DNA of 64,000 nucleotides from Gammaproteobacteria bacterium. Lineage in GTDB: Bacteria > Pseudomonadota > Gammaproteobacteria > SZUA-140. The stretch covers positions 12,300 through 76,299 of the forward strand of contig WFNO01000122.1 of the NCBI GenBank assembly GCA_015488555.1, written 5' to 3'. This document shows positions 1 through 64,000 of the stretch, in pieces. Numbering within the stretch: the stretch's first letter is position 1; every line of letters starts with the position of its first letter. The position numbers were made by a program, and so were the translations under genes. Under the pieces are notes generated by a model. That model saw only the letters and a list, made by a program, of their open reading frames with translations, was not told where the DNA came from and made no database searches.

Positions 1-92
1 GCGCGCCGACGAAGGCTATGCCGCCTATGTGCCCCTCGATCAGTAGATGTCCGCCACCATCACAGCATCGCTCCACTAGCACTAGCAGCAGA

Positions 93-232
93 CTGTTGAA
101 ATTCTACCCACGCGGCGCGATCCGGTGTTGAAAATGGCCTCGAAATGCACATTCACTGTTTGTAAGCTGCGATGATTTCTCGACCATTTTCGCCTTGTCT
201 CGCACTCGCCTGAGCGAATTTCAATAGCCTGC
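93..232. repeat. MITE-like palindromic intergenic repeat, copy 1 of 3 (~140 bp, terminal inverted repeat TGTTGAAATTC)
   Basis: About 85-90% identical to 15400..15539 and 57048..57184. It starts ctgttgaaattc and ends gaatttcaa(t/c)a(g/a)cctg. Internal segments gaaaatgg and ccattttc are complementary, so it can form a long hairpin. Confidence 0.8.
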
Positions 233-335
233 CACAGGGCAGCTCGCCCCTGCTCAGCTCATACTCGACCGTCATGTATTCCACTGGACAGCCATCCTGA
301 ACGCAGGGCGCTGTTCAGCGGCTGTCAGCACCTCT

Positions 336-2864
336 TCAATGGATCTTGCGCCCGATCCCCCAGGGGGAACTACGCAACCAAGCCATGAGGTCCTGCACAG
401 ACAAAGGCTCGCTGAAATAATAGCCCTGAGCGGCGTCGCAATGGAGCCCCACCAGGAGCCGGTGGGTATTCTCGTCCTCCACCCCCTCTGCCACAACCTT
501 GAGCCCGATGTTGTGGGCCAGATCAATGGTGGAACGAACGATGACCGCATCGTTGTTGTCCACCGACATGCCGATAACGAAGGATTTATCGATCTTGATC
601 TCATCCACCGGCAACTGTTTCAGATAGGTCAAAGAGGAATAACCAGTGCCGAAATCGTCGATGGAGATGCGCACCCCCTGGGCGCTGAGCCGGTTGAGGA
701 TATCCAGGGCCCCTCCGGAGCCGGACATGATGGCTGTCTCCGTGATTTCGAGGCGCAGGCGCGCCGGATGGCCGGCCACCGCATCCATGATGCGGGCGAT
801 GTGCTCGGGAAAGTGTGCATCGTGAAGATTGTGCACGGAGAGATTGACGGCGATGCGCAGTTCGAGCCCCAGATCGAGCCATTCCTGGCTCTGCCGGGCA
901 GCTTCCTCCAAACCCCACAGGGTCAAGGGCCGGATGAGGCCGGTTTGCTCCGCCAAGGGAATGAAATCGTCCGGATACAGCATACCGTGCCGCGGATGAG
1001 GCCAGCGGGCCAAGGCCTCCACCCCCGTCACCCGCCCGCACTGCAGGTCCACCACCGGTTGATAATACAGCAATAAGTCTTTACGACTGATGGCCTCGTG
1101 GAGTTCGCGTTTGAGAGCCAGGTATTCCACGCTGTGTTGGTCCTGGGCGGTCTCGTACAGAGCGTAGCCATGACGCTTGCGCTTGGCGCTGTACATGGCC
1201 ACGTCGGCACAACGCAACAAAGTAGGGCCATCGCTACCGTGCAGAGGATAGAGAGCGATACCCACGCTGGCACCGAGGACAAAGGTCTGGCCCTCCAGCT
1301 CAATGGGTTGCTCCACTGCCTGGACGATCTTCTCTGCGATTCTTTCCGCCTGGGTCTGATCAGCAGTGGGCAGGAGGATGGCAAACTCATCACCGCCCAG
1401 CCGCGCCACGGTGTCGGAACCGCGTACCAGGGTGCGCATGCGCCGTGCCATCTCTTTGAGGATGAGATCCCCACAGTGGTGACCCAGAGTGTCGTTGATC
1501 TCCTTGAAGTGATCAAGATCCATCAACAACAGAGCCAAGGGCCTGTGGTTGCGCTGTGCCGCGCGGATGGCTTGATCCACGCGGTCTGCCAGCAAGGCCC
1601 GGTTGGGAAGACCGGTAAGCGCATCGTGCAGGGCCTGATACTCCAGGGCCTTGATCTGAGCCTTGAGTTCGGTGATGTCACGGATGATACCGATGAAACG
1701 GCGCGTCTGTCCCACCTGCATTTCGCTCAGGGCAATATCGATTGGAAATACCGTGCCGTCCTTACGCCGGCCTTCCGCCTCCCAACCAAATCGTGAAGGA
1801 CGCGATTCTTGCGCCTCCCGGTAACGACGCAGGTATTCATCGTACTCACTGCGATAGGGTTCAGGCATGAGCATTTTGACGTTGCGCCCTAGTAACTCCT
1901 CCTCGCGATAACCGAATAGGCGCGTCACAGCCAGGTTGATGGATTCGATGACGCCTTCTTCGTCAGTGGTGATGATGCCATCCGCCACGTTGTCCATCAC
2001 CGCTCGCACACGCACCTCGCTGCGAAACAGGCGTTGCTCCATGTCCTTGAACACTCGGCTTACCTGCCCCAGTTCGTCATTACGCTGTACCGGCAGGTCG
2101 GCACCGGCCTCTCCCTTGCCCAAACGGGTGAGTGCGTTTCGTAACTGGATGATGGGACGCACTACACTGAAGCGCAGCGCCAACCACAATACCAGTGCCA
2201 GGGTCAACACCAACACCACAGCAGCGGTCCACAGGTTGTATCGCATCGCCACGATCTGTTCCTGTACATCAGCCGTGGACAGACTCAGCTTGAGCACTCC
2301 GCGCCGGGGTGAAGGATCGTAACCGTGACAAGCCAGACAACGGACATCGCCCTCAATGGGCATGTAGAGCGTGATGGCCATGGCATCCTGTAGCAACCCA
2401 ACGTCGCCCTGCAAGGCTGTTTCGAAGGCCCGGTTGCGCGATTCCCGGCGGGGTGGCAGGATGGGTGCACGTTGAAAGAAATCACCGTTGCCATTCGCTG
2501 GGGGTAAGAGGTCATCCAAACGAGCGGCGGCTCCGGGGCGGGTGCGCAGATAGGCATTCACCGCCTGGACTGTCTCCAGATCCATAAAGGCCTCGGTACC
2601 GTCACGCCGCAGCACAGCGATGTCAAGCACCCCTTCCTCCCGCCGCATGCTGTCCAGCCACTTGCGCGCCAAAGTACCCTGGCCGCTGAGCATCAAGGTC
2701 CTCAAGCTGGCAAGCAGAGAACGGGCATGGACCTCGGCGTGGGCGACGCTTTCTTCTTGGAAAGAGCGGCTAAGCTGGCGTTCGATGAGCATGCCGGCCA
2801 CCAGCATCATCACGAACAGAACCACGGAGATCACGAAGGCGATGCGAGTTCCGAGGCTCTTCAT
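336..2864 (-). CDS. membrane sensor diguanylate cyclase/phosphodiesterase (HAMP-PAS-GGDEF-EAL)
   Basis: 853-aa ORF. N-terminal TM segments, a GGDEF motif (RLGGDEFAILL) and an EAL motif (EALARW). The ORF's first codon at 2897 is GTG; the ATG start at 2864 (MKSLGTRIAFVISVV) is preferred. Confidence 0.85.
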   Translation of the reverse strand: MKSLGTRIAFVISVVLFVMMLVAGMLIERQLSRSFQEESVAHAEVHARSLLASLRTLMLSGQGTLARKWLDSMRREEGVLDIAVLRRDGTEAFMDLETVQAVNAYLRTRPGAAARLDDLLPPANGNGDFFQRAPILPPRRESRNRAFETALQGDVGLLQDAMAITLYMPIEGDVRCLACHGYDPSPRRGVLKLSLSTADVQEQIVAMRYNLWTAAVVLVLTLALVLWLALRFSVVRPIIQLRNALTRLGKGEAGADLPVQRNDELGQVSRVFKDMEQRLFRSEVRVRAVMDNVADGIITTDEEGVIESINLAVTRLFGYREEELLGRNVKMLMPEPYRSEYDEYLRRYREAQESRPSRFGWEAEGRRKDGTVFPIDIALSEMQVGQTRRFIGIIRDITELKAQIKALEYQALHDALTGLPNRALLADRVDQAIRAAQRNHRPLALLLMDLDHFKEINDTLGHHCGDLILKEMARRMRTLVRGSDTVARLGGDEFAILLPTADQTQAERIAEKIVQAVEQPIELEGQTFVLGASVGIALYPLHGSDGPTLLRCADVAMYSAKRKRHGYALYETAQDQHSVEYLALKRELHEAISRKDLLLYYQPVVDLQCGRVTGVEALARWPHPRHGMLYPDDFIPLAEQTGLIRPLTLWGLEEAARQSQEWLDLGLELRIAVNLSVHNLHDAHFPEHIARIMDAVAGHPARLRLEITETAIMSGSGGALDILNRLSAQGVRISIDDFGTGYSSLTYLKQLPVDEIKIDKSFVIGMSVDNNDAVIVRSTIDLAHNIGLKVVAEGVEDENTHRLLVGLHCDAAQGYYFSEPLSVQDLMAWLRSSPWGIGRKIH

Positions 2865-3133
2865 GATGACAGCCCCGCGGACATGGCAGGCATGCACTCC
2901 TCTTTAATTTAGGTTGTTGTTCTTGTTGTCGCATGCAGTATAACAATACGCGAAAAGGGTACCAATACGAATCCGCGAACACACACATCTGAGATCAGGG
3001 ATCACGAGTCAATAGAGGATTATACATTTGGAGTCGATGAAAAGTGTCGCCCTCTAAAGCACAGCAGGTCACTCGGAACGGCAAGCGCTTGGGCTGCACA
3101 ACACCAATGCCCAGCGCTGCAGCTGGAACCGAC

Positions 3134-4516
3134 TCAGGAGGAAGGTGTCATAGCCACCAGATCGGCACCCGGCAGCCAACCACTTTGCCGACTGACCTCG
3201 CGAACGGCGGCACCCGAAATGCGTGCCACACCACCGAAGCTCCCCACCCAAAGCGTCCCGTCGGGAGCCTTGGCCAGAGAAAACACGTTGTCGGCGAATA
3301 ACCCGTCGGCGGCGGTCAGCACGGTGAAGCGCCGGCCGTCTTCCTCCACCCGGGCCAGGCCCTTACTGGTACCCGCCCATAGCATACCGTCGCGGTCGAT
3401 GTGGAGCATGAAGATGTGGTTGGAAGGCAGGCCGTCGGCAGTGGTGAAGTTGCGCCAGTTGCGGCCATCGAAACGAGCCAACCCCGCTCCCCAGGTCCCG
3501 CACCATACCACTCCCCGGTGATCCACCGCCAGGGAAATGATGTAATTGGGGTTGTAGGCCACATCGATGTCCTGCATACCCTGCTCCGCCTTCAGGCGTG
3601 CATGATGTTGAGAGGCTCGAGCCGGATCGTTGGTAGATTGGATGTCGTCCTTCACCAATTCATAGGGCGCACCGAGGCCATCGCTGTGCTGCCAGTTCTG
3701 CCACTGGCCATCCTGGTAACGGGCCAGACCTTCTTCGGTGGCAAACCACACGGCCCCGTCCGGTCCCACCTCTACACCATAGACCCAGGGATTGGGCAGA
3801 CCGCCACCAGTGCTCTCCATCGTGAAGGTCTCCCAGTGCTCGGGATCGTCGAGCCGAGCGCCTCGGACCCGGTTGACCCCCGACCAGGTAGCGATCCACA
3901 AATCCCCTTCCGGCGTCAGAGCCGTGTCGTAGACGAACTGGTCGGCCAGCCCCTGGGGAATGTTGTAGTTACGCCAGCGATCCGTGTCGGGATCGTAAAC
4001 CGAAAGTCCACCTCCATAGGTCCCCACCAGGATCCGCCCGCCCACCTTACCGAGGTGAAAGATGCCATTGGAGAGGATGCCATCAAGGCGGTTGTCAAAG
4101 ACCTTGTGGGTGTCGTTGCGCGTGTCGTAGCGAATGACACCACCAGAGGTGGCAATCCACGTGTAGTCGCCATCCAGCAGAATGGCCTTGACATTGCGAT
4201 TCCCTACTCGGAAATGGGTGAAGGGATGACTTTCCCGCGCGGCAGGCAGACCGCGATCGATGGTAGCCGGCGTTCCAGGCAAGCGGGTAGCGGAGACGGG
4301 GGGACCGTCCAGGGGTGGATGATCGGGCGGCATTTGAGCTTGTAACTGTGTTGGGGCTCCAGCAACGGATGGGGTCGACACGGCCTCACCGCCACCTTGG
4401 GAAGCCTGCGCCGGCAAGGCCTCACGTGCCTGGCGCACACCCAATTGGTAACTGCCCACCACCAGGCCCGTGATCACCAGAATCAACAAGGCCCATCCCG
4501 TATGGCCGAGCTTCAT
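3134..4516 (-). CDS. secreted two-component-regulator-propeller (Reg_prop) beta-propeller protein, no kinase domain
   Basis: Repeated motifs LWIATxxGVxRxD and VWFATEEGLARYQDGQW, typical of Reg_prop/Y_Y_Y sensor propellers. Internal ATG at 4516 follows a GGAGG RBS and precedes a signal/TM segment (MKLGHTGWALLILVITGLVVG). Confidence 0.7.
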   Translation of the reverse strand: MKLGHTGWALLILVITGLVVGSYQLGVRQAREALPAQASQGGGEAVSTPSVAGAPTQLQAQMPPDHPPLDGPPVSATRLPGTPATIDRGLPAARESHPFTHFRVGNRNVKAILLDGDYTWIATSGGVIRYDTRNDTHKVFDNRLDGILSNGIFHLGKVGGRILVGTYGGGLSVYDPDTDRWRNYNIPQGLADQFVYDTALTPEGDLWIATWSGVNRVRGARLDDPEHWETFTMESTGGGLPNPWVYGVEVGPDGAVWFATEEGLARYQDGQWQNWQHSDGLGAPYELVKDDIQSTNDPARASQHHARLKAEQGMQDIDVAYNPNYIISLAVDHRGVVWCGTWGAGLARFDGRNWRNFTTADGLPSNHIFMLHIDRDGMLWAGTSKGLARVEEDGRRFTVLTAADGLFADNVFSLAKAPDGTLWVGSFGGVARISGAAVREVSRQSGWLPGADLVAMTPSS

Positions 4517-4535
4517 CACCGATCCTCCCTCATGA

Positions 4536-5789
4536 TTATTGCGGCATGGGATTTGCCTGATTCGATCCCCCCTCCGCTGCCCGCTCAGCAGATGGGGAGG
4601 GTGCTTGGCCCAGGCGCGCCACTTCCCCACGCGTACCGATCCACACCTCGCCTGCGGGCGCCACAGCGATGGCATAGATATTCTCATCCAATAGGCCGTC
4701 GCGCTGTCCGTAGGTATGCCAGCTGCGACCATCGTAGCGCGACAACCCAGCATTGGTACCAAACCACAGCACCCCAGCCTCGTCTTGGGCGATGCTGTAG
4801 ACGATGTTGCCTGCCAACCCGTCTGCCCGTGTCAGGTTGCGCCAGCGGCGCCCGTCGAAATGGCTGACGCCGCCTCCCCAGGTGCCTGCCCACACGGTAT
4901 CATCCTGCGCCACCAGGATGCAAAACACATAATTGGGGTTGTAGGTAGGACGCCCCTGCGCGAGCACACTGAGATCGTGACGGGTACGGGTTCCCAAACC
5001 GGTATTGGAACTCAGCGGCAATCCTTCCTCGTTGGGAGCACCCAAACCGTCTTCATGGGTCCAGGCATGCCAACGCTGGCCATCGAACATGGACACACCT
5101 CCTTCGGTGGCGAACCACACCCGCCCATGGCGATCGACGTCCACGCCGTACACCCACTCGTTTACCAATTCGTCATAGTAGGTCTCGAAATGGGCCTGCT
5201 CCACATCCAAGCGGTTGGCCCCCGCCCACGTCCCGATCCACAGGATGCCCGGCTCGGCTTCAGCCAGGGCATAAACCCAATAATCGGCCAAGCCGTGCAT
5301 GGGAAAGAAGGTCCGCCACTGACCATCCTTGTAGCGAGACACCCCGCCACCATTGGTGCCGAACCACTTGTATCCCCGACTGTCCACCAGGATAGCGAAA
5401 ACGTACTCGTTGGCCAGCCCCTCCTTGCGAGTGAGCGTCCCTCGCAGTTCCCGAGTGGCCAGATCCACCTCGTGTACTCCCAGCGAGGTGCCCACCCACA
5501 GTGCTCCGCCTACGGGATCAACGGCCAGAGAACGCACATAGACTTGGTCGCCCACGCGGAAGGTCTCTAGGATGCGAGGGGGAGGTGGTACCGTCGGTGT
5601 CTGCACTGCCTCGTCGTCTTGGGTGGAGGTAGGCGCGGGGGTGGTTTGCCCGACATCGCTGCAGCCTACCAGCAATCCAGCGAGTATCGTCCAGACTAAT
5701 ATCGCCCAAGCCAGTATCAACCACCCGCGCAGCCAACAGGCTACCCGGCCGTGGCCACGGGTCCTGCACCCACGGGTCCTGCGCCTCAT
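4536..5789 (-). CDS. Reg_prop beta-propeller protein (paralog of the neighbour), probable lipoprotein
   Basis: Seven repeats of the xWxGTxxGxxRxDGxxW type. N-terminus MRRRTRG...LLVGCS looks like a lipobox. The ORF's 5807 start is TTG; ATG at 5789 chosen. Confidence 0.65.
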   Translation of the reverse strand: MRRRTRGCRTRGHGRVACWLRGWLILAWAILVWTILAGLLVGCSDVGQTTPAPTSTQDDEAVQTPTVPPPPRILETFRVGDQVYVRSLAVDPVGGALWVGTSLGVHEVDLATRELRGTLTRKEGLANEYVFAILVDSRGYKWFGTNGGGVSRYKDGQWRTFFPMHGLADYWVYALAEAEPGILWIGTWAGANRLDVEQAHFETYYDELVNEWVYGVDVDRHGRVWFATEGGVSMFDGQRWHAWTHEDGLGAPNEEGLPLSSNTGLGTRTRHDLSVLAQGRPTYNPNYVFCILVAQDDTVWAGTWGGGVSHFDGRRWRNLTRADGLAGNIVYSIAQDEAGVLWFGTNAGLSRYDGRSWHTYGQRDGLLDENIYAIAVAPAGEVWIGTRGEVARLGQAPSPSAERAAEGGSNQANPMPQ

Positions 5790-5822
5790 GCCCGCCCCTA
5801 CCACCAAAAGCTACTCAAGTAC

Positions 5823-6122
5823 TCAGCGCCGTAAAGTACGCAGATAGGCGATCACATCCAGCAGTTCTCGGTTCTGGAGTTGGGCACGGAAAGCAGGCAT
5901 CATACCTTTGCCATTACGCAACACTTCCACCAGCCGACTGTCGGGCTGCATCAGGCTCTCGCCACGTGAGAAGTCCGGTACCCCCGGCAACTGACCTTGG
6001 CCATGCGCACCATGACAATTCTGGCAGTGCTTGGCGTAGATGCGCTTGCCGTTGTCGATGTCCGCGGCCCAACTCCCGCCATTCCAGAACAGGATCAAAG
6101 CAATGATAGCGGCGAACCACAT
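5823..6122 (-). CDS. class I monohaem cytochrome c
   Basis: One CQNCH haem motif, distal Met, signal peptide MWFAAIIALILFWNGGSWA. Internal ATG at 6122. Confidence 0.75.
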   Translation of the reverse strand: MWFAAIIALILFWNGGSWAADIDNGKRIYAKHCQNCHGAHGQGQLPGVPDFSRGESLMQPDSRLVEVLRNGKGMMPAFRAQLQNRELLDVIAYLRTLRR

Positions 6123-6262
6123 TCTGATCTTCCCATTGCTGTTCTTGAGATCGGTGTTCACGTCTTTCCCCCCTCGGTATGCATTATGCGCCGCCTTGCA
6201 AACAAACGTCTGGCGTTCCATAGCCGGGACACCGCGCGTTCAGGCCACTATACAAAATGCCC

Positions 6263-6838
6263 CTACAAACGCGACAAGGCCTGCAGGTCTCCGGCCCAAG
6301 CTGCCTCCAGGGCCGCCACCACTTCCGGGCGGTCCCACTCCCGCTCTCCCAGTATACGACGTAACAGCTTGCCATGGGGATCGATGATGAACGTAATGGG
6401 ATAGGCTCGTACCTGCAAAATCTCGCGACTGATGCGCTGATCCTGGTCGATGTACTCGAAACGGGCATGGCGTACCGCGCGTTCGGCGAGGAATTCACGG
6501 GCGATGTCGATCTCGCTATCCACGGACAAGCCCAACACTGCGAATCGCTCGGGATCCAAACGAGCTGCCAGACGATCCAGACTAGGCAGCTCCGCCCGGC
6601 AGGGCGCACACCAAGTAGCCCAAAGATTGAGGATCACCAGCTTGCCGCGCCATTCACGTAGCGCCGTATGGCCGCCGTCGAAGCGCGGCAAGGCCAGCGC
6701 CGGAAAGGCACCGCCCTCCAATAGGCGATCGGGGGCAGCACGTTGTTCACAGGCAACCAGCACCAGCAGGGCCACCACCCCAACCAGCCACTTTCCCTCC
6801 CCATGCCCGATGCACTTTCGAAGATCTCCGGCACTCAT
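6263..6838 (-). CDS. TlpA/ResA-like periplasmic thioredoxin (thiol:disulfide oxidoreductase)
   Basis: WATWCAPCRAELPSL thioredoxin CxxC motif. N-terminal hydrophobic/lipobox-like LVLVAC. Start uncertain; 6838 ATG chosen. Confidence 0.7.
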   Translation of the reverse strand: MSAGDLRKCIGHGEGKWLVGVVALLVLVACEQRAAPDRLLEGGAFPALALPRFDGGHTALREWRGKLVILNLWATWCAPCRAELPSLDRLAARLDPERFAVLGLSVDSEIDIAREFLAERAVRHARFEYIDQDQRISREILQVRAYPITFIIDPHGKLLRRILGEREWDRPEVVAALEAAWAGDLQALSRL

Positions 6839-6925
6839 TTCGGCATTCTCGAAAAGATCCGGTATCCGACAATGTGCCGCGCAACACTCTAACCTATCAA
6901 CACGCCTATCCAATACGGAGGACGC

Positions 6926-8215
6926 TCAGGGAATCACCTCGTCTATGACCACGCGCGCAGTCTGCGCCGCACTCACCACACCACTGCTGCCCTGGAGATC
7001 GCCGCTGCGGGGAATGGCATCGCCACTGCGAGAGATGCGGGCCACCACTTCCACTTGCGAGAACTGTGACAGGCTCATAGCAGGATCGATGGCATCTCCA
7101 TCGTCCAGGGTGAAATCGAGGGGCAGGTCCTTGACCTGAGCGCGAATCACCGCCAAGGGCATGGACGACCCGCCGAGGGCACGGGCGAAGACATAGACCG
7201 TGTCCTGCGGCGCGACTCGCTCCGCCAGCGCGGGATCCAGGGTCACCACTCCACTCACTTGCTGCAAGCCCATAGTAGTAGAGATCGGCGCACCATCCAT
7301 TCCTGCGCCCGGTGCCTGAGTAATCGCGCCGGTCGCGTTCGCAGCATCCTCACCTTCGCGGGCCGCCAACAAGGCCTTGGCCTCGGCGATATTGCGCTCC
7401 ATGCTGCGCGCCGCTTGGGAATTCGGGGGCACCAAGGCATAGAGTCGCTGCCAATATTCCAGGGCTTCCGGAAAATCAGCCCGCTCGTAGGCAGCGGTAC
7501 CTGCCAGCCACAGGGCCTTTTGGTTGTTGGGATCTAATTCCAATGCCCTGCGAATCAATTCCATGGGCCGCCCCTCCAAGGTCTCGCCGCTGGCCATGGC
7601 CAGCGCGTCGGCATAATCGGCCAACAACTGAGCGTCACTGCCATCCAGGCTCACGGCCTTCTCCATGGCGCGCAGCGCCTCGTCGAAACGCTGGAGGGCG
7701 ATATACGAGCGCCCCAACATCTTCCAACCCTCGGCATCGTTGGGATTCTCTTCCAGACGCCGGGCCAGTTGCGCCACCATGCCCTCGATCTGGGCAGCGA
7801 TGTCCTGCTGCGACATCTGACCGATCTGCTCGCGCACCGCTTGTTCTATATCCAGGGCACGCGGATTACCGATATAGAAATACAAACCACCGGCAAAGAG
7901 CGGCAGGAACAAGCCCAACAGCCAGGCAGTCTTGCGAGCGCCAGCGGTGGTCGGTGCTACTGTCATCCGTTCTTGTTCCGACACGTCCTCCAAGAGCCGG
8001 CTCTCCAGCTCCAAGCGTCCAGCCTCGTATTGATCGCGAGAGATGACATCGTTCTCCAGGTCGCGCTCCAACTCCACCATCTGGTCCCGATAGACCTGGA
8101 TGTTGAGTGCCTGCCGTTGGGGAGTATCATCGCTGCGACGCTGCAGTAGGGGGGGAATCACGAACACTAGGGCCGCCACCACCAGCAACACAACCACCAC
8201 CACGAAAAACGTCAT
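6926..8215 (-). CDS. ccmI: cytochrome c-type biogenesis protein CcmI (CycH), TPR
   Basis: Classic CcmI N-terminus (TM helix then QRRSDD...QALNIQVYRDQMVELERDLENDVISRDQYEAGRLELE), then TPR repeats. Its ATG overlaps the ccmH stop (ATGA). Confidence 0.85.
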   Translation of the reverse strand: MTFFVVVVVLLVVAALVFVIPPLLQRRSDDTPQRQALNIQVYRDQMVELERDLENDVISRDQYEAGRLELESRLLEDVSEQERMTVAPTTAGARKTAWLLGLFLPLFAGGLYFYIGNPRALDIEQAVREQIGQMSQQDIAAQIEGMVAQLARRLEENPNDAEGWKMLGRSYIALQRFDEALRAMEKAVSLDGSDAQLLADYADALAMASGETLEGRPMELIRRALELDPNNQKALWLAGTAAYERADFPEALEYWQRLYALVPPNSQAARSMERNIAEAKALLAAREGEDAANATGAITQAPGAGMDGAPISTTMGLQQVSGVVTLDPALAERVAPQDTVYVFARALGGSSMPLAVIRAQVKDLPLDFTLDDGDAIDPAMSLSQFSQVEVVARISRSGDAIPRSGDLQGSSGVVSAAQTARVVIDEVIP

Positions 8216-8763
8216 ACTTTGTCTCCCTCGTCTGTGTGCCGAGTGTGCCCGCGACCAGGCTCACCACTACTGGAGTTGCCATCTATGCTCCCATCTTTGC
8301 CGGCAAGCAAGGCCTCCGCCCGGCGAACCTCCTCGGGAGAAAGGGCCTCCGCAGCGGCCACTTGGCGCCGGCGCTGCAGCGTGCGCACGAGAATAGCAGC
8401 GGCGATCAGCAACAATAGGAAGGGACCCACCCACAACAGGGCAGTGGTACCCTTTACCGGAGGGCGAAAGAGAATGAAGTCCCCGTAGCGCTGGACGAGG
8501 AAGTCCATGATTTCCTGATCGCTGCGTCCTTGCTCCATCAAGGTACGCATCACCTTGCGCACGTCTTTGGCAAAATCAGAATCAGATTCAGCAATGGCTT
8601 GTCCCTGGCACACCAGACACCGCAGCTCTTTGGAGAGAGCGGCCATACGAGCTTCGATGACGGGATCAGCCACCAACGGTTCGGCCTCTCCTGCCAGGGC
8701 ACCCGCGGGCAACCACGGCAGCGCCCACAAGGATATCAACAGGGGTAGAAACACAGCCCGCAC
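8212..8763 (-). CDS. ccmH: cytochrome c-type biogenesis protein CcmH
   Basis: LRCLVCQ (LRCxxC) CcmH motif plus a C-terminal TM. The long ORF has an implausible N-terminus. A GTG at 8763 is preceded by GAGGAA and starts a signal peptide (VRAVFLPLLISLWALPW). Confidence 0.75.
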   Translation of the reverse strand: MRAVFLPLLISLWALPWLPAGALAGEAEPLVADPVIEARMAALSKELRCLVCQGQAIAESDSDFAKDVRKVMRTLMEQGRSDQEIMDFLVQRYGDFILFRPPVKGTTALLWVGPFLLLLIAAAILVRTLQRRRQVAAAEALSPEEVRRAEALLAGKDGSIDGNSSSGEPGRGHTRHTDEGDKV

Positions 8764-8812
8764 GTTCCTCTGAAAAAACGCTGCCTTCCCTAATAAACTC
8801 ACGCAAACAAAC

Positions 8813-9349
8813 TCACGAGGCCTGCAGCTCCCGCACCAGCGGGAGAATCCTGTTTTGCAGGGCATCGGGGGTGATAGGGCCAATCTGCTTGTAGCGGATG
8901 ATACCCTGCTTGTCGATGACATAGGTCTCCGGCACGCCGTACACGCCATAATCGAAGCCCACCTTACCATCCACGTCGTAGGCGCTGGCGACGTATGGGT
9001 CACCCAGCTCCTGCAACCAGCGGATGGCGTCCTCGCGGTGGTCTTTGTAGTTGAGGCCGTAGATGGGCACGATGCCCTGGCGCGACAGCTCTACCAGCAG
9101 GGGGTGCTCCTGGCGGCAGGCCACGCACCAGGAGGCCCAGACGTTCAACAGCCATACCTGTCCCCGCAAGTCGCGAGAAGAAAATTGTGCTGCAGCGTTG
9201 TGCAGGCGAGGCAGAGTGAACTCCGGCGCCGGTTTACCGATCAGCGGCGAAGGCACTTCCTGGGGATTGAGGAACAGGCCCCGCCCTAGAAACACCACCA
9301 GCACCCCGAAAACCACCAGGGGTACGAGATAGCGCAATGGCCGTTTCAT
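8813..9349 (-). CDS. ccmG: thiol:disulfide interchange protein CcmG/DsbE
   Basis: WASWCVACRQEHP thioredoxin motif and GVYGVPETYVIDKQGIIRYKQIGPIT DsbE signature. Confidence 0.9.
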   Translation of the reverse strand: MKRPLRYLVPLVVFGVLVVFLGRGLFLNPQEVPSPLIGKPAPEFTLPRLHNAAAQFSSRDLRGQVWLLNVWASWCVACRQEHPLLVELSRQGIVPIYGLNYKDHREDAIRWLQELGDPYVASAYDVDGKVGFDYGVYGVPETYVIDKQGIIRYKQIGPITPDALQNRILPLVRELQAS

Positions 9350-11379
9350 GGCGCCGATCCACTCTCCCGTGCCAGAGCGGAATCGCTCACCGGCACTGTA
9401 TCACCCGCCTGCACATCCCCCTTTGTGCGCTGGCGCCGTTTGTCCTTCAGTGCCAAGCGATAGCGCCGATCACTGATGGCCAACAACCCTCCCAATGCCA
9501 TGATCGCGCAACCGCCCCAGATCCACACCACGAAGGGCTTGTAATAGATGCGCACGATCCAGGCGCCACCCGGCAAGGGCTCCCCCAGGGAGACGTAGAT
9601 ATCGCGGAACAAGTTGGTATGGATGGCAGCCTCGGTCATGGGCATAGTCTGTACCCGATAGACGCGCTTCTCGGGATGCAAGACCACCAATTCACGGCCA
9701 TCTTTGCGCACGCTGAAGTAACCACGCGTGGCCTGGTAATTGGGACCGGGCACGTCCACCACGCCGTCGAAGCGGAAACTGTACCCAGCAATGGTAGCGG
9801 TATCTCCCAAATCCATGCGCACGTCCTTCTCGATCTCGTAACCACGCACCAAGGTCACGCCGATGATGAAGACCGCCACACCCAGGTGAGCCACCTGCAT
9901 GCCGTAATAGCTGCGGCTAATTCCCGCCAGGGCTCCTCGCCCCAGCTCGAGGTTACGGCGGATACGGCGAGCGAACCCCGTGACCACGGTGGCGATGATC
10001 CAAACGGCCAACAATATCCCCAAACTCACCAGTGGCGACCACTCTCCCCCCCTTATGAGGGGCACCAACACGGCTACCACAGCAGCACTGGCAAAGGCCC
10101 AGCGCAGGCGAACCGCCAACTCCGGCAAGGCGGCCTTCTTCCAGCGGGCCAGCGGGCCTACTCCCATCAGGAACACTAGCGGCACCATGAGAGGTAGAAA
10201 CACCGCCTCGAAATACGGTGGGCCCACCGAGATCTTGCCCAACCCCAGGGCATCCAGCACCAGGGGGTAGAGCGTACCCAACAACACGCTACCGGCAGCG
10301 ACGACCAGCAACACGTTGTTGGCAAGCAGCATGGATTCCCGAGAGACGAGATCGAAATGCCCGCCCTTGCCCACCTGCTGGGCACGCAAGGCATAGAGGA
10401 ACAGAGAACTCCCCACCACTACCACCAGGAAGGCAAGGATGAACACGCCGCGCTCGGGATCGGTGGCAAATGCATGTACCGAGGTCAACACTCCGGAGCG
10501 CACCAGGAAGGTCCCCAGCAGGCTCAAGGAGAAAGTCATGATGGCCAGCAACACCGTCCAGTTCTTGAAACTGCCGCGTTTTTCAGTCACTGCCAGAGAA
10601 TGGATGAGTGCCGTACCCACCAGCCAGGGCATGAAAGAGGCATTCTCTACTGGATCCCAGAACCACCAGCCGCCCCAACCCAGTTCGTAATAGGCCCACC
10701 AACTGCCCAAGGCGATACCCAAGGTAAGAAACACCCAGGCCACCGTCGTCCAGGGTCGCGACCAGCGAGCCCAGGTGGCATCCAGCCGCCCCCCTAAAAG
10801 GGCCGCAATGGCAAAAGCGAAAGCCACCGAAAATCCCACGTATCCCATATAAAGCAAGGGAGGATGGATCACCAAGCCGGGATCCTGCAACAACGGATTG
10901 AGGTCACGGCCATCAGGCGCCGGCGGGATGAGGCGCTCGAAAGGATTGGAAGTGAGCAGCGTAAACAAGAGGAAACCCACGGTGATCCAACCCAGCACGC
11001 CGATTACCCGAGCCACCATCTCCAGAGGCAGCCTGCGGCTGAACACGCTCACCGCCAGAGTCCATCCTGCGAGCATGAGCACCCACAGCAACAAGGAACC
11101 TTCATGCCCACCCCACACCCCAGCAATGCGGTATTGCAGGGGCAAGGCCGAATTGGAATGGGTAGCGGTATAGAGCACTGAGAAATCGTTGGTGACAAAG
11201 GCGTAGGTGAGGCAGGCATACGCAATGGCCACAAACACAAACAGGCCCTGTGCCAATGGCCGGGCCGCAGCCATCCAGGCCACGTTGCCACGGGCCGCTC
11301 CCACCAGAGGCAGAACACCCTGCACCAGGGCCAGTCCAAGTGCCAGGATCAAGGCAAAATGTCCAATTTCCGGGATCAT
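9346..11379 (-). CDS. ccmF: cytochrome c haem lyase subunit CcmF
   Basis: 677 aa, polytopic. N-terminus [14 protein letters not shown] and a [12 protein letters not shown] tryptophan-rich motif. Confidence 0.92.
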
Positions 11380-11840
11380 GGCAAATCTCCTCCGGTAGCC
11401 GAATCAGCACCACTGCGCTGCTTGGCCTTTTCCAAGGCCTCCGCCACTTCCGGAGGCATGTAGGTTTCATCGTGTTTGGCCAGCACTTCCTCAGCGTGAA
11501 ATACCCCGTCCTCGCCCAGCTTGCCTTGGGCCACTACGCCCTGTCCTTCGCGGAACAGGTCGGGCAGAATACCGCTGTAGACCACGGGAATGGTCTCCAC
11601 GTTGTCCGTCACCCGGAAATGCACCGTGATGCCATCGGGCTGGCGCTGCACACTGCCCTCCTCTACCAGTCCACCGATACGAAAACTGCGTCCCACCGGA
11701 GCCTCGTTGGCCATCACTTCACTGGGACTGAAGAAAAAGACCAAATTACTGCGAAAGGCATTGAGCACCAGCGCCGCCGCCACGCCGATGCCGGCCACCC
11801 CCAGGACGATAAAAACGAGTCGCTTGTGTCTAGGCTTCAT
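11376..11840 (-). CDS. ccmE: haem chaperone CcmE
   Basis: [15 protein letters not shown] anchor, FRIGGLV, and a C-terminal haem-binding region; internal ATG at 11840. Confidence 0.9.
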
Positions 11841-12012
11841 GTTCCACCCTTCTTCCGGACCTCCGCTGAATTCGACCCAAGCGATGAAGAATAGTTCGCC
11901 GTCGCTGGCGCACACGCCAGACTTCCATCAACATCAACAACAAGGCCACGCCATAGGAACCCCATACATAGGCGCCATAACCGCCCATGGCCCAGAATTC
12001 CGACCAACTCAT
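11830..12012 (-). CDS. ccmD: haem exporter protein CcmD
   Basis: 60-aa [27 protein letters not shown]... single-TM peptide. ATGA overlap with the ccmC stop. Confidence 0.8.
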
Positions 12013-12761
12013 CGTCTTTCTTCCTCCAACACTTCCAAAACCCATTCGCTGTGACGTTCGCGCTCGAGAATAATACAGCGCACCCGCGCCAGGACCACGG
12101 CGATGGCGTACATCCAACACGCAAAGGTCATCACCAGCAGGGCTGCCAGCATGCTGTCTGCCATCGTGGGAGCCTTGTCGAAACTGATGGACGCTCCCTG
12201 GTGCAAGGTATTCCACCACTCGACGGAATAATAGATGATAGGCACGTTGACCACGCCTACGATGGCCAGCAGGCCACTGGCACGAGAGGCACGCCGCGGA
12301 TCGTCAATTGCCGCCTCCAAGGACATGTAACCGATATACAGAAACAATAGAATCAATTCAGAGGTGAGACGAGCGTCCCATACCCACCAAGTGCCCCACA
12401 TAGGCTTGCCCCATAGGGCTCCCGTCCACAGGGCGAGAAAGGTGAACAGCGCGCCGGTAGGGGCCAAAGCGCTGGCCATCATGGCCGACAGACGGGTGTT
12501 GAAAATCAGGCCCAACGCGGCATAACCAGCCATGACAACGTAGATGAACATGGACATCCAAGCGGCCGGCACATGGATGAACATGATGCGGTAGGCATCT
12601 CCCTGCTGGTAGTCAGGCGGCGCCACGAAGAAGCCCAGATAGAGCCCTGCCACCGTAGCCACCGCCGCCAGACCGGCAAACCATGGAATCATCCTGCCGG
12701 CCAATGGATAGAAAGTGGCTGGTGAAGAATACTTGAACCAGTTGATTCCAGTGGTACTCAT
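12009..12761 (-). CDS. ccmC: haem exporter protein CcmC
   Basis: WGKPMWGTWWVWDARLT W-rich motif and conserved His residues; internal ATG at 12761. Confidence 0.9.
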   Translation of the reverse strand: MSTTGINWFKYSSPATFYPLAGRMIPWFAGLAAVATVAGLYLGFFVAPPDYQQGDAYRIMFIHVPAAWMSMFIYVVMAGYAALGLIFNTRLSAMMASALAPTGALFTFLALWTGALWGKPMWGTWWVWDARLTSELILLFLYIGYMSLEAAIDDPRRASRASGLLAIVGVVNVPIIYYSVEWWNTLHQGASISFDKAPTMADSMLAALLVMTFACWMYAIAVVLARVRCIILERERHSEWVLEVLEEERR

Positions 12762-12825
12762 GACCCGCGCGCGTCCCTCGATTCCATAGCTTCGATTTCC
12801 ATTTCTGCTACAATTCCTCCCCGTT

Positions 12826-13494
12826 TCAATCCAGCGAGATTCGTAGTGCCGCGGCCGCCGCCAGGGGAGCGAAGCACAAGGCCAACACCGCGATGGCACC
12901 CAACAGTGACAGATGGGCCGTGGCCCCCAAACCACTTACCTGTGCCTCCACCGCGCCCGCACCGAAGATGAGCACGGGAATGTAAAGAGGTAGCACCAGC
13001 AGGGATACCAGCACACTGCCACCCCGCAACCCCAGAGTCAGGGCCGCCCCCACCGCGCCGATGAGGCTGATGGCCGGTGTCCCCAACAACAGGGTCCACC
13101 AAAGGGTCCATAAAGCCTCTCCTTCCAGGCCGAATTGCAAACCCAACAAAGGCGCCATCAACACCAATGGCAGGCCAGTCACCAACCAGTGGGCCAGCAC
13201 CTTGGCCGCTACCAGCAGGGACAAGGGCTGCGGCGCGAGCAGGATCTGCTCCAGGGTACCATCACTGTAGTCGTTGCCGAACAAACGCCCCAGGGCCAGC
13301 ATGGAGGCCAGGATGGCCGCCACCCATACCACGCCTGGCGCGATAACGCGTAAGGTCTCCATTTCGGGCCCTACCCCCAGGGGAAACAGGCTCACCACGA
13401 TCACGAAGAAAAACAAAGTCGTCAATACATCCGCCACCCGCCGCACGGCCAAGGTGAGGTCGCGCATCACCATGCTGCGCAGGGCAGCCCACAT
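12826..13494 (-). CDS. ccmB: haem exporter permease CcmB
   Basis: 222-aa six-TM ABC permease following ccmA (CcmB by position and topology). Confidence 0.88.
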   Translation of the reverse strand: MWAALRSMVMRDLTLAVRRVADVLTTLFFFVIVVSLFPLGVGPEMETLRVIAPGVVWVAAILASMLALGRLFGNDYSDGTLEQILLAPQPLSLLVAAKVLAHWLVTGLPLVLMAPLLGLQFGLEGEALWTLWWTLLLGTPAISLIGAVGAALTLGLRGGSVLVSLLVLPLYIPVLIFGAGAVEAQVSGLGATAHLSLLGAIAVLALCFAPLAAAAALRISLD

Positions 13495-13497
13495 TCC

Positions 13498-14130
13498 TCA
13501 ATCCCCCCAGCTTCCCATGGCGATGGTCTTGGCTACCGCAGCGGTGAGCATCACCTCCTGATGTGTAGTGAGCACCACCAGTCCACCCCCCCGCAGATGA
13601 TTCGCCAAGGTCTGTTCCAGGCCAGCCACTGCCTTTTTATCCAAGGCGGTGAAGGGCTCGTCCAGGATCCATATGCGCACCGGCGTCAAGTATAGCCGCG
13701 CCAATGCCACCCGCCGTTTCTGTCCCTGCGAAAGTACCTGTACGGGCAGGTCAGCACAATCCTCCAATCCCAGAGCGTCCAGCGCCTCCAGGGCCTGCCG
13801 CTCGGAGACGGGCCGCCCTTGCAAGGCCGAGGCCACGCGCAGGTTCTCCAAGGCGGTCAATTCGTCCTTCAATGCCGCAGCGTGTCCCAAGTACAACAGC
13901 TCGCGCCTGTAGTCCTCTCCCAGTTTGCGGATGGAGTGGCCCTCCCAGCGCACCTCCCCGGCCTCCGGCAGCACCAAGCCGCAGAGCATGCGCAGCAGCG
14001 TGGTCTTACCGCTGCCGTTGGGTCCGTGTACGTACAGCAGTTCGCCGGCCGCCAGCGAGAATGCCAGCCCCGTGAAGAGGCGTCGGTCACCGCGCACGGC
14101 CGCCAGGCCCACGGCCTCCAGCATCAGCAC
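13498..14130 (-). CDS. ccmA: haem ABC exporter ATPase CcmA
   Basis: Walker A GPNGSGKTTLLR, ABC signature, 210 aa, first gene of the ccm operon. Confidence 0.9.
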   Translation of the reverse strand: MLMLEAVGLAAVRGDRRLFTGLAFSLAAGELLYVHGPNGSGKTTLLRMLCGLVLPEAGEVRWEGHSIRKLGEDYRRELLYLGHAAALKDELTALENLRVASALQGRPVSERQALEALDALGLEDCADLPVQVLSQGQKRRVALARLYLTPVRIWILDEPFTALDKKAVAGLEQTLANHLRGGGLVVLTTHQEVMLTAAVAKTIAMGSWGD

Positions 14131-14401
14131 CGCTCCCGGGCGCCACGGTTACCGCACCCCGGCAGTGCGTATGTTACCATATCCACAGACTGATTATCTG
14201 GAAAGTGCTTGAAAATCAAAATCTCAAACAACGTGGGGGGGAGGGCGGCCTCATACCGGAGCGCGACTATCCCGACTTCTTCACCAACACAGAGAACGTT
14301 CCCGAAACAAATATATGAAGCTTGAGATGATACCCCACTTGGTTCAAGTCTGGCCAGTCCAGTACTGGATCCGGTACTCGATCCGGCATCGGGCGACACG
14401 C

Positions 14402-14434
14402 CAGGAGAAACCTACCCACAGGAGAAACCTACCC
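14402..14434 (+). repeat. tandem duplication of a 16-mer containing the RBS (caggagaaacctaccc x2) immediately upstream of the moxR ATG
   Basis: Direct reading: caggagaaacctaccc a caggagaaacctaccc taa ATG. Confidence 0.6.
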
Positions 14435-14437
14435 TAA

Positions 14438-15394
14438 ATGAGTAATGAAGCACTGGCCATGCTCCGGAACCGGCTCGCCGTTCGTATCCTGGGTCAGGAG
14501 GATCTCATCGAACGCCTGCTGGTAGGTCTTCTGGGCAGGGGACACCTCTTGCTGGAAGGCGTTCCAGGGCTGGCCAAGACCACCCTCGTACGGGCGCTGG
14601 CCGAGGGCCTGGCCCTGCGCTTCAAACGCATCCAGTTCACGCCGGACCTCATTCCCGGTGACATCACCGGTAGCGAGATCTTCCTGCCCCAGGAGGGCCG
14701 CTTTCGCTTCGCAGAGGGCCCTCTGTTTCACGACATCGTACTGGCAGACGAAATCAACCGGGCGCCGCCCAAGGTGCAATCGGCTCTGCTCGAGGCCATG
14801 GAGGAACGCCAAGTGACGGTGGGAGACCGCACCCGCCCCCTCTCCCCGGTCTTCACCGTCATCGCCACCCAGAACCCCATCGAACAGGAAGGCACCTATC
14901 CCCTGCCGGAGGCCCAGCTGGACCGTTTCTTCATGAAACTGCACGTGGACTATCCCGACGAGGACACCGAATTGGCCATCCTCCGCCAGGAAGGCCGGCC
15001 GGGACTGGTGACCGATGCTGAATCGGATACCACACTGGACGCCGAAACCCTGATGGCGGCACGCGCCGAGGCCGCCGCGGTGTACATGGACGAAATGCTG
15101 GAGCGCTATGTGGTGGCCCTGGTGCAATGCAGCCGGCGGCCCGCTGAATGGGACGCGGAACTGGCGGAGTGGCTCACCCGCGGGGCCTCGCCCCGCGCCA
15201 CGCTGGCCCTGGCACTGGCCGCCCGTTGCCGCGCCTATCTGCGTGCGCGCGACTTCGTCACGCCGGAAGATATCCTGGCGGTGGCCGGCGACGTGCTCCA
15301 TCACCGCCTCGGTCTGAGCTTCGCCGCTCGCAGCGCCGGCGTCGACGGCCGCCAGGCGGTGGCCCGATTGCTGGAAGTGGTTCCCGCTCCCTGA
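14438..15394 (+). CDS. MoxR-family AAA+ ATPase
   Basis: EGVPGLAKTTLVRALAEGL Walker A and MoxR-type organisation. First gene of a Bat-like operon. Confidence 0.9.
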   Translation: MSNEALAMLRNRLAVRILGQEDLIERLLVGLLGRGHLLLEGVPGLAKTTLVRALAEGLALRFKRIQFTPDLIPGDITGSEIFLPQEGRFRFAEGPLFHDIVLADEINRAPPKVQSALLEAMEERQVTVGDRTRPLSPVFTVIATQNPIEQEGTYPLPEAQLDRFFMKLHVDYPDEDTELAILRQEGRPGLVTDAESDTTLDAETLMAARAEAAAVYMDEMLERYVVALVQCSRRPAEWDAELAEWLTRGASPRATLALALAARCRAYLRARDFVTPEDILAVAGDVLHHRLGLSFAARSAGVDGRQAVARLLEVVPAP

Positions 15395-15399
15395 CAAGG

Positions 15400-15539
15400 C
15401 TGTTGAGATTCTCCTCATGCGGCGCGATCCGGCGTTGAAAATGGCCTCGAAATGCTCTTTTGCAATAAACTTACGCTTTCTCGGCCATTTTCGCCTGGTC
15501 TCGCGCTCGCCCGAGCGAATTCCAAATTCCAACAGCCTG
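15400..15539. repeat. MITE-like palindromic repeat, copy 2 of 3, inserted between moxR and the DUF58 gene
   Basis: Aligns with 93..232 and 57048..57184. Carries a short internal insertion near its 3' end. Confidence 0.75.
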
Positions 15540-15546
15540 CTGAGCC

Positions 15547-16464
15547 ATGAAGACCTCGGCCGCCACTGATCCGCGCCGCGCGCCCCTGGTGGACACGGCC
15601 ACCCTGGAAGGGCTGCTGCTACAGGTACAGGCCCACTGGCAGGCGCAGCGCCGGAGCCATCGCTTCGCGCGCCCCTACGCCGGTCCCCTGCCCGCCCTGT
15701 TGCGCGGCCAGGGCCTGGAACTGCACGATCGCCGGCCCTATCAGGCGGGCGACGATCTGCGCCACCTGGACTGGCGGGCCATGGCCCGCAGCGGCCGCCC
15801 GCTCACCAAGGTCTATCTGGAAGAGGGCGGCCGGGAACTGTTCCTGCTGCTGGACCGCCGCGCCGGCATGCGATTCGGCAGCCGGCACGAACCGAAAGCA
15901 GCCTGCGCCGCCCGCACCGCAGCCATCCTCGCCTTCGCTGCCCTGTGCGCCGGCGAGCGGACCGGAGGGATGGTGGTGGAAGGCGAAGCGCGCCACTTCC
16001 CGGCCAGCGCCACCCTGGCCGGCCTCCATCCCCTGTTGCAAGCCGCCGCTGCACCCCTGCCGGAGCGGCCGCCGCCCCCCTGCGAGCTCGCGCACCTGTG
16101 GCCCCGAGTGGCCCAGCACTGTCAGCCGGGCGTGCAGCTGTGTCTGATCAGCGACTTCCGCCGACTCGAGGACTGGCCACAAGAGGCCCTGCAGGGCCTG
16201 GCCCGGCGCTGCGAGATCCACGCCTTTCAGATTTGCGACCGCGGCGAGGCCTCCCTGCCCAAGCGGGGCCGCTTGTGCCTGCACGACGAGCAAGGGCGGG
16301 AATACCTGGTGGACTGCCGAGACGCCGCCCTGCGCCGGGACTACGCCGCCGCCATCGAAGGCTGGCAACGGCGGCTGCAGGCCCGGTTGCACGCCGCTGG
16401 CATCCCCCTGACGGTGGTCTATAATCACCGGGACACCTTCCGGCAGTTGATTCAATCCCACTAG
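15547..16464 (+). CDS. DUF58 protein (MoxR partner, VWA-like)
   Basis: DLRHLDWRAMARSGRPLTKVYLEEGGRELFLLLDRRAGMRFG, the conserved DUF58 core. Confidence 0.8.
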   Translation: MKTSAATDPRRAPLVDTATLEGLLLQVQAHWQAQRRSHRFARPYAGPLPALLRGQGLELHDRRPYQAGDDLRHLDWRAMARSGRPLTKVYLEEGGRELFLLLDRRAGMRFGSRHEPKAACAARTAAILAFAALCAGERTGGMVVEGEARHFPASATLAGLHPLLQAAAAPLPERPPPPCELAHLWPRVAQHCQPGVQLCLISDFRRLEDWPQEALQGLARRCEIHAFQICDRGEASLPKRGRLCLHDEQGREYLVDCRDAALRRDYAAAIEGWQRRLQARLHAAGIPLTVVYNHRDTFRQLIQSH

Positions 16465-16486
16465 CAGGCCTGGCCCATCGCTGTTC

Positions 16487-17023
16487 ATGAACACCCTCGC
16501 CGATGCCGCACCCGCCTTGCCCCCAGAATGGCTCGCCCGGCTGGCGGACATCGAGCCGCCGCCGCCCGCAGGGCTGGCCTGGCTCTGGACCCTGATCGCC
16601 GTGCTGCTCCTGTCCGGCCTGCTGGGGGGGGTGTGGCTGCTGCGCTCGCGGCGCCGGGCCGGGGCGCCGGCCGATCATTCCCCTGCTCATCCGCTGCAGT
16701 CGGAGACGCCAGAGGATCTCCAAAACGAGGCCCTCCGGCGTCTGGACCGCCTGGAACACCGATGGCGCCAGGGCCACTGCTCCTCGCGGGAGGCGGCCTA
16801 TCACCTGGCCGCCATCCTGCGCCGCGGCGCCGCCATCCCGTCAGAACGGTCAGAAGCGTGGGCGTACCTGCAACGCCGGCTGGACGAATTGCGCTATCCA
16901 CGCCGTCCGGCAGGCGAACTGGAACCGGAGCTGTTCGCGCGGGCCCGGGCCTTCCTGGAACCGCGGGTGGAGGATGCGGCCCGCAGCCGCCGGGAACGGG
17001 AGGCGGAGCAACCGCCCGCCTGA
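16487..17023 (+). CDS. DUF4381-like single-TM protein of the Bat operon
   Basis: One TM helix (LAWLWTLIAVLLLSGLLGGVWLL), then a charged coiled region. Sits between the DUF58 and BatA genes. Confidence 0.55.
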   Translation: MNTLADAAPALPPEWLARLADIEPPPPAGLAWLWTLIAVLLLSGLLGGVWLLRSRRRAGAPADHSPAHPLQSETPEDLQNEALRRLDRLEHRWRQGHCSSREAAYHLAAILRRGAAIPSERSEAWAYLQRRLDELRYPRRPAGELEPELFARARAFLEPRVEDAARSRREREAEQPPA

Positions 17024-17035
17024 GGACGTGCCGCC

Positions 17036-18049
17036 GTGTGGATCCTCGACCAACCGTACTGGTTGTTCCTGTTCCCCCTCCCCCTGCTGCTCTGGTGGTT
17101 GCTGCACAGGCGCACCGGCAATGTGCGCGGGGCTTCCCTGTACCATCCCCACGCCGAACTGATCGCGGACCTGGCCGCCGCTCGCGGTGCCACCGTCCAT
17201 GGCAGGACGTCGCTCCTCCCGCTGTCCTATCTCCTGGCCAGCCTGCTGTTCCTCCTCGCCCTCGCCCGCCCGCAATGGCTGGACTTCGAGGCCCCCGAGG
17301 CACGCCAGGGACATGAGTTGATGGTGGCCTTGGACGTCTCGGGCTCCATGCGGGCTCTGGACTTCAGCGAGGCGGGTGAAACCGGCGCACCGACTGCCAG
17401 CCGGCTGGGCGTGGTCCGATCCGCCCTCGACGATTTCCTTGCCGGGCGCCGCCACGACCGCATCGGCCTGGTGCTCTTCGGCGACAGCGCCGCCCTCTAC
17501 GTCCCCCTCACCACCGATCACCAGCTCCTCCGGGAGCTGCTCGCCGAAGTGCGGCCCGGTATGCTGGGTGAACGGACCGCCCTGGGCGATGCCGTGGCCC
17601 TGGCCGTGGACCGCCTGCGCCGCCGGCCCGAACCGAGCCGTCTGTTGATCCTGTTCAGTGACGGCGCCCACACGGCCGGTGACATCACCCCGGAGGAGGC
17701 CCTGGACCTGGCACGCCGCCACGGCGTGCGCATCTTCACGGTGGCCGTGGGCCGCGCGGAGAAAGTGCTCTTCCCGCGCGGCCCCGTGCTCGCGCCGGAA
17801 GTGACCGTGCTGCCGCCGGACACCGCGCTGCTCCAGCGCCTGGCGCGCGAGAGCGGCGGGCACTTCTATCGGGCCGAGTCGGCGTCGGACATGCAGCGCA
17901 TCCTGGACGATCTGAACGCCCGCGCCCCCACCGTGATCCGCGACCCGGAACGGGCGGTGCGCCACCAATGGTTCTTCCTGCCCGTGTTGGCCGGGCTCGC
18001 CCTCCTGCTCGCCGCCCGCTATCGGCTACAGTGGAGGACCGCGCCGTGA
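17036..18049 (+). CDS. VWA domain membrane protein (BatA-like)
   Basis: N-terminal TM, then MVALDVSGSMRALDF, the VWA MIDAS DxSxS motif. Confidence 0.85.
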   Translation: MWILDQPYWLFLFPLPLLLWWLLHRRTGNVRGASLYHPHAELIADLAAARGATVHGRTSLLPLSYLLASLLFLLALARPQWLDFEAPEARQGHELMVALDVSGSMRALDFSEAGETGAPTASRLGVVRSALDDFLAGRRHDRIGLVLFGDSAALYVPLTTDHQLLRELLAEVRPGMLGERTALGDAVALAVDRLRRRPEPSRLLILFSDGAHTAGDITPEEALDLARRHGVRIFTVAVGRAEKVLFPRGPVLAPEVTVLPPDTALLQRLARESGGHFYRAESASDMQRILDDLNARAPTVIRDPERAVRHQWFFLPVLAGLALLLAARYRLQWRTAP

Positions 18050-18054
18050 GCGGT

Positions 18055-19881
18055 ATGGAAGCGGCCGCCTTCACTGGAACCCTCACCTGGTCCCAACCCT
18101 GGTGGCTGCTGCTCCTGCCCCTGCCCTGGTGGCTGTACCGCCACGCCCGCCGCCGGGCGCAGCGGGAGCTGCGCGCGCTGGCGGCGCCGGTTCTGTGGCC
18201 GCTGCTCGTCCACTCGGCGGCCGGCCGCGTCCAGGCCAGGATCTCGGCGGGGCTGTTCGCGGCGGCCTGGGTCCTGGCACTGGTGGCGGCCAGCGGCCCT
18301 CAGCTTAGCTCCGGTTCCGACCCCGCGCAGGCGGCACCGGGACTGGCCGTGGACGTGGCGCTGGTGGTGGACGTCTCTCCCTCCATGGCGGCGCGGGACC
18401 TGCCACCTTCCCGCCTGCAGCGGGCGAAATTCGAGTTGCGCGACTTCATCACCGATGCGCGCGGCCTGCGCCTGTCCCTGGTGGCCTTCTCGGCCCAGGC
18501 CTATCGACTCCTGCCCCTCACCGGGGACCTGGACACCGTGGCCTATTTCGTGGACGCCCTGGACAGCGGCCTCACCCGCCGCCACGGCTCCAATCTCACC
18601 ATGGCCCTGGAACTGGCCGCCCGCACCCTGGAACGCAGCCCGCCGGACAGCCGCGCCATCCTGGTGCTGAGCGACGGCGAGGCCATGGATCCCGCCGCCG
18701 TGCGGGCGGCCGGCGAACGCCTGGGACGCAGGGGCATACCCGTGCTCGCCCTGGGTATAGGCACGCGGGCGGGAGCGCCGGTACGCGACCCCCTGGGGCG
18801 TTTCCTGTCCCGGGAGAAAGGCCCGGTGATCTCCCGCCTCGACGCCGATCTCCTGGAGGCATTGGCCCGCGCCAGCGGCGGGCGCTATGTCTCCCTCGCC
18901 GACGACGACCGAGACTGGGATGCTGTTTGGGAGGCTCTGGCGGCCTTGCGTCCTGCCCTGCGCCCGGGTACGGGACCGCTTCCTCAAGACCAGCCTCTCT
19001 ATGCCTATTTCCTGGTACCGGCCCTGATCCTCTTCCTGCTCCACCTCCTGGTCCCCATGCTCATCCCCAAGAGGACCGCCGACCGGATGCCAGGGTCTTC
19101 CTCCCGCGTAACCGCCGGCCCTTCGCCGGCACAGGGAAGAGGCCTGCCGCGAGCGGCAGTGACGGCTTCGGCCCTGGCCTGTGCGGCGCTGCTCCTGCCC
19201 GCCAGCCTCACGGCCCAGGCGCCGCTGCCAGTCGCGAGTGAGGAAGCGCTGCCGCTTCCCTCGCGCAAGGCCCCGCCCTTCCCCCTGCAGTCCTTTCACG
19301 CCTATCTGGGCGAGCGTGCCCTGCGGCGTGGAGACGCCTTGGGCGCGGCCCGCCACTATGCCCGCGCCGGCGGCTACGCGGGCGCCCTGGGCCTAGGGAC
19401 GGCGGCCTACCGCCTGGGCCACCTGGCACGCGCCCGCGAGGCCTTTGCAGCCGCCCTGGAATGGGCAGTCGACGATGCACAGCGGGCCCGGGCCGCCTAC
19501 GACCTGGGCACCACATTGTTGCGCGCAGGAGAGTGGGGGGCGGCCCGGGAGGCCCTGGAAGCGGCCCTGCGCTGGCAGCCCCAGCACAAGGGCGCCTGGC
19601 GCAATCTGCAGCTCCTCTCCGAACTCCGCCTGGGGGGCGACCCGCAGGAAGGAGAGGATGCGGAAAGCCCGGAGGACCAGGGGACCTTGCCGGGCGGAGC
19701 GGATACGAACGCAACGGGCAGCGGCGGCCAGCGGGGTGGGCCAGCCTCACCGCTCTGGCCCGGCCGCGGCCGGCAGTCCATGCCTGCCGCAGCGGGCGAT
19801 GCGGGCCCCCTGCTGCTGCGCCTGCGCATGGAGGCCCAGGAAGCCGCCCTGGAGGCCCTGCCGGTGGAGCGCCCATGGTGA
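18055..19881 (+). CDS. VWA + TPR protein (BatB/BatC-like)
   Basis: VALVVDVSPSMAARDL MIDAS motif and C-terminal TPR-like helices. Internal ATG at 18055 follows the BatA stop. Confidence 0.8.
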   Translation: MEAAAFTGTLTWSQPWWLLLLPLPWWLYRHARRRAQRELRALAAPVLWPLLVHSAAGRVQARISAGLFAAAWVLALVAASGPQLSSGSDPAQAAPGLAVDVALVVDVSPSMAARDLPPSRLQRAKFELRDFITDARGLRLSLVAFSAQAYRLLPLTGDLDTVAYFVDALDSGLTRRHGSNLTMALELAARTLERSPPDSRAILVLSDGEAMDPAAVRAAGERLGRRGIPVLALGIGTRAGAPVRDPLGRFLSREKGPVISRLDADLLEALARASGGRYVSLADDDRDWDAVWEALAALRPALRPGTGPLPQDQPLYAYFLVPALILFLLHLLVPMLIPKRTADRMPGSSSRVTAGPSPAQGRGLPRAAVTASALACAALLLPASLTAQAPLPVASEEALPLPSRKAPPFPLQSFHAYLGERALRRGDALGAARHYARAGGYAGALGLGTAAYRLGHLARAREAFAAALEWAVDDAQRARAAYDLGTTLLRAGEWGAAREALEAALRWQPQHKGAWRNLQLLSELRLGGDPQEGEDAESPEDQGTLPGGADTNATGSGGQRGGPASPLWPGRGRQSMPAAAGDAGPLLLRLRMEAQEAALEALPVERPW

Positions 19882-21647
19882 ACCGCCGTCGTTTCGGCCG
19901 GTACGGCCTGCGGCCCGATCTCCGGTGTCTTCTCTCCCTGACCCTGCTGGCCCTCGCCGCCCTGGTCCAGGATCCCACTCGGGAACTGGCGGCGGCCACC
20001 CTCACGGCCGAGGTGGACCGCCGCCAGCTCTACGTCCACGAGCCCCTGCTGTTCACGCTGAGGCTCACCGACAGCGACACGCGCCTGCGGGCCGAAGGGC
20101 TGGACCCCAACGTGGATCTGAGCCGGCTCACCCGCGACTTCGAGCTGGGCGTGCCCCGCAGCAGCCACCGTTACAACATCCATCGCAACCGCGGCCGTTC
20201 CACCTCGGAACTCCAGGTGCTGTTGTTTCCCAAGCGCGAAGGGGAGCTGGAGATTCCCGCCTTCACCGTGGAGGGATTGCACACGGCCCCCATTCCCATC
20301 CGGGTACTGCCCGCTCCCCCAGATCCCGCTCCCGAGGTCTTCGCCCGCAGCGGCGCCACCAAACGTACAGTATGGGTGGGGGAGCGGACCGTGGCCTACC
20401 TGGATCTCTATTACCGGGTGGCGCTGCGCAATGCCCGTCTGGGCGGATCTCTGGACACGGAACCCAAACGCCTGCGCCTGCGCCCGCTGCCGGACGAGGA
20501 ACGCCGCGAGACCCATGCCGGCTTGGAATACCGGGTCACGCGCACGGCCTGGAGCATCACCCCGGTGACCGCGCAACCCATCACCCTCCTGTTCCCGGAC
20601 GTGTGGGTGGAAACGGAAGCCGGGAAAAAGATCCGCCTGCCGTTCACGGACGACCGCCTCGAGGTGCGGCCGCTGCCCCCCGGCATTCCGCCGGACTTGC
20701 TGGTGGGACGCCCGCGCCTGAGCCAGGCCCTCTCCTCCGGCACCGCCACGGTCCACACCCCTCTGACATGGACCATCACCCTGGAAGCGGCGGTGGATCT
20801 GCTGGCCCTGCCCGAAAGCCTGGCGCTGGCCGAGACCCCGGGGATCAAACTCTACAGCAACCGCCCACAGCGACAATGGCGCCCTTCTCCCGACCCGGAA
20901 ACCGGCACGCCCCTGGCCACCGCTCGCTATGACATCACCGTCATTCCCCTGCGCGCAGGCGAGCTGGCCCTGCCAGCTCCCGTCATCCCCTACTTCGACC
21001 CCCAGACCCGGCGCCTGGAACGGGCTACCCTGCCTCCCCTCACGCTAACCGTGGCCGCCCCCTCCACACCCGCCGTGCCGCCAGACGCCGTGGAGGAGGA
21101 AAGGACACCGGATAACCTGGCCCAAGATCGAGACGGGAAAGGAACGGAAGAACGGGGCGGAGACACAACGGAAGACCGGAGAGACGAACTGTGGGCTGGA
21201 TTGGCAGCGCTCTTCGCACTGCTGTGGTTGGCCACCCTGTGGCTGTGGTGGCGGGCGCGCCGACAGCGCCCATCCCATGGAGCCGGCGACCCGACGCCCC
21301 CCTGGAACACCGACCCCCACCCCGCGGGCGATGGATCACCCTATGCGCGGCGCCTGTGCGTCGCCCTCGGTTCCTCCACCCTGGAAACCGGGCTGCAGCG
21401 CTGGGAGGCCCGTCACGGTCCCGATCCCGCTCTACGACGGCTGGTCGCCCAGGTCCAGTCCTTCCATTACGGCCCTCGCAAGGAGGAGATGGATGCAACC
21501 GCCATCGAGGCCGGCTTGCAGGATCTGGAACGCCGGATCCAAAACCGCACGGAAAAAGAGACGAGACATCCTGCCAGCGAAGAAGCGGCATCCGATCCCT
21601 GGCGGCCGGATCATTTCGGCCGCCGAGCATCTCCCCCTAGGGACTGA
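19875..21647 (+). CDS. BatD-like oxygen-tolerance family protein
   Basis: ATG at 19875 overlaps the previous stop (ATGGTGA). Signal peptide, a large periplasmic beta-rich domain, and a C-terminal TM (LWAGLAALFALLWLATLWLWW). Confidence 0.65.
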   Translation: MVNRRRFGRYGLRPDLRCLLSLTLLALAALVQDPTRELAAATLTAEVDRRQLYVHEPLLFTLRLTDSDTRLRAEGLDPNVDLSRLTRDFELGVPRSSHRYNIHRNRGRSTSELQVLLFPKREGELEIPAFTVEGLHTAPIPIRVLPAPPDPAPEVFARSGATKRTVWVGERTVAYLDLYYRVALRNARLGGSLDTEPKRLRLRPLPDEERRETHAGLEYRVTRTAWSITPVTAQPITLLFPDVWVETEAGKKIRLPFTDDRLEVRPLPPGIPPDLLVGRPRLSQALSSGTATVHTPLTWTITLEAAVDLLALPESLALAETPGIKLYSNRPQRQWRPSPDPETGTPLATARYDITVIPLRAGELALPAPVIPYFDPQTRRLERATLPPLTLTVAAPSTPAVPPDAVEEERTPDNLAQDRDGKGTEERGGDTTEDRRDELWAGLAALFALLWLATLWLWWRARRQRPSHGAGDPTPPWNTDPHPAGDGSPYARRLCVALGSSTLETGLQRWEARHGPDPALRRLVAQVQSFHYGPRKEEMDATAIEAGLQDLERRIQNRTEKETRHPASEEAASDPWRPDHFGRRASPPRD

Positions 21648-21693
21648 GGAAAGGCCACCTCAGCAGGTATTCACGCGAAAACGGCAAAGCGGT

Positions 21694-22437
21694 TCAGCCG
21701 TCCAAATCTTCGTCACGGGCCTTTTTCCCCCGGCCGGAAGAGGAAGACGAAGAGGGCGGACGGTCTGCCTGCCTTGGATTGGGCCTGGGATTGGCCGTTG
21801 ACAGGGGTTTATCCACGAAACCGTGTTCCACGGCATAGCAGATGAGTTCAGCAAAGTTTTTCATGCCCATCTTCTCGAGAATGCGGTTGCGATGGGTGCT
21901 GATGGTCTTCTCGCTCAAGGACAGGCGCTTGCTGATCTCGGCGTTGCGCAGTCCGGAAGCCAACAAGCAAAAGATCTGAAATTCCCGGTCGCTGAGTCGC
22001 TCGTGCGGGGCCAGTTCCTCTTCCTCCTGGAAACTGCGCGCCAGTTTTTGAGCCACGGAGAGGGTGATATATTTCTCACCGCGCCCCACCTGTTGCAAGG
22101 CCTGCAGCAATTCTTCGGTCTTGCACCCCTTGGTAAGATAGCCTGCGGCGCCTGCCTTCAAGGCGCGCAGGGCATACTGGTCCTCGCTGTGCATGCTCAG
22201 CACCAGCACCGCCACCTCAGGCCAACGGCGCTTGATCTCCTGCAACACTTCCAGACCGTTCATGCCAGGCAAGGTGAGATCCAATAACACCACGTCCCAG
22301 TGGTTCCGTTCCAGACTGCGCAGGACTTCGGGACCGCTGGCGGCTTCACCCACAACCTCGAATGTGGAATAATCGGTGAGGATTTGGCGCAGACCGGTAC
22401 GCACGATGGCATGATCGTCTGCAATGAGAATATTCAT
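21694..22437 (-). CDS. NarL/FixJ (LuxR)-family response regulator
   Basis: Receiver domain (MNILIADDH...LDLTLPGMNG), LuxR HTH (EISKRLSLSEKTISTHRNRILEKM), and an unusual Pro/Ser-rich C-terminal tail. Confidence 0.88.
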   Translation of the reverse strand: MNILIADDHAIVRTGLRQILTDYSTFEVVGEAASGPEVLRSLERNHWDVVLLDLTLPGMNGLEVLQEIKRRWPEVAVLVLSMHSEDQYALRALKAGAAGYLTKGCKTEELLQALQQVGRGEKYITLSVAQKLARSFQEEEELAPHERLSDREFQIFCLLASGLRNAEISKRLSLSEKTISTHRNRILEKMGMKNFAELICYAVEHGFVDKPLSTANPRPNPRQADRPPSSSSSSGRGKKARDEDLDG

Positions 22438-22662
22438 CGGCGCACCGACCTCGCACTCTTTCCGTAGTTGGACAATCTCCCTTTCCCTTGCGGAACGTCG
22501 CCAGCAGGATGCGGGGAATCACAAGGGAATTGAGCAGTGTAGCCTAGCTTTCCGGAAAGAGATATCGGATTTTGGCCAATAGTTGTAGGCGAAATCCTAC
22601 TTTATATTCTGCTGCCACCGCCCTTTCTCGTTCCTGGCCTCACCTCCTTTCTCGGGCTTCCG

Positions 22663-23370
22663 TCAGGGTCGAGGTGAGACTTTTCCGTTTGGTGTCGCCT
22701 CGACCGCAGCCCTGAGTAGCAGAAAATCCAGCACCGCCATCATCTCACCCACATTGCGCACCATGCCAGGATCCACGCGATAGCGCCCCTCTACAATGAT
22801 GGTGGGCGCCCCTCGGATCCCGTAGCGTCGACTCATGATGCGGGCTTGGCGCACTTTGCGGGCGGTGAACGAACTGCGCATAGCGGTACGAAAGGCTTGG
22901 GGATCAACGCCCTGTTCAATGAGAAAATCGGCCAGGGCTTGCTCGTCGTCCAGGCGCCGATGTTGGCGGTGAATGGCGGTATAGAGGTCGTCGTGTATGT
23001 CATCCAGCACTCCCAGGGCCTGAGCTGCATAGAAAACCTGGGCAAAGAAAGTCATATCCTCGTTGGTGATAGCAGGCATACGCCGGTAATGGATGACTGC
23101 CTGATTGCGCTCCCGCCATCGCCGCAGTTGAGGCTGGATGGCCAAACAGGTGCGGCATCCGAACCAGAGCAATTCCACCACTTCCACGCGTTCTCCTCCG
23201 CGAGTGGGCTGAGGAGGGGTCACCAGCTGATAGTGCACCCCAGCCATAAAGCCACTTTGGGATCCACTGCGAAGATCGCCGGTCGCAGCGGCGCCCGTCT
23301 GCGACCACAGCAAGAGGAAGAAAGTCAGGAGCAGGAGGTTTCCGCCGGACGGGGTCAAACTTCCTTGCAT
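22663..23370 (-). CDS. DsbA-family periplasmic thiol:disulfide oxidoreductase (atypical CRTC active site)
   Basis: Signal peptide. WFGCRTC CxxC in a DsbA-like frame, ending ...YGIRGAPTIIVEGRYRV. GGAGG RBS. Confidence 0.7.
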   Translation of the reverse strand: MQGSLTPSGGNLLLLTFFLLLWSQTGAAATGDLRSGSQSGFMAGVHYQLVTPPQPTRGGERVEVVELLWFGCRTCLAIQPQLRRWRERNQAVIHYRRMPAITNEDMTFFAQVFYAAQALGVLDDIHDDLYTAIHRQHRRLDDEQALADFLIEQGVDPQAFRTAMRSSFTARKVRQARIMSRRYGIRGAPTIIVEGRYRVDPGMVRNVGEMMAVLDFLLLRAAVEATPNGKVSPRP

Positions 23371-23417
23371 GCCCCCCCTCCCCTGTCTCGTACCGTCACC
23401 ACAGCGGCCGGGGCAGT

Positions 23418-24131
23418 CTAGTGCAGTGATTGAACAGGCAGTTCCCGCTGGTCGGCAGCCGGAGCATCACGTGAGGGACTGTTACGCTCTTCCCAACGCT
23501 GTCCCTGTTCCGCCAGCCATTGTGCCTCTTCCGGTGGCCGCGGACCACGTTGTAGGCGATCCTCCCATTCCCATAGCGCGGCTCGAGCCCGCCGCACGTA
23601 GGGATCCCCGGGTGGTGCCAGATGGATGTAGGTGCGCATGGCCCCCAAGGCAGCCGGCAGATCGCCCTGGGCCTCGAACACCTCTGCCAGCCCCCAATAG
23701 GCATTACCCTTGTAAGGATCCAACTCGATGGCGTTGCGAAAAAAGGCTTCCGCCTCCTGGTAGCGCTGCAGGCCAAGCAATGCAAAGCCCATGTTGACAT
23801 GCGCATCGGTGAGCCGGGGCGAGAGGGCCAACACGCGGTGCAATGCAGTGGCGGCATATTCATAACGACCCGCGTGCAACATCATTACTGCCTGCTGAAA
23901 ACGCAGACGAATCTCGGCCATGCGCGGATCTTGGATCTCGTCGGCATCCATACCGCCTTCCAGCCTGCTCTCGGCGTTGACCTCCTGCCAGAGACCTTCG
24001 GGCATACGGCTGGACCACAAGGGGCTGTAATCCAACTTCATAGCCCCCGCAAGCATGCCAGTAGCCACGAGCATGACGGTCACCATGACCAAAGACAGGG
24101 CCGCCACGGTACGCTCGGGTAGCGCACTCAT
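23418..24131 (-). CDS. membrane-anchored TPR-repeat protein
   Basis: N-terminal TM, then TPR-like helices (AIELDPYKGNAYWGLAEVFEAQGDLPAAL). Its ATG overlaps the ccsA-like stop (ATGA). Confidence 0.7.
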   Translation of the reverse strand: MSALPERTVAALSLVMVTVMLVATGMLAGAMKLDYSPLWSSRMPEGLWQEVNAESRLEGGMDADEIQDPRMAEIRLRFQQAVMMLHAGRYEYAATALHRVLALSPRLTDAHVNMGFALLGLQRYQEAEAFFRNAIELDPYKGNAYWGLAEVFEAQGDLPAALGAMRTYIHLAPPGDPYVRRARAALWEWEDRLQRGPRPPEEAQWLAEQGQRWEERNSPSRDAPAADQRELPVQSLH

Positions 24132-25000
24132 CAGATCACCCCCTTGTGGGCTGCCTCACTGTAGAAAGGCGTGCCGAAATAAGTCAAAAAAGCAAAGACG
24201 AAGATGCCGATAATGGCCAACGCTCCCACGTGTATTGGAATGCGATAGCTGAGGCGGGCATGCAAGGCCGCCCCCAGGAACAACCAGTTGAGAAAGGATG
24301 AGGTCTCCAGTGCATCCCAGGCCCAGTAGCGGCCCCAGGCGTCCTGAGCCCATACGGCACCCGCGATGAGCATCAAACTGTCGAAGATAAGCGCCAACAA
24401 CATGAAACGCCAAGCCATATGGTCCAGCACCTTGTCCGGTGGCAAGTGACGGAAGAAAGGCGCCACCCTGGGAATACGCCTCAAGAGAATGACACCGGCC
24501 AACCCCGAGCCTATCAGGCAAAAGGCCAGAAAGAATTTGCCGAACCCCACGTGCGCCCAAAGCCATTCGTTGTAGTAGGTAGGGGGATAGTGACTGTCCG
24601 AAGGCTCCAAGAGTAACACCCAGGTGCCCAGCACCCAGAGCATGGGCAACACCACCACCGCCGTAGGACGCAGCACCGGCAGACGCCAGTAGGCGACAGC
24701 ATATATCAATCCCAGGCTGAACAACTGACTGATAAGCAATTCGAAGAGGTTGACGAAGGGTCCATGACCGAGGCGTAACCAGCGCTCTGCCAGGGACGCA
24801 GTAAGCAAGATCACCCCACCGGTAAGTAGGGCCAGGACCAAGGACTCGTGGCTGCGGTTCACGGCTGCCCCAGCATCCCCCCCGCGGGTGCGAACGAGGC
24901 CGTAGAAAGCAGACAAGGTCGCCAGTGCATAGGCCACCAGTCCCGTATAGAGCCAGGGAAGTTCAGTAAAAACCGTTGCTTCGCTCATTTCGTTCATCAT
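24131..25000 (-). CDS. System II cytochrome c biogenesis protein CcsA/ResC-like (haem-handling W-rich membrane protein)
   Basis: WAQDAWGRYWAWDALE tryptophan-rich motif, flanking His residues, multi-TM. The ORF's N-terminal extension is rejected. ATG at 25000 overlaps the ResB-like stop. Confidence 0.85.
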   Translation of the reverse strand: MMNEMSEATVFTELPWLYTGLVAYALATLSAFYGLVRTRGGDAGAAVNRSHESLVLALLTGGVILLTASLAERWLRLGHGPFVNLFELLISQLFSLGLIYAVAYWRLPVLRPTAVVVLPMLWVLGTWVLLLEPSDSHYPPTYYNEWLWAHVGFGKFFLAFCLIGSGLAGVILLRRIPRVAPFFRHLPPDKVLDHMAWRFMLLALIFDSLMLIAGAVWAQDAWGRYWAWDALETSSFLNWLFLGAALHARLSYRIPIHVGALAIIGIFVFAFLTYFGTPFYSEAAHKGVI

Positions 25001-26034
25001 AGCTTGCCTCCGCCCCATGGTGCCGTTTCCAGTTCCGGTTCCGCGCCCTTGCGTGAGACTTCCCCGGCCTGGGGCCAGGGATGAGTGGCAAACTTGTTCC
25101 AGAAATAGGCCGCCAAACCCAGCACCCCAATGACGGCCGTGAGGAACAGCCACTGGAGAGTGGGGTCGTAGAACAGTTTGTACCCCATCCAACTGCTCAA
25201 GCCCTCGTAACGCAGCACGCCACCTGGTAGAGCCGTTGCCTGCCCCGGTAGCAATTCCTCTCGCTGTTCTCCACTGCGTAACACCAATATTCCGTGTGCC
25301 TTGCTTGGATCCAGGGTCCAAGCTTGATCCGCCTTGAGACCGGTCTCCAATTGCAACCAGAACTTGACCTCCTCCCCACCGGGAGGAGTCCACCGATTGG
25401 CCTGGCGAAAGTCGAACAGGGGATAGGAAGGCATGTGGATGGTGCCGGTCACCGGCTCTCCAGTTTCCGGGATCCAGGTAAGCACCGCAGCAAAACCTTT
25501 ATTGAATGTGGTATAAAAACGATAGCCCTCCAGTACTAGAGGTGTGTCGTCCCCCACCACGCGTCGTTCCCATCCACCCTGACCGTCAGGCACCAGCACG
25601 TGACTACGGGTGGGTCCGCGCATCATGCCTGGTCCATAATCCACCGTGAAAGGCCCCTGCACGAAGACCACCTTCTCCAACTCGCCACGATGCCAGGGGC
25701 CTTTGCGCACGTTCATGAGTTCGGCCGGATCGAAAGTACTGCCTTCCACCATCTCGATATGCGCCTCCATGTGGGTGAGGCGACCAATGGCAGCCAATAT
25801 CACAATTCCCAACAAGGAAAGATGAAAGATCAAGAGTCCAGGACGGCGGTTGATCCGGGCATTGCTCATCACCGCCGCCAGCAGATTGACGGCCAGCAAG
25901 GCCATGGGAGCCACCAACGCCCAGACGGGGGTATCCACGGGATTGTCGTAGCTGAGGGCGGCCCCCACGGCCAGCAGGGCCATGCCCAGCAAGGTGAAAC
26001 GGGTGGAGGAAAGGCGCCTCAACAAAGCGGTCAT
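24997..26034 (-). CDS. ResB/CcsB-like cytochrome c biogenesis protein (short form)
   Basis: ResB-like N-terminus (LRRLSSTRFTLLGMALLAVGAALS), TM His (LIFHLSLLGIVIL), a periplasmic domain and a C-terminal TM. Lies immediately upstream of the ccsA-like gene. Confidence 0.7.
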   Translation of the reverse strand: MTALLRRLSSTRFTLLGMALLAVGAALSYDNPVDTPVWALVAPMALLAVNLLAAVMSNARINRRPGLLIFHLSLLGIVILAAIGRLTHMEAHIEMVEGSTFDPAELMNVRKGPWHRGELEKVVFVQGPFTVDYGPGMMRGPTRSHVLVPDGQGGWERRVVGDDTPLVLEGYRFYTTFNKGFAAVLTWIPETGEPVTGTIHMPSYPLFDFRQANRWTPPGGEEVKFWLQLETGLKADQAWTLDPSKAHGILVLRSGEQREELLPGQATALPGGVLRYEGLSSWMGYKLFYDPTLQWLFLTAVIGVLGLAAYFWNKFATHPWPQAGEVSRKGAEPELETAPWGGGKL

Positions 26035-28715
26035 GGTGGATTCACACAGGCTTCGGAACTACCCAACATCCAGGTGGCACCATTGAAACCATTGCCGGGT
26101 GCCCCAGCCGAACCGCAATTGGCCTGGGTCCATTCCCCGCTGCGGGCGAACTTGCGCACCTTGAGCACAGCACCGTTGTAATACGGACCATTGTAATAAC
26201 GCGCAGTGGTGTGATTGCGCACTTGCCGGCTGCTGGCATCCCCTGCTCCGGCTGGTTCACCAGCGAGCAGCGGCGCTTCCAACCCCACGTCGTTGAGATT
26301 GGCCAGGAACACTTTGTTCTTCCACCCATGGGGAATGGCGATGTGACAGAAGGTACAGCTGAAATCAGTCACCCTGCCGGCATGCCCCACGTGCAGATTG
26401 ATGTTCCTAAAATCAAGGCAGCCGACATTCACTCCAATGTTGGTGCTGAACCCGCTACTCAGCACAGAGGCATCAGGAAACGAGGCATCACCACGGCCAT
26501 ATTGATCGTATTCGTGGCATTTGAAACAGAGATGATTGAACGGTCCCGGGGGACGCGCCTCACCAGTCTTGTCGTCCCAGTCGCCCTTGAGCAAGAAGTT
26601 GTGGTCAGAACCGTGTGGCCCCCAGGGGTAACCGTTCTCGTCATTGGGCACCACTGTCTCCGGCGCGGTGGATGAGCCGTGACAGTCGGTACAATACATG
26701 GTCTGAGTACCCACCGCGACATTGAAGGGCGAAAGCCAGTCATCGGCATTCGCCTTGCGCACCTGGGGCGTGCGCCCGGTGGGTTTGACCACTGGATGCC
26801 AGGAGCGGTGATTGTCCGTCACCCAGTTCACACAATTGCCGTCCTTGTCCCGATAGGCCGGTACCGTACCGCCCGTCTCCACCGTGGAATCCGGCTCATT
26901 GGGATCGATGAGCATGGTACATTCGCCCACGCTGCCAGCGAAAGCTCCCGTCGGCGTAACAGGCGTGCCTTCTCCCATGTGGTCGTCGGGCGACTGGAAT
27001 TCCATGGCCTGGTTGGTGTACTGGAAGAGGGCGTTGGTACCTGGCGGCGTACCACCCACAAAGGAACCCAGCATGGGCGGTTGATCATAGGTGTAGTTGG
27101 AATGGCACTTGAAACAGAGTTGGTACTCGCGGGTGAGATAGGGTGCGCTGACATCGGTGCTGCCGCCCGTACCGGGATCGCCGCGTTTCACCTCGAAAGT
27201 CACCGGCTCGCTGCCGAATTCGGTGGAACCGTAGACAGGCTCCACGCCCCAGATGCCCCGCAATACCCCGGAAGCCAGATTGGTATGCGGCACGCCATCT
27301 TCGTGCAGATGGGTACCGGCGGGATCGGGCACGGTACTGTCCGCGTTGAACAGGCGGTTACGCGTCACCCGATGGGGATTGTGGCAATCGGTGCACTCGA
27401 CATGGCGATTGTTGAGATTGCCCTTACCCAAGTTCTCCGGCGCCTCGATGAAATCCTGCCCCCGCCGGTCTCCTTGGGTTGCCGTGCTGCCCGTACCGAT
27501 GCTGTGCACCTCGGTACCTGCGGGCTGATCCGAGCTGGCGATTGGCATTCGCCGCGCCATGGTGGTGAAATCGGTCTTAATGTCCGGCACCTCGAAAGAG
27601 AAATTAGTACTGGGATTGACCTGCCCCTGCAGTGTGTTGCCGTCGGCGGAATGGCAGGCATAACATACTTCTTCCACCGCTGGATTGCCGCCCTGTTTAT
27701 AGCGGGCGCCGTCCGCCGTGGTGAACACGGGGCCATCGGTACCCTCTCTGAGTAAGCGCCTTGCTCCCTGAACTGTGTGGGGATCGTGGCAGTTGAGACA
27801 AGCAGCCTGCCAAACGCGCAGATCACGGGGAAATTCGCGGAGATCGGCAGCGGCATCCGTATAACGTTCGTCGGCCACGGCGGGATGGGCGTGCGCCGAC
27901 CCCACCCAGCCGTCTTTATCGTGACAGGCCAGACAAATGATGTCGTTGTCACGATCGAAACGCCCATCCACCGGCTCTTGTTTCTGGAAGCGGTTGACGC
28001 GCAGGAACTTGATGTTCTCTCCGGGCACATCGGAACGCAGGTGCGGATCATGACATGTGATACATTCCACCTTGCCATCCTCCAAAGGCAGATAATCTCC
28101 CTGCGGAGCGGCCGGCGGGCTGCCACGGGTGCGCTCGTTGATGTGGGCCACCACTGCCGGATCGAACAATTCTCCATCCCGAGCCGCCTGACTGCTGTCA
28201 TAGGTAAAAGAAATAGGATGGTCGTTGCTCAGATCCACTCCCAGGCGACGCGTAAAGCCAGTGGTTTCCCCCAACCCTTCGGGAATGGTGCCATCGGCCT
28301 TGGTGCCGGTGAAGGGAATGTTGGGATTCTCGATACGATTGAGCACGTTGACCGCGCCCAGGGCAATGGTGCCGTCATGACAGGACAGGCACAGTTTGGA
28401 TTTTCCGCCTGGCTGCCCCAGATCCGTGGCATCCAGCGATGTAGAACTGAAGGGAATATAGGTGGCGGAAGACAGCTGGCGGTTCCACAGGGGTGCCGCC
28501 TGTTCCGGTGTGGCACCGTGGGGAGTGTGGCAAAAGGCACAGATCTGGGATTCACTGCTGGCGTGGGCCTGGCGTTCAACCCCTTGAGGAACGACGGTGG
28601 CGGAGAAATTGTGCTTGGTATTGCTGATGTCGGAGATGATGTCCGCCCAGACCACCCCAGGCCACGGCAACAACATCCACACTAAGCCCACCGCCAACAC
28701 CCACGGACGCTTCAT
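26031..28715 (-). CDS. secreted undecahaem c-type cytochrome (~895 aa) with an N-terminal doubled-CXXCH module
   Basis: Eleven CxxCH motifs counted (CAFCH, CLSCH, CITCH, CLACH, CLNCH, CYACH, CTDCH, CFKCH, CTDCH, CFKCH, CTFCH). Signal peptide MKRPWVLAVGLVWMLLPWPGVVWA. The N-terminus NTKHNFS...CAFCHTPHG...PLWN...CLSCHDGT is paralogous to the start of 37730..38566. Confidence 0.88.
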   Translation of the reverse strand: MKRPWVLAVGLVWMLLPWPGVVWADIISDISNTKHNFSATVVPQGVERQAHASSESQICAFCHTPHGATPEQAAPLWNRQLSSATYIPFSSTSLDATDLGQPGGKSKLCLSCHDGTIALGAVNVLNRIENPNIPFTGTKADGTIPEGLGETTGFTRRLGVDLSNDHPISFTYDSSQAARDGELFDPAVVAHINERTRGSPPAAPQGDYLPLEDGKVECITCHDPHLRSDVPGENIKFLRVNRFQKQEPVDGRFDRDNDIICLACHDKDGWVGSAHAHPAVADERYTDAAADLREFPRDLRVWQAACLNCHDPHTVQGARRLLREGTDGPVFTTADGARYKQGGNPAVEEVCYACHSADGNTLQGQVNPSTNFSFEVPDIKTDFTTMARRMPIASSDQPAGTEVHSIGTGSTATQGDRRGQDFIEAPENLGKGNLNNRHVECTDCHNPHRVTRNRLFNADSTVPDPAGTHLHEDGVPHTNLASGVLRGIWGVEPVYGSTEFGSEPVTFEVKRGDPGTGGSTDVSAPYLTREYQLCFKCHSNYTYDQPPMLGSFVGGTPPGTNALFQYTNQAMEFQSPDDHMGEGTPVTPTGAFAGSVGECTMLIDPNEPDSTVETGGTVPAYRDKDGNCVNWVTDNHRSWHPVVKPTGRTPQVRKANADDWLSPFNVAVGTQTMYCTDCHGSSTAPETVVPNDENGYPWGPHGSDHNFLLKGDWDDKTGEARPPGPFNHLCFKCHEYDQYGRGDASFPDASVLSSGFSTNIGVNVGCLDFRNINLHVGHAGRVTDFSCTFCHIAIPHGWKNKVFLANLNDVGLEAPLLAGEPAGAGDASSRQVRNHTTARYYNGPYYNGAVLKVRKFARSGEWTQANCGSAGAPGNGFNGATWMLGSSEACVNPP

Positions 28716-29794
28716 GATTCCCCCCAGTCCCTCAAGTACTCGAATATCATCACGCGACCGTTGAAGGCATCGGCCACATAGACCCACCCGCGGTGGTCGG
28801 TCCACACACCCGCAGGCAGATAAAACTGCCCAATGCCATTACCCGTCCCGCCGATCGGCAGCAGGAACTCCCCTTTCTCATTGAATATTAACAGATGATC
28901 GTAATAGGATTCCACCACGTACAGATTGCGGTCCTGATCAACGGCCACGCCCTTGGGACGCGGCAGATCGCCAAGATAGAGCCCGCGGCGACCTACACTA
29001 CGCACGAAACGCCCCTCACGATCGAAGACTTGCACCCGGGAATTGAGAGTGTCTGTCACATAGAGTCTTCCGTCGGCGAAGGTCAAGTAAGTAGGAGCAT
29101 TGAATTCTCCCGGCCCATGTCCTCGCCGCCCCCAAGTAGCCACCAAAACACCGTCCCGGTCGAAGACCTTCACGTCGTGGGCCTTGCTGTCCGCCACGTA
29201 GATGAGTCCACTCACCGGATCGCGGGCCACGCCCACGGGACGCTGCAGAACGCCTTCCCCCATGCTGCCCTGGGGCTTGCCCTGCTCGTTCAAGATCACC
29301 ACGCGCCGCAGGTCCGCGTCTGCGACAAGTATGTATCCCGGCTCACCCGCCGTCACACCCAAAGGCGTGAGAAAATGCAAATTTGCTCCGGCCTCCTCCC
29401 AGATCTGCAGACCGTCTTTCGGATCGAAGACGTATACCGCTGCTCGGCTCACATCACTGACATAGATCCGCCCACGCGCATCGGTATACCCCCCCTGCGG
29501 GCGCTGCAGGACACGCGGGCTATGCGGTCCTGTAGCCAAGCCCACCAGCCAAGCCAATACCTTGCGACCGACAGCGGTCCGTTGGCCACGGTAATTTTCC
29601 TCGCCGGTCAATTGTCCCATGTAGCGATAGCGAGGGCGCTCAGGTGGCGGTGGCCACACCGGCGGGGCATCGTCCAGCTCATCAAATCGCAAAGCAGAAC
29701 TGGGGCCGCCGGCACACCCTCCGGCCAATATCAGGACCACCACCATGAAACCGGCAGCCACACCCCGCGTCAGAGAGGCAAGACGGCAAGACAT
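28712..29794 (-). CDS. NHL-repeat six-bladed beta-propeller lipoprotein
   Basis: Lipobox LAGGC. Repeated blades of the form G-F-x-x-P-x-G-V-A-V-D-x-x-x-x-L/I-Y-V-x-D, with an NHL/N(S)R-V-Q-V-F motif recognisable in at least one blade. ATG overlaps the upstream stop (ATGA). Confidence 0.8.
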   Translation of the reverse strand: MSCRLASLTRGVAAGFMVVVLILAGGCAGGPSSALRFDELDDAPPVWPPPPERPRYRYMGQLTGEENYRGQRTAVGRKVLAWLVGLATGPHSPRVLQRPQGGYTDARGRIYVSDVSRAAVYVFDPKDGLQIWEEAGANLHFLTPLGVTAGEPGYILVADADLRRVVILNEQGKPQGSMGEGVLQRPVGVARDPVSGLIYVADSKAHDVKVFDRDGVLVATWGRRGHGPGEFNAPTYLTFADGRLYVTDTLNSRVQVFDREGRFVRSVGRRGLYLGDLPRPKGVAVDQDRNLYVVESYYDHLLIFNEKGEFLLPIGGTGNGIGQFYLPAGVWTDHRGWVYVADAFNGRVMIFEYLRDWGES

Positions 29795-30807
29795 CACTGC
29801 ACGCGTGGCGTTTCCGCCCGTTCTAGATTTTGGCGTGTAGCCTCTAGAACCTGGATGCGACCATTCATGGCATCGGCCACGTAGAGCAGGCCACCTTCCA
29901 GCCAAAGATCGGCAACGCGCTTGAACTGTCCGGGCGCAGTTCCGGAACGTCCCACAGAAAAACGGTAATGAGTGCCCTCGAAGACCCGGATGGTGTCGGT
30001 GAGATAATCGCCGACATAGGCCCAGCCGCGGGCATCCACGACGATGGAAGTGGGAAAAATCACCGTATCCTTCTCGAAAGACGCGAGAGGACCGCCGTCA
30101 GGCGCTATCACCTGAACCCGGGATTCTCCATAACGTGTGGCCACATAATAGCCTTCCGGCCCTAGGGCGAAGGCAGTGACGCCACGAAAACGCCCCGGGC
30201 CTTCTCCGCGCTCTCCGATGGCACCGCTGAGCAACCCCGCCCGGTTGTAGACCAGCACGTCGTCGTTGAAACCATCTGCGATGTACAAGGTACTGGTGGC
30301 CTCGTCCACCACCACGGCCACCGGCCGCCCCAGGTTGATGCGGTCCTCATAGACACGAATCAGGCGGTCGTCGCGGTCGAAATACAAGACCCGGCCACCG
30401 TCGAAATCGGCTAGATAATAGGAAAGATCGGAAGCCACGTAGATATCGGACACCGTACCGCTTACCAAGCGGCGCAAATCCTGAAGGATACGCAATTCTC
30501 CGCGGTCCCGACGATAGAGCAACACCTGTTCCAGGCCTTCGTCCACGATGTACACCGCAGGCCCGCGAGCAGCTACGGCCACGGGGCGGACGAGCCGCAC
30601 ATATTCCAATCCCGTGAGCAGATTACCGCCTCGCATTCCACCATCGATCACTTCCCATACCACAGGCTGTGTGCCAAGGGCACTTCCCGCGGCATCTCCG
30701 GAAGCGGGCACGGAACCCGGCTTCATAGCGCCGCAGCCGGCGGCAAACAGGAAAGCCGCTACGGCGATCAGCGCAACAATCTCGTTTCGTTGGGAACAGA
30801 ATGACAT
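29794..30807 (-). CDS. NHL-repeat beta-propeller lipoprotein (paralog)
   Basis: Lipobox LFAAGC. Blades YIADGFNDDVLVYN and LYVADAMNGRIQVL. Start 30807 overlaps the upstream cytochrome by about 40 nt, so it is somewhat uncertain. Confidence 0.72.
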   Translation of the reverse strand: MSFCSQRNEIVALIAVAAFLFAAGCGAMKPGSVPASGDAAGSALGTQPVVWEVIDGGMRGGNLLTGLEYVRLVRPVAVAARGPAVYIVDEGLEQVLLYRRDRGELRILQDLRRLVSGTVSDIYVASDLSYYLADFDGGRVLYFDRDDRLIRVYEDRINLGRPVAVVVDEATSTLYIADGFNDDVLVYNRAGLLSGAIGERGEGPGRFRGVTAFALGPEGYYVATRYGESRVQVIAPDGGPLASFEKDTVIFPTSIVVDARGWAYVGDYLTDTIRVFEGTHYRFSVGRSGTAPGQFKRVADLWLEGGLLYVADAMNGRIQVLEATRQNLERAETPRVQ

Positions 30808-31415
30808 CGGCCGCAATTCATGGTGGGGGGAAAGGCCACGTTCCCGTGACAGACTCCGCAATACTCTCCCTGGATGATGGCAGACATGGAAACGGGATTG
30901 GCGCCCTTCTGGGGAATAAAGATGAGCGGATGGCAATTGGCACAGGTCAGCCACTCGGTGTGCTGGCGGTGCGGGAAACGCACGTGCGGCATGGAGGCGG
31001 TGTCCTTGAAAATGATATCGAAGTCCACTGGAAACATATCTCCCTCACCGTCCACGGACTTGCGGGGATCAATGAGCCCCATCTCCAGAGTCTTGACCCA
31101 GTCGATGATACCCTGGGAATCACGTGGAAAATTGGCCATGGCTTCGTAGGGTTGCTGCAACACCGCCACTGCCTCACTCGCAGGATCGTGAATGCCATCC
31201 TCAGCGATGGGCACGATGTCGCCTGTCAACTGAAAGTGCTTGCCGCGCGACCAGAACGGCTTAGCCACATCGGCCGGATTCTGCAAGAGCTGCGGGGTCT
31301 TGGCTGGCGTGGCGGCCATGGCTATCGGCCATACCGGAAGGAAAATGGCGAGACACACGGCCCACAAGAGCCTCAAACCGCCGCTCACTCGTTTTCCACT
31401 TTGGCACCCGTTCAT
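30768..31415 (-). CDS. periplasmic trihaem c-type cytochrome (family A)
   Basis: CANCH, CGVCH and CGRCH, signal peptide. Paralog of 33399..34064, sharing DGIHD...FPHRQHTEWL.C.NCHP.IFIPQKGAN...CGVCHG.VAFP. Confidence 0.8.
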   Translation of the reverse strand: MNGCQSGKRVSGGLRLLWAVCLAIFLPVWPIAMAATPAKTPQLLQNPADVAKPFWSRGKHFQLTGDIVPIAEDGIHDPASEAVAVLQQPYEAMANFPRDSQGIIDWVKTLEMGLIDPRKSVDGEGDMFPVDFDIIFKDTASMPHVRFPHRQHTEWLTCANCHPLIFIPQKGANPVSMSAIIQGEYCGVCHGNVAFPPTMNCGRCHSVPNETRLLR

Positions 31416-31548
31416 GGTTCTGCCCCCGTCTCCCGATCTCGTATCCCCATCCCGTTGCTCAATCTCGTCGCCAGATCCTTTCGCTGAACTCTTGGGTGCA
31501 GGGGGCGGGCAAACCGAAACAGAGGTTCGATACCCCCACCCGCTGGCG

Positions 31549-33279
31549 CTAGCGGACTCCCGCCAGACGCAAGGCTCGCTGAATGTGGGTCGTCGCCCCT
31601 TGCAGCATGAGTATGGCCGTCTTGTAATCCCCCTTCGCTGCGGTGGGCAAGGCCTGCGCCTTGATGCCTTTTGCCTTTTCCACGAAACGGTTCATCAACT
31701 CCACCGTCTGCGGTGAAGGACGCCGCTGTTCGATGGCCAGCGGAATCAGTTCCTCGTAACTCTCGTAACGCGCCAGCTCGTATTCGTACTCTTCCTTCGG
31801 CGTCTCAAAGACCAACTCATAAGACATAGTCTCCTCGTGGAGCATATCGGTCAAGGCATTGTTGAGGTCCTCCTGGGCCCGCGAGAGGACTTGCACGGCT
31901 TCGGCGTAATCACCCTCCTCGGCCAGGCGCCGGGCCTCGGTCTTGGCGGCCTCGATGCGTGCTACGTCCAATTGCGGAATCTCCTTGCGGTGGCGCTGCT
32001 TGCTCAGGCGCTGGTAATTGCGCTGGTAAGAGGCCTGAAAGGTCTCTACGCCTTGGAGTAATTCTTTGAAGCGCTCCTGCAAGGCAGCCTGATCACTCTC
32101 GGCAGGCACGCGCCGGGAGGCTTCGCTCATAAGACGCAGGGATTCGTCTACCAACGCCAGGGCCTGTTCGAAATGTTGCTCGTCGAAAGCCGCACGTGAG
32201 GCCTGCAGCTTGTCCCGGGCATCGCGTAGAAATCCTTGCGCCACGGTATTTCCGCTGCCCTCGATACGACGGGCAGCGCTGGATTGATTGACGAACAGCT
32301 CGGCAAAGGCCAGTTTCTGCTGCACCTGCCCTTTACTCACACGAGGACGGTCTTCAAGGGCCGGAGCGGCAGCGACAGCCGGGTGTGCAGGGGTCGCCGC
32401 CAGTTTCACCTTCACATGGTCCTCCTCTCCCTCATCGACGATGTGGATGACACCGCCCATGTTCTTGTGATTGCGACACTGGTAATACAATACGTCAGGC
32501 GCGGAAGCATCTGGCGTAAAGGTGACCACACCGTTGTAGGTGAAATTACCCTCCACCCCTTTGGAATAGGTAGCTGCCCCCCAGCCGGTCTCACTCCGAG
32601 AGAGATAGAAGTCGTGCTGGACGTTGGTGTTCACTTTGAACGTATAAGTCTTGCCGCGCACCAGGATCAGAGACTTTCCTTGCACACCATCGACGATAAA
32701 ACCATATTTGTCGCCCACCCCATAGTAGGGATGCGAGGGATCCTTCAACCCCAGCGTCACCTGAAACACAAAGGGATTGACGTCCTCCTTCTGCACCACG
32801 GGTGCTGGTTGCCGTCCAACAGGTGCCGATGCCACGTCGCGATCGGCAGCAAGGACGGATGGAGACTCCCCAGATATCGATTTTTCAGATGCTGATTCTT
32901 CCTGCTCCGCAGCCTCCGCGACAGCGGATTGTGCAGCGGCCACCTCAGGCTCGGTGGCCGCCGGCACACCCGAATCCGCCTCAGGAATCGCGCGCCCCTG
33001 TCCAAGAGGCTCGAACCGTGCAGATTCCGGGACTGGAGCAGCCTCGACCACCGGCTGGGATTCCAGAACCAACTCCCGCTCCGGCTCGGACTGTATTTGT
33101 TGCGATGCGGGAGCAGATATCGGTGCAGCCGCGGGCGCGACCGTCTCCGCAGGTGGCGCCTGGTCAACAGGCGCTGGCATCTCCTTGCGCGTAGCACAGG
33201 ACACCAGCGCCAGGCCAAGCACAAGAGCAAGTGCAGGCACGACCACGTGCAAGTCTTGGGCTGCACCCCGACTACGCAT
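31549..33279 (-). CDS. lipoprotein with Ala/Pro/Glu-rich linker, cupredoxin-like (amicyanin-type Cu site) domain and C-terminal alpha-helical domain
   Basis: Lipobox LALVSC. A disordered low-complexity region of about 150 aa. Candidate type-1 Cu ligands: H in NVQHDFY, and C, H, M in YYQCRNHKNMGGVIHIV (compare the amicyanin C-x-P-H-x-x-M motif). Coiled/helical C-terminal half. Start is 33279 or 33291. Confidence 0.6.
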   Translation of the reverse strand: MRSRGAAQDLHVVVPALALVLGLALVSCATRKEMPAPVDQAPPAETVAPAAAPISAPASQQIQSEPERELVLESQPVVEAAPVPESARFEPLGQGRAIPEADSGVPAATEPEVAAAQSAVAEAAEQEESASEKSISGESPSVLAADRDVASAPVGRQPAPVVQKEDVNPFVFQVTLGLKDPSHPYYGVGDKYGFIVDGVQGKSLILVRGKTYTFKVNTNVQHDFYLSRSETGWGAATYSKGVEGNFTYNGVVTFTPDASAPDVLYYQCRNHKNMGGVIHIVDEGEEDHVKVKLAATPAHPAVAAAPALEDRPRVSKGQVQQKLAFAELFVNQSSAARRIEGSGNTVAQGFLRDARDKLQASRAAFDEQHFEQALALVDESLRLMSEASRRVPAESDQAALQERFKELLQGVETFQASYQRNYQRLSKQRHRKEIPQLDVARIEAAKTEARRLAEEGDYAEAVQVLSRAQEDLNNALTDMLHEETMSYELVFETPKEEYEYELARYESYEELIPLAIEQRRPSPQTVELMNRFVEKAKGIKAQALPTAAKGDYKTAILMLQGATTHIQRALRLAGVR

Positions 33280-33398
33280 GATCACTCTCATTAGTATCGA
33301 ATGCTACTGCCGCAGCCCTACTGCTGTCTCAATCCATACCCACACGCCGCTCGGCCTTTTATTTTGATCAAGACAAACGATGATGTTGCTCCCCAGGT

Positions 33399-34064
33399 TT
33401 ATTTCCAAGGATTCTTCAACGTCGCCTCACTGAGTGGCGGTTGCCAATCCGCTGGCTTGGGCTTGGAGTGGCACTTCTTGCATGTCTTGGTTTCGATAGG
33501 GAAGGCCACCTTGCCATGACAAACACCACATTTCTGCCCCAGGAGAATGGCCGACATGTTGATCTGGTTGGCCCCCTTCTGGGGAATGAAGATAGCCGGA
33601 TGGCAATTGGAACAGAGCAGCCATTCCGTGTGCTGGCGATGCGGAAATACCACGTCGGGTACAGAAGCCTTGACCGGCCGTACGATGTCCAAATCCATCA
33701 CGAAAGGCTCGGCATTAGAATCGAGCAAGTCCCAGCGTGGCTTGATCAGCCCCTCATCCAGGGCCTTGACCCAATCTACGTGGTTGCCAAAACTAGTCCT
33801 GGGCAATCCCTCGTATGCCTCCAAAGGAGGCTGCAGATTGAAAGTGGCCTCGTTGGTGGTATCGTGGATACCGTCTTCCCACGGTGGCGCATTCGGGTTT
33901 TTGGGTTTCTTCAGATTGAGGTTGAAGGTGTTGGCCGCCGATACCTCTCCCATCATCAACAACCCCTGAATCGCGTTACCGGCTGCCGGTACCGAAGTAC
34001 TCCAAACGGCGGCGATCAGCAGCACAGCGCTGGAAACGATGACGAACCCGTTCTTCAAACTCAT
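33399..34064 (-). CDS. periplasmic trihaem c-type cytochrome (family A paralog)
   Basis: CSNCH, CGVCH and CKKCH. Signal peptide. GGGGAGAG RBS. Confidence 0.82.
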   Translation of the reverse strand: MSLKNGFVIVSSAVLLIAAVWSTSVPAAGNAIQGLLMMGEVSAANTFNLNLKKPKNPNAPPWEDGIHDTTNEATFNLQPPLEAYEGLPRTSFGNHVDWVKALDEGLIKPRWDLLDSNAEPFVMDLDIVRPVKASVPDVVFPHRQHTEWLLCSNCHPAIFIPQKGANQINMSAILLGQKCGVCHGKVAFPIETKTCKKCHSKPKPADWQPPLSEATLKNPWK

Positions 34065-34088
34065 GGCACTCTCCCCAATCTATCTTTC

Positions 34089-34535
34089 TTATTTGTTGTC
34101 GGCGGTCTTCTTGGCAGGCAGGGGCTTGTAGGCCGGTGCTACCAGACGTTGTAGAGTGCTGCCATGGAAATGGGTAGGGGTACCCGGAATGCCCGAATGG
34201 CACATGGCACAGTTCTCCACCGACCAGGCCACCTCACCGTTGTGGCAGGCACCACAGAACTTGCCGTCGATGATCTTGGCCATGGTGATCTGATTGCCAC
34301 CAGCCTTGAATTTAAATCCGAGATCGGCATGACACACCTTACAGCGGAAACGGATGCGATGGAACCAATGAGGGAAAACCGCTGGGCGCATACCGGCGGC
34401 ATCGGAATAGTTGTTGATGACGACGTCTCCGTACTCGGCCTTCGAAGGTTGGGCCACCCCTGCGAACAATAAGACCGCGAAGGCTCCCAAAACGAACGGT
34501 TTCCATGCCCCCCTGTGCTTGATCTTCAGTGCCAT
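34089..34535 (-). CDS. small trihaem cytochrome c (cytochrome c3/c7-like)
   Basis: CKVCH, CGACH and CAMCH within 148 aa. FPHWFH...IDGKFCGACHNG pattern. GAGGAGAGG RBS at an internal ATG. Confidence 0.82.
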   Translation of the reverse strand: MALKIKHRGAWKPFVLGAFAVLLFAGVAQPSKAEYGDVVINNYSDAAGMRPAVFPHWFHRIRFRCKVCHADLGFKFKAGGNQITMAKIIDGKFCGACHNGEVAWSVENCAMCHSGIPGTPTHFHGSTLQRLVAPAYKPLPAKKTADNK

Positions 34536-34725
34536 AGCAGATCCTCTCCTCACGCTTTGTTCTTATAGATTATGGCCTTACTCGCCACTGCAGGCGTCAT
34601 TATACCTCGAATCCCGCACGCTGCCCATGCGCAGCGGCCGCCCCCGGGTCCATGCCGCCGTGCCTGCGAACGGCCTGCCCCACGTTTCCTCCCGCCCGGC
34701 ATCACAAGCAGGATTTTACATGGGG

Positions 34726-36543
34726 TCAAAACAGGCGGTTCACCTGGAAATAGATCAGGCTGAAACTCTGGTCCTCTCCTCCTCCTCCGGTCAGATCGAA
34801 ATAGCGCCAGCTCATTCTCAACCGGGTCAAACCAATGGTGTAGTCCAGGCGGTTCTCCCATTCGAGACGATCCATGTTGCCCGACACGTCCGTGCGGGAG
34901 AGGCGCAGATCCGACAGGAAACGCAATCGCGGTACACCAAACACCGCACTGTGGGTGTAATTCAACTGCCCCGTTCCCGTTACTCTATCATTAACCCCCT
35001 GGCGGTTGAAGTCCTGGCTCACGTACTGGATGGTGAGATTACCTGTCAGATTGCTGAGCCGGTCGAGATAGCGGGTCCGCTGAATCTGGAAATTGACAAA
35101 CTGTTGATTGCCTTCCTGATCCCCGAAGGAACGGCCATCGGAGAGGGTCACTTGCAAAAAGCTGGTGGCCTCCGGGGAAGAAGCGTCCCAGGACAAACTG
35201 CCCGAATTGTCCAAGCGTTGCACCGAGGTCTCTACATCACCCATCTGTTCGTCACCGCTCACTGTCTGACTGAGGCTCAGGCGGATATTGGAACGCCGGC
35301 CGATCACCCACAGGCGCTGAATATCGTGCCCCAGTTTGAGCAGAAAGGATTGATCCTGGCGCTGTGGTGCGTCTCGCGCACTGGCCGTACCCTGGGTATA
35401 CCACTGATAGTTGAACCCAGACCAGAGAGGGCGAATGTCCGACTGATAGAGAGCGCCGGCGCGGCCCCTAGAAATGAAATCTGCACCGTCGCCGTTGTCA
35501 CTGCTGAGCACATCGACGTTGGCATCGAAACGCAGGTTGCGGGTGTACTGATAGAACATTCCACCAGTAGCGCTGAAATTGGTGAGTTCTACCTCGTTGC
35601 CCACCGTATCGGCCTGTAGCCCATAGAAGCGCACCCCTCCACTCAGGGTCAACGGCCGATCCAAGGGCCGCCAAAACACAAAGCTGGACAATTGCGTCAG
35701 ATCGGTGTCGCTGTCGGGTTGATTGGTACTATTGAGCGGCTGTTTCGATTCGTAATCGGAATTGTAGATGTTGAACATGGTATCCAGCCGCAAGGCACGG
35801 TTGGGAAAGTAGAAATGATCCACATTGAGAATGAAGGTATCGGTCTTCTGATCGATCACGGAGCGTTCGCTGCTCTGGATGCTGCTCTTGGCAATCAAGG
35901 TCTGCTTGGGCATTTTCAGATCCGCCTCCACACCGAACAGCTGGTCCCGGTAATTCTCTCCGCCCGGTTGCTGCTGCTCCCAATCGTTGCGGTCATAACG
36001 CAATTGGAAGCGGTGTCCCTTCTGAGTGTAGAAGGATTGCTTCAGCGATAGGCGACTGGTACGGAACTCGGTGCTGCCCAGGGTATTCAAGGGACTGGAG
36101 CGGGCCACCAGGTCCACCCGACTGTCGCTGGCCTGGTAGGTAAGCAGGAAAGGGGTGCGACTACGGGGCAGTATGCTCAGGTTGAGGTTACCCGTGAGGA
36201 TGGAAGACTCGTTGGAGCTACTTCCTTCGAACTCGGATTTGTCCCAAGTGAAGCGCAAACCGGTATCGGCAGTGGCCAGCCAGGGCCTGCCGAGATAACC
36301 TTTGAGATTGAGGCCCCCCTGTAACTGATTGCTGACGGTATCTTCCTGGCCGGTGTTGTCCAAGGCGCGAAAGGTATATCCGAGGTTGCCGGAAACATCG
36401 GTAAGGGCAAAGGCCCACGCGCACACGGACCAAGCCCACAGGCAGCAACCGCAAGCCAAGCGCAGCAACTCTACCCCCGCTTCCGAACCTCGAAATCGCT
36501 GACCATTGCCCCCGGCACAGACCCGCGGGCTGCTCCATCTCAT
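34726..36543 (-). CDS. large outer-membrane beta-barrel protein (~600 aa, MtrB/PioB-like size class), no haem motif
   Basis: Signal peptide ...AWAFA. Alternating amphipathic beta-strand pattern throughout. C-terminal ...YFQVNRLF with a terminal Phe, typical of OMPs. Confidence 0.7.
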   Translation of the reverse strand: MRWSSPRVCAGGNGQRFRGSEAGVELLRLACGCCLWAWSVCAWAFALTDVSGNLGYTFRALDNTGQEDTVSNQLQGGLNLKGYLGRPWLATADTGLRFTWDKSEFEGSSSNESSILTGNLNLSILPRSRTPFLLTYQASDSRVDLVARSSPLNTLGSTEFRTSRLSLKQSFYTQKGHRFQLRYDRNDWEQQQPGGENYRDQLFGVEADLKMPKQTLIAKSSIQSSERSVIDQKTDTFILNVDHFYFPNRALRLDTMFNIYNSDYESKQPLNSTNQPDSDTDLTQLSSFVFWRPLDRPLTLSGGVRFYGLQADTVGNEVELTNFSATGGMFYQYTRNLRFDANVDVLSSDNGDGADFISRGRAGALYQSDIRPLWSGFNYQWYTQGTASARDAPQRQDQSFLLKLGHDIQRLWVIGRRSNIRLSLSQTVSGDEQMGDVETSVQRLDNSGSLSWDASSPEATSFLQVTLSDGRSFGDQEGNQQFVNFQIQRTRYLDRLSNLTGNLTIQYVSQDFNRQGVNDRVTGTGQLNYTHSAVFGVPRLRFLSDLRLSRTDVSGNMDRLEWENRLDYTIGLTRLRMSWRYFDLTGGGGEDQSFSLIYFQVNRLF

Positions 36544-36558
36544 CGAATCACCTTATTG

Positions 36559-37623
36559 TTATTCGGCCCCGACTAGCAGAGCTTCATTGATCGTTATCGG
36601 TGTTTTCCTGCGCAATTCCTCCAGCAGGCTTTGCCAAGCCTGTGCCTTGCGCTCCTCACTCAGCATCAGGCGAGCCCTGGCCTCACTGCGTGCGAAATCG
36701 TTGAGTTGTGGTGGCGTGCGTGCCTCCAACCGAAACAAGGCATATCCCTGCAAGAGACGAATGGGGGCCGACACCTCTCCCGGAGCCAGCCCATCTACCA
36801 CCTCTTGAGCCTCGGTAGACAACATGCCGGCATGGACATAGCCCAGATCTCCTCCCCGAGCCGCCGACTCGTCAGAGGAATGCGCGCGTGCCAGCTCAGC
36901 GAACGAAGCCCCTTCCGCAAGTCGCGCCAATAGCTCCTCCGCCTTCTGCCGGGCCGCTTCCCATTCCTGCGGTGGCGCCCAAGGCGGTACACGCAACAGG
37001 ATCAACGACAGATGCAGGCGTTGGGGAGTGGTGAACCGTTCGGGATGGGCTTCGTAATAGGCACGCACGGCCGCCCGATCAGGCTCCGGCAAGTCTTCCA
37101 CCTCGTCTTTCAAACGCTGGATGCGACTTTGGGCTTCCAGTTCCTCCCGCAAAGCCTGCAGCAACTCTTCGCGCCGCTCCTCCCAGTGAGGCAAGCGGCG
37201 GTAACGCTCCTGTACCATTTCCAACTGCGCCTTCACCCAACCTCCGTCGGGTTCGATGCCCCGGCGTTGTGCCTCTTGCAGGAGCAGGCGTCGATCGACG
37301 AGGCGCTCGGCTACTTCGCGGCGAAAAGCCAGACGCTGGTCCTCCGGCACTTTGCCGTGATAGAAGCGCTGCCGATAGGCCGCATGCACATTGACCCGGA
37401 ATTCTTCGGCGCTGATGATCTCCTCCCCTACGGTGGCCAGAATCCCGTCGCCGTCAAGAGCGGCCTGGGGTGCGGCTCCCTCGGCGGGCACCACCCACAG
37501 CAAAGTGCCAAGCCAGCATCCGACCACCACCGACCACACCCATCGTCCGGTTCGGCCCCTCCAACGGTCCAGACGGCCCCAGGATACTCGGGCCGCCCAC
37601 GGGAGTTGCAGCCCCCCATTCAT
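36559..37623 (-). CDS. SurA/PpiD-like periplasmic chaperone with PpiC (parvulin) PPIase domain
   Basis: GGDLGYVHAGMLSTEAQEVVDGLAPGEVSAPIRLLQGYALFRLE parvulin core. Strong AGGAGG RBS at the internal ATG 37623. Confidence 0.8.
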   Translation of the reverse strand: MNGGLQLPWAARVSWGRLDRWRGRTGRWVWSVVVGCWLGTLLWVVPAEGAAPQAALDGDGILATVGEEIISAEEFRVNVHAAYRQRFYHGKVPEDQRLAFRREVAERLVDRRLLLQEAQRRGIEPDGGWVKAQLEMVQERYRRLPHWEERREELLQALREELEAQSRIQRLKDEVEDLPEPDRAAVRAYYEAHPERFTTPQRLHLSLILLRVPPWAPPQEWEAARQKAEELLARLAEGASFAELARAHSSDESAARGGDLGYVHAGMLSTEAQEVVDGLAPGEVSAPIRLLQGYALFRLEARTPPQLNDFARSEARARLMLSEERKAQAWQSLLEELRRKTPITINEALLVGAE

Positions 37624-37729
37624 GTCTGTCCTCCTCTTCGCACATCCCACCGCCCACAGCAGTCCCTTCTGCTCAGATCCGATTCAGATCCGCCCCGTAA
37701 CCGCTCCAGTATCAGTCCCGGATCTGCGC

Positions 37730-38566
37730 TCACTTGTTGTGGCAGGTCAGGCACACTGCACTACCACTGGGATCGATGCGAAGGAAAGTGGGATTGTAGT
37801 CCACGTGTGGATCGTGACAGGAGGCACATTCCACGTAGGGCTGCGGCTCACCGGCAAAAGCCCCTTTGGTCCCCACCCGGGTATAAAGTTTCATGTCAGT
37901 ACGCTCGAAGTCTGAGGTACTACCTTCTACCTGGGTGTTGACCCACCATATCCGGCGTGTGCCGACAATCTTGGTCTCGGCTGGATTGAAATCCTTGTCG
38001 CGGCCCGGTCCCTGGGGATTGGATTCGGAATAGCCCCCGCCTGCATACTGCACGCTGATGGGATGGTCATCGGTAAGATCCTTGCCCAGATTGGTGATCA
38101 CCGTCACTGGCCCGATGCGGCCGTTCACTGCGGCGGCCTGGCCACTCCACACGCCGCTGGAAAAGGCATAATTGTCTGCGCCAGAACCCGGTTCGTTGAT
38201 CATGGCATCCATGGCTTGGGTGCCATCGTGACAGGAGAGACAAGCGATGGACACCGAACCGATAGGCTCGATCTGGGCATCCAGGGTGGTACTCCCGCCC
38301 TGGTCGTAGGTCTGGAATCCCGTAGGATCCAGGTAGCGGTTCCATAGCGGCACCGCCGCCGAGGCATCTCCTCCATGGGGGGTATGGCAGAATACACAGA
38401 TCTCAGTGGTACCGCTGAAATTACTGGCGGCATTGACGCCCATGCTGCCGAGATTGTGTTTGGTGTTGGCAATCCCCGCTCGCACCTCCTGAGCAACCCC
38501 TGACAGCATGAGTGCCAAGATGAAGGCCAAGGCCGTCATCCACGTTGGCCTGGCGGCTGGCCGCAT
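37730..38566 (-). CDS. tetrahaem c-type cytochrome with doubled-CXXCH module (paralog of the N-terminus of the 11-haem protein)
   Basis: CVFCHTPHG, CLSCHDG, CASCHDPH and CLTCHNK. NTKHNLG...PLWN motif. Signal peptide MRPAARPTWMTALAFILALMLSGVAQEVRA. Confidence 0.8.
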   Translation of the reverse strand: MRPAARPTWMTALAFILALMLSGVAQEVRAGIANTKHNLGSMGVNAASNFSGTTEICVFCHTPHGGDASAAVPLWNRYLDPTGFQTYDQGGSTTLDAQIEPIGSVSIACLSCHDGTQAMDAMINEPGSGADNYAFSSGVWSGQAAAVNGRIGPVTVITNLGKDLTDDHPISVQYAGGGYSESNPQGPGRDKDFNPAETKIVGTRRIWWVNTQVEGSTSDFERTDMKLYTRVGTKGAFAGEPQPYVECASCHDPHVDYNPTFLRIDPSGSAVCLTCHNK

Positions 38567-38948
38567 CCATAGTGCTTCACCGACAAGTGAAAACGATCCG
38601 CACGACCACTGGGGCCAGAACCTTCCCGCTACCGCCGCGCTCCTCCCCATACTCACTCTGGAAACCCTCCCCGAATATCCAGTGTTGGGTGATGTCGTCC
38701 CGCACGGACAGGGCATCATTATACCCACATCAGGCTGCCGCATGAGCCATTGGTTGATCTCTCCCGACAACCCTACCGGCCGCCCATTCCCTGTCATCGT
38801 TGCAGTGAATCTAGTTATACACTCTACCACAAGCGCCGTAGCACGGAAAAACGCATCGCGCACAGGGATTTCCTTCAGCGTACCGCCAATACCATCGCAA
38901 CCATCGTGCTCCTCCTGCACGCGGGTGCTGCACGAGCGGTGCTGCGCG

Positions 38949-40103
38949 TCAGATGCCGCGCTCGAATCGGAAACGCAGGCCCAGAGACAACAGGCGCAGG
39001 TCTTCACCGGCGGCGGGCAGCAAGGGAGCGGGATCGTCGGCATCGGCCACCAGGCCGTAGGCCGCCCCTTTTTCGTTGCGCACCGCCACATAGCGGGCAT
39101 ACCAGGCCAGGCGGGGTGAGAGGGCATGATCGAAGCCCAGGGCGCCGAATACCGCGCCGCTGTCGGGCAGGCCGTCCAGGGCCTCCAGGTAGGCCCCGGC
39201 CAGGCGCCAGGTCACATTGCCCAGGACCTGATCGAGGGCCAGGTGATAGGCGCGGCGGCCCACCGTCCGGCCGCTCAGGCGGGCGCCGTTGGTGGCCTCT
39301 TCCAAGAACAGGTCCAGGCGTGTGCCCTGGCCGAAATCCCAGCCCAGGACCAGCTTGCGCGCGGCGGCATTGCGATGGTCCGCCGCGGCGAATACCGCCA
39401 GGTTGGATTCGTAGCGCTGGAGTCGCTCGTAGGCCAGGGCCAGATACAAAGGCCCCCGATCCAGGATCAAGGCGGCGCTCGAAGCCCGGCGATCCGGCCC
39501 GTAGGCAGGCGTGGCGGCCAGGAGCAGCTGGACACCCTTGAGACGCGGCGTCTCGTAGCTCACCAGATGCGGCAGGCGGTTACCGAAGACGGGCTCGCCG
39601 TTCAGATTGCCCATCACCGCGTGGATGTCCGCCCGGGTGTCGGCGAACCCATCCAGGCGGTCACCGGCGCGGCGATAGGGCGTGGCCTGGCGCCCCACCC
39701 GCAAGGTGCCCAGCCGATGGCGCAGGCCTGCATAGGCCTCGCGCCCGCTGCTCCAGCCGCCCTCATCCAGATCCAGGTAGACCTCGGCACGCCACAGCAG
39801 ATCCAGATGCTCGCGCACGCCTTCGCGCCCGCGAAAGCCCAGCCAGGACCGATTGCCGTTCACCGCCAGCGGCTCGTCCTCGTCGGGTCCGGGATAATCC
39901 CGGGTATTCAGGCCGTCCAGAGATACCAAGGCCTGGCCGTAGAGTGCCATTTCCGCAGCCCGGCCGGCCAGCGGCACGCTCAAGACACAGGCGGCCAGTA
40001 CCCATCCCAGCACCCATCCGAACAGCACCCGCCAGCCCATTCGGGGGCGTTCTCCGCCGGGCATGCGCGGGCGGAAACCGTACTCAACTCGACACCACTC
40101 CAT
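38949..40103 (-). CDS. outer-membrane porin-like beta-barrel protein
   Basis: AAGGAG RBS, signal peptide, alternating beta-pattern, ends LRFRFERGI. Family assignment (general porin versus phosphate-selective porin O/P) is uncertain. Confidence 0.55.
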   Translation of the reverse strand: MEWCRVEYGFRPRMPGGERPRMGWRVLFGWVLGWVLAACVLSVPLAGRAAEMALYGQALVSLDGLNTRDYPGPDEDEPLAVNGNRSWLGFRGREGVREHLDLLWRAEVYLDLDEGGWSSGREAYAGLRHRLGTLRVGRQATPYRRAGDRLDGFADTRADIHAVMGNLNGEPVFGNRLPHLVSYETPRLKGVQLLLAATPAYGPDRRASSAALILDRGPLYLALAYERLQRYESNLAVFAAADHRNAAARKLVLGWDFGQGTRLDLFLEEATNGARLSGRTVGRRAYHLALDQVLGNVTWRLAGAYLEALDGLPDSGAVFGALGFDHALSPRLAWYARYVAVRNEKGAAYGLVADADDPAPLLPAAGEDLRLLSLGLRFRFERGI

Positions 40104-40374
40104 CCAGCACTCCTTTTTTCACCTCGACCACCCCGTGGCCATCGTCCCTCGCCCTCCGGTCAATACCGTCTGGCACTCCAATCCCCCTGGCCGAGCGCCA
40201 GGTGGAAGACGAATTCATCGGGAGGACGGATTCTAGAAGCCCGCAATGTACCTTGAGTGCGCGCGCAAGGCAAAACGCATAAAAAAGCCGGGCCCGAAGG
40301 CCCGGCATATGTTCAGGGCTGGATACCCGAGGTCTCTGGAATAAAACCCGGAATCAAAACCCGGGAATCGGGCC

Positions 40375-41334
40375 TCAGGGCAGCTCGGTGATGAACTGCG
40401 CCAGGAACTGCGTGCCATCCAGGCCGCCACCACCATCGGCATCACGATCCTTGTACTCCAGAGCGATTTGCAGATTGCTGCCGGCCTGCCAGGCGCCATA
40501 CAAGGTGATCGTGCTGGGCTCCACACCGCCATCGTAGGACTCGGCCTCGTAACGGCCGCGCACGACCACACCGTTGCCGAAATCATAGCCACCCCAGATG
40601 TTCCAGACGGCATCCACGATCTCGGCCGCCGCCAGGTAGTCGAAGCCCACTTCACCGCCACCGCCGAGGTTGGTCCAGGTACCGTTGATGTCCCAGACGT
40701 TGCCGGCACCCCCTAAAAGCGGATTGTCGTTGTCCTGGGTCACGTAACCAAACTCCAGATCCAGGTCCTGCATGGGCGTGACGTTGAGCACCACGGCCAG
40801 GGAGTTCTCCTCGGCCACACCGCCGATGTCGTTCAGGTAGGCCACGGTGCCGGTGACCATACCGGAACTGCCGGACAGCGCCACACCCGCCAGGTTGTTG
40901 CCATAGAGCGCGGTCTGATCATCGAGGATCTCGAATACCATGGAATGGGTGATGAAGCGGATCTCGTTGACGTCCTCTTCCTCGGCGCTCATGGGGTTGT
41001 TGAACACGCCGCCGATGAGGCTGAGCTGTTCCGTGAGCCCCCAGGAGAAGAAGGCCTGCTCAATACGGGCCGAATCACCACCCAGGGCATCATTGACACC
41101 GTCCAAGGCCAGATTCACATCCAGGTCGAGACGCGCCGTCACGCCATCGGCGGGGCTGGCGATGAAGTCCACTTCCCCGTTGGCCGAGAAGGACTTTTCG
41201 CTTGTAGGGGCCTCGTCGTCGGTCACGGTGTAGAGAATCTCGGCGAAGCCGTCCACCTTCACATCGTCCGCCTGCGCAGCCAGGGGCGCGGCAAAGGCGC
41301 CGGCGACGGCCAGTGCGATCAGTCTTTTTTTCAT
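40375..41334 (-). CDS. acidic Asp/Gly-rich outer-membrane porin-like protein
   Basis: GGGAGAG RBS. Signal peptide MKKRLIALAVAGAFAAPLAAQA. Amphipathic strands and numerous D/G-rich loops. Confidence 0.55.
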   Translation of the reverse strand: MKKRLIALAVAGAFAAPLAAQADDVKVDGFAEILYTVTDDEAPTSEKSFSANGEVDFIASPADGVTARLDLDVNLALDGVNDALGGDSARIEQAFFSWGLTEQLSLIGGVFNNPMSAEEEDVNEIRFITHSMVFEILDDQTALYGNNLAGVALSGSSGMVTGTVAYLNDIGGVAEENSLAVVLNVTPMQDLDLEFGYVTQDNDNPLLGGAGNVWDINGTWTNLGGGGEVGFDYLAAAEIVDAVWNIWGGYDFGNGVVVRGRYEAESYDGGVEPSTITLYGAWQAGSNLQIALEYKDRDADGGGGLDGTQFLAQFITELP

Positions 41335-41457
41335 CGTTTTCACTCTCCCTTTGTTGTGGTGTTGGTTAACGTTAAGCAACAGCGCGTTTATAGCCCAGCC
41401 ATGGCAGATTTGCAACATTTTTTTCGAGACAAACCAGGATTTTGTGACTTGTGTATC

Positions 41458-41483
41458 ATTTGCGCAACAGTTGGCGTGCGCAA
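41458..41483. promoter_or_regulatory. palindromic candidate operator TTTGCGCA-N10-TGCGCAAA upstream of the porin gene
   Basis: Perfect 8-bp inverted half-sites about 125-150 bp upstream of the 41334 start. Confidence 0.25.
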
Positions 41484-41634
41484 AGGAGCGGCGCTGCGCC
41501 CACCGAAGGCGCAAAATCGAGCTGTTCGATGAATTGAGACAGAAAGGTGCGACCTGCAGCCGCAGGAATCCATGCAGAATTCAAAGGAACAGGGAAGTCT
41601 GCCTGTGAAACGGCCGAAGAGAGTGCTGGAAAAA

Positions 41635-41708
41635 TGGCTGGGGAACCAGGATTCGAACCTGGATTAACGGAGTCAGAGTCCGCTGTCCTGCCGTTAGACG
41701 ATTCCCCA
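41635..41708 (-). tRNA. tRNA-Gln (anticodon CUG)
   Basis: Reverse complement reads TGGGGAATCGTCTAACGGCAGGACAGCGGACTCTGACTCCGTTAATCCAGGTTCGAATCCTGGTTCCCCAGCCA. The acceptor stem pairs over 7 bp. Anticodon loop CTCTGAC with CTG at positions 34-36. T-loop GGTTCGAATCC. CCA is encoded. Confidence 0.85.
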
Positions 41709-41710
41709 AT

Positions 41711-41745
41711 CAGATATCAGATGTCAGATATCAGACATCAGATGT
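41711..41745. repeat. 5 tandem copies of heptamer CAGAYRT (cagatat cagatgt cagatat cagacat cagatgt) abutting the tRNA-Gln 5' end
   Basis: Read directly from the sequence. Confidence 0.7.
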
Positions 41746-41873
41746 TGTGAAAAGATACCGGATGGTGGGGCGGAATGACAAGTATCGGCCGCTCCATGAG
41801 GGGCGTGGGCCGGGGTGCGAGGAGGGGACGTAAAGCGAGACAACGCTCCGCTCACCCCTCGCTTTAACAGGCT

Positions 41874-42263
41874 TTAACGCTTCGAGTACTGCGGCCGCTT
41901 GCGGGCCTTGTGCAGGCCAACCTTCTTGCGCTCCACCTCGCGGGCGTCCCGGGTCAGGAAGCCGGCACGGCGCAGGGGCTGGCGCAGGCTCTCGTCGTAG
42001 GCCAGCAGGGCACGGGCGATGCCATGGCGGATGGCGCCGGCCTGCCCGCTGCTGCCGCCGCCGCGCACAGTGATGGTGAGATCCACGCGCTCTGCCATCT
42101 GTGCCGTCTCCAGGGGCTGGCGTACGATCATGCGCGCCGTCTCGCGGCCGAAATAGTCGTCCAATGGGCGGTTGTTGACCAGGATCCTGCCGCTGCCCGG
42201 CTTGAGGAAGACCCGTGCCGTGGCGCTCTTGCGGCGTCCCGTTGCCAAGATCTGGTTCGTCAT
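41874..42263 (-). CDS. rpsI: 30S ribosomal protein S9
   Basis: [16 protein letters not shown]...C-terminal [11 protein letters not shown]; internal ATG at 42263. Confidence 0.95.
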
Positions 42264-42289
42264 GACTGTACTCGCTCCGAATTCGAGAC

Positions 42290-42718
42290 TCAAAGATCCA
42301 GCGGCTTGGGCTGCTGGGCCGCGTGGGCGTGTTCCGGACCGGCGTAGACCCGCAATTTGCGGAACATGGCCCTGCCCAGGGGATTCTTGGGCAGCATGCC
42401 CTTTACCGCCAGTTCGATGACCCGCTCGGGTTTGCTGGCCAGCAGCTTTTCGAAGGTGATGGACTTGAGATTGCCGATGTAGCCCGTGTGCCGGTAATAG
42501 ATCTTGTCGGTGGCCTTGCGCCCCGTCACCCGCACCTTGGCGGCATTGATCACCACGATGTAGTCACCGGTGTCCACGTGCGGGGTGTACTCCGGCTTGT
42601 GCTTGCCGCGCAAGCGGCGGGCGATCTCGCTGGCCAGCCGGCCCAGGGTCTTGCCGCTGGCATCCACCAGGTACCACTCGCGTTTCACTTCATGCGGTTT
42701 GGCGCTGAACGTCTTCAT
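42290..42718 (-). CDS. rplM: 50S ribosomal protein L13
   Basis: [33 protein letters not shown]..., 142 aa. Confidence 0.95.
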
Positions 42719-42722
42719 TTGC

Positions 42723-42760
42723 TTTTCATCAGGGGGTTTTTATCAGGGGCTTTTCATCAG
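42723..42760. repeat. three tandem ~14-nt repeats (TTTTCATCAGGGGG / TTTTTATCAGGGGC / TTTTCATCAG) in the rplM 5' leader
   Basis: Read directly; lies immediately 5' of the rplM ATG on the coding strand. Confidence 0.6.
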
Positions 42761-42928
42761 ACTGCTGTCGTCACGCTCCACGGCAGTGCCAGTGGTGCCT
42801 GCCGGATCAAAGAGCGGAAATTCTACAGAATTCCCCCACCCGATACAAGCGGGCCCGCGAACCATACCTGCAAGACCCGGGCTGCCTGCCGGGCGCGCGC
42901 TGCCCGCGCTCGAAATCGAATGCGCCGC

Positions 42929-43234
42929 TCAAATCTTCAGGCGTTCCACCACCTCGCCTTCCATCAGGTGGCGCTCGACGATCTCGTCCACGTCCGACCG
43001 ATCCCGGTAGCTGTACCACACGCCTTCCGGATAGACTACCAGCACCGGCCCCTCGGCACAGCGGTTCATGCAGCCGGCGCTGTTGATGCGCACTCCGCCG
43101 GGCCGTGCCAGGCCCAAGGCCTTGACCCGATCCTTGGCGTGGGCGCGCATGTCCGCCGCGCCATGGTCCTGGCAACAGGGACGGCCGTCTTCCCGCTGAT
43201 TGGTGCAGAAAAACACGTGATGGCGGTAAAACAT
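42929..43234 (-). CDS. thioredoxin-like (2Fe-2S) ferredoxin domain protein
   Basis: HHVFFCTNQR...CC...AGCMNRCAEGPVLVVYPEGVWY, a four-Cys pattern of the 2Fe-2S thioredoxin-like ferredoxin fold. Confidence 0.7.
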   Translation of the reverse strand: MFYRHHVFFCTNQREDGRPCCQDHGAADMRAHAKDRVKALGLARPGGVRINSAGCMNRCAEGPVLVVYPEGVWYSYRDRSDVDEIVERHLMEGEVVERLKI

Positions 43235-43423
43235 GGCGCAAAGATACAAGAGCACGTGCTGAAAGGCCAGCCCTCCGGCTAGCAGGCTAGGGAGCCAACG
43301 CCTGCCCACTGTCTTTCACCCACGGAGTGCGGGCAAACCCCGCTGCGCGGATCTGCCAGAGCACGACAATCCCCGGCTTTGCGACCAGGAACCACACAAC
43401 CTCAGGAGAATCCGGATACTGGA

Positions 43424-44665
43424 ATGCTCACGAAGTTGATCGAGACCGAGGCCGATCACTGCGTCAAATGCGGCCTGTGCCTGCCCCACTGCCCCACCTA
43501 CGGCAAGACCCGGAACGAGGCCGATTCGCCGCGCGGGCGCATCGCCCTCCTGCAGGGGCTGACCCGCGGCCGGCTGCAGGATTCACCCGTCCTGCGCCGC
43601 CACCTGGAAGGATGCCTGCACTGCCGGGCCTGCGAACGGGTCTGTCCTTCCCGCGTCCGCTACGGGCTCCTGTTGGACGCCGGGCGGGCCGTGCTGGCCC
43701 GGCAGGAAGGTTCGGTCCCCGCTCCGCGCCCCTGGGACCCGATATGGGACCGAATCCCGCTCGCCCCGCGCCGCACGGCGGCCCTGCTGCGCCTGCTCCG
43801 CTACAGCGGCCTGCTGGCCCTGGCCCGGGGACTGGGGTTGCCCCGGCGCCTCGGCCTGGCGCGTGCATTCCGTTATCTCCCCGCCGTGCCGCGGCGCCGG
43901 CTCTGGCGCCGCCACTACCCGGCCCGGGGTCCGGAGCGTGGCACGGTGGCGTTGTTCACTGGTTGCGCCGGCTGGGTCTTCGAACAAGATGCACTGGCGG
44001 CGGCGATGAAACTGCTCAATGCCTGCGGCTATGTGGTACTGATCCCCCCGGCACAGGCATGTTGCGGGGCGCTGCACCTGCACCGCGGCGACCTGCCGCA
44101 GGCCCTGGCCCTGGCCCGCCGCAATGCGGCCTGTTTCAATGCCCTGGATGCAGACGCAGTGGTCCATCTCGCCACCGGTTGTGGCGCCACGCTGTCAGAA
44201 TACGGTCAACTGCAGCGCCTGGAATCCGGCCCCGGCGCAGCATTGCGGCTCCCGGTGGTGGAGATCTGCCGCTTCCTGGCCGCACAGGAATGGCCGGAGG
44301 CGGCCTTCTCGCCGCTGCCGGCGGAGGTGTGGATCCACGAACCCTGCAGCCAGCGCTACGTGCTGCGGGACCCGGAGGCACCCCGCGAGCTGCTCGCCCG
44401 CATCCCCCAGGTGGCGCTGCGGGAACTGCCCGACAACCACCTGTGCTGTGGCGGCGCGGGGGAATATCCCTTGCGCCAGCCCGAACTGGCGGATGCCTTG
44501 CTGGCGGACAAGACGGCGATCCTGCGGCGGCATCGCCCGCGCTGGCTGGTGACCAGCAACAGCGGCTGCCGGCTGCAACTGCAACGGGGAATTCGCGAGG
44601 CGCAACTGCCCACCCGCGTCCTGCACCCGGTAGAGCTGCTGGTGCGCCAGCTGACCGCCCGCTGA
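43424..44665 (+). CDS. GlcF-like (Fe-S) cluster-binding oxidoreductase subunit (two 4Fe-4S motifs plus CCG-type Cys-rich domains)
   Basis: CVKCGLCLPHCP and CLHCRACERVCP ferredoxin motifs, and a cysteine-rich C-terminal half. Confidence 0.7.
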   Translation: MLTKLIETEADHCVKCGLCLPHCPTYGKTRNEADSPRGRIALLQGLTRGRLQDSPVLRRHLEGCLHCRACERVCPSRVRYGLLLDAGRAVLARQEGSVPAPRPWDPIWDRIPLAPRRTAALLRLLRYSGLLALARGLGLPRRLGLARAFRYLPAVPRRRLWRRHYPARGPERGTVALFTGCAGWVFEQDALAAAMKLLNACGYVVLIPPAQACCGALHLHRGDLPQALALARRNAACFNALDADAVVHLATGCGATLSEYGQLQRLESGPGAALRLPVVEICRFLAAQEWPEAAFSPLPAEVWIHEPCSQRYVLRDPEAPRELLARIPQVALRELPDNHLCCGGAGEYPLRQPELADALLADKTAILRRHRPRWLVTSNSGCRLQLQRGIREAQLPTRVLHPVELLVRQLTAR

Positions 44666-44687
44666 GCGCTGAGCGCCGGGCGGCGAC

Positions 44688-45356
44688 TCAGATCCAGTAG
44701 GCAGTACGGGTCATGACCCGCGAGGTGATGTGCATGAGGATCTTGACCGGCCCCGGCAGGGGGGCGCCGCCGGCGTTCAAGGCCGTGGTGGCGTGATGGG
44801 CCTCGTCCACTTTCATCTGCTCCAGGATGGCCCGGCTCTTGTGGTCCTGCGCCGGCAGGCGCGCGAGATGATCCTCCAGATGGCGTACCACTTGGTGCTC
44901 GGTCTCGACGATGAAGCCCAGACTCCATTTGTCACCGATGGCCCCCGCCAGCGCGCCGATGGCCAGGGAACCCGCATACCAGAAGGGATTGAGCAGGCTC
45001 ACGCGGCTGTCCAGTTCGCGCAGGCGCCGCTCGCACCACACCAGATGGTCGTTCTCCTCCAGAGCCGCGCGTTCCATCTTGTCGCGCACCTCGGGCAGGC
45101 GGGCGGTGAGGGCCTGGCCCTGGTACAAGGCCTGGGCGGAGACCTCGCCGGCGTGATTGACACGCATCAGCCCCGCCACGTGGCGCCGCTCGGCAGGGCT
45201 GAGTTCCGGCTCCTCCAGCCCGGCGGCCGGATCGGCGCGTTCCGAGACCGGTGGCCGGCCGAACACGGTGTGCAGGGCATTGTCCGCGGTCATCACCAGC
45301 CGATCGAGGAAGTCGTACGACCGGGACGGCTGTGCCGCCTGTTCGGCGCCTGCCAC
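44688..45356 (-). CDS. coq7: demethoxyubiquinone hydroxylase Coq7 (di-iron)
   Basis: RVNHAGEVSAQALYQGQ... and EENDHLVWCERRL...VETEHQVVRHLEDHL di-iron E..H motifs. Confidence 0.85.
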   Translation of the reverse strand: MAGAEQAAQPSRSYDFLDRLVMTADNALHTVFGRPPVSERADPAAGLEEPELSPAERRHVAGLMRVNHAGEVSAQALYQGQALTARLPEVRDKMERAALEENDHLVWCERRLRELDSRVSLLNPFWYAGSLAIGALAGAIGDKWSLGFIVETEHQVVRHLEDHLARLPAQDHKSRAILEQMKVDEAHHATTALNAGGAPLPGPVKILMHITSRVMTRTAYWI

Positions 45357-45360
45357 GGTC

Positions 45361-46182
45361 TCACACCTTGCGCATGTTGCGGCCGTAGAAGATCTCGGCC
45401 ATCTCCCGTTGCAATTGCCGGGTCACTTCCTTGCGCTCCTTGTCGCTGAGATCCGCCTTGCCCATGCCGAACAAGTAATCATCCAGATCGAAGCTCTTGA
45501 GCAGCATCTTGGTGTGAAAGATGTTCTCCTGATAGATGTTCACATCGATCATCTGGTAACGCTCTTTGGTGTCCCGCGACAAGAAATTCTGAATGGAATT
45601 GATCTTATGGTCGATGAAGTGTTTCTTGCCGCGAACGTCACGGGTGAAGCCGCGCACGCGGTAATCCATGATCACGATATCCGATTCGAAGCTGTGGATC
45701 AGGTAGTTCAAAGCGCGCAGGGGCGACACTCGCCCGCAGGTGGAGACATCGATGTCCACCCGGAAGGTGCTGATGCCGTTGTCCGGATGGCTCTCCGGAT
45801 AGGTGTGTACCGTGAGATGGCTCTTGTCCAGATGGGCCACCACAGCATCGGGCAGGGGACCAGGAGCCTCAGCATTGTGAATCTCCTCCGCGATCAGGGG
45901 CTCCTCGGAGATCATCATGGTAACACTGGCCCCCTGCGGATCATAGTCCTGGTGGGCCACATTGAGGATGGTGGCGCCGATAATGTCGGCCACGTCGGTG
46001 AGAATCTGCTTGAGGCGCTCGGCGTTGTAGGCCTCGTCGATGTACTCGATGTACTCGCGCCGGTGCTCGGCCGTCTTGGCGTAACAGATGTCGTAGATAT
46101 TGAAGCTCAGCGTCTTGGTCAGATTATTGAACCCGTGCAGCTTGAGCTTACGCTGTTTCAATATCCCCCGGGACTGTCTCAT
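45361..46182 (-). CDS. speD: S-adenosylmethionine decarboxylase proenzyme (E. coli type)
   Basis: [26 protein letters not shown] and [18 protein letters not shown] closely match enterobacterial SpeD. GGGGAGA RBS at internal ATG 46182. Confidence 0.88.
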
Positions 46183-46243
46183 CGTTCGCTCGATCTCCCC
46201 CTGCACGGCACGAATGTCTACCTGGTACGATCCTCGTCCGATC

Positions 46244-46666
46244 TCAACCCGCACACTTGTGCGCAATTGGTTCATGATAAATCATTTGCACCGTGTTGCC
46301 AGCGGGATCCTGGCAATAGAAACTGCGGGCCCCATCGCGGTGGGTGCGCGGTGCGGCCTTCACGGGTACCCCGTGCGCCACCAGAAAATCGTGCCAAGCA
46401 TCCACCTCCTCGGGCGTCCGCAGGATAAAACCGATGTGATCCAGGCGCTGCCCGGCCGCCGCCGGCGGCGCTTCGGTCCGGTGCAGGGCCAGATTGTCAC
46501 AACCGGAAGTGAGATAGACGTTATCGGGATCCGGGCGCCATTCCACGCGCATGCCCAGCAATTCCACGTAGAAGCGCTCGCAGGCCTCCAGATCGCCCAC
46601 GTAGAGAGCCACGTGCCGGAGACCCGCTACCGGCGGGGGGGAAGCACGCCTGTCCTTTTCGATCAT
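46244..46666 (-). CDS. VOC/glyoxalase-family protein
   Basis: [24 protein letters not shown]...HIGFIL...[14 protein letters not shown]. Confidence 0.75.
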
Positions 46667-47082
46667 GTCTCCTCCCGGATCTCGAAATCGTGGTGAATCT
46701 CCACCGCCCGACCCAGCATGATGGAAGCCGAACAATATTTCTCGGCGCTGAGAGACACCGCCCGCGCCACCGCCGTCTCACTCAACCCCCGGCCCATGAC
46801 GACGAAATGCACGTGGATGTGCGTGAAAACCTTGGGCACAGTCTCGGCCCGCTGCGCCGTCAGCTCTACCACGCAATCGCGCACGGGTTGCCGCCCCTTG
46901 CGCAGGATCTGCACCACGTCGTAGGCTGTACAGCCGCCCAGCCCCAGCAACAGGAGTTCCATGGGACGCATGCCCAGGTTGCGCCCGCCCCCTTCCGGCG
47001 GGCCGTCGATCACCACTGCATGACCGCTGCCACTCTCACCCAGGAAGAGGGCCTGTTCCACCCATTTGACGCGTGCCTTCAT
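46663..47082 (-). CDS. OsmC/Ohr-family peroxiredoxin-like protein
   Basis: LGLGGCTAYDV...EKYCSASIML, the two conserved Cys regions. Confidence 0.8.
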   Translation of the reverse strand: MKARVKWVEQALFLGESGSGHAVVIDGPPEGGGRNLGMRPMELLLLGLGGCTAYDVVQILRKGRQPVRDCVVELTAQRAETVPKVFTHIHVHFVVMGRGLSETAVARAVSLSAEKYCSASIMLGRAVEIHHDFEIREET

Positions 47083-47356
47083 CAATCTCGCCCCGTTCGT
47101 GACCGGTTTCACAGAACGCCCCATCCGGCTTGCACCTGTGGGATCGCTCTGGTATGAGTGAAAACGGCCGGGGATTGTAGCGCATTCCGCGCCCCCGTGC
47201 AGCGTCCGTTCATGCCGGTATGATCAAGCGGGCAGGAGGCGCCTGTACCGGCAGGCCCCCGGCGACAGGGAATTCTGGCACGGATTTGGCTTGATTTCCT
47301 TCGACCGAAGATCCCACCGGGTCCCCGACCCGAGCATCCAGAGACGAGGCAGTCAC

Positions 47357-47992
47357 ATGGCATACACCAAGAAACAGGTCGTCAACCCCGTCATTGAACG
47401 CTTTTTGCAGCACTGCCACCGCCGGCGCTACCCCGCCAAGAGCATCATCATCTACGCCGGTGACGCTCCGGATTCCCTATATTACATCATCGAGGGCTCC
47501 GTCACGGTGCTCATCGAGGACGACGACGGTCACGAGATCGTGCTGGCCTATCTCAACGCCGGCGACTTCTTCGGTGAGATGGGCCTGTTCGAACAGGGGG
47601 CCAGCCGCAGCGCCTGGATCCGGGCCCGCACCCAATGCGAACTGGCGGAGATCCACTACGAGAAATTCCGCGAACTGGCCGCCCGCAACAGTGACATCTT
47701 GTTCGAACTGGCGGGACAGATGGCGGTGCGCCTGCGGCGCACCAGCAGCATGGTGGGCCGCCTGGCCTTCATGGACGTGGCCGGACGAGTGGCCCGCACC
47801 CTGCTGGATCTGTGCAAGGAACCCGATGCCATGACCCACCCGGACGGCATGCAGATCCGCATCACGCGCCAAGAACTGGCGCGCATCGTGGGCTGCTCGC
47901 GGGAAATGGTGGGACGCGTGCTGAAGAACATGGAAGCCCAGAACCTGATCTCGGCCCGAGGCAAGACCATCGTGGTCTTCGGGGCCCGCTGA
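47357..47992 (+). CDS. crp: cAMP receptor protein (CRP/Vfr)
   Basis: cNMP-binding domain (FGEMGLFE...RSAWIRART). [44 protein letters not shown] is near-identical in pattern to E. coli CRP. Confidence 0.92.
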
Positions 47993-48179
47993 CCGCAGGC
48001 GGCCGAGCCGTTTCCGCGGCCGCCGTCCTGTTGCTATCTGGACATTTCCGAACGGGGCCCTGCATGAAATTCCCGCGTGAAAGCCCAGACGGCCAACCCG
48101 ACACGATGATTCTGGCAACGCCTTGCCCGGATCGACAGGGTGTTGCTAACCTTGCTCGGATGCAACCCGTCCGTCTCTG

Positions 48180-49271
48180 GTGACTCGTTTGCCCCGGCCC
48201 CTCGCACTTCTCCCCTCCTTTCTCCGCGCCTGTGCCTGCCTGCCCGCCCTCCTGTCCCCGCCACTGGTAGTGGTACTGGTGGCCGTTGGTGCAGGACCTC
48301 CTGCCCAGGCCGCGGATCAAGAAACCAGCGGGGCGCCTCCTTGTCGCGGGCAGGCATGCGATACGCCGCCACCTCCCCGCCTGCTGGCGCTGATCGACAA
48401 GACCCATGCCGGCATCTCGCGCGGCCTGTCCTCGGCGGTCACCCGGGTGGACCGATTCTTCGCCACGGAGAACGTGTTCGAGGAAATCAATACCAGCTAT
48501 GCCCGGGTGCCCCTGGACATGATCCTGGAAGAGAACGGCGAATACGTGTTCAAGGCACGGATCAAGGGTAAGCTCGACCTGCCTCACGCCAAGCGCCGCT
48601 TCAAGTTGATCATCGAAAGCACCGTGGTGGAAGACCTCTCCGAGACCGCCCCGCTGGCCGAGACACCACCCCAGGCGCTGGTAGAGAACGACTATTTCCT
48701 GTCCCTGGAAGTACAGCTCAAGAAAACCGGTCGCTGGAAGATCCGCCCCGCCACCGGCGTCGAATTCCGCTGGCCACCCGACCTCTTCGGGCGCCTGCGG
48801 GCCATCCGTTATTTCGCGCTCGGGCGGCGCTGGCTGGGGCGCTTCTCGTCCACCGCCGTCTATCTCCTGGAAGCCGGTGCGGAAGTCGAGGCCAACCAGC
48901 AATTCAGTCGGGCCCTGCACAAAAACTTCCTGTTTCGCAGCCAGTCCAGCCTGAAATGGACACAGGAGAAGACCTATACCGAAGCGGCACAGACCTTTTC
49001 CGTCTATCAGCACCTCTCTCGCCAGGCCAATCTCGCCTATCACTTCGGCATCTTTGCCAACGACCAGGCCGGGCACTGGCAGGTCTCGCAACACCGCTTG
49101 TGGATGCGTTACCGGCGCCTGATGTACAAGGACTGGCTGTTCATGGACCTGATCCCGGAACTGCGCTTCCCGCACGGGGAAGACTACCGGCCCACCTACT
49201 ACCTCACCTTGCGTATCGAGCCCGTGTTCGGCACCGCCCTGCCCGTGGAGAAACTACGGCGCAGCAACTAG
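48180..49271 (+). CDS. secreted hypothetical protein (beta-rich, possibly outer-membrane)
   Basis: GTG start. Signal-like N-terminus ending AQAAD. No recognisable catalytic motif. Confidence 0.45.
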   Translation: MTRLPRPLALLPSFLRACACLPALLSPPLVVVLVAVGAGPPAQAADQETSGAPPCRGQACDTPPPPRLLALIDKTHAGISRGLSSAVTRVDRFFATENVFEEINTSYARVPLDMILEENGEYVFKARIKGKLDLPHAKRRFKLIIESTVVEDLSETAPLAETPPQALVENDYFLSLEVQLKKTGRWKIRPATGVEFRWPPDLFGRLRAIRYFALGRRWLGRFSSTAVYLLEAGAEVEANQQFSRALHKNFLFRSQSSLKWTQEKTYTEAAQTFSVYQHLSRQANLAYHFGIFANDQAGHWQVSQHRLWMRYRRLMYKDWLFMDLIPELRFPHGEDYRPTYYLTLRIEPVFGTALPVEKLRRSN

Positions 49272-49330
49272 CACCTATCTCGAAAATCCCCATAGCCGCA
49301 CGGAATTTCGAGACAGATTCTAGAACACCG

Positions 49331-50416
49331 TCAACCTCCATTTTCGCCCGCCGCTCGTGGCGGCACCACCCGCGGCCCCAGCATGACAGAGATCCAACGG
49401 GTATCTTCGTGGCTGTCCAGGGCGATCTTCACGGCGATAGTGAGGGGCACCGACAGCAGCATGCCCACCGGTCCCAACACCCAGCCCCAGAACACCAAGG
49501 AAAGAAACACCACCAAGGTGGAGAGCCCCAGTCCCTGGCCCATGTAGCGCGGCTCCAGGATGGTGCCCACCACGACGTTCACCACCACATAGCCCAAAAT
49601 CACCAGCAGGCTGCTGCCCACCCCCAACTGCACCAGGGCCAGCAACACCGCTGGCACAGCAGCGATAATGGATCCGATGTTGGGCACGAAATTGAGTAGA
49701 AAGGCCAAAGTCCCCCACAACAAGGGATAGTCCACCCCCAGCATCCATAGCCACGCTGCCACCAGGACACCCGTGGCCAGACTGGTGAGGGCCTTGATGC
49801 CCATGTAATGGTTGATCTTGTCCATGATCACCCGCAATCGTTGCAGCGAGGCCTCGGGTTCCCGGAAAGCCACCCGCCACTTGTCCGGCAGACTGGCCCC
49901 CTCCATGAGCAGAAAGATCACCGTGATCAAGATCAGGAAACCGTTGGTGAGTATGCTGCCCATGCCACTGATGATGCCGGTGACCATCTTCATGGCCCCC
50001 GCGGGATCGAAAAAATTGCTGCTGAAATCCGCTGGCAAAACGATTCCCTGCCGCTCCATCCACTGCAGGACGGCTAGGCCGCTGTCGTGCAGGCGCTCCT
50101 GATAGCGCGGCAGATTACGCATGAAGTCGTCCACCGAGCTGCCCACCAGCAAGGCCAGCAACAGGACGAAGACCAGGGAACCGCTCACCACCGCCAGCAA
50201 GGCCAGCACGTTGTGCACCCCCCGCTGGCGCAGCCAGTTGAGGGGCTGGGCGATGATGATGGCGATGAACAGCGCCAACAGAAAAGGCACCAACAATGGC
50301 GCCGCCGCCCGCATGCCGGCAATGATCACCACGATGGCGGCGCAAACAATCAACACTCGTTCCGCCGCTGGTAAGGAAGAACGTACAGTCATGTCTTTGT
50401 TACACCCTTGCTCCAT
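49331..50416 (-). CDS. AI-2E family transporter (PerM/YhhT-like)
   Basis: 8-TM profile and an AI-2E/UPF0118-type central region. Confidence 0.8.
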   Translation of the reverse strand: MEQGCNKDMTVRSSLPAAERVLIVCAAIVVIIAGMRAAAPLLVPFLLALFIAIIIAQPLNWLRQRGVHNVLALLAVVSGSLVFVLLLALLVGSSVDDFMRNLPRYQERLHDSGLAVLQWMERQGIVLPADFSSNFFDPAGAMKMVTGIISGMGSILTNGFLILITVIFLLMEGASLPDKWRVAFREPEASLQRLRVIMDKINHYMGIKALTSLATGVLVAAWLWMLGVDYPLLWGTLAFLLNFVPNIGSIIAAVPAVLLALVQLGVGSSLLVILGYVVVNVVVGTILEPRYMGQGLGLSTLVVFLSLVFWGWVLGPVGMLLSVPLTIAVKIALDSHEDTRWISVMLGPRVVPPRAAGENGG

Positions 50417-51457
50417 TCAGCGAAAACGCCGCCGCAGATTACGCAAGGAGAAATCATGATCGTCGATCCCGGCGTTCACCTCCGGCTCCTGGATCTGATA
50501 GTGCACGAAGACCTGCACGGGCTTTTTCTTGCGCCGCAGATCGAAGAGCCGTTCGATGCGGCTTTCCAACACCACGTCCAGGGAGGCCAACAACCACACC
50601 TCGTCGATCTGCTGCCACTTGTAGTCGGCCTTCTTCACCACGCGTCCCTTGGCGTCGTAATAATCCCGGTAGGTGAGCCGACAGGTTCCCCAGTCACCGG
50701 TGCGGACGTAATAGGAGAGATATTTGACATATCCCGGCTGCGGCAGGCGGGGACGGCTCTCCACTTCGTAAGTGATCTGCCCGTGGGCCTGGCGCACGTC
50801 CAGCAAGGTATGCGCATCTTCCTCCGGGCGGCGCAGGGACAGATCTTCATTGATGAGTCCCCAGTGCATGTTGTCCTGCTCCCCCAGGGACAGGCGGCGC
50901 ACCCGCTGCAGGCGCTTGCTGTAGACCCACTGTTCCGGCAGTTTCCCCGAGTCCCAGGTATAGGTGATGCGCAGGTAGTTGTTGTCCCGATACTCCGGCG
51001 GCGCGACCGCGAAGAGCATGAGCTTGTCCCATACGTCGTTGCGCCCCCGGTATTGCTTCCATAAATAGACGAATTCCAGTTTGCGGGTCACGCGCCCCTT
51101 CTGGTTGCGGATGGTGAACACGAGGCGGCCGCGCTGATCCGTCCCCCGCTCCTTGTAATAACAGCCTTCCAGGATCTGCGCGAGATCCGGCCGCACCGGC
51201 TCGGTGGATCGATCGCTGGATCGATCGGGGGAAGATTCCGAGAACGGCTCCACACCCTCGTCCCCGGGTGAGGAGGCGAGAAGCGGCATGGCAGATCGCT
51301 CCTCTTCTTTGTCCCGAGCCGGAGGAGAAGACTGCTCGGCAGTGCGGGCAGGCGCGGGCAGGAGCAGAGAGAACAATAGTGCGCAGAGGATGATGAACTC
51401 CTGAAGGGCACACCGGATCTCGCCCGCCCCTGCCCCCTGCCGCCGGACAACGATCAC
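50417..51457 (-). CDS. secreted hypothetical protein, possibly LolA-like/outer-membrane lipoprotein-sorting fold
   Basis: Signal peptide, an acidic low-complexity segment, then a beta-rich domain. Immediately upstream of and contiguous with the AI-2E transporter gene. Confidence 0.4.
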   Translation of the reverse strand: MIVVRRQGAGAGEIRCALQEFIILCALLFSLLLPAPARTAEQSSPPARDKEEERSAMPLLASSPGDEGVEPFSESSPDRSSDRSTEPVRPDLAQILEGCYYKERGTDQRGRLVFTIRNQKGRVTRKLEFVYLWKQYRGRNDVWDKLMLFAVAPPEYRDNNYLRITYTWDSGKLPEQWVYSKRLQRVRRLSLGEQDNMHWGLINEDLSLRRPEEDAHTLLDVRQAHGQITYEVESRPRLPQPGYVKYLSYYVRTGDWGTCRLTYRDYYDAKGRVVKKADYKWQQIDEVWLLASLDVVLESRIERLFDLRRKKKPVQVFVHYQIQEPEVNAGIDDHDFSLRNLRRRFR

Positions 51458-51466
51458 GAGACCGGT

Positions 51467-52324
51467 TCAGGCGAACAACTCGCGCAGCCGCGCGCCCGGA
51501 TCGGGGGCGCGCATGAAGGCCTCTCCCACCAGGAAGGCGTGCACCCCGTGCGCGCGCATACGCGCCACGTCCGCGCGGGTCAGGATGCCGCTCTCGGTCA
51601 CCACCAGGCGGCCCGGCGGAATGGCGGGCAGCAGCTCCAGGGTGGTCTCCAGGCGGGTCTCGAAACTGCGCAGGTCGCGGTTGTTGATGCCCAGCAGCAC
51701 ATCGGGCAGGGACAGCACCCGCTCCAGCTCGCCGCAGTCGTGGACCTCCACCAGCACGTCCAATCCCAGCTCGCGCGCCAGGCGGGCCAATTCCTGCAAG
51801 CGGGAATCGTCCAGGGCGGCGGCGATGAGCAGGATACAATCCGCACCCAGCCAGCACGCCTCGTAGACCTGATAGGGATGGACGATGAAGTCCTTGCGCA
51901 ATACCGGCAGGCGGCAGGCCTCCCGGGCCTGCCGGAGATGGCCGGCCTCTCCCTGAAAGAAATCCCGGTCGGTGAGCACGGACAGGCAGGTGGCACCGCC
52001 CCGTTCATAGGCCGCCGCCAGGGCGGCCGGATCGAACTGGGCCCGCAACAATCCCTTGCTGGGCGAGGCGCGTTTGATCTCGGCGATCACCGCCGGCCGG
52101 CCGGCCGCCAACGCGGTCTGCAAGGCGGTGGCGAAACCGCGCACCGGCGGTGCCTGGGAAAGTTCCGCGCGCAAACGGGCCAGCGGCCGTAGGCGCTGGC
52201 ACTCGGCCACCTCTTCGGCCTTGCGCCGCAGGATCTTCTGCAGGATGTCCGGAGGATGCGCCGCTGCCGCCGTCCCGGTGCCGCCGGAAGTGGAATCGGA
52301 AGTGGAACCGAAAGTGGATGTCAT
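51467..52324 (-). CDS. trpC: indole-3-glycerol phosphate synthase
   Basis: [13 protein letters not shown]...[12 protein letters not shown]...VLRKDFIV. Confidence 0.92.
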
Positions 52325-53358
52325 CGCGCCCCCTGTCGCCCGCCCAGCGCCCGGGTCAGATCCACCAAGGAGTGGAGCTTGTCGGCCGCCGCGCCGCTGG
52401 CCAGCACGTCCCGGGCCTGTTCCACGCCGCTGGCCAGGCTCTCCGCCACGCCGGCGGCATAGAGCGCGGCACCGGCATTGAGGGCCACCACATCGGCCGC
52501 CGGCCCCTCGTCCCCGGACAGGACCTGGCGCATGCGCTCCAGGCTCTGGGTCGCATCCGCCACCACCAGGTCCCGCAGATCCCCGCGCATCAGGCCGAAC
52601 TGTTCGGGCGTGATGGTGTAGCGGCGTACCTCACCGTCGCACAGTTCCGCCACCTGCGTGGGGGCGGCGATGCTGATCTCGTCCAGGCCGTCTTCGGCAT
52701 GCACCACCAGCACATGGCGACTGCCCAGGCGCTCCAGCACCCGGGCCAGGGGCTCCAGCCAGCGGTCGTCGAACACTCCGACCACTTGATGGGGCGCACC
52801 GGCCGGATTGGTGAGCGGCCCCAGCAGATTGAAGATGGTCCGCACGCCCATCTCGCGCCGGGGGCCGATGGCGTGTTTCATGGCCCCGTGGTGCAGGGGC
52901 GCGAACATGAAACCCACGCCCACTTCCTCGATGCAGCGGGCCACCTGTTCCGGGCCCAGCTCCAGACACACCCCGGCGGCCTCCAGGACGTCGGCGCTGC
53001 CGGACCTGCTGGAGACGGAACGGTTGCCGTGTTTGGCCACCCGGGCCCCGCCGGCCGCAGCCACGAAGGCGCTGGCGGTGGAGATGTTGAAGGTCTCCGC
53101 CCCGTCACCACCGGTACCACAGGTGTCCACCAGGCGTTCCACGGACAACCGCACCGGGGTGGCCAGTTCGCGCATGACGCGGGCGGCGGCGGCGATCTCC
53201 TCCACGGTCTCGCCCTTCATGCGCAGGCCCACTAGGAAACCGCCGATCTGGGCTGGGGTGGCCTCGCCGCCCATGATGGCCCGCATCACCTCGGTCATCT
53301 CTGCCGCCGTGAGGTCGCGGCCCTCGGTCACGGCCCGTATGGCTTGTTGGACGTTCAT
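52321..53358 (-). CDS. trpD: anthranilate phosphoribosyltransferase
   Basis: [36 protein letters not shown]. Confidence 0.93.
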
Positions 53359-53981
53359 GCGCGTTGCTCGGGAGTGTGCGGGCCTTTGCCCGTATCTTCC
53401 GCATTATACTCCAAAAAATTTCTCAGCAGCGCGTGCCCGTATTGGGTGAGGATGGACTCCGGATGGAACTGCACCCCCTCCACCGCCAGTGTGCGGTGGC
53501 GTACGCCCATGATCTCGTCCAGGCCGCCGTCCTCGCGTTCCGTCCAGGCGGTGATCTCCAGGCATTCCGGCAGACTGTCCTGCTCCAGCACCAGGGAATG
53601 ATAGCGGGTCGCCTCGAAGGGACTGGGCAGGCCGCGGAACACTCCCCGTCCCTGGTGATGGATGAGGGAGGTCTTGCCGTGCATCACCTGCCGCGCGCGC
53701 ACCACACGGCCGCCGAAGGCCTGGCCGATGCTCTGATGTCCCAGGCACACGCCGAGGATGGGCACGCGGCCGGCGAACTCGCGAATCACCGCCAGTGAGA
53801 TTCCCGCCTCGTTGGGAGTACAGGGCCCGGGCGAGATGACGATGTGACGCGGCGCCAGGGCATGGATGTCCGGCAGGTCGATACGGTCGTTGCGATAGAC
53901 CTGCACCTCCACCCCCAGCTCGCCCAGATACTGGACCAGGTTGTAGGTAAAAGAATCGTAATTGTCGATCATGAGGACCAT
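53355..53981 (-). CDS. trpG: anthranilate synthase component II / aminodeoxychorismate synthase glutamine amidotransferase
   Basis: [19 protein letters not shown]...[15 protein letters not shown]. Internal ATG at 53981, 12 nt after the trpE stop. Confidence 0.9.
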
Positions 53982-53992
53982 GGCCCGATCGC

Positions 53993-55537
53993 TCACCCCC
54001 CCGTGCCTCCGTTGCCAGTGCCGGCCCCGCCGCTGGACGGCGCCGGGACGGTGTCCAACTCGAGCCCGGCGGCGGCCAGGGCCGCGGCCCGGAACATGGC
54101 ACGCCCCTTGTTCAGGGTCTCTTCCCATTCCCGCGCCGGGATGGAATCGGCGACGATACCGGCGCCGGCCTGGATGTGGAGCCAGCCGTCCTTGATCACG
54201 GCGGTGCGGATGGCGATGGCGGTGTCCATGTTACCGTGCCAGCCCAGATAACCCACGGCCCCGGCGTAGATGCCCCGCCTGACGGGTTCCAGTTCATCGA
54301 TGATCTCCATGGCGCGGATCTTGGGGGCGCCGCTCACAGTGCCGGCCGGGAAGGTGGCGCGCAGCACGTCCATGGCACTGAGGCCGGACCGCAGGCGACC
54401 GGTCACGTTGGAGACGATGTGCATGACGTGGGAATAGCGCTCGATGACCATCTGCTCGGTCACGGCCACACTGCCCACTTCCGCCACCCGGCCCACGTCG
54501 TTGCGCCCCAGATCGATGAGCATGAGGTGTTCGGCGCGCTCCTTGGGGTCGGCCAGCAATTCCTCCTCCAGCCGCCGGTCCTCGGCCTCGTCGCGGCCGC
54601 GTGGGCGGGTGCCGGCGATGGGGCGGACGGTCACCAGACCGTGTTCCAGGTGTACCAGGATCTCGGGCGAAGAACCCACCACGTGGCAATCTCCCAGGTG
54701 CAGATAATACATGTAGGGAGAAGGGTTGAGGCCGCGCAGGGCGCGGTACAGATCCAGGGGCGGGGCGGTGAAGGGCAGGCTCATGCGTTGGGCGAGCACC
54801 ACCTGCATGACGTCTCCCGCGGCGATGTAGTCGCGGATACGCTCAACGGCCGCCTCGAAATCGGGACGGCTGAATCCAGAGACGAAGTCGGACTCGCGCA
54901 CCTGCACCCGGGCGGCGGGCGGCGGGGCTTGCAGGGGGCGGGTCAAGGCCTCTTGCAAGGCATCCAGGCGGCTGCAGGCCTGTTCCCAGCCTTGCGGGTT
55001 GCGGGCGTCGGCATGGACGATGAGATAGAGCCGACCGCGCAGGTTGTCGAACACCGCCACCTCCTCGGACAGCAACAGCAGGATGTCCGGCGTCTCCAGG
55101 GGGTCGAGCTTGTCCGCGGACGCCAGCCGCGGTTCGATGTAACGTATGGTGTCGTAGGCGAAATACCCCACCAGTCCGCCGGAGAAGCGCGGCAGTTCGG
55201 GATAGGCCGCTACCCGGAACCCCGCCAGCCACTCCTCGATCCAGGCCAGGGGATCATCGTGCCGGAGGCGTTCCACCACGACCCCGTCCCGCTCCAGCTC
55301 GATCCGCGGGCCGCGCACCCGCAACACGGTGCGGGACGACAGACCGATGATGGAATAACGGCCCCATTTCTCCCCGCCCTGGACGGACTCCAGCAGATAG
55401 GAATACGGCCCCCCGGCGAGCTTGAGATAGACGCTCAGGGGGGTGTCCAGATCTGCCAGCACCTCGCGCATCACCGGCACGTGGGTATACCCTTGGCGTA
55501 CCAGCTCCTCGAAATGCGCCCGCGCCGGCAGGACCAT
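53993..55537 (-). CDS. trpE: anthranilate synthase component I
   Basis: [14 protein letters not shown]... and the C-terminal chorismate-binding [19 protein letters not shown]. Confidence 0.92.
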
Positions 55538-55539
55538 CT

Positions 55540-56271
55540 CTATCCACCCCGTTCCGCGACCCAGTCCGCATCCGCTGCATCCCGGGGGGCCAGCAGATTC
55601 GGCAGTTGCGCCAGAGAATCGACGACCGCATCGGGCCGTGCCTCGCGGATGTCCTGGCCGTGGTTGTAACCATAGGGCACGCAGACTACGCGGAAACCGG
55701 CGGCGCGCGCCGCCTGCACGTCGTTGATGGAATCACCCACCATGAGGGCGTGTTGCGGCGCCACGCCGAAGAAGCAGGCCGCATGGAGCAAGGGCGCCGG
55801 ATCCGGTTTCTTGCGCGGCAGGGTGTCTCCGCTGACCACGAGGCGAAAATAGCGGTCCAGGCCCAGTTGCTCCAGCAGCGGCTCCGTGAAACGCGCCGGT
55901 TTGTTGGTGACACAGGCCAGGGGATAACCCGCCGCCTCCAGTGCCTTCAGGCCCGCCTCGACACCCGGGAAAGGGCGGCTGCGCCGACATACGTTTTCCT
56001 GATAGGCTTGCAGGAATATGGGGTAACCCCGCTGGAACAGTTCTTCGGGCGGCTCGCCCTCGTAACGCCCCACCAGGGCCCGGCGCACCAGGCGCTCGGC
56101 ACCGTTGCCGATCCACTCCCGCACCCGCGCTTCCGGATGCGGTGGCATACCCAAGGCCCGCAGCATCGCATTGACGGCATCCGCCAGGTCAGGCACCGTG
56201 TCCACCAGCGTGCCGTCCAGGTCGATGAGGATCATCTCCGGCGCAGGCAGCCGGACAGACCCCCGGTTCAT
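55540..56271 (-). CDS. gph: phosphoglycolate phosphatase (HAD)
   Basis: [14 protein letters not shown] motif I and [16 protein letters not shown] motif IV. Confidence 0.82.
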
Positions 56272-56948
56272 CCCGCAGGCACCTTGGCCAGCTCCGCTCG
56301 CATAGCGGCGATGGTGGCCCGATAGTCGTCGGTGCCGAAAATGGCGGAACCGGCCACGAAGGTATCGGCACCGGCCTCGGCGATGGCCTGGATGTTGTCG
56401 ACCTTGACCCCGCCGTCGATCTCCAGCCGGATGTCCAGACCGCTGTCGTCGATGAGACGGCGCGCCTCGCGCAGTTTGTCCAGCGCCGAAGGGATGAAAC
56501 TCTGGCCGCCGAAACCGGGGTTCACCGACATCAGCAACACCATGTCCACCTTGTCCATCACGTAGCGCAGATAATCCAGGGGAGTGGCCGGATTGAACAC
56601 CAGGCCGGACTTGCAGCCACAGTCGCGGATGAGCTGCAGGGTGCGGTCGATGTGCTCGCTGGCCTCGGGATGAAATGTGATATACGTGGCCCCAGCCTTG
56701 GCGAAGTCGGGAATGATACGATCCACTGGCTTGACCATGAGATGTACGTCGATGTCAGCCTCTACTCCGTGCTTGCGCAGGGCCTCGCACACCAACGGCC
56801 CGATGGTGAGATTGGGCACGTAATGGTTGTCCATGACATCGAAGTGGATGATGTCGGCGCCCGCTTCCAGCACGGCGTTCACCTCCTCTCCCAGGCGGGC
56901 GAAATCCGCGGACAGAATGGACGGCGCAATGAGATAGTCTTTCTTCAT
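56268..56948 (-). CDS. rpe: ribulose-phosphate 3-epimerase
   Basis: [17 protein letters not shown]...[16 protein letters not shown]...[14 protein letters not shown]. Confidence 0.93.
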
Positions 56949-57047
56949 GTCAGCCCCCAGCGTCACTTTGGCGTCACTTTCGAGTTCGAAAACAAGCGGA
57001 TAACTTTAACCTATCGGACAGCGCTTTGCACGGCCGCCCTTAACCGG

Positions 57048-57184
57048 CTGTTGAAATTCTACTCACGCGACGCGATCCGGTGTTAAAAATGGCCTCGAAA
57101 TGCTCATTTACCATTTGTAAACTGCGCTTTTTCAGCCATTTTCGCCTTGTCTCGCACTCGCCTGAGCGAATTTCAACAAGCCTG
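57048..57184. repeat. MITE-like palindromic repeat, copy 3 of 3, in the divergent rpe / hydrolase intergenic region
   Basis: Aligns to copies 1 and 2 with the same TGTTGAAATTC...GAATTTCAAC termini. Confidence 0.8.
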
Positions 57185-57219
57185 TCAAGCGGGGCGGGGT
57201 TCATGCCGACAAACGGGAC

Positions 57220-58110
57220 ATGAAGTCGCGCCCGTACGTCTTGTTGTTGCTGTCGGCTGCGGCGGCCGGTTCGCTGCCGGCCGCCGCAGCCACACCAGCG
57301 CCACCCGCCACGGATCCGGCACCTGCGGCGACTCCCTCTTCCGAACGGCCACCTGCAACCGCACCGGAAGAAGTACTGGCAAGGCTGCTCGCAGGCCGGC
57401 TGGCGCCCGGTACGGAACTGCTGTGGCTGGAAGGGGACGGCGGCCGTCATCTGGCGCTGCTACGCCCAGCCGCCCGCGCCCGGCCGCAGGGCAACGTCCT
57501 GCTGCTGCCCGGCCGCAGCGGACAGCCGGCCTGGCCCGAAGTCGTGAGACCTCTACTATGGACGTTGTCCCGTTACGGCTGGAACGTGCTGGCCCCCTAT
57601 CTGCCCCTGCCGCCGGACGATCCCGAGGACCGCGAGGATTGGTTACTGGACATCGAGCAGCGCCTGGACGCCGCCCGCACCCATCTCGCCGGCCTCAGGG
57701 CCGACGGCCCTCTGGTGGCTGTGGGTTACGAACACGGTGCGGCCATCGCCCAGCACTACGCGCAGCGCCGCCCCCAGGCCCTGCACGCTTTGGCCGCCAT
57801 CAGCCCCATGCCGCTGCTGGGCGAGGACCATCTGCCCCTGCCCGTTCTACCCCTACTGGACATGCACGGCACACTCGAGTTACCTCACATCCAGGCCTTG
57901 GTGGCAAAGCGCGCCTTGCATGCCCGGCGCCAGGGACGTTTCTCGCCGGGCGCCCATCCCTCTTATCGGCTGATCACCATCGCCGGTGCGGAACACGGGT
58001 ACCGAGGCTTCGAGGCCGAGCTGGGCAAGCGCCTGCTGGGCTGGCTGCGCAGTCAGACGGAAGCGAACGGACCCATCACGCACTCGCCGATCACAGATCC
58101 AGGGCCTTAA
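57220..58110 (+). CDS. secreted alpha/beta-hydrolase-fold protein (DUF3530-like)
   Basis: Signal peptide MKSRPYVLLLLSAAAAGSLPAAAA, a Pro/Ala-rich linker and a hydrolase-like core. Confidence 0.55.
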   Translation: MKSRPYVLLLLSAAAAGSLPAAAATPAPPATDPAPAATPSSERPPATAPEEVLARLLAGRLAPGTELLWLEGDGGRHLALLRPAARARPQGNVLLLPGRSGQPAWPEVVRPLLWTLSRYGWNVLAPYLPLPPDDPEDREDWLLDIEQRLDAARTHLAGLRADGPLVAVGYEHGAAIAQHYAQRRPQALHALAAISPMPLLGEDHLPLPVLPLLDMHGTLELPHIQALVAKRALHARRQGRFSPGAHPSYRLITIAGAEHGYRGFEAELGKRLLGWLRSQTEANGPITHSPITDPGP

Positions 58111-58192
58111 GTCCTGCGAAAACCTGTCCCCATCCCGAAAAAGACAGAGGGGCCATCAGGGCCCCTCCATCAGCTTGGTCAGCCTTTTTTCT

Positions 58193-59239
58193 TCAGGCTT
58201 CTTTCTCGATCAGATTGAAACGCAACAGGGTCTTTTTCACAGCCCACCAGCTCACCCCAAAGACCACCAGGGTAACCACGATGTCAAACATGGAAGTCAT
58301 GGGATAGTGGTAATACTGCGGATCGATAGAACCAGCGATCCAGGTATAACGCTCAATCCAGGTCCCCAGGACGATGGAAAAAGCCACCATCGTAATGATC
58401 ACCGGATTGTGGCGGTTGGGCGTGATCACCAGAGTACAGAAGGGGATGATGAACTTGAGTGTCAGGAAGGTCCACCACAACGGACCGAAACCTTCGTACA
58501 TCATGTTGTCAAAACGATACATCTCCTCGGGCAGGCGGCCATACCACATAATGAGATACTGGGTGAAGTAGAGATAGGTCCAGAGAATGGTCATAGCCAG
58601 CATGAACTGGGCCATGTAATTGAAAATGTAGTGCTGGAAAGGCTTGGTCAACCTGCCAGAGCGGTGAAGAAAAAATAAGAATATGGTGAAGGCAGCCAAA
58701 AACATATGGAAATTGCTCTGAAAATGATAGGCGGCATAGCTGGCACTGTGCCAATTGGGCGTCATGGTCATCTCGAAGTCCCAAGCCACCATGGAACCAT
58801 AGATGAAATAGGCGAAGGGAATCAGCAGAGCGATGTTACGAAACCGGCGCTGCACCACTGGCGATGAATCCACTTCGCTCAAGTACTGGTACTTGATAAA
58901 CAAGCCATAAAGCACCGCGACGATGATGAAACCAATAATCTGGCGCCAAACCAGAAAGGTGTAGTTATGCCAGCCGGGCAGGTGGTGCTCGCCTTCACCG
59001 GAATGGGCATCGGCCAGCCACTGGAAAGTGGCTTCACCATTGGCGAGCAGAATCAACAGCAGGACTCCAGCGATGGGAAACAAGACCGCAAAAGAGCAGG
59101 CCAGATGACGCACTTGAAAACGCCATTTGCCGTTGACCAGATGGAGTACGGACGAAAAGGTCACCCCTCCCAAGGCCAGATACAGGATGATCAGGAAATT
59201 CGTCGTCAATACCGACCAACTACCGAAATTTTCTTCCAT
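58193..59239 (-). CDS. actF: alternative complex III subunit ActF (NrfD-like membrane subunit)
   Basis: Polytopic NrfD/PsrC-like protein, last gene after actE. Confidence 0.75.
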   Translation of the reverse strand: MEENFGSWSVLTTNFLIILYLALGGVTFSSVLHLVNGKWRFQVRHLACSFAVLFPIAGVLLLILLANGEATFQWLADAHSGEGEHHLPGWHNYTFLVWRQIIGFIIVAVLYGLFIKYQYLSEVDSSPVVQRRFRNIALLIPFAYFIYGSMVAWDFEMTMTPNWHSASYAAYHFQSNFHMFLAAFTIFLFFLHRSGRLTKPFQHYIFNYMAQFMLAMTILWTYLYFTQYLIMWYGRLPEEMYRFDNMMYEGFGPLWWTFLTLKFIIPFCTLVITPNRHNPVIITMVAFSIVLGTWIERYTWIAGSIDPQYYHYPMTSMFDIVVTLVVFGVSWWAVKKTLLRFNLIEKEA

Positions 59240-59333
59240 TGTTTCCCTCGCTGCTCTTCAATTCTGGAGTTTCATGGCAATTCGCACGCGGTCACCTGAT
59301 AAACTTGTCCGCTTTCCCGTTTCGATGCCCGCA

Positions 59334-59891
59334 TCACTCCGTTGCCGAAGCAGTGCGGGTAGCCGCCTGCGCATCTTTCACTAGCCCGTGCTTGACATAG
59401 TTGACCACGTGCCAGCGCTCCTCCACTGTCAGGTCGTTGCCACCACGCAAGTCTTCTCGCCCAGTAGGTTTACCGTAGGCGGGCATGACGAAGCTACCAA
59501 AAGTGATGGTGCCAAAGATCCAACCCTCGGTCAGGGTTTCCTGCACGTAACTATCTACCAAGCTGATGGCACCAATCTTACTAGCCACGGGCGAATCGGC
59601 CTTGCCGGTCAAGCCGTGACAGGCCGCACAATAGATCTTGTACAACACGCGGCCTTTGTCCAGAGACTCGGCGCTCACAGGAATGGGATTTTTCAAGTCC
59701 CGGGATTCTTCGCGATTGGAAACGGGGGTGGGGACACCCATTACCGGGATGGAACGCGCTGGGAAGGGTGCCATCTCCCCTTCCTGGGGTTTGATACTGG
59801 GCTGGTTCATCATGTCTGTAGACCACGGCCAGGCCAGCGCCAAACTGGGCACCCCCAGGGCCAACAACAACGATATGCACAGTTTTTTCAT
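59334..59891 (-). CDS. actE: alternative complex III monohaem cytochrome c subunit ActE
   Basis: Single CAACH. WPWSTDMMNQPSIKPQE ActE-type N-terminus. Lipoprotein-like signal. Confidence 0.8.
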   Translation of the reverse strand: MKKLCISLLLALGVPSLALAWPWSTDMMNQPSIKPQEGEMAPFPARSIPVMGVPTPVSNREESRDLKNPIPVSAESLDKGRVLYKIYCAACHGLTGKADSPVASKIGAISLVDSYVQETLTEGWIFGTITFGSFVMPAYGKPTGREDLRGGNDLTVEERWHVVNYVKHGLVKDAQAATRTASATE

Positions 59892-60418
59892 TATTTGATA
59901 ACCTCTTCCCGGATTTCCAAGGCCTGATGCTCGTTGAACAGCTCCTTCAGGGGCTCGATGTACTTTTCTTCCACCTCGAGTTCGATCCCCACTTGGTCCA
60001 GGGTCACCTTTTCACTGTACAGGCTCTTGCGTCGGCGAAACAGGCGGGCCCCCAAAATGAACCCCACCAGGGTGAACAGCACACCGAACAAGATGAGCAT
60101 CTCGTAGACGAGCACGAAATTGGTGGGCAGCGGCACTACCGGTTTGCCCCCCTGTGGCTGTACCAGGAAAGTCGCCTGGGCTGAGGTCAGGAACAGAAAA
60201 CCAAAGGTCATACCGAACAATGCACCGACCAGGGTGAATTTGGGCACATGGCATGGGCGCTCGCCCAGCACTTCTTCGATCTCTGGGTGTTCGATGGGCG
60301 AGATCACCGTTACATCGTCTACGGACACTCCCGGCACCTTGTAGTGGCGGATGTCCGAGACAGCAGCAAAGGCCTCGTCAAAATTGCTGAACAACGCCAG
60401 TATACGACCCTTTCTCAT
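59891..60418 (-). CDS. actD: alternative complex III membrane subunit ActD (DUF3341)
   Basis: 175 aa, two TM helices, SNFDEAFAAV start typical of DUF3341. Confidence 0.75.
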   Translation of the reverse strand: MRKGRILALFSNFDEAFAAVSDIRHYKVPGVSVDDVTVISPIEHPEIEEVLGERPCHVPKFTLVGALFGMTFGFLFLTSAQATFLVQPQGGKPVVPLPTNFVLVYEMLILFGVLFTLVGFILGARLFRRRKSLYSEKVTLDQVGIELEVEEKYIEPLKELFNEHQALEIREEVIK

Positions 60419-60420
60419 AA

Positions 60421-61872
60421 CTACGCTCCCTCCAATCCAGGCGTTCCGGGTGATCCTTGGCCGCCTGCCTGCCCGCTAGCAGGCTGAGCGGTCGGTTTGG
60501 GATCGGTGGCTCGGCGGTGCATGACCGCAGCAATCTCCTTGTTGGCGATGTGACGCCGGTGAAAGATCATTTCCTTCACTTCATACATGGAGACCGACGG
60601 GATCACCTTGACGAAGATCAGGAACAACAGACCAAACCAGCCGAAGCTGCCCAAGACGATGAACCACTGTACCCAGTTGGCCCACATGACGTCGAATGCG
60701 AAGGGATGATAGGCCATAGACAGGGTGGGGGCTACGATCATCCAACGCTCTAACCACATGCCCACGTTGAGCAATATGGAGACCACGAACATAACGGGGA
60801 TATTGGTGCGCATTTTCTCGAAGGCCATGACGAAAGGCAGCACCGATCCCAGGATCAACATCGCCCAAAAATATGGCGAATACGGTCCTGTGAACTTGGC
60901 GATGAGCAGCTCCTTGGCCACCGCATCGTGACCGTACCACACGGAAGCGAACTCGATTAGGTTCAGGTAGGTCCAGACCATGGCGATGGCAAAAGTCAGC
61001 TTGCAGGTCTTGTCCAAGATGGGCAAGGTCATGTAGTCCTCGAAGCGGAAGAAATACCGCAAGAGGATGAACAGGGTGATAATCGCAGCACAGCCTGAAT
61101 ACAAGGCACCAGCCACGAAGTACGGCGGGAAAGTGGTCACGTGCCAGCCAGGCATGATGGACATGGCGAAATCCGAGGAGACGATGGAATGCACGGACAC
61201 CGCCAGCGGAATCAGAAAACAGGCCATGATGAGATAGGTCTTGCGGAAATTGCGCCATTGCCGGTCATCTCCACGCCAGCCCAGCGACAAGATGGTATAG
61301 AGCTTCTTGCGCCAGCCAGTGGCGCTGTCACGGCAGATGGCCAGATCGGGAATAGAACCGATGTACAGAAACAATGCTGAAGAAGTGAGATAGGTAAAGA
61401 TGGCGAAGGCGTCCCACACCAGCGGTGAGCGGAAGTTGGGCCAGATTCCGCGATCGCTGAAATAGGGCAACACCCAATACATGTTCCACAACCGTCCCAG
61501 ATGGATGACCGGGAACAGTCCTGCGGTCATCAAGGTGAAGGTGGTCATGGCTTCGGCGAAGCGATAGATGGGTTTACGCCAGTCAGCCTGGGTAATGTGG
61601 AGAATGGCCGACAACAGGGTGCCAGAATGGCTCATGCCAATCCAGAAGATGAAGGTAGCGATATAGAGATCCCACATGTGGGGCCAGTTGAGCTTGCCCA
61701 CGCCCATGCCCACACGGTACTGATAGATTTCAGCGATGATGGCCAGAGCCAGCAACAACAAACAGACCCCTACGGCCAGCCAGTAGCCCATACGAGGATT
61801 CTCCATGGAGCGGAGCACGTCCTCGTTGATCTTCGCCCATCGTATATCTTCGTTGATGTCTTTGCTCTGCAT
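60421..61872 (-). CDS. actC: alternative complex III quinol-oxidising membrane subunit ActC (NrfD/PsrC family)
   Basis: 483 aa, about 10 TM, NrfD-like. Confidence 0.8.
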   Translation of the reverse strand: MQSKDINEDIRWAKINEDVLRSMENPRMGYWLAVGVCLLLLALAIIAEIYQYRVGMGVGKLNWPHMWDLYIATFIFWIGMSHSGTLLSAILHITQADWRKPIYRFAEAMTTFTLMTAGLFPVIHLGRLWNMYWVLPYFSDRGIWPNFRSPLVWDAFAIFTYLTSSALFLYIGSIPDLAICRDSATGWRKKLYTILSLGWRGDDRQWRNFRKTYLIMACFLIPLAVSVHSIVSSDFAMSIMPGWHVTTFPPYFVAGALYSGCAAIITLFILLRYFFRFEDYMTLPILDKTCKLTFAIAMVWTYLNLIEFASVWYGHDAVAKELLIAKFTGPYSPYFWAMLILGSVLPFVMAFEKMRTNIPVMFVVSILLNVGMWLERWMIVAPTLSMAYHPFAFDVMWANWVQWFIVLGSFGWFGLLFLIFVKVIPSVSMYEVKEMIFHRRHIANKEIAAVMHRRATDPKPTAQPASGQAGGQGSPGTPGLEGA

Positions 61873-61937
61873 CTTCTATCCCAAAAATGTTCGAAGTTCA
61901 GGAATTGTTGTAGTGTCAAACCCCAGATCGTGGTGCT

Positions 61938-62810
61938 TTAGACCTCCCGCACCCGTTCCAGATACATCACGCAGGGTTCAGTGTTCAGCTTCTCGAATAC
62001 ACGATAGCCCCGCAGCTCCGGATTCTGTTTGGTCTGCTTGGTCTTACCCAGCTCCACTTGATGGGCGCGCCACAGATTGGCTACTTCAGTCTCGCCCACA
62101 CCCCCTCCCGGTGTATGTAAGGTGAGCAAATCGCCAAAGACAATAGCTCCCGTGGGACAAGTCTGGGCGCAGGCGGGCAGGAACTCCCCGTCCCGCACCT
62201 TACGATTCTCGCGCCGCGCCTTGTCCTTGGCGGCACGGATGCGCTGCACGCAGAAGGTACATTTTTCCATCACCCCCTTGTCACGCACGGTGAGGTCCGG
62301 ATTCAACTGCATGTGCAAGGGCTCCGGCCAGGAAGATTCGTAATAGGAGAAGAAGTTGAAAAATCGTAGGCGATAAGGGCAGTTATTGGAACAGTAGCGA
62401 GAACCGATGCAGCGGTTGTAGACCTGGGCGTTGAGCCCGTCCGGCGTATGGTAGGTGGCTGCCACCGGACATACGGGTTCGCAGGTGGCGGCATTGCAAT
62501 TCTGGCACATGAACGGGATGAAACTGGCCCCATGATGATTGAATTCCTGCACCCGATCTTCGCCCAGATCGGGCTCGTCCCAATAACGCTCGATACGCAT
62601 CCAATGCATAGCCTGGCCATCGTAGAATTTCTGTTCTCCCACCACCGCCAAGTTGTTCTCAGCATAGCAGGCCACAGCGCAGGCATTACAGCCGATACAC
62701 TTGTTGAGATCGACCGCCATACCCCACATGTGCTCGTAGTCATGGAAACCGCCTTCTTCGATGCCCTTGCGGTACCTGGACCAGTCCGTGAAAAGATTCT
62801 TCAGCGACAT
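61938..62810 (-). CDS. actB: ActB2-like 4Fe-4S ferredoxin-type iron-sulfur subunit of ACIII
   Basis: CIGCNACAVAC, CQNCNAATCEPVCP, CIGSRYCSNNCP and CTFCVQR cluster motifs. ATG overlaps the upstream stop (ATGA). Confidence 0.8.
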   Translation of the reverse strand: MSLKNLFTDWSRYRKGIEEGGFHDYEHMWGMAVDLNKCIGCNACAVACYAENNLAVVGEQKFYDGQAMHWMRIERYWDEPDLGEDRVQEFNHHGASFIPFMCQNCNAATCEPVCPVAATYHTPDGLNAQVYNRCIGSRYCSNNCPYRLRFFNFFSYYESSWPEPLHMQLNPDLTVRDKGVMEKCTFCVQRIRAAKDKARRENRKVRDGEFLPACAQTCPTGAIVFGDLLTLHTPGGGVGETEVANLWRAHQVELGKTKQTKQNPELRGYRVFEKLNTEPCVMYLERVREV

Positions 62811-64000
62811 CACGCGCCTCCTTCTGTACGCTCAAAGACATCCGCCGTCACAGTAGCGACAATCTTGCGACCCAGCTGAGACTCGCTGCCGCCCAACTTG
62901 ACGAACAGCTCCTTGCGCTCGGTGCGAGCCACTTGAACCGACGTGGCCACCGCGGCCAATTCCCCGGTCTTGGCGTCCGTCACCGGCTTGATAATCTTCA
63001 AGGGATTGACGCCGCGCCCTTTGGCATAGCGCCCATAGGCCTCATGCCCCTGGCCCATGGGCACGGCAATCGCATCGGGATGGATGCCTTTATATACATA
63101 GACGTTGGCCTCGATGGTTCCTTCCGGTGAGGTGATGCGCACGGCATCACCGGTCTTGACGCCCAGCTTGCGGGCGGTTCGGGGGTGCAATTCAGCCCAA
63201 GAGTTCCACACCACTTTGGTGATCTGATCCGGAGCCTCCTGTAACCAGGGAATGTTGGCATGACGCCCGTCCCACATACCCAAGCGAGCGGCAGGTATGA
63301 GGCGCAGACCGGACTCACCGCCACCCTGTGGCACCTCGATGTCGGCCACTTTGACAGTGAGTCGTCCCTCACCCACAGGCACCTTGACCACGCCCTTCTG
63401 CAAGGCAGCGACCCAGAAGTCCTCGTCCCCAGCTCCATTCTTGAGCACGCTCGGCAGGGCAGTGAAAGCGGCGCGCAGATAAGCGTAGTAATCCGCATAG
63501 TCTTGATAGCCGGGCGCCTGGTACATCTTGAGCAGGCTCAGAAGGATGTCCCCGAAACCGCGGGTCTCCGGATAGAGCGGCTCCATGAGTGGCTGCTGGA
63601 TGCTGATCACAGCCTCTGTACCCTGATAAGCTGGCACGTGGGTACCCCAATCTTCCAGCGGCGAGCGTAGCGGCAGGACTAGATCAGCCGCCAACGTGGT
63701 CTCATCCTGGAACATGGACAGGGCCACCTTGAACCCGACACCCTTCAGCTTGCCGGCCAGATCCAATCCCTTGGGCGCGGCATAGACGGGATTGGCCCCA
63801 CGGAAGAACACCACGTCATACCGCTGCTCCTCCAAGGCCCGTGCAAAGTCCAACAGGGCGCGACTGTCGCCACTGCGCGCCACCAGCTGGGGGAAGGGAA
63901 AGTCGCCAGCCGATTCGATAGTCTCGCCCACATTGCCCAGGATGACGTTGAGCAACATGATGGCCGAGACGATCTCGTAGCCCTGCTCGTGTCCTTCGGC
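62810..64000 (-). CDS. actB: ActB1-like molybdopterin-oxidoreductase-fold subunit of ACIII (C-terminal part; gene continues beyond window)
   Basis: C-terminal molybdopterin dinucleotide-binding-like domain (RITSPEGTIEANVYVYKGIHPDAIAVPMGQGH). The ORF is open to the window edge. Confidence 0.7.
   Translation of the reverse strand, partial: AEGHEQGYEIVSAIMLLNVILGNVGETIESAGDFPFPQLVARSGDSRALLDFARALEEQRYDVVFFRGANPVYAAPKGLDLAGKLKGVGFKVALSMFQDETTLAADLVLPLRSPLEDWGTHVPAYQGTEAVISIQQPLMEPLYPETRGFGDILLSLLKMYQAPGYQDYADYYAYLRAAFTALPSVLKNGAGDEDFWVAALQKGVVKVPVGEGRLTVKVADIEVPQGGGESGLRLIPAARLGMWDGRHANIPWLQEAPDQITKVVWNSWAELHPRTARKLGVKTGDAVRITSPEGTIEANVYVYKGIHPDAIAVPMGQGHEAYGRYAKGRGVNPLKIIKPVTDAKTGELAAVATSVQVARTERKELFVKLGGSESQLGRKIVATVTADVFERTEGGA

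Follow-up and report, generated by a model that had tools for sequence, protein, structure and literature searches.

Three palindromic repeats of about 145 bp, all in the same orientation on the plus strand, are located in the window (the whole stretch of 64,000 nucleotides that was analysed). Copy 1 is positioned between two convergent genes, an NHL-repeat gene that ends near position 55 and a GGDEF-EAL gene on the minus strand (336-2864). Copy 2 is found in the Bat operon, between moxR (14438-15394) and a DUF58 gene (15547-16464). Copy 3 is located between rpe (56268-56966, minus strand) and a divergently oriented DUF3530 gene (57220-58110). The first-pass annotation had placed repeats at these sites and had described their settings as the Bat operon between moxR and DUF58, a divergent region and a 3' region. 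The repeats are confirmed by sequence inspection and blastn, and the settings are borne out by the neighbouring genes. The coordinates given earlier have the right places, but the left inverted repeat reaches 4-7 nt further out, to CAGGC (Table 1).

Table 1. Positions of the three repeats in the window and of their component features.
Feature	Position	Strand	Remarks
Copy 1 (probable MITE)	86-231	+	146 bp; most decayed copy
Copy 1 left inverted end CAGCAGACTGTTGAAATTC	86-104	+	extra CAG inside; pairs with 216-231 in folds
Copy 1 covariance-model match	103-211	+	52.5 bits
Copy 1 right inverted end GAATTTCAATAGCCTG	216-231	+	sequence, folds
CTGA target-site duplication of copy 2, left copy	15391-15394	+	includes moxR stop codon TGA
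Copy 2 (probable MITE)	15395-15539	+	145 bp; starts right after moxR stop codon; ends 7 nt 5' of DUF58 start codon
Copy 2 left inverted end CAAGGCTGTTGAGATTC	15395-15411	+	sequence, folds
Copy 2 covariance-model match	15411-15512	+	54.9 bits
Copy 2 right inverted end GAATTCCAAATTCCAACAGCCTG	15517-15539	+	small internal duplication AATTCCAA
CTGA target-site duplication of copy 2, right copy	15540-15543	+	sequence
Copy 3 left flank TTAA (target duplication)	57040-57043	+	sequence; ortholog L186
Copy 3 (probable MITE)	57044-57184	+	141 bp; best preserved of the three
Copy 3 left inverted end CCGGCTGTTGAAATTC	57044-57059	+	sequence, folds
Copy 3 covariance-model match	57058-57163	+	82.6 bits
Copy 3 central motif AATGCTCATTTAC-N5-GTAAACT	57099-57123	+	intact; flanked by covarying stem AAAATGGCC/GGCCATTTT
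Copy 3 right inverted end GAATTTCAACAAGCCTG	57168-57184	+	sequence, folds
Copy 3 right flank TCAA	57185-57188	+	TTAA in ortholog L186

The pairwise identity of the three repeats is 81-87% over 132-143 nt, with blastn E values of 1e-29 to 1e-45. The shared ends (CTGTTGAAATTC...GAATTTCAACAG) and the inner stem (GAAAATGGCC...GGCCATTTTC) are present as originally described. At 141-146 bp, below the 500-bp limit used for MITEs, the elements are non-coding and too short to contain a transposase gene. A word-7 blastn search and an unfiltered covariance-model search of both strands found no fourth copy in the window. With this model, built mainly from elements of other organisms, the next-best match in the window scores 7.7 bits, far below the three copies (Table 1). 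A further 9.6 kb of the host contig also contains no copies. At the gathering thresholds of its families, Rfam yields a single match to the window, the tRNA at 41638-41708, and copy 3 and a related element (L025) have only chance-level matches to Rfam at E values up to 10. Rfam shows no similarity to an rRNA or tRNA fragment, which the first-pass annotation had named as an outcome unfavourable to its own reading.

Every copy folds into a single long imperfect hairpin, and the CAGGCTGTTGAAATTC-type inverted ends pair in all three. For the plus strand as RNA, the folding energies of copies 1, 2 and 3 are -39.7, -51.0 and -47.7 kcal/mol, respectively (z = -2.2, -4.7 and -6.6). The complementary strand as RNA has an energy of about -57 kcal/mol (z = -4.8 to -7.0). 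When folded as DNA, copies 2 and 3 have z scores of about -6, while copy 1 reaches only -1.2 and is no better than shuffled sequences.

Copy 2 is bounded by a perfect 4-bp duplication (CTGA/CTGA), and the site before the insertion can be reconstructed as ...GCTCC CTGA GCC ATG. In the two closest syntenic relatives (L048 and L050), the DUF58 start codon overlaps the moxR stop codon, with no spacer; at 74% identity in MoxR, these relatives are not conspecific strains. In the window, the gap of 152 bp between the two genes is the element, and the C-terminus of MoxR (VVPAP*) is intact. The overlap in the relatives, together with the element-filled gap here, provides the equivalent of an empty site. 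Copy 2 appears to have separated two genes that overlap in relatives, and to have put a 145-nt hairpin into the operon transcript. A translationally coupled pair in the moxR/Bat operon would have been split in this way, which is useful to know for annotation and for reading the expression of the operon.

The flanks of the other two copies are less well preserved. For copy 3, the duplication is retained at three of the four positions in the window. An element is also present at the orthologous site in a relative with 84% identity (L186), and there the duplication is complete (TTAA/TTAA). As the right flank is TTAA in this relative, the ancestral duplication of copy 3 was TTAA. Moreover, the presence of copy 3 at the same site in both indicates that it is old and inherited. 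A metagenome copy (L095) that is 85% identical to copy 3 has TTAA/TTAA flanks as well. For copy 1, the flanks are CTAG on the left (82-85) and CCAC on the right (232-235), so that the duplication is not preserved, and the central motif carries three substitutions.

The ends of the repeats are those of IS5-family insertion sequences. The inverted ends of the repeats read CAGGCTGTTGAAATTC; full insertion sequences elsewhere have the near-identical CAGGCTG(T/G)TGAAAAA, along with an IS5-family transposase and CTAG duplications. When plasmids were searched by blastn with a 49-nt left-end query, the exact 19-mer CTAGCAGGCTGTTGAAAAA turned up in about 40 of them, from rhizobia, Ralstonia and others, and near-exact matches of 24-27 nt to the left end in Azospirillum and Methylomonas. 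Two complete elements with matching ends and CTAG/CTAG flanks were located, one of 1355 bp in plasmid pLM6 of Methylomonas koyamae (L054) and one of 1543 bp in plasmid pSmeSM11c of S. meliloti (L051). The window-type ends match those of L054 at 15 of 16 positions. The transposase of L054 (365 aa) scores 268 bits against NCBIfam NF033581, 'IS5 family transposase' (cut-off 140), and also matches Pfam DUF772 and DDE_Tnp_1. Its homologs are found in L051 and in a further locus (L052).

These insertion sequences of 1.3-1.5 kb share the terminal ~16 nt and the 4-bp CTAG duplication with the short elements. On the other hand, they encode a transposase, they do not have the central hairpin described below, and their subterminal sequence is unrelated to the interior of the short elements. 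A likeness of the subterminal sequence to the arms of the short elements was considered and found unconvincing, and the interior is unrelated beyond the ~16-nt ends. Relative to the autonomous elements found, with GAAAAAC/G, the window subfamily has 2-3 differences in its ends (GAAATTC), and none of the insertion sequences found has precisely these ends. Insertion sequences of this kind (L054, L051) are the likely source of the type of transposase that moves the type-A MITEs. Comparison with the L054-type transposase revealed no autonomous partner in the window, nor is there one in the further 9.6 kb of the contig, and no relatives of this transposase within 847 kb of metagenome and viral loci. 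A transposase partner is assumed to be present in the host genome.

The target duplications extend to the family as a whole. Ends that pair at 10 or more of 12 positions together with identical 4-bp flanks are found in 33 of 117 family elements, compared to 6.3 in a shifted control. The duplications in 22 of these 33 are CTAG (7), TTAA (6), TTAG (6) and CTAA (3), of the YTAR type that goes with the IS5 family. An element of the same subfamily as the window copies (L029) has CTAG/CTAG flanks. We conclude that the three repeats are very probably copies of a non-autonomous DNA transposon (MITE) with the ends of IS5-family insertion sequences. A hairpin-forming MITE family was also the main reading of the first-pass annotation, and it is supported by the size, the ends, the duplications, the empty site and the relatives of the elements. 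In such a system, a full-length element elsewhere would produce an IS5-family DDE transposase, and this enzyme would bind the inverted ends of ~16 nt (CAGGCTGTTGAAA...). It would then move the element into a CTAG/TTAA/TTAG/CTAA-type target of 4 bp, duplicating it in the process, in line with the duplications and the matching ends that are observed.

The wider family was recovered from viral and metagenome collections with the pattern AATGCTCATTTAC-N4-5-GTAAACT. The central ~60 nt of the element are found in more than 120 metagenome contigs with GC contents of 32-71%, within MITEs that have at least eight different IS5-like end types. Related copies are also present in Pseudomonas, Halomonas and Natronospirillum. 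With more than 120 related copies, the other unfavourable outcome that had been foreseen, a lack of copies elsewhere, did not occur. A scan of genome contigs with a core 18-mer (AAAATGGCCTCGAAATGC) gave 41 loci, four of them real (L014, L025, L029 and L040) and the others chance matches, and the same 18-mer has no match in viral contigs. In blastn against plasmids, a window copy gave no match; only a Pseudomonas-type copy did. Several contigs hold two to four copies each, and 7 of 88 contigs end within an element.

Across the family, the central hairpin is more strongly conserved than the ends, although the search pattern fixes 20 nt of the centre and inflates its apparent invariance. Between type A and type E elements, the interior is 87.5% identical, whereas only 3-4 of the outer 10 nt are the same. 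A separate end type over these outer 10 nt is GGAACCTCTG. RNAalifold, applied to a MAFFT alignment, recovered the invariant tip helix only; the outer stems were defined manually, and their pairing was assessed against slid and shuffled controls. Among 90 sequences, 85.6% of the cells in these hand-specified stems are paired, compared to 31-52% with the partners slid. Double changes are found in 247 cells, while the slid controls have 62-104. The score for covariation, 0.338 as against 0.136 or less, was reached by none of 500 shuffles. The unpaired loops (TGCTCA/CTSCGC, TC/TC and CTGCGTT/GCCTTG) are conserved as well. The central module has no matching Rfam family, and the literature gave no description of it: searches by sequence string returned nothing relevant, and those by keyword general MITE papers only.

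Covarying stems with conserved unpaired internal loops resemble functional RNAs, and the centre could in principle be a structured RNA, small or cis-regulatory, that rides on transposon ends or was captured by them. Of 114 elements, 104 have a more stable fold on the complementary strand, with an average difference of 7.9 kcal/mol, and the conserved loops of this strand are purine-rich (for example, tandem GA/GA). In addition, copy 2 is certainly transcribed within its operon. However, the strand asymmetry cannot be taken as an RNA signature, as it comes from pyrimidine-rich mismatches (460 Y:Y and 157 R:R) and not from an excess of G:T. Mismatches of the G:T and A:C types are balanced in the arms (189 and 188), with 47 and 68, respectively, in the covarying stems, and the wobble signature of one transcribed strand is therefore absent. 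Moreover, no orientation bias relative to genes was seen across the family with a crude ORF caller (14 sense and 19 antisense cases in tandem contexts). Elements occur in convergent, divergent and intra-operon settings alike, nothing resembling a promoter or a terminator was found in copy 3, and Rfam gives no match even at E = 10. A structured RNA is thus an improbable explanation for the centre.

The compensatory changes, the conserved unpaired loops, the lack of a strand or orientation preference and the occurrence with many IS5-like ends lead us to infer that the central ~60 nt may be a cis-acting structural module, operating at the level of DNA and helping these very short elements to be mobilised. 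The centre might act by forming a cruciform or hairpin, or as a site for a bending protein. Several specific identities were compared with it by eye. A mini-ORF (ATG CTC ATT TAC NNN NNG TAA), an integron attC site and a dif/Xer site do not fit. A bidirectional terminator does not fit either, with T-tracts that are replaced by covarying G-C pairs in roughly one sequence in four, nor does an IHF site, the key C being missing from the best IHF-like match. Template switching within quasi-palindromes could also keep the arms complementary, with no need for selection.

A broader reading of the cis-acting module is that it serves as a universal chassis, carried by one ancient non-autonomous lineage that is spread across distant bacteria and swaps only its outer ~10 nt. 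We advance this as a tentative possibility, short of an even chance. If it is correct, the swapping of the outer ends would make the lineage recognisable to a large number of different IS5-family transposases. What the centre supplies to every version might be a cruciform or hairpin, a site where a bending protein joins ends 140 bp apart in the synaptic complex, or an active single-strand fold.

The assignment of the ends to the IS5 family has to be weighed against MITEs of the IS630/Tc1-mariner type. Such elements target TA, frequently as part of CTAG, and only the TA is duplicated. Many copies here are flanked by C-TA-G or T-TA-A, with a first inner base that can be read as a base of the inverted repeat, and one of the genomic copies (L014) reads better as TA + AAAACCTC...GAGGTTTT + TA. 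However, the CTGA/CTGA flanks of copy 2 hold no TA. Non-palindromic 4-bp direct repeats recur in the family, such as CTAA...CTAA and TTAG...TTAG (in L124 and L070), and the enzyme encoded by full-length elements that share these ends is a transposase of the IS5 family (DUF772, DDE_Tnp_1), not one of the IS630 type. These observations largely refute the IS630 reading, which we regard as very unlikely.

An equally slim chance is given to REP or REPIN palindromes that a RAYT transposase (of the IS200-like tyrosine kind) has spread, or that the host has domesticated for REP-like roles in mRNA stabilisation or in the binding of gyrase or IHF. The repeats do resemble these in being intergenic and palindromic, with a long hairpin that has a variable tip, and 20 of 62 classified cases are located between convergent genes as opposed to nine between divergent ones. 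On the other hand, the 4-bp duplications are present, the terminal repeats are identical to IS5-family ends, and the pattern of conservation is reversed, with the centre kept and the ends variable. A benefit to the host also fits poorly with the decay of the elements, the centres of copies 1 and 2 being mutated. The REP-like, mRNA-stabilising or insulating role suggested by the first-pass annotation finds no support in the results described above, neither in the sequence of copy 3 nor in the orientations across the family. Local segmental duplication or chance similarity, suggested by the common orientation of the copies within 57 kb, is already refuted by the unrelated flanks, at which the similarity stops, by the precise insertion signature at copy 2, and by the relatives in three other genera and in the metagenomes.

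The window copies, as IS5-type MITEs, are probably immobile relics. Their mutual divergence of 13-20%, their eroded ends and flanks, the sharing of copy 3 with a relative, and the lack of a transposase nearby all point to this. For this genome, the result is a modest one, in that three intergenic oddities are explained as remnants of transposons. For the family, the organisation is more unusual. MITE families usually have conserved ends that define them and an interior that is free to vary, whereas here the interior is conserved and the ends are exchanged among IS5-like types. Should the centre prove necessary in cis, these elements would offer a testable system for what short transposons need beyond their ends, and for the switching of helper transposases. 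In practical terms, the covariance model and the search pattern provide a means of annotating a repeat at which metagenome assemblies break.

REPs are GC-rich palindromic units of 20-40 nt with conserved heads, no target duplication and an associated RAYT gene, and REPINs have conserved ends and a variable loop, lack target duplications and depend on a tyrosine HUH enzyme for their movement. Like the present elements, they are intergenic, hairpin-forming repeats of Pseudomonas and its relatives. In comparison with REPINs, the present elements have the opposite pattern of conservation, 4-bp duplications and a length of 141-146 bp.

A MITE with IS5-like ends has been characterised in Pseudomonas syringae pv. 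phaseolicola. MITEPsy1 is a small non-coding element attributed to the IS5-family ISPsy2 (PMC3189936). Its targets are CTAG or YTAA, a 4-bp duplication is produced, and its transposition was shown experimentally (Bardaji et al. 2011, PMC3189936). It works like the window elements but is not homologous to them, being 100 nt in length with the ends GGAAGGTCTGAAAAAGCC. Membership of the same family was rejected, as the interior of the p1448A-A copy does not have the conserved centre. A possible member is the intergenic repeat R178 of Pseudomonas fluorescens, which is 101 bp in length with 61.9% GC and 'internal' inverted repeats of 11 bp (Silby et al. 2009, PMC2718517). In that study, no other intergenic repeat family was shared by all three P. 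fluorescens genomes, in which R178 has 18, 28 and 9 copies (PMC2718517). By its description, on which the comparison is based, R178 fits the conserved interior of the present family in size and structure.

The Correia/NEMIS elements of Neisseria and the ERIC/IRU elements of enterobacteria are likewise palindromic MITEs of 100-150 bp, in intergenic or intra-operon positions, that form long hairpins in transcripts. The Correia elements contain a functional central IHF site and are substrates of RNase III (PMC10969869), and they are a precedent for a conserved functional centre. All of these differ from the present family in their sequences, ends and duplications (TA for Correia). Moreover, they are confined to one genus or family, whereas the present centre spans contigs of 32-71% GC and several end types. 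The elements in the window are ordinary as MITEs, yet they are members of a very widespread family.

The window contains three related repeats at the positions reported by the first-pass annotation, with 81-87% pairwise identity over 132-143 nt (MAFFT, blastn). The blastn E-values among them are 1e-29 to 1e-45, the homology ends where the elements end, and all three copies are in the same orientation. A fourth copy was not found in the window by word-7 blastn, nor by an unfiltered covariance-model search of both strands, and the 9.6 kb of the host contig beyond the left end of the window has no further copy. The covariance model, trained on an alignment without copies 1 and 2, gives scores of 82.6, 54.9 and 52.5 bits for the window copies and 7.7 bits for the next match. 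Each copy is predicted to form one long imperfect hairpin, as had been proposed. The RNA folding energies are -39.7 to -51.0 kcal/mol for the + strand and about -57 kcal/mol for the complementary strand (z-scores of -2.2 to -7.0). In DNA folding, the z-scores are about -6 for copies 2 and 3 and -1.2 for copy 1. An origin from an rRNA or tRNA fragment, named earlier as a refutation of the MITE reading, can be dismissed, as the repeats have no Rfam match even at E = 10. The window also contains a 199-nt direct repeat pair (30829-31027 and 33499-33697; 72% identity, 2670 nt apart), which probably reflects paralogous coding sequence.

Positions of the repeat elements and of the tRNA gene in the window
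Feature	Position	Strand	Basis
Copy 1	86-231	+	Limits from the inverted repeat of relatives
Copy 2	15395-15539	+	Limits from the inverted repeat of relatives
Copy 3	57044-57184	+	Limits from the inverted repeat of relatives
tRNA-Gln (anticodon CTG)	41635-41708	minus	Sole Rfam or ARAGORN match in the window

The element limits follow from relatives elsewhere, in which the inverted repeat reaches outward to CAGGC. Copy 1 has CTAG on its left flank and no match to it on the right, and its centre carries three substitutions. At its left end (75-91), two short stretches are duplicated in tandem, CACTAG CACTAG and CAG CAG, and these may be insertion-site scars or slippage at the element end. The flanks of copy 3 are TTAA (left) and TCAA (right). 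At the orthologous place in a closer relative (L186, DUF3530 protein 84% identical), the same element has TTAA on both sides. It follows that the insertion is old and was inherited vertically, with TTAA as the original duplication. A tandem repeat of 11-12 nt units, (A/G)GCGTCACTTT, lies directly upstream of the rpe start codon (56958-56992; rpe on the minus strand). The window has two units and L186 three, so that the copy number is variable in the rpe 5' region.

Copy 2 lies between perfect 4-bp direct repeats of the non-palindromic sequence CTGA (15391-15394 and 15540-15543), and the moxR stop codon falls inside the left one. The site was compared with the two closest syntenic relatives retrieved (MoxR 74% identical), both of which share with the window the gene order ccm-moxR-DUF58-DUF4381-VWA-VWA/TPR-BatD. 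In both relatives the moxR stop overlaps the DUF58 start with no spacer, whereas a gap of 152 bp, made up by copy 2, separates the two genes in the window. The MoxR C-terminus (VVPAP*) is unaltered, and removal of copy 2 and one CTGA restores ...GCTCC CTGA GCC ATG. The overlapping genes of the relatives are the equivalent of an empty site, and at least one insertion is missing from these relatives. Copy 2 would have uncoupled the translation of moxR and DUF58 and put a stable hairpin into the operon mRNA. This hairpin has a predicted energy of -51 kcal/mol alone; when it is folded within 201 nt of sequence, the value is -72.7 kcal/mol, and the start codon is not part of the main hairpin. In the right inverted end (15518-15532), an internal duplication, AATTCCAA ATTCCAA, breaks base pairing to the left end, which fits with decay.

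The host is an uncultured gammaproteobacterium (61.9% GC), and the nearest named matches of its MoxR are in Gammaproteobacteria, Chromatiales and Candidatus Tenderia. A full cytochrome c maturation operon (ccmA-H and thiol-disulfide proteins) diverges from the complete moxR-DUF58-DUF4381-VWA-VWA/TPR-BatD operon within 4438-25394, and multihaem cytochrome genes are located upstream of the window.

The ends of the family were traced on plasmids, with the 49-nt left end of a Pseudomonas copy as the query. The exact 19-mer CTAGCAGGCTGTTGAAAAA is present in about 40 rhizobial, Ralstonia and other plasmids, and near-exact end matches of 24-27 nt are found in Azospirillum and Methylomonas plasmids. 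In Methylomonas koyamae pLM6 (L054), an annotated IS5-family transposase gene follows the end, within a 1355-bp element with inverted ends CAGGCTGGTGAAAAAC and CTAG on both flanks. A 1543-bp element built in the same way is present in S. meliloti pSmeSM11c. The L054 protein scores 268 bits against NCBIfam NF033581 (IS5 family; cut-off 140) and also matches Pfam DUF772 and DDE_Tnp_1; homologs are encoded by the S. meliloti locus and by a further locus, L052. The likeness of the ends to these elements, together with the 4-bp flank repeats, shows that the window repeats carry IS5-family ends and make 4-bp duplications. An IS630-type origin, with TA duplication, is rejected in view of the non-palindromic 4-bp repeats (CTGA in the window; CTAA and TTAG elsewhere) and of the IS5-type partner transposase. 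An IS5-family DDE transposase acting in trans would mobilise the elements.

The same core is found in a gammaproteobacterial MAG of the window subfamily, with CTAG on both flanks, in two Pseudomonas MAGs and in Natronospirillum, and it is present, unannotated, on plasmids of P. veronii, P. aeruginosa, the P. syringae group and Halomonas. A scan with the pattern AATGCTCATTTAC-N4-5-GTAAACT gave 8 viral contigs and at least 120 metagenome contigs, the GC content of the metagenome loci listed being 32% to 71%. Several contigs have 2-4 copies, and 7 of 88 end inside an element (L084, L091, L138, L107, L073, L099 and L127), indicating that the repeat breaks metagenome assemblies; both features are expected of a multicopy repeat. 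Direct tandem or close clusters are seen at L113 (1473-1695) and L094 (1976-2226 and 4960-5207; four copies in 5.7 kb). Larger variants (L045, L060, L077, L085, L093, L156, L162 and L182) have extra nested GC-rich hairpins, such as GGCTCGTGCGCGAGTCCGATC or GGCTGGAACGCCAGCCCGGTC, that separate the outer stem from the centre, in some cases with a mirror copy on the opposite arm.

Conservation in the family peaks in the centre and not at the ends. The 114 full-length elements extracted have at least eight end types, all IS5-like, for example CAGGCTGTTGAAAAAC, GGGTCTGTACGAAAAC, GGCAACCTCCGAAAACCCC, GGGACTTCTAAAAATCC and GGAACCTCTGAAAAAC; another, GAGGGTGTCTACAAAAT, resembles ISPsy19. With the three window copies included, 33 of 117 elements have well-paired ends and identical 4-bp flanks, compared to 6.3 in a shifted control, and in 22 of these 33 the flanks are CTAG, TTAA, TTAG or CTAA. 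Between elements of two end classes, type A and type E, the inner 120 nt show 87.5% identity, yet only 3-4 of the outermost 10 positions agree at either end, so that terminal 'heads' appear to have been swapped on a conserved body. The elements at L145 and L152 are 87.5% identical inside, with GGAACCTCTG and CAGGCTGTTG as the outer 10 nt.

The centre was analysed on a 90-sequence alignment, with the structure specified by hand and with slid partners and 500 shuffles as controls. It forms a hairpin with three outer stems and a tip helix, TTTAC/GTAAA, the invariance of which is set by the search pattern (20 nt of the centre are fixed by it). The conservation not imposed by the pattern is in the stems and in the flanking motifs, the unpaired CTGCGTT, TC/TC, TGCTCA/CTSCGC and GCCTTG being conserved between stems. 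Paired cells amount to 85.6%, compared to 31-52% with slid partners; double-change cells number 247, compared to 62-104; and the covariation score is 0.338, compared to at most 0.136. None of the 500 shuffles reached the observed values. Compensatory change maintains the centre.

Both tests for function at the RNA level gave negative results. The first showed no wobble signature, with 189 G:T and 188 A:C mismatches in the arms and 47 and 68 in the covarying stems. The complementary strand folds more stably in 104 of 114 elements, owing to pyrimidine-rich mismatches of the + strand and not to wobble pairs. In the second test, by a crude ORF caller, orientation to the flanking ORFs is unbiased (14 sense, 19 antisense), and neighbours are convergent in 20 and divergent in 9 of 62 classified cases. 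No promoter-like or terminator-like site was found in copy 3. The centre may be a DNA-level cis element that aids the mobilisation of such short elements. Alternatively, its covariation could be neutral, produced by quasi-palindrome template switching.

The identification of the repeats as MITEs was correct, and within the window they are ordinary: three decayed IS5-type MITEs. The copies are probably inactive relics now, given their 13-20% divergence, eroded ends and flanks, the mutated centres of copies 1 and 2, the presence of copy 3 in a relative and the lack of a partner nearby, no transposase related to the L054 protein being encoded in the window.

For palindromic MITEs located in operons, and for a functional centre, the Correia and ERIC elements offer precedents. 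The present family is very widespread; its centre is unusually conserved and covaries, and its ends are interchangeable, features that lift the finding somewhat above ordinary MITEs. No description of it was found, the core sequence appearing in no paper in a literature search. R178 of P. fluorescens, a 101-bp repeat with internal 11-bp inverted repeats in all three strains studied (PMC2718517), may by its description be the same family, and the window family may already be known as R178 or be listed in ISfinder. MITEPsy1 of P. syringae has IS5-like ends and duplicates 4 bp (CTAG/YTAA), and its mobility was demonstrated by experiment (PMC3189936). It is ruled out as a homologue, as the p1448A-A copy has different ends and no conserved centre, but it is the closest functional analogue of the window family.

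Follow-up and report, generated by a model that had tools for sequence, protein, structure and literature searches.

On the basis of its gene content and order, the approximately 19-kb stretch at positions 22663 to 41334 on the minus strand of the window (the whole 64,000-nucleotide stretch of DNA that was analysed) is a copy of the already described uet cluster. The uet ('undecahaem electron transfer') module consists of uetABCDEFGHIJ, ccsAB, a gene for an nrfG-like TPR protein and batABD. Eddie et al. (2022, bioRxiv 10.1101/2022.05.06.490989) defined it for the Tenderiales and 'Candidatus Tenderia electrophaga' and depicted each of its genes. It was later reported from Gallionella and served as a marker in a Gallionellaceae pangenome study (PMC9900912). 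Its haem and copper proteins are thought to carry electrons over the outer membrane in electrode- or mineral-oxidising bacteria, a function derived from genomics and from expression in one enrichment. The host of the present copy is an uncultured Chromatiales/Tenderiales-like gammaproteobacterium, whose genome was assembled from a metagenome. What our analysis contributes is the homology of UetA and of a module of UetJ to OmcE, the match of UetI to GSU0617, the cupredoxin fold of UetF and the placement of UetC outside known families.

Gene content and conservation of the cluster

Domain searches compared with the published description gave all ten uet products in the published order, uetA to uetJ, followed by ccsAB and the nrfG-like TPR gene, and a batABD counterpart adjoins the cluster, as in the published module. 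The architecture is not new, and the sequence-only reading, which did not recognise it as a described system, was wrong on this point. It had also counted 17 genes, where our recount gave 16:

40375 to 41334, minus: porin-like outer-membrane protein, 319 aa; signal peptide MKKRLIALAVAGAFAAPLAAQA and acidic, Gly-rich sequence
38949 to 40103, minus: Porin_4-family porin, 384-aa ORF (PF13609, E=6.3e-19)
37730 to 38566, minus: uetA, OmcE-family tetrahaem cytochrome; 4 CXXCH motifs, exactly 8 His (Paired_CXXCH_1, E=3.5e-11)
36559 to 37623, minus: uetB, SurA-like parvulin peptidyl-prolyl isomerase (Rotamase, E=1.5e-18; SurA_N_3, E=8e-8)
34726 to 36543, minus: uetC, 605-aa putative outer-membrane beta-barrel of an orphan family; signal peptide, C-terminal Phe pattern
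34089 to 34535, minus: uetD, predicted periplasmic c7-type trihaem cytochrome (TIGR04257, 66.7 bits; Cytochrome_C7, E=1.5e-15)
33399 to 34064, minus: uetE, c7-type trihaem cytochrome with an N-terminal extension (TIGR04257, 63.4 bits)
31549 to 33279, minus: uetF, lipoprotein (lipobox LVSC); Ala/Pro/Glu-rich linker, type-1-Cu cupredoxin domain at about residues 165-290, C-terminal half helical
30768 to 31415, minus: uetG, c7-type trihaem cytochrome (TIGR04257, 65.9 bits)
29794 to 30807, minus: uetH, NHL beta-propeller lipoprotein (NHL and DUF5128; lipobox FAAGC)
28712 to 29794, minus: uetI, NHL beta-propeller lipoprotein (NHL, E=5e-21; DUF5128, E=9e-25)
26031 to 28715, minus: uetJ, undecahaem cytochrome; OmcE-like tetrahaem module (about residues 25-270), then a 7-haem extension
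24997 to 26034, minus: short ResB/CcsB-like System II cytochrome c maturation protein (ResB, PF05140, E=6.9e-13); 4-nt overlaps with uetJ and ccsA
24131 to 25000, minus: CcsA-type haem-handling membrane protein, System II (Cytochrom_C_asm, PF01578, E=1.3e-23; TIGR03144, 102.5 bits, under the 187.6 cut-off)
23418 to 24131, minus: NrfG-like TPR protein (TPR_2, TPR_19, TPR_16), at the position of nrfG in the published cluster
22663 to 23370, minus: DsbA-like thiol:disulfide oxidoreductase (DSBA, PF01323, E=1.5e-14)

Every product that the sequence-only reading had listed has its gene on the minus strand, within positions 22663 to 41334. Its 4-haem doubled-CXXCH and 11-haem cytochromes (11 CXXCH motifs were counted in UetJ), its SurA-like parvulin, its two NHL propeller lipoproteins, both of which carry a lipobox, and its ResB-like, CcsA-like, TPR and DsbA-like proteins were borne out by the motifs and matches above. 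Several of the longest open reading frames start too far upstream of the real starts. UetA is 278 aa long from 38566, or 269 aa according to the gene caller, and not the 465 aa of the longest ORF; UetG is 215 aa including its signal peptide, which the 183-aa start of the gene caller cuts off. The genes had been described as tightly packed and often overlapping. This holds from uetG to the TPR gene, where neighbouring genes overlap (-40 to -1 nt), which suggests translational coupling, but the remaining gaps are 15-190 nt, and those at the porin genes are 271 and 409 nt.

A UetA relative was encoded at 583 of 600 pattern matches in species-representative genomes. We kept 80 loci, among them 59 with at least 9 kb of downstream sequence; the order uetA-B-C-D-E-F-G was retained in 49 of these 59, and A, D, E, F and G in 54. 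The cluster runs colinear with two loci of 'Candidatus Tenderia sp.', L017 and L025, whose genes each share 34-83% amino-acid identity with its own, and another locus, L091, reproduces the entire layout, rplM-rpsI-porin-porin-uetA..J-resB-ccsA-TPR-dsbA-regulator. Dozens of genomes repeat this gene order, so the grouping is not due to chance. The closest relatives came from Tenderia-like and Chromatiales genomes, together with Thioalkalispiraceae, Thiobacillus and Gallionella. Many carriers are Burkholderiales, and uet-like clusters occur in marine gammaproteobacteria too; cultured carriers include Ideonella, Ramlibacter, Noviherbaspirillum, Motiliproteus and Aestuariirhabdus.

The sequence-only reading had itself named, as grounds for abandoning an extracellular electron-transfer module, that these genes might be unrelated periplasmic respiratory parts, of nitrite, hydroxylamine or sulfur pathways, that are merely adjacent. 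Weak, sub-threshold matches to NrfB/NrfE-type models were obtained for UetA (NF008659, E=0.006) and for CcsA (nrfE-type). However, gene order is conserved over Gamma- and Betaproteobacteria, the overlaps from uetG to the TPR gene point to coupled translation, Pfam and NCBIfam searches revealed no catalytic subunit for nitrite, hydroxylamine or sulfur metabolism among the products, and structurally the best matches are to OmcE filaments. This explanation is extremely improbable and close to refuted.

OmcE-family cytochromes and the proposed route through the outer membrane

We consider it reasonably probable that the uet cluster builds a haem chain through the outer membrane to the cell exterior, for exchange with solid or non-permeant redox partners, with electrons likely moving inward. 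Domains, homology and synteny are compatible with the extracellular electron-transfer role proposed by the sequence-only reading, and the literature infers the same.

In a PDB search, UetA matched OmcE cytochrome filaments (9yuq_N, E=1.7e-25; 7tfs_A, E=2.4e-23), and no other credible match was obtained. UetA shares 29% identity over 270 aa with GSU0618, and by these comparisons it is a clear homologue of the OmcE filament subunit of Geobacter. All eight of its histidines, four in CXXCH motifs and four distal, were invariant in 17 homologues. In OmcE, one haem takes its histidine ligand from the adjacent subunit (PMC9473688). UetA likewise has no histidine to spare, which makes it probable that UetA also polymerises. 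On the other hand, UetA bears insertions absent from OmcE. OmcE-like tetrahaem proteins are widespread and not all need form filaments, and what cytochrome filaments do physiologically is disputed (PMC11077965).

As judged by alignment, the first approximately 270 residues of UetJ make up a second full OmcE-like module with four haems, and seven further haems are fused to it. UetJ matched 7tfs_A (E=4.6e-18), and its N-terminal module aligned across all four CXXCH motifs and four distal histidines of OmcE and UetA. The haem ligands of this module were at least 95% conserved among 39 orthologues and the window protein.

A further link to the Geobacter omcE cluster is its propeller lipoprotein, GSU0617, of which UetI is a homologue (33% identity over 320 aa, E=1e-53, locus L084); UetH is 25% identical to GSU0617 (E=1e-12). 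Petersen et al. take an OmcE homologue, a large barrel and a propeller lipoprotein together as the signature of nanowire clusters, and report clusters of this kind from Pseudomonadota. The Geobacter omcE cluster has neither a parvulin nor a cupredoxin, whereas the uet cluster of the window encodes both, so the machinery is only partly common to the two.

The approximately 600-aa barrel of the sequence-only reading, UetC, was upheld in part. UetC has a signal peptide and a mature part without a hydrophobic helix, 41 of 60 orthologues end in Phe, and 9 of 50 family members gave weak OMP_b-brl matches. These features are consistent with an outer-membrane barrel, short of proof. However, UetC had no relative in Pfam, NCBIfam or the PDB, and its AF2 model, from a 4-sequence alignment, was of very low confidence (pLDDT 27.9) and did not confirm the barrel fold. 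A search of 1.84 billion proteins recovered 585 representatives of the family at E<=1e-3. No relation was detected between UetC and the barrel encoded in the Geobacter omcE cluster, GSU0619 (hhalign probability 2.5%), and 150 UetC-family representatives provided no link by BLAST or HMM.

These findings bear on a second explanation, a classical porin-cytochrome conduit with no filament, in which monomeric UetJ and/or UetA would lie inside UetC, like MtrA in MtrB, and feed the trihaem cytochromes directly. This is the model of Eddie et al. (2022, 10.1101/2022.05.06.490989), who predicted a 28-strand UetC barrel, and a rod-shaped UetJ whose haems are less than 1 nm apart. It is consistent with a stretch of UetJ that resembles domain II/IV of MtrC/MtrF (PF22113, 43.3 bits; cut-off 30), with a weak similarity of UetJ to the DmsE family, and with the lack of a detectable relationship between UetC and the Geobacter barrel. 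Against it, OmcE, the homologue of both UetA and the UetJ N-terminal part, is known only as an extracellular polymer, and UetA lacks a spare histidine. The DmsE-type score of UetJ (TIGR03508, 41.8 bits) is far under the 192.2 cut-off, MtrB_PioB was absent from UetC and 50 relatives, and the propeller lipoprotein common to both clusters (UetI/GSU0617) points to an OmcE-type assembly. We regard such a conduit as possible but doubtful. Similarly, the resemblance to Mtr/Mto/Pcc systems noted earlier holds as an analogy, but the cluster has no member of the MtrA/DmsE or MtrB/PioB families, and its nearest experimentally solved relatives are OmcE filaments, which the sequence-only reading had not taken into account.

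In the haem chain that we favour, two OmcE-family cytochromes would lie outside the cell, UetA as the probable polymer subunit and UetJ as a possible connector between the UetA polymer and either the cell or the substrate. The large UetC barrel would provide passage through the outer membrane or anchorage to it. UetB, UetH, UetI and the ResB, CcsA, TPR and DsbA proteins may act as folding, assembly and haem-attachment factors.

Putative periplasmic carriers and the likely direction of electron flow

The periplasm would be crossed by the PpcA-like c7 trihaem cytochromes UetD, UetE and UetG and the membrane-anchored blue-copper protein UetF, an order of carriers that is predicted. Inner-membrane complexes may accept the electrons next, with alternative complex III (ACIII) encoded 17 kb away and oxidases encoded elsewhere. 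The three trihaem cytochromes had been recognised correctly, each with 3 CXXCH motifs and scores of 63-67 bits against a TIGR04257 cut-off of 40 bits. The exact UetE protein was present on 11 public contigs.

The lipoprotein with a type-1 copper motif was likewise confirmed. The UetF motif H-x45-C-x2-H-x2-M was invariant in 30 orthologues and in an 18-sequence alignment (A2), PF25489 matched 18 of 18 members, and the AF2 model of the domain (pLDDT 91.8) has a cupredoxin fold. Its top Foldseek matches were rusticyanin (1.3e-4), multicopper oxidases including CueO, and plastocyanin.

In such a host, Fe(II), minerals or a cathode would probably be oxidised and their electrons taken up. The opposite, outward direction would be a dissimilatory one, in which Fe(III), Mn(IV), humics or anodes outside the cell are reduced, as by OmcE in Geobacter. 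As cupredoxins in general go, a type-1 copper protein in the chain suggests a high-potential path, which would speak against the outward direction. Outward flow would match the role of Geobacter OmcE, which has been linked to direct interspecies electron transfer and to the reduction of Fe(III) oxides (PMC12307469), and haem wires are in principle reversible. In addition, carriers occur among Burkholderiales and marine gammaproteobacteria, and in the literature on the five cultured genera listed above we found no report of a link to lithoautotrophy. However, the lineages of the nearest relatives oxidise inorganic donors, and the ACIII encoded nearby has been proposed to serve reverse electron flow in such organisms. 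Moreover, T. electrophaga expresses uet genes during cathode growth with O2, with the trihaem genes among the top expressed and the undecahaem gene highly expressed (PMC5371394; Eddie et al. 2022). We consider outward flow unlikely.

Flanking genes

Three further features flank or punctuate the cluster:

40287 to 40306, minus: terminator-like GC hairpin (8 G-C pairs, 4-nt loop) and T-run (TTTTTT) after the first porin gene; a consensus match only
21694 to 22437, minus: LuxR/GerE-type response regulator downstream of dsbA
14438 to 21647, plus: MoxR-DUF58-DUF4381-BatA-BatB-BatD operon, convergent with uet (VWA and BatD matches, contig gene calls)
Gene calls of this operon, all plus: MoxR, 14438-15394; DUF58, 15547-16464; DUF4381, 16487-17023; BatA, 17036-18049; BatB, 18046-19881; BatD, 19875-21647

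Two porin-like barrels had been claimed. The second is a Porin_4 protein, but the first had no match in Pfam or NCBIfam and is porin-like by its signal peptide, its composition and its counterpart in L091, a 365-aa gene at the equivalent position with a weak Porin_4 match on record. Given the gaps of 271 nt and, between the second porin gene and uetA, 409 nt, and the strong hairpin after the first, both porin genes probably lie outside the transcript of the other genes, as neighbours rather than operon members. Homologues of the first sit upstream of uetA in the closest clade; it is probably a transcription unit of its own and not a core uet gene.

At the other end, the DsbA gene is absent from the listed T. 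electrophaga cluster, but dsbA also follows the TPR gene in L091 and L093, and in L091 it likewise precedes a Response_reg and GerE gene. Neither RuBisCO nor a terminal oxidase was found within the window. Besides ACIII and rpe, the window contains genes for a second system of haem maturation, System I (ccm).

The window locus and the published uet cluster

ORF analysis and domain and family searches of the window identified 16 genes on the minus strand at 22663-41334, not the 17 counted in the sequence-only reading, whose list of products was confirmed by HMM and domain searches of each product. These genes are listed below in 5' to 3' order on that strand, followed by features of the surroundings.

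Features of the cluster and its surroundings (position, strand, product, basis of assignment)
40375-41334, minus: porin-like gene, without a family match
38949-40103, minus: porin (Porin_4, E=6e-19)
37730-38566, minus: uetA, tetrahaem cytochrome (Paired_CXXCH_1)
36559-37623, minus: uetB, SurA-like parvulin (family searches)
34726-36543, minus: uetC, 605-aa protein, without a family
34089-34535, minus: uetD, c7-type trihaem cytochrome (family searches)
33399-34064, minus: uetE, c7-type trihaem cytochrome (family searches)
31549-33279, minus: uetF, 576-aa lipoprotein (lipobox LVSC)
30768-31415, minus: uetG, third c7 trihaem cytochrome (family searches)
29794-30807, minus: uetH, NHL propeller lipoprotein (domain searches; lipobox visible)
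28712-29794, minus: uetI, NHL propeller lipoprotein (domain searches; lipobox visible)
26031-28715, minus: uetJ, 11-CXXCH cytochrome (motif count)
24997-26034, minus: resB-like gene, short ResB-like protein (domain searches)
24131-25000, minus: ccsA, CcsA (domain searches)
23418-24131, minus: TPR protein gene (domain searches)
22663-23370, minus: dsbA, DsbA (domain searches)
14438-21647, plus: MoxR-DUF58-DUF4381-BatA-BatB-BatD operon, convergent with uet
41635-41708, minus: tRNA-Gln(CTG), between rpsI and the first porin gene
55540-56948: ribulose-phosphate 3-epimerase and HAD phosphatase
58193-64000, minus: alternative complex III (ACIII) genes, reaching the window end, where ActB (molybdopterin-like) is cut

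Eddie et al. 2022 (bioRxiv 10.1101/2022.05.06.490989; mSphere e00223-22) named a conserved uetABCDEFGHIJ ('undecahaem electron transfer') cluster in 'Candidatus Tenderia electrophaga' and the Tenderiales, encoding, in order, a tetrahaem cytochrome (A), a peptidyl-prolyl isomerase (B), a beta-barrel outer-membrane protein (C), two c7 trihaem cytochromes (D and E), a cupredoxin (F), a further c7 trihaem (G), two NHL repeat proteins (H and I) and an undecahaem cytochrome (J). The window encodes the same ten products in identical order, gene for gene, and thus the earlier view that this exact architecture is undescribed did not hold. The published module also includes, as conserved parts, ccsA, ccsB, a TPR protein (NrfG) and BatD/BatB/BatA, and was linked to ACIII (Eddie et al. 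2022). Similarly, the window carries System II maturation genes and a TPR protein gene downstream of uetJ, an adjoining Bat operon (BatA, BatB and BatD at 17036-21647, on the strand opposite to uet) and ACIII in the genome neighbourhood. It differs from the published clusters in having genes for DsbA and a LuxR-type response regulator, the sole insertions between the TPR gene and BatD, and in having two porin genes and a tRNA-Gln gene upstream of uetA. The dsbA and LuxR-type genes were found in the same place in one related locus (L091), and dsbA also in another (L093).

It is near certain, then, that the window locus is the uet cluster: another copy of a named, well-conserved system whose architecture is already published, with dsbA, the LuxR regulator and the neighbouring porins as minor extras. 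The gene order is colinear with that of two 'Candidatus Tenderia sp.' loci (L017 and L025). When Tenderia sp. loci were used as proxies for the T. electrophaga proteins (ALP54622-ALP54633), the orthologues were only 34-83% identical to those of the window, and the host therefore represents a different lineage. A Gallionellaceae pangenome study has also taken the uet cluster as a marker and reported it in Gallionella (PMC9900912), and a review from 2025 cites it (PMC12575090).

The genes had been described as tightly packed and often overlapping, which is accurate for uetG through the TPR gene, including the ResB, Cytochrom_C_asm and TPR genes that directly follow uetJ with overlaps of 1-4 nt, but not elsewhere; gaps of 271 and 409 nt, for example, separate the porin genes from the rest. 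Several of the longest ORFs extend past the true starts. Conversely, in the public annotation uetG is 183 aa long (starting MAATPAK) and lacks the signal peptide, which is present in the 215-aa ORF that begins at 31415; its orthologues were called at 198-218 aa. In a promoter and terminator scan, counts were not above those in shuffled sequences, and the sole noteworthy element was a strong hairpin with a T-run just 3' of the first porin gene. Among the best 80 loci (see below), porin genes lie upstream of uetA in 29, essentially those of the closest clade, and are missing from the others. Because of the gaps, the terminator and this absence outside the closest clade, we regard the two porins as neighbours and not as core parts of uet.

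UetA, UetJ and the OmcE filament family

'Candidatus Tenderia electrophaga' is a well-studied aerobic electroautotroph, and uet is the leading candidate route by which it and related sediment and groundwater bacteria take up electrons from cathodes or minerals. To our knowledge, none of the uet components has been characterised so far. The practical gain from the window is a tie to a family of solved structures, through UetA and the head of UetJ, which are homologues of the Geobacter tetrahaem filament ('nanowire') subunit OmcE, and through UetI, a homologue of GSU0617, the propeller lipoprotein of the omcE cluster. By these homologies, the gene list of an uncharacterised electron-uptake system becomes a structurally testable model of a filament and an adaptor.

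Comparison of UetA with all PDB sequences gave two real matches, 9yuq_N (E=1.7e-25) and 7tfs_A (E=2.4e-23). We take the latter to be the OmcE filament of G. sulfurreducens; NCBI lists a protein from G. sulfurreducens subsp. ethanolicus that matches it at 98% identity. The former comes from the OmcE filament bundle of Desulfuromonas soudanensis (Petersen et al. 2025, bioRxiv 10.1101/2025.10.22.684050). UetA contains exactly eight histidines, four within CXXCH motifs and four elsewhere, and all of them (H37, H61, H64, H113, H168, H251, H254 and H276) are invariant among 17 homologues of 51-76% identity. A normal OmcE subunit likewise has eight histidines for four haems (Petersen et al. 2025), and one of its haems is ligated by a histidine of the adjacent subunit (PMC9473688). 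As a count, the histidines of UetA are consistent with polymerisation through such a bond to a neighbouring haem.

Petersen et al. 2025 recognised likely nanowire clusters by the joint presence of an OmcE homologue, the gene of a large barrel and a lipoprotein of the propeller type, and reported such clusters in Pseudomonadota. In uet, the first of these corresponds to UetA, with its four CXXCH motifs and four further conserved haem-ligating histidines, and the propeller lipoprotein to UetI and UetH; for the large barrel gene, the correspondence is one of presence only, in that the 605-aa UetC is encoded two genes from uetA. Neither Tenderia nor Uet is mentioned by Petersen et al. 2025, and our literature search found no paper connecting Uet with OmcE.

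The G. sulfurreducens omcE locus (L084) consists of ppcA-resB-ccsB, genes for a 9-haem and an 8-haem cytochrome, the NHL lipoprotein gene GSU0617, omcE and a gene for a 752-aa unannotated protein. UetA was 29% identical to Geobacter OmcE over 270 aa. GSU0617 shared 33% identity with UetI across 320 aa (E=1e-53) and 25% with UetH (E=1e-12). The window CcsA matched Geobacter CcsB (GSU0614) at E=1e-17, and the window trihaems showed weak similarity to PpcA. The omcE clusters of G. sulfurreducens (GSU0612-0619, PDB 7TFS) and D. soudanensis (PDB 9YUQ) resemble uet in having a tetrahaem subunit of the OmcE family that retains all eight histidine haem ligands. In the Geobacter cluster, an NHL propeller lipoprotein is likewise homologous, a large unannotated outer-membrane protein is encoded beside the subunit, resB/ccsB and the c7 trihaem PpcA are nearby, and further multihaem cytochromes occur. 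In contrast to the Geobacter cluster, uet also encodes a parvulin, a cupredoxin lipoprotein, three extended trihaems and an undecahaem cytochrome with its own OmcE-like module; the Geobacter cluster instead encodes cytochromes with 8 and 9 haems and includes a glycosylation island.

The barrels of the two systems differ in size (605 aa for UetC and ~750 aa in Geobacter), and homology between them was undetectable. UetC and the Geobacter barrel family (GSU0619) gave no match by blastp; hhalign of 60 UetC orthologues against four Geobacter-type barrels returned a probability of 2.5%; and BLAST and HMM searches with the Geobacter barrels found nothing among 150 UetC-family representatives. On these comparisons, what the uet and Geobacter omcE systems have in common is the subunit family, the propeller lipoprotein and the maturation genes; a common barrel was not detected.

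UetC has no relatives in Pfam, NCBIfam or the PDB, and a search of 1.84 billion proteins gave 585 representatives of its family at E<=1e-3. Several features of the protein fit a predicted outer-membrane barrel: it has a signal peptide, its mature part is polar and Cys-free in composition and lacks a hydrophobic helix, 41 of 60 orthologues end in Phe, and a minority of relatives give weak OMP_b-brl or BBP2 matches. For UetC of T. electrophaga, 28 strands were predicted (Eddie et al. 2022). The profile of the UetC family matched only OprC in the PDB, at E=0.11. A chimeric UetF+UetC protein search gave 14 proteins, 11 for UetF and 3 for UetC, and the AlphaFold model of UetC, built from an alignment of only four sequences, had a pLDDT of 27.9.

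Over the whole module, the N-terminal ~270 residues of UetJ can be aligned with UetA and OmcE. The alignment takes in the NTKH motif at the N-terminus, each of the four CXXCH motifs and the three other distal histidines, and these residues are conserved in at least 95% of a set of 39 orthologues and the window protein. The remaining ~600 residues contain seven more CXXCH motifs and a stretch resembling domains II/IV of MtrC/MtrF (PF22113, 43.3 bits; cut-off 30). Because the N-terminal module aligns with UetA and OmcE and is followed by seven more haem sites, UetJ is a fusion of a paralogue of the putative filament subunit with a long haem extension. This arrangement suggests that UetJ might sit at one end of a UetA polymer, as its base or its tip. 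Petersen et al. 2025 searched for a protein that would act as a tip, stopper or base and reported that the omcE operons of Geobacter and Desulfuromonas encode none.

The UetF cupredoxin and the proposed electron path

UetF consists of the lipobox, a low-complexity linker, a domain of ~120 residues (about residues 165-290) and a helical C-terminal half (~280 aa). The pattern HDFY...C-x2-H-x2-M-G of the domain is invariant in 30 orthologues, and H55, C101, H104 and M107 are invariant in an 18-sequence alignment of the domain (A2). Its AlphaFold model, based on an 11-homologue alignment, had a pLDDT of 91.8. In a Foldseek search of the PDB, the top match was rusticyanin (E=1.3e-4), alongside CueO and other multicopper oxidases, plastocyanin and nitrosocyanin, all with a probability of 1.0 and a TM-score of about 0.5. 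Together, the invariant ligands, the confident predicted fold and these matches support the assignment of UetF as a cupredoxin fold with a type-1 His/Cys/His/Met ligand set, and the C-x2-H-x2-M spacing agrees with the amicyanin-like type-1 copper motif noted in the sequence-only reading.

The fold and the type-1 His, Cys, His, Met arrangement are common to UetF, rusticyanin, amicyanin, plastocyanin and pseudoazurin. However, UetF is distant from the single-domain cupredoxins (TM-score ~0.5, identity 15-17%), and its domain is embedded in a 576-aa lipoprotein. In Pfam, UetF matched none of the classical copper-binding families, the sole match of the domain being PF25489 ('At5g54830-like'). When the copper-domain profile was compared with PDB sequences, the top matches were TEV-site or tag artefacts, and pseudoazurin reached no better than E=0.26. 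In the iron-oxidation chain of Acidithiobacillus, rusticyanin serves as the blue copper protein, and its place as the best structural match to the modelled domain is for that reason suggestive. The Foldseek scores are nearly equal among cupredoxins, and they indicate nothing beyond the shared fold.

In general design, uet resembles MtrCAB, MtoAB, PioAB and Pcc, in which an outer-membrane barrel is combined with multihaem cytochromes on both sides. In contrast to these conduits, uet has neither a decahaem cytochrome of the MtrA/DmsE family nor a barrel of the MtrB/PioB family. UetJ and UetA scored 41.8 and 28.5 bits, respectively, against the MtrA/DmsE family TIGR03508, the cut-off of which is 192.2, and UetC, itself without a Pfam family, gave no MtrB_PioB match at E<=1 in 50 members of its family. 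The likeness to MtrC domains II/IV is confined to one sub-domain of UetJ. Membership of the Mtr/Pcc type was thus ruled out on family cut-offs. A nitrite, hydroxylamine or sulfur pathway was also ruled out, as the cluster encodes no catalytic subunits. In the osc (OmcS companion) operon of G. sulfurreducens (Shen et al. 2025, Cell Chem Biol, as cited in PMC13194489), the genes of a filament subunit, the folding factor OscH, the secretion factors OscE, OscF and OscG, and periplasmic cytochromes are combined. Its logic resembles that of uet, but its subunit belongs to a different family, that of the hexahaem OmcS.

Sequence homology, the conservation of ligands and of synteny, and predicted localisation signals together argue for a chain that probably runs through extracellular OmcE-family cytochromes, an outer-membrane barrel, and periplasmic trihaems and a cupredoxin, served by dedicated folding and haem-attachment factors. 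Our inference of inward electron flow has two grounds only, the way of life of the closest carriers and the expression of the uet genes of T. electrophaga on cathodes (PMC5371394); by the same reasoning, uet hosts would oxidise extracellular substrates, unlike Geobacter omcE hosts, which reduce them. Outward electron transfer seems less likely overall, but is more plausible for the Burkholderiales carriers than for the others. With inward flow, it is conceivable, if tentative, that uet clusters are OmcE-type filament systems run in reverse by lithoautotrophs for electron uptake, with UetA as the polymerising subunit and UetJ as an adaptor. The N-terminal OmcE-like module of UetJ, including the NTKH histidine, would dock on one end of the UetA filament through a bond from a histidine to a neighbouring haem, and its seven extra haems would join the filament either to the UetC barrel, at the base, or to the substrate, at the tip.

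Carriers and genomic surroundings

The distribution of uet was surveyed by a pattern scan of one genome per species, in which the best 80 loci of 600 matches listed were examined. A UetA relative was encoded in at least 583 of the 600 matches listed from these species-representative genomes, and UetA-like proteins formed more than 7,000 clusters. By tblastn with the window proteins, the order uetA-B-C-D-E-F-G was found in 52 of the best 80 loci, and in 49 of the 59 among them with at least 9 kb downstream, in keeping with the neighbourhood conservation that the sequence-only reading had proposed as a check. The window is thus one more well-preserved copy of a widely spread module. Proteins identical to those of the window, in unchanged order, are encoded on contig JALUNY010000319.1 of the metagenome-assembled genome GCA_027018575.1.

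Among the matches listed, the closest related loci are titled 'Gammaproteobacteria bacterium', 'Chromatiales bacterium' and 'Candidatus Tenderia sp.' in NCBI. Within the best 80 loci, UetA identity was 67-87% in Chromatiales and Tenderia-like carriers and 46-57% in the many Burkholderiales carriers; others were Thioalkalispiraceae, Thiobacillus, Gallionella and Rhodocyclaceae. The Burkholderiales carriers include cultured strains, of which Ideonella sp. A 288, Noviherbaspirillum sp. ST 5-3 (complete genome) and Ramlibacter alkalitolerans KACC 19305 could be used for genetic tests. A further cultured carrier of a uet-like cluster is Ramlibacter sp. AN1133 (loci of the four strains: L042, L057, L067 and L076), and partial uet-like versions were seen in Aestuariirhabdus sp. 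LZHN29 and Motiliproteus sediminis HS6 (L069 and L072). In the Burkholderiales/Thioalkalispiraceae version (L040-L082), an additional NHL propeller gene immediately precedes uetA and a fourth c7 trihaem follows uetG, and several of these loci carry a divergent second UetA-like gene and another NHL gene on the opposite strand. In a distant uet cluster (L092, 17320-21716), uetJ is followed by genes for a 756-aa lactonase-type propeller and another large multihaem cytochrome (>883 aa) in place of resB/ccsA.

The order rplM-rpsI-porin(s)-uetA was found again in L091 and L092. In L093, trpGDC-OmpA-AI-2E transporter genes lie immediately upstream of uetA instead, and the uet cluster therefore occupies different chromosomal sites among related genomes. 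The G+C content of the window is 0.715-0.731 at 16000-20000, covering DUF4381, BatA and BatB, compared with ~0.59-0.60 in the uet genes, and it rises a second time, to 0.68, at 52-56 kb over trp genes. The ACIII set comprises ActB, an Fe-S subunit, an NrfD-like ActC, ActD, a cytochrome c and a further 348-aa membrane protein.

A complete System I (ccmABCDEFGHI; 6926-14124, minus strand) lies less than 20 kb from the uet-linked System II (short ResB and CcsA; 24131-26034, minus strand). System II is unusual in Gammaproteobacteria (Eddie et al. 2022). The short form of ResB (~343 aa) was constant in both other loci checked, L091 and L093. At 336-5789 on the minus strand, genes for a HAMP-PAS-GGDEF-EAL protein and two 'two-component regulator propeller' (Reg_prop) proteins adjoin those for a monohaem cytochrome c and a thioredoxin, and may constitute a c-di-GMP regulatory unit close to the genes for haem maturation.

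What the first reader, a model, noticed from the sequence alone, without database searches (positions are those of the whole stretch)
24131..26034. Dedicated System II (ResB/CcsA-like) haem-attachment pair next to the 11-haem cytochrome, in a genome segment that also carries complete System I (ccmABCDEFGHI)
A complete System I operon is 10 kb upstream in the same window (6926..14130). Carrying an extra CcsBA-like pair, translationally coupled (ATGATGA) to a giant multihaem cytochrome, resembles the specialised lyases NrfEFG and Wolinella CcsA1, which handle unusual haem sites. I scanned the 11-haem protein for CX15CH, CXXXCH and CXXCK motifs and found only canonical CXXCH. The reason for a private maturation system is therefore unexplained and may relate to haem load, localisation or an unrecognised motif.
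Basis: partly seen in the sequence, partly recalled or inferred. Interest (0 to 1): 0.72.

Follow-up and report, generated by a model that had tools for sequence, protein, structure and literature searches.

The report
Private haem-attachment genes of Uet cluster
The two genes are a real, divergent haem-attachment (System II) pair that always travels with the "Uet" multihaem cytochrome cluster of electricity- and iron-eating bacteria; this arrangement, including its coexistence with System I, was already described in 2022, but its function is still untested.

Summary
Window 24997-26034 (-) encodes a short ResB/CcsB-like protein and 24131-25000 (-) a CcsA-like protein. Both overlap their neighbours by ATGA or TGATG, downstream of an 894-aa cytochrome with 11 canonical CXXCH. 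A complete ccmABCDEFGHI lies at 6926-14130.

The region is the published uet cluster: uetA-J, ccsAB, an nrfG-like TPR gene, batABD and type-I ccm (Eddie et al. 2022, bioRxiv 10.1101/2022.05.06.490989). That paper already notes the extra type-II system beside type I and proposes that it matures Uet cytochromes.

What I add:
- All four catalytic His and the WWD domain are invariant.
- The CcsA lies outside the housekeeping CcsA equivalog (104 bits against a cutoff of 187.6), in its own clade.
- The family-specific motifs match at least 585 stretches in a one-genome-per-species collection.
- ccsB-ccsA-TPR is almost always fused to a Uet cluster (60/61 close loci, 34/36 distant loci).
- No Uet cytochrome has a non-canonical haem motif (0 of 120 UetJ homologues).

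The best reading is a co-inherited, co-expressed maturation sub-module, not a lyase for an odd haem site.

The parts
24997..26034 (-). ccsB/resB-like gene (345 aa). It has four TM helices and a beta-rich periplasmic domain of about 200 residues. His71 in TM3 ('LLIFHLSLLG') is invariant and is the candidate TM-His1.
24131..25000 (-). ccsA-like gene (289 aa). The WWD domain is 'WAQDAWGRYWAWDALETS'. His150 is P-His1, His247 is TM-His2 and His285 is P-His2. The protein ends 'AAHKGVI'.
   Evidence: PF01578 85.6 bits. TIGR03144 104.4 bits, below the 187.6 cutoff. Residues are invariant in 24 sequences. Aligns to H. hepaticus CcsBA residues 669-897 with the His residues and WWD in register.
23418..24131 (-). 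Membrane-anchored TPR protein (237 aa; 'NrfG' in Eddie et al.). Its start overlaps the ccsA stop by 1 nt.
   Evidence: Pfam TPR families. N-terminal hydrophobic helix read from the sequence. Present after ccsA in 51/51 close loci and 37/40 distant loci. Only weak similarity to the window's CcmI.
22663..23370 (-). DsbA-like periplasmic thiol-disulfide oxidoreductase with a CRTC motif. A lineage-variable accessory gene.
   Evidence: PF01323 54.6 bits. Present in 16/51 close loci.
26031..28715 (-). uetJ, the undecahaem cytochrome (894 aa, 11 CXXCH). Its stop overlaps the ccsB start (ATGA).
   Evidence: 117 of 120 homologues have exactly 11 CXXCH and none has another motif type.
28712..30807 (-). 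uetI and uetH, two NHL-repeat beta-propeller proteins.
   Evidence: Pfam NHL and DUF5128. Called genes in L001.
30768..31415 (-). uetG, a c7-type trihaem cytochrome.
   Evidence: Cytochrome_C7 and TIGR04257. 3 CXXCH.
31549..33291 (-). uetF, a large protein described as cupredoxin-like in the literature.
   Evidence: Position and homology in the loci. No significant family hit here. The name comes from Eddie et al..
33399..34553 (-). uetE and uetD, c7-type trihaem cytochromes.
   Evidence: TIGR04257 hit for 33399-34064. 3 CXXCH each. Cytochrome_C7 on the called genes.
34726..39127 (-). uetC (putative porin, 34726-36543), uetB (PPIase, 36559-37650) and uetA (tetrahaem cytochrome, 37730-39127).
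   Evidence: Rotamase/SurA_N for uetB and Paired_CXXCH for uetA. 4 CXXCH in uetA. uetC is assigned by position and tblastn synteny only.
14438..21647 (+). bat-type operon: MoxR AAA, DUF58, DUF4381, BatA, BatB and BatD. It lies between the uet-ccsBA module and ccm and is GC-rich.
   Evidence: Called genes and Pfam in L001. GC 0.66-0.73 against about 0.60 in the flanks.
6926..14130 (-). Complete System I, ccmABCDEFGHI.
   Evidence: NCBIfam. ccmD read directly from the sequence.
6263..6913 (-). TlpA/ResA-like thioredoxin downstream of ccmI.
   Evidence: NCBIfam NF047696 and NF002854, both below their cutoffs.

Best explanation
The pair is the ccsB-ccsA part of a three-gene maturation sub-module (ccsB-ccsA-TPR, here followed by a DsbA-like gene). 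This sub-module forms the 3' end of the uet (undecahaem electron transfer) cluster, a putative outer-membrane and extracellular electron-uptake system of Tenderiales-like Gammaproteobacteria.

Shown:
- The genes are intact and overlap in the pattern typical of translational coupling, running from at least uetH through uetJ to the TPR gene.
- They keep every residue that defines a System II haem exporter/cytochrome c synthase.
- They are co-inherited with Uet cytochrome genes across deep divergence.

Inferred mechanism:
- CcsB His71 and CcsA His247 take up haem at the membrane site.
- Haem moves to the periplasmic WWD site, where His150 and His285 ligate it.
- It is then attached to the canonical CXXCH sites of the Sec-exported Uet apocytochromes (24 sites in this window: UetJ 11, UetA 4, UetD/E/G 3 each).
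- The membrane-anchored TPR protein acts as an apocytochrome-holding partner.

Why a private system exists is most likely not an unusual haem motif. More likely it supplies synthase capacity that is co-regulated with a very haem-rich operon, and it makes the module self-contained. The cluster also carries its own PPIase, a DsbA-like gene or redoxin, and a porin.
For: Identity of the locus:
- Gene content and order match the published uet cluster gene for gene (searches compared).

Intact catalytic apparatus:
- H79, H150, H247, H285 and the WWD residues are invariant in 24 CcsA-like sequences that are 65-81% identical to the window protein.
- They are in register with H. hepaticus CcsBA 7S9Y residues 669-897.
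- CcsB H71 is invariant in 32 sequences.

Coupling:
- ATGA overlaps at uetJ/ccsB and ccsB/ccsA, and a TGATG overlap at ccsA/TPR.

Dedication to the Uet cluster:
- Among 80 species-representative genomes, ResB-like is adjacent in 76/76 testable loci, TPR in 51/51, UetJ in 58/61 and any Uet gene in 60/61.
- In a clade only 38-55% identical, the figures are 53/59, 37/40, 31/36 and 34/36.
- Starting instead from UetJ homologues, the trio is again found at the end of the array, including after four tandem UetJ copies.
- CcsA-like divergence tracks ResB-like (r=0.91, n=132) and UetJ (r=0.90, n=97).

Not the housekeeping enzyme:
- The window protein scores 104 bits on TIGR03144, and relatives with the same C-terminus score 114-148. 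Canonical 'GLHSY' CcsA proteins score 238-299 against the cutoff of 187.6.
- The family forms a separate clade in an NJ tree.
- A complete System I sits in the same window and in 23 of the 160 related loci.
Against: - No experiment exists for any Uet-type CcsBA, here or in the literature read.
- System I alone matures large multihaem cytochromes with canonical motifs in other bacteria (general knowledge, for example Shewanella; see also PMC6976685). Nothing in the substrate demands a second system.
- The ResB-like protein matches Pfam ResB over only about 115 residues. It has no NCBIfam hit and no sequence-level PDB hit.
- The TPR protein is not demonstrably an NrfG/CcmI orthologue (TPR_CcmH_CycH 17.4 bits against a cutoff of 42; weak BLASTP match).
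- No CcdA/ResA-type reductant gene is in the window's operon.
- A few loci carry the trio with no visible Uet gene (L069, L144; L074 and L080 on short contigs).
- The correlation of divergence could partly reflect shared species phylogeny.
- The NJ tree has no support values.
Confidence: 0.62

Rival explanations
1. Specialised lyase for a non-canonical or otherwise 'difficult' haem site, working like NrfEFG or NrfI (CXXCK) or CcsA1/SirEFG (CX15CH).
For: The pair is adjacent and translationally coupled to its presumed substrate and has a TPR partner, as with NrfG. The CcsA is divergent, with 'WDALE' in place of 'WD(P/S)KE' and a distinct C-terminus.
Against: UetJ has 11 canonical CXXCH and no other CH dipeptide. 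0 of 120 UetJ homologues have CX3CH, CX4CH, CXXCK or CX11-17CH. UetA, UetD, UetE and UetG are all canonical. The trio persists in clusters that lack UetJ (L076, L086, L134).
Confidence: 0.1
2. Redundant baggage: a generic System II synthase carried with a mobile EET module. It is functional but interchangeable with the host's Ccm system and has no specific role.
For: Eddie et al. cite evidence that maturation systems are transferred horizontally with EET modules. The cluster carries several of its own biogenesis helpers (PPIase, DsbA-like or redoxin). Uet is reported in Gallionella and Leptothrix as well as Gammaproteobacteria.
Against: A truly redundant gene pair would be lost often. It is instead retained in about 95% of testable Uet loci with all catalytic residues invariant, across UetJ divergence down to about 38% identity. 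Most of these loci also have ccm close by.
Confidence: 0.17
3. Not a synthase. Instead the pair is a haem-binding inner-membrane component of the electron path, or a haem-delivery device for another membrane protein. It would link periplasmic Uet cytochromes to the inner membrane.
For: The published Uet model has no dedicated inner-membrane partner. In the distant clade a COX1-like membrane protein is inserted between ccsA and the TPR gene (L089). CcsBA-type proteins bind haem at a transmembrane His pair (PMC6299221, listed; otherwise general knowledge).
Against: The periplasmic WWD domain and both P-His ligands are strictly conserved, and these are the features needed for attachment chemistry. 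No redox-partner domains are present. No precedent is known to me.
Confidence: 0.06
4. It is simply the organism's housekeeping System II, and its position next to the cytochrome is incidental.
For: Public annotation calls homologues 'cytochrome c biogenesis protein CcsA/ResB'.
Against: A complete System I is in the same window. The CcsA scores far below the housekeeping equivalog cutoff. Synteny with Uet genes holds in 60/61 and 34/36 testable loci.
Confidence: 0.03

Closest known systems
ccsAB-nrfG of the uet cluster of 'Candidatus Tenderia electrophaga' and related orders (Eddie et al. 2022, bioRxiv 10.1101/2022.05.06.490989)
   Same: The gene order is the same: uetA-J, then the two type-II maturation genes, a TPR gene, batD/B/A, a type-I ccm operon and a second cytochrome/regulator cluster. 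UetJ has 11 CXXCH in both. The coexistence with System I is the same. The paper proposes that CcsAB plus the TPR protein mature Uet cytochromes.
   Different: This window comes from a different, hydrothermal gammaproteobacterial MAG. Its CcsA is about 65-66% identical to those of 'Ca. Tenderia sp.' MAGs L049 and L054. It has a DsbA-like gene and a LuxR-type response regulator inserted between the TPR gene and batD, an arrangement seen in only 16/51 close loci.
Helicobacter hepaticus CcsBA (PDB 7S9Y/7S9Z), the structurally solved System II haem exporter/cytochrome c synthase
   Same: The WWD domain, P-His1, TM-His2 and P-His2 align in register. The ResB-like model's best PDB match is this protein.
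   Different: Here the enzyme is split into two polypeptides. The CcsB part is short (345 aa, with a periplasmic domain of about 200 residues). The CcsA ends four residues after P-His2 with 'HKGVI' instead of 'HSY'. The WWD domain reads 'WDALETS' instead of 'WDSKETW'. Sequence similarity is low (41 bits), and the ResB-like part shows no sequence-level match.
Dedicated haem lyases NrfEFG (E. coli), NrfI and CcsA1 (Wolinella succinogenes) and SirEFG (Shewanella)
   Same: The lyase genes sit next to the gene of a multihaem substrate. NrfG and SirG are TPR partners. A second lyase coexists with a general one. (General knowledge; PMC6976685 and PMC12285233 are listed.)
   Different: Those lyases serve CXXCK or CX15CH sites, and no such site exists in any Uet cytochrome. 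NrfEFG and SirEFG are System I-type, whereas this pair is System II-type. The TPR protein here does not reach the NrfG/CcmI family thresholds.
Housekeeping split System II (ResB/ResC of Bacillus; CcsB/CcsA of cyanobacteria, plastids and Bordetella)
   Same: The architecture is the same: two adjacent genes, the 4-TM ResB-type gene first and the WWD-bearing CcsA-type gene second.
   Different: Canonical CcsA proteins pass TIGR03144 (238-299 bits), but this one does not (104 bits). ResB/CcsB proteins are typically much longer (from memory). No ResA/CcdA genes lie alongside. This pair is tied to one operon rather than serving the whole cytochrome complement.

Membership tests
System II (CcsBA / ResBC) cytochrome c synthase | CcsA-type subunit with a tryptophan-rich WWD domain | tested here: met
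   'WAQDAWGRYWAWDALETS' is invariant or nearly so in 24 sequences. It aligns to the WWD domain of 7S9Y. PF01578 scores 85.6 bits.
System II (CcsBA / ResBC) cytochrome c synthase | Two periplasmic His (P-His1, P-His2) flanking WWD, and a TM His (TM-His2) in CcsA | tested here: met
   H150, H285 and H247 are invariant. They are in register with the His residues of H. hepaticus CcsBA in 'HVS', 'LHLRF' and 'GMH' at position 897. The names and numbering of those residues come from the literature and my memory.
System II (CcsBA / ResBC) cytochrome c synthase | Adjacent ResB/CcsB-type subunit carrying a conserved TM His (TM-His1) | tested here: met
System II (CcsBA / ResBC) cytochrome c synthase | Equivalog-level similarity to housekeeping CcsA (NCBIfam TIGR03144 cutoff) and a ResB model hit | tested here: not met
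   TIGR03144 scores 104.4 bits against the cutoff of 187.6. No NCBIfam family matches the ResB-like protein. Canonical controls score 238-299 bits.
System II (CcsBA / ResBC) cytochrome c synthase | Associated thiol-reduction partners (CcdA/DsbD and ResA/CcsX) | tested here: inconclusive
   None is in the window's operon, which has a DsbA-like gene instead. CcmG and a TlpA-like protein lie by the ccm operon. In L170 a redoxin follows the TPR gene. The rest of the genome was not available.
System II (CcsBA / ResBC) cytochrome c synthase | Haem export and covalent attachment activity | not testable with these tools
   This needs expression in a Δccm host or genetics in a Uet-bearing organism.
Specialised lyases for non-canonical haem sites (NrfEFG, NrfI, CcsA1, SirEFG) | Cognate substrate has a non-CXXCH site (CXXCK, CX15CH and similar) | tested here: not met
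   UetJ has only 11 CXXCH. 0 of 120 homologues carry another motif. UetA, UetD, UetE and UetG are canonical.
Specialised lyases for non-canonical haem sites (NrfEFG, NrfI, CcsA1, SirEFG) | NrfG/CcmI-type TPR specificity factor | tested here: inconclusive
   A TPR protein is always present. However, TPR_CcmH_CycH scores only 17.4 bits against a cutoff of 42. The NCBIfam NrfG model hits the window's CcmI, not this protein. BLASTP against CcmI gives E 5e-4 over 51 residues.
uet cluster (Eddie et al. 2022) | Gene order uetA (4 haems), B (PPIase), C (porin), D/E (3 haems each), F, G (3 haems), H/I (NHL), J (11 haems), then ccsB/ccsA, TPR, bat and type-I ccm | tested here: met
   for the window. for the published description. 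The same order is seen in 80 species genomes.

The most novel reading that the evidence does not exclude
The Uet-type ccsB-ccsA-TPR trio may be a distinct, biochemically uncharacterised branch of System II. Its features are a minimal CcsB of about 340 aa, a CcsA with a 'WDALE' WWD variant that ends at P-His2 ('PF.S..HKG'), and an obligatory membrane-anchored TPR partner. That would make it a hybrid of a System II synthase with a System I-style TPR chaperone. On this reading it has real substrate specificity for long, wire-like extracellular multihaem cytochromes that Ccm handles poorly, for example through processive loading of 11-44 haems or coupling to secretion. Its family-specific motifs match at least 585 stretches in a one-genome-per-species collection, often beside the ccm operon as part of a 'cytochrome island'.
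Probability: 0.3. Interest if true: 0.55.

Novelty: already known. Interest (0 to 1): 0.3.

Why it matters
Uet is one of the few candidate pathways for direct electron uptake from cathodes and minerals. It has been reported in Tenderiales and also in Gallionella and Leptothrix iron oxidisers. None of these organisms is easy to manipulate, so heterologous reconstruction is the realistic route. Knowing whether UetJ needs its own CcsBA-TPR module, or matures with Ccm alone, decides how that reconstruction must be built. A System II synthase with an obligatory TPR partner and a minimal CcsB would also be a useful natural variant for work on how CcsBA recognises apocytochromes. The basic observation, however, is published and only its function remains open.

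Tried and rejected
- The first alignment of distant CcsA relatives (A3) was too divergent to seed the metagenome scan. A narrower one (A4) worked.
- The promoter/terminator scan of 21400-33600 gave no more sites than shuffled sequence and did not define operon ends.
- The afdb50 fold library was unavailable, so I could not identify a cultured carrier of the short CcsB.
- The exact-cluster look-up gave no informative names.
- The main text of the 'Ca. Tenderia' metatranscriptome paper says nothing about expression of the ccs genes.
- Unusual haem motif: rejected.
- Housekeeping System II placed there by chance: rejected.
- Decaying pseudogenes: rejected, because the catalytic residues are invariant.
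- A truncated ResB specific to this MAG: rejected, because the whole family is about 326-368 aa.
- I did not determine whether the rest of the source genome carries another System II or a CcdA/DsbD.
Full report
**Observation**

On the minus strand, 24997-26034 encodes a 345-aa protein that matches Pfam ResB. The score is 48.6 bits against a gathering score of 24.6, but only HMM positions 150-265 of 486 are matched. 24131-25000 encodes a 289-aa protein that matches Cytochrom_C_asm at 85.6 bits. NCBIfam places the second protein nearest the System II CcsA model TIGR03144, at 104.4 bits, well under its 187.6-bit cutoff. NCBIfam gives no hit for the first protein.

The upstream 894-aa ORF (26031-28715) has exactly 11 CXXCH and no CX3CH, CX4CH, CXXCK or CXnCH. 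Its only CH dipeptides are those eleven.

ccmA, B, C, E, F, G, H and I are recognised at 6926-14130, and ccmD is readable between ccmC and ccmE. System I is therefore complete. A local HMM scan of all six frames finds no other ResB-like or CcsA-like ORF in the window besides CcmC and CcmF.

One detail needs correcting. The cytochrome/ResB junction is a 4-nt ATGA overlap. The ATGATGA string is at the ResB/CcsA junction. The CcsA stop also overlaps the start of a third gene, a TPR protein at 23418-24131.

**What the locus is**

The neighbours, reading upstream to downstream on the minus strand, are:
- a tetrahaem cytochrome
- a PPIase
- a putative porin
- two c7-type trihaem cytochromes
- a large unassigned protein
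- a third trihaem cytochrome
- two NHL propellers
- the undecahaem cytochrome
- the ResB-like and CcsA-like genes
- a membrane-anchored TPR protein
- a DsbA-like protein and a LuxR-type response regulator
- on the opposite strand, a BatD/BatB/BatA/DUF4381/DUF58/MoxR operon
- the ccm operon
- a cytochrome/regulator cluster

This is, gene for gene, the uet cluster of 'Candidatus Tenderia electrophaga' and neighbouring orders. Eddie et al. name uetABCDEFGHIJ and count the downstream 'ccsAB, nrfG and batABD' as part of the module. They note that a ten-gene type-I maturation pathway follows. [quoted passage not shown]

Uet clusters have since been reported in Gallionella (PMC10734462) and Leptothrix (PMC13386937). 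None of the papers I read reports an experiment on the ccs genes.

The window itself occurs identically in hydrothermal-deposit metagenomes and in two gammaproteobacterial MAGs, GCA_027018575.1 and GCA_026997555.1.

**Is the pair an intact System II synthase?**

In 24 CcsA-like sequences that are 65-81% identical to the window protein, H79, H150, H247, H285 and the WWD stretch 'WAQDAWGR(Y)W.WD.LETS' are invariant or nearly so. phmmer aligns the protein to residues 669-897 of H. hepaticus CcsBA (7S9Y). In that alignment H150, the WWD domain, H247 and H285 fall in register with the P-His1, WWD, TM-His2 and P-His2 positions of the solved enzyme.

The ResB-like family is uniformly short. Members are 272-368 aa and nearly all are 326-368, so this is not a truncation in this MAG. 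A His in the third TM helix (H71, 'F-H') is invariant in 32 sequences.

Sequence searches against PDB fail for this protein. An AlphaFold2 model built with 32 homologues is confident: pLDDT 86.1, four TM helices and a beta-rich periplasmic domain of about 200 residues. Its best PDB matches are CcsBA:
- Foldseek: 7S9Y at probability 1.00 and 7S9Z at 0.99, followed by CcmF.

The defining sequence and fold features of System II are therefore present. Activity itself cannot be tested here.

**How it relates to housekeeping CcsA**

An exhaustive phmmer search of 1.84 billion cluster representatives gave 32 proteins at E ≤ 1e-30 and 455 at E ≤ 1e-10.

The Uet-type proteins, together with relatives down to about 35-45% identity, share a C-terminus 'G.PF.S..(A/P)HKG..' that stops four residues after P-His2. 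Canonical CcsA proteins end in 'GLHSY'. In an NJ tree without support values, the Uet type is nested inside the 'HKG' clade. It is separated from the 'GLHSY' clade, which contains the H. hepaticus enzyme.

NCBIfam scores agree with this split against the TIGR03144 cutoff of 187.6 bits:
- four 'GLHSY' representatives: 238-299 bits
- two intermediate representatives: 161 and 202 bits
- four 'HKG' representatives: 114-148 bits
- the window protein: 104 bits

The protein is a member of the System II superfamily but not of the housekeeping equivalog.

**Is it dedicated to the cytochrome cluster?**

The best 80 are all gammaproteobacterial MAGs, including 'Ca. Tenderia sp.'.

I ran tblastn with the window's proteins against two sets of 80 loci. 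One was this close set. The other was 80 metagenome loci retrieved with a query from the distant 'WDPLE/HKG' clade, 38-55% identical to the first query sequence. Counts are over loci with enough flanking DNA to test each feature:

| Feature | Close set | Distant set |
|---|---|---|
| ResB-like gene adjacent | 76/76 | 53/59 |
| TPR gene downstream | 51/51 | 37/40 |
| UetJ homologue | 58/61 | 31/36 |
| Any Uet cytochrome or NHL gene | 60/61 | 34/36 |

Starting instead from UetJ homologues, the trio again sits at the 3' end of the array. In L170 it follows four tandem UetJ paralogues and is followed by a redoxin and ccmABCDEF.

CcsA-like divergence tracks ResB-like divergence (r = 0.91, n = 132) and UetJ divergence (r = 0.90, n = 97). 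Shared species phylogeny may contribute to this correlation.

The exceptions are informative:
- L076, L086 and L134 have uetB-I but no uetJ, yet keep ccsB-ccsA-TPR. The accessory therefore belongs to the cluster, not to the undecahaem protein alone.
- A few loci show the trio without a visible Uet gene: L069 and L144, plus L074 and L080 on short contigs. L069, L074 and L144 have a divergently transcribed dihaem protein nearby.

ccmC or ccmF homologues lie in 23 of the 160 loci, often immediately after the TPR gene. Coexistence with System I is the rule where it can be seen.

**Why a private system?**

The unusual-site explanation can be set aside:
- 117 of 120 UetJ homologues have exactly 11 CXXCH.
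- None has CX3CH, CX4CH, CXXCK or CX11-17CH.
- UetA (4), UetD, UetE and UetG (3 each) are canonical.

The TPR protein is always present, but I cannot show it is an NrfG/CcmI orthologue.

The most likely reading is a working CcsB-CcsA synthase with a TPR partner, transcribed and translated together with a very haem-rich operon (24 sites here, up to 44 in UetJ alone in L170). It would supply co-regulated maturation capacity and make the module self-contained. The cluster also carries its own PPIase, a DsbA-like gene or redoxin, and a porin. I put this at about 0.6.

The rivals are:
- interchangeable baggage of a mobile module (0.17)
- hidden substrate specificity (0.10)
- a non-synthase haem or electron role in the inner membrane (0.06)
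- an incidental housekeeping System II (0.03)

**Verdict**

The interpretation of a dedicated pair is supported at the genomic level.

The arrangement and the question it raises are already in the literature, so the novelty class is 'already known'.
- residue-level and structure-level confirmation
- evidence that the Uet-type CcsA, short CcsB and TPR form a distinct, widespread and tightly co-inherited branch of System II
- exclusion of a non-canonical haem motif

Function remains untested. The decisive experiment is maturation of UetJ in a Δccm host with and without the trio.

Noticed in passing
window 14438-21647 (+ strand): The bat-type operon between the uet-ccsBA-TPR module and ccm has GC 0.66-0.73, against about 0.59-0.61 on both sides. 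In other lineages ccm follows the TPR gene directly (L170, L089, L073, L076, L081, L083-L086). The bat operon therefore looks like an insertion into an ancestral uet-ccsBA-TPR-ccm 'cytochrome island'.
   Followed up: partly
window 26031-28715 (UetJ residues C867 and C890 in 894-aa numbering): Besides the 22 haem cysteines, a C-terminal Cys pair ('NCGS…EAC', 23 residues apart) is invariant in 30/30 aligned homologues. It is probably a disulfide loop. A DsbA-like gene follows the TPR gene here and in 16/51 close loci.
   Followed up: partly
L170 1478-14325; L169 643-14364: Some Uet clusters carry three or four tandem UetJ paralogues interleaved with lactonase-type 7-bladed propeller proteins. 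In L170 the ccsB-ccsA-TPR trio, a redoxin and ccmABCDEF follow the last copy.
   Followed up: partly
L076, L086, L134 (about 650-11000): These Uet clusters have uetB-I but no undecahaem uetJ, and still retain ccsB-ccsA-TPR, followed by ccmC/ccmF.
   Followed up: partly
L089 10806-12200: In the distant 'WDPLE' clade a 464-aa COX1-like membrane protein lies between ccsA and the TPR gene (PF00115 34.5 bits, just under the gathering score of 34.8). ccmF-G-H-I follow immediately.
   Followed up: no
L075, L079, L081, L083, L085 (between UetJ and ResB-like): An extra protein of about 725 aa is inserted between uetJ and ccsB in one sub-lineage. The L083 copy matches the Lactonase double-propeller family (PF10282) at 274.6 bits; the other four were recognised only by size and position.
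   Followed up: partly
L069 91-2775: An 894-aa ORF, the same length as UetJ, has no CXXCH and no Pfam hit. It lies upstream of a ccsB-ccsA-TPR trio that has no recognisable Uet genes.
   Followed up: no
window 336-2897 (-), 3134-5807 (-): A HAMP-PAS-GGDEF-EAL protein with one CXXCH and two 'two-component regulator propeller' proteins lie downstream of ccm. They match the 'secondary cytochrome/regulator cluster' described for Ca. Tenderia.
   Followed up: no
L103 19685-20761; L106 19678-20745; L128 11466-12476: A second, more canonical CcsA-family ORF (C-terminus '…GLHAFG' or '…GLHAGG', 336-358 aa) lies after ccmI or after the TPR gene in some distant loci. It could be a YpjD-like protein or a further haem-handling paralogue.
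   Followed up: no
window 38949-40103 (-): A Gram-negative porin (Porin_4, 69 bits) is encoded immediately upstream of uetA, in addition to the putative UetC barrel.
   Followed up: no
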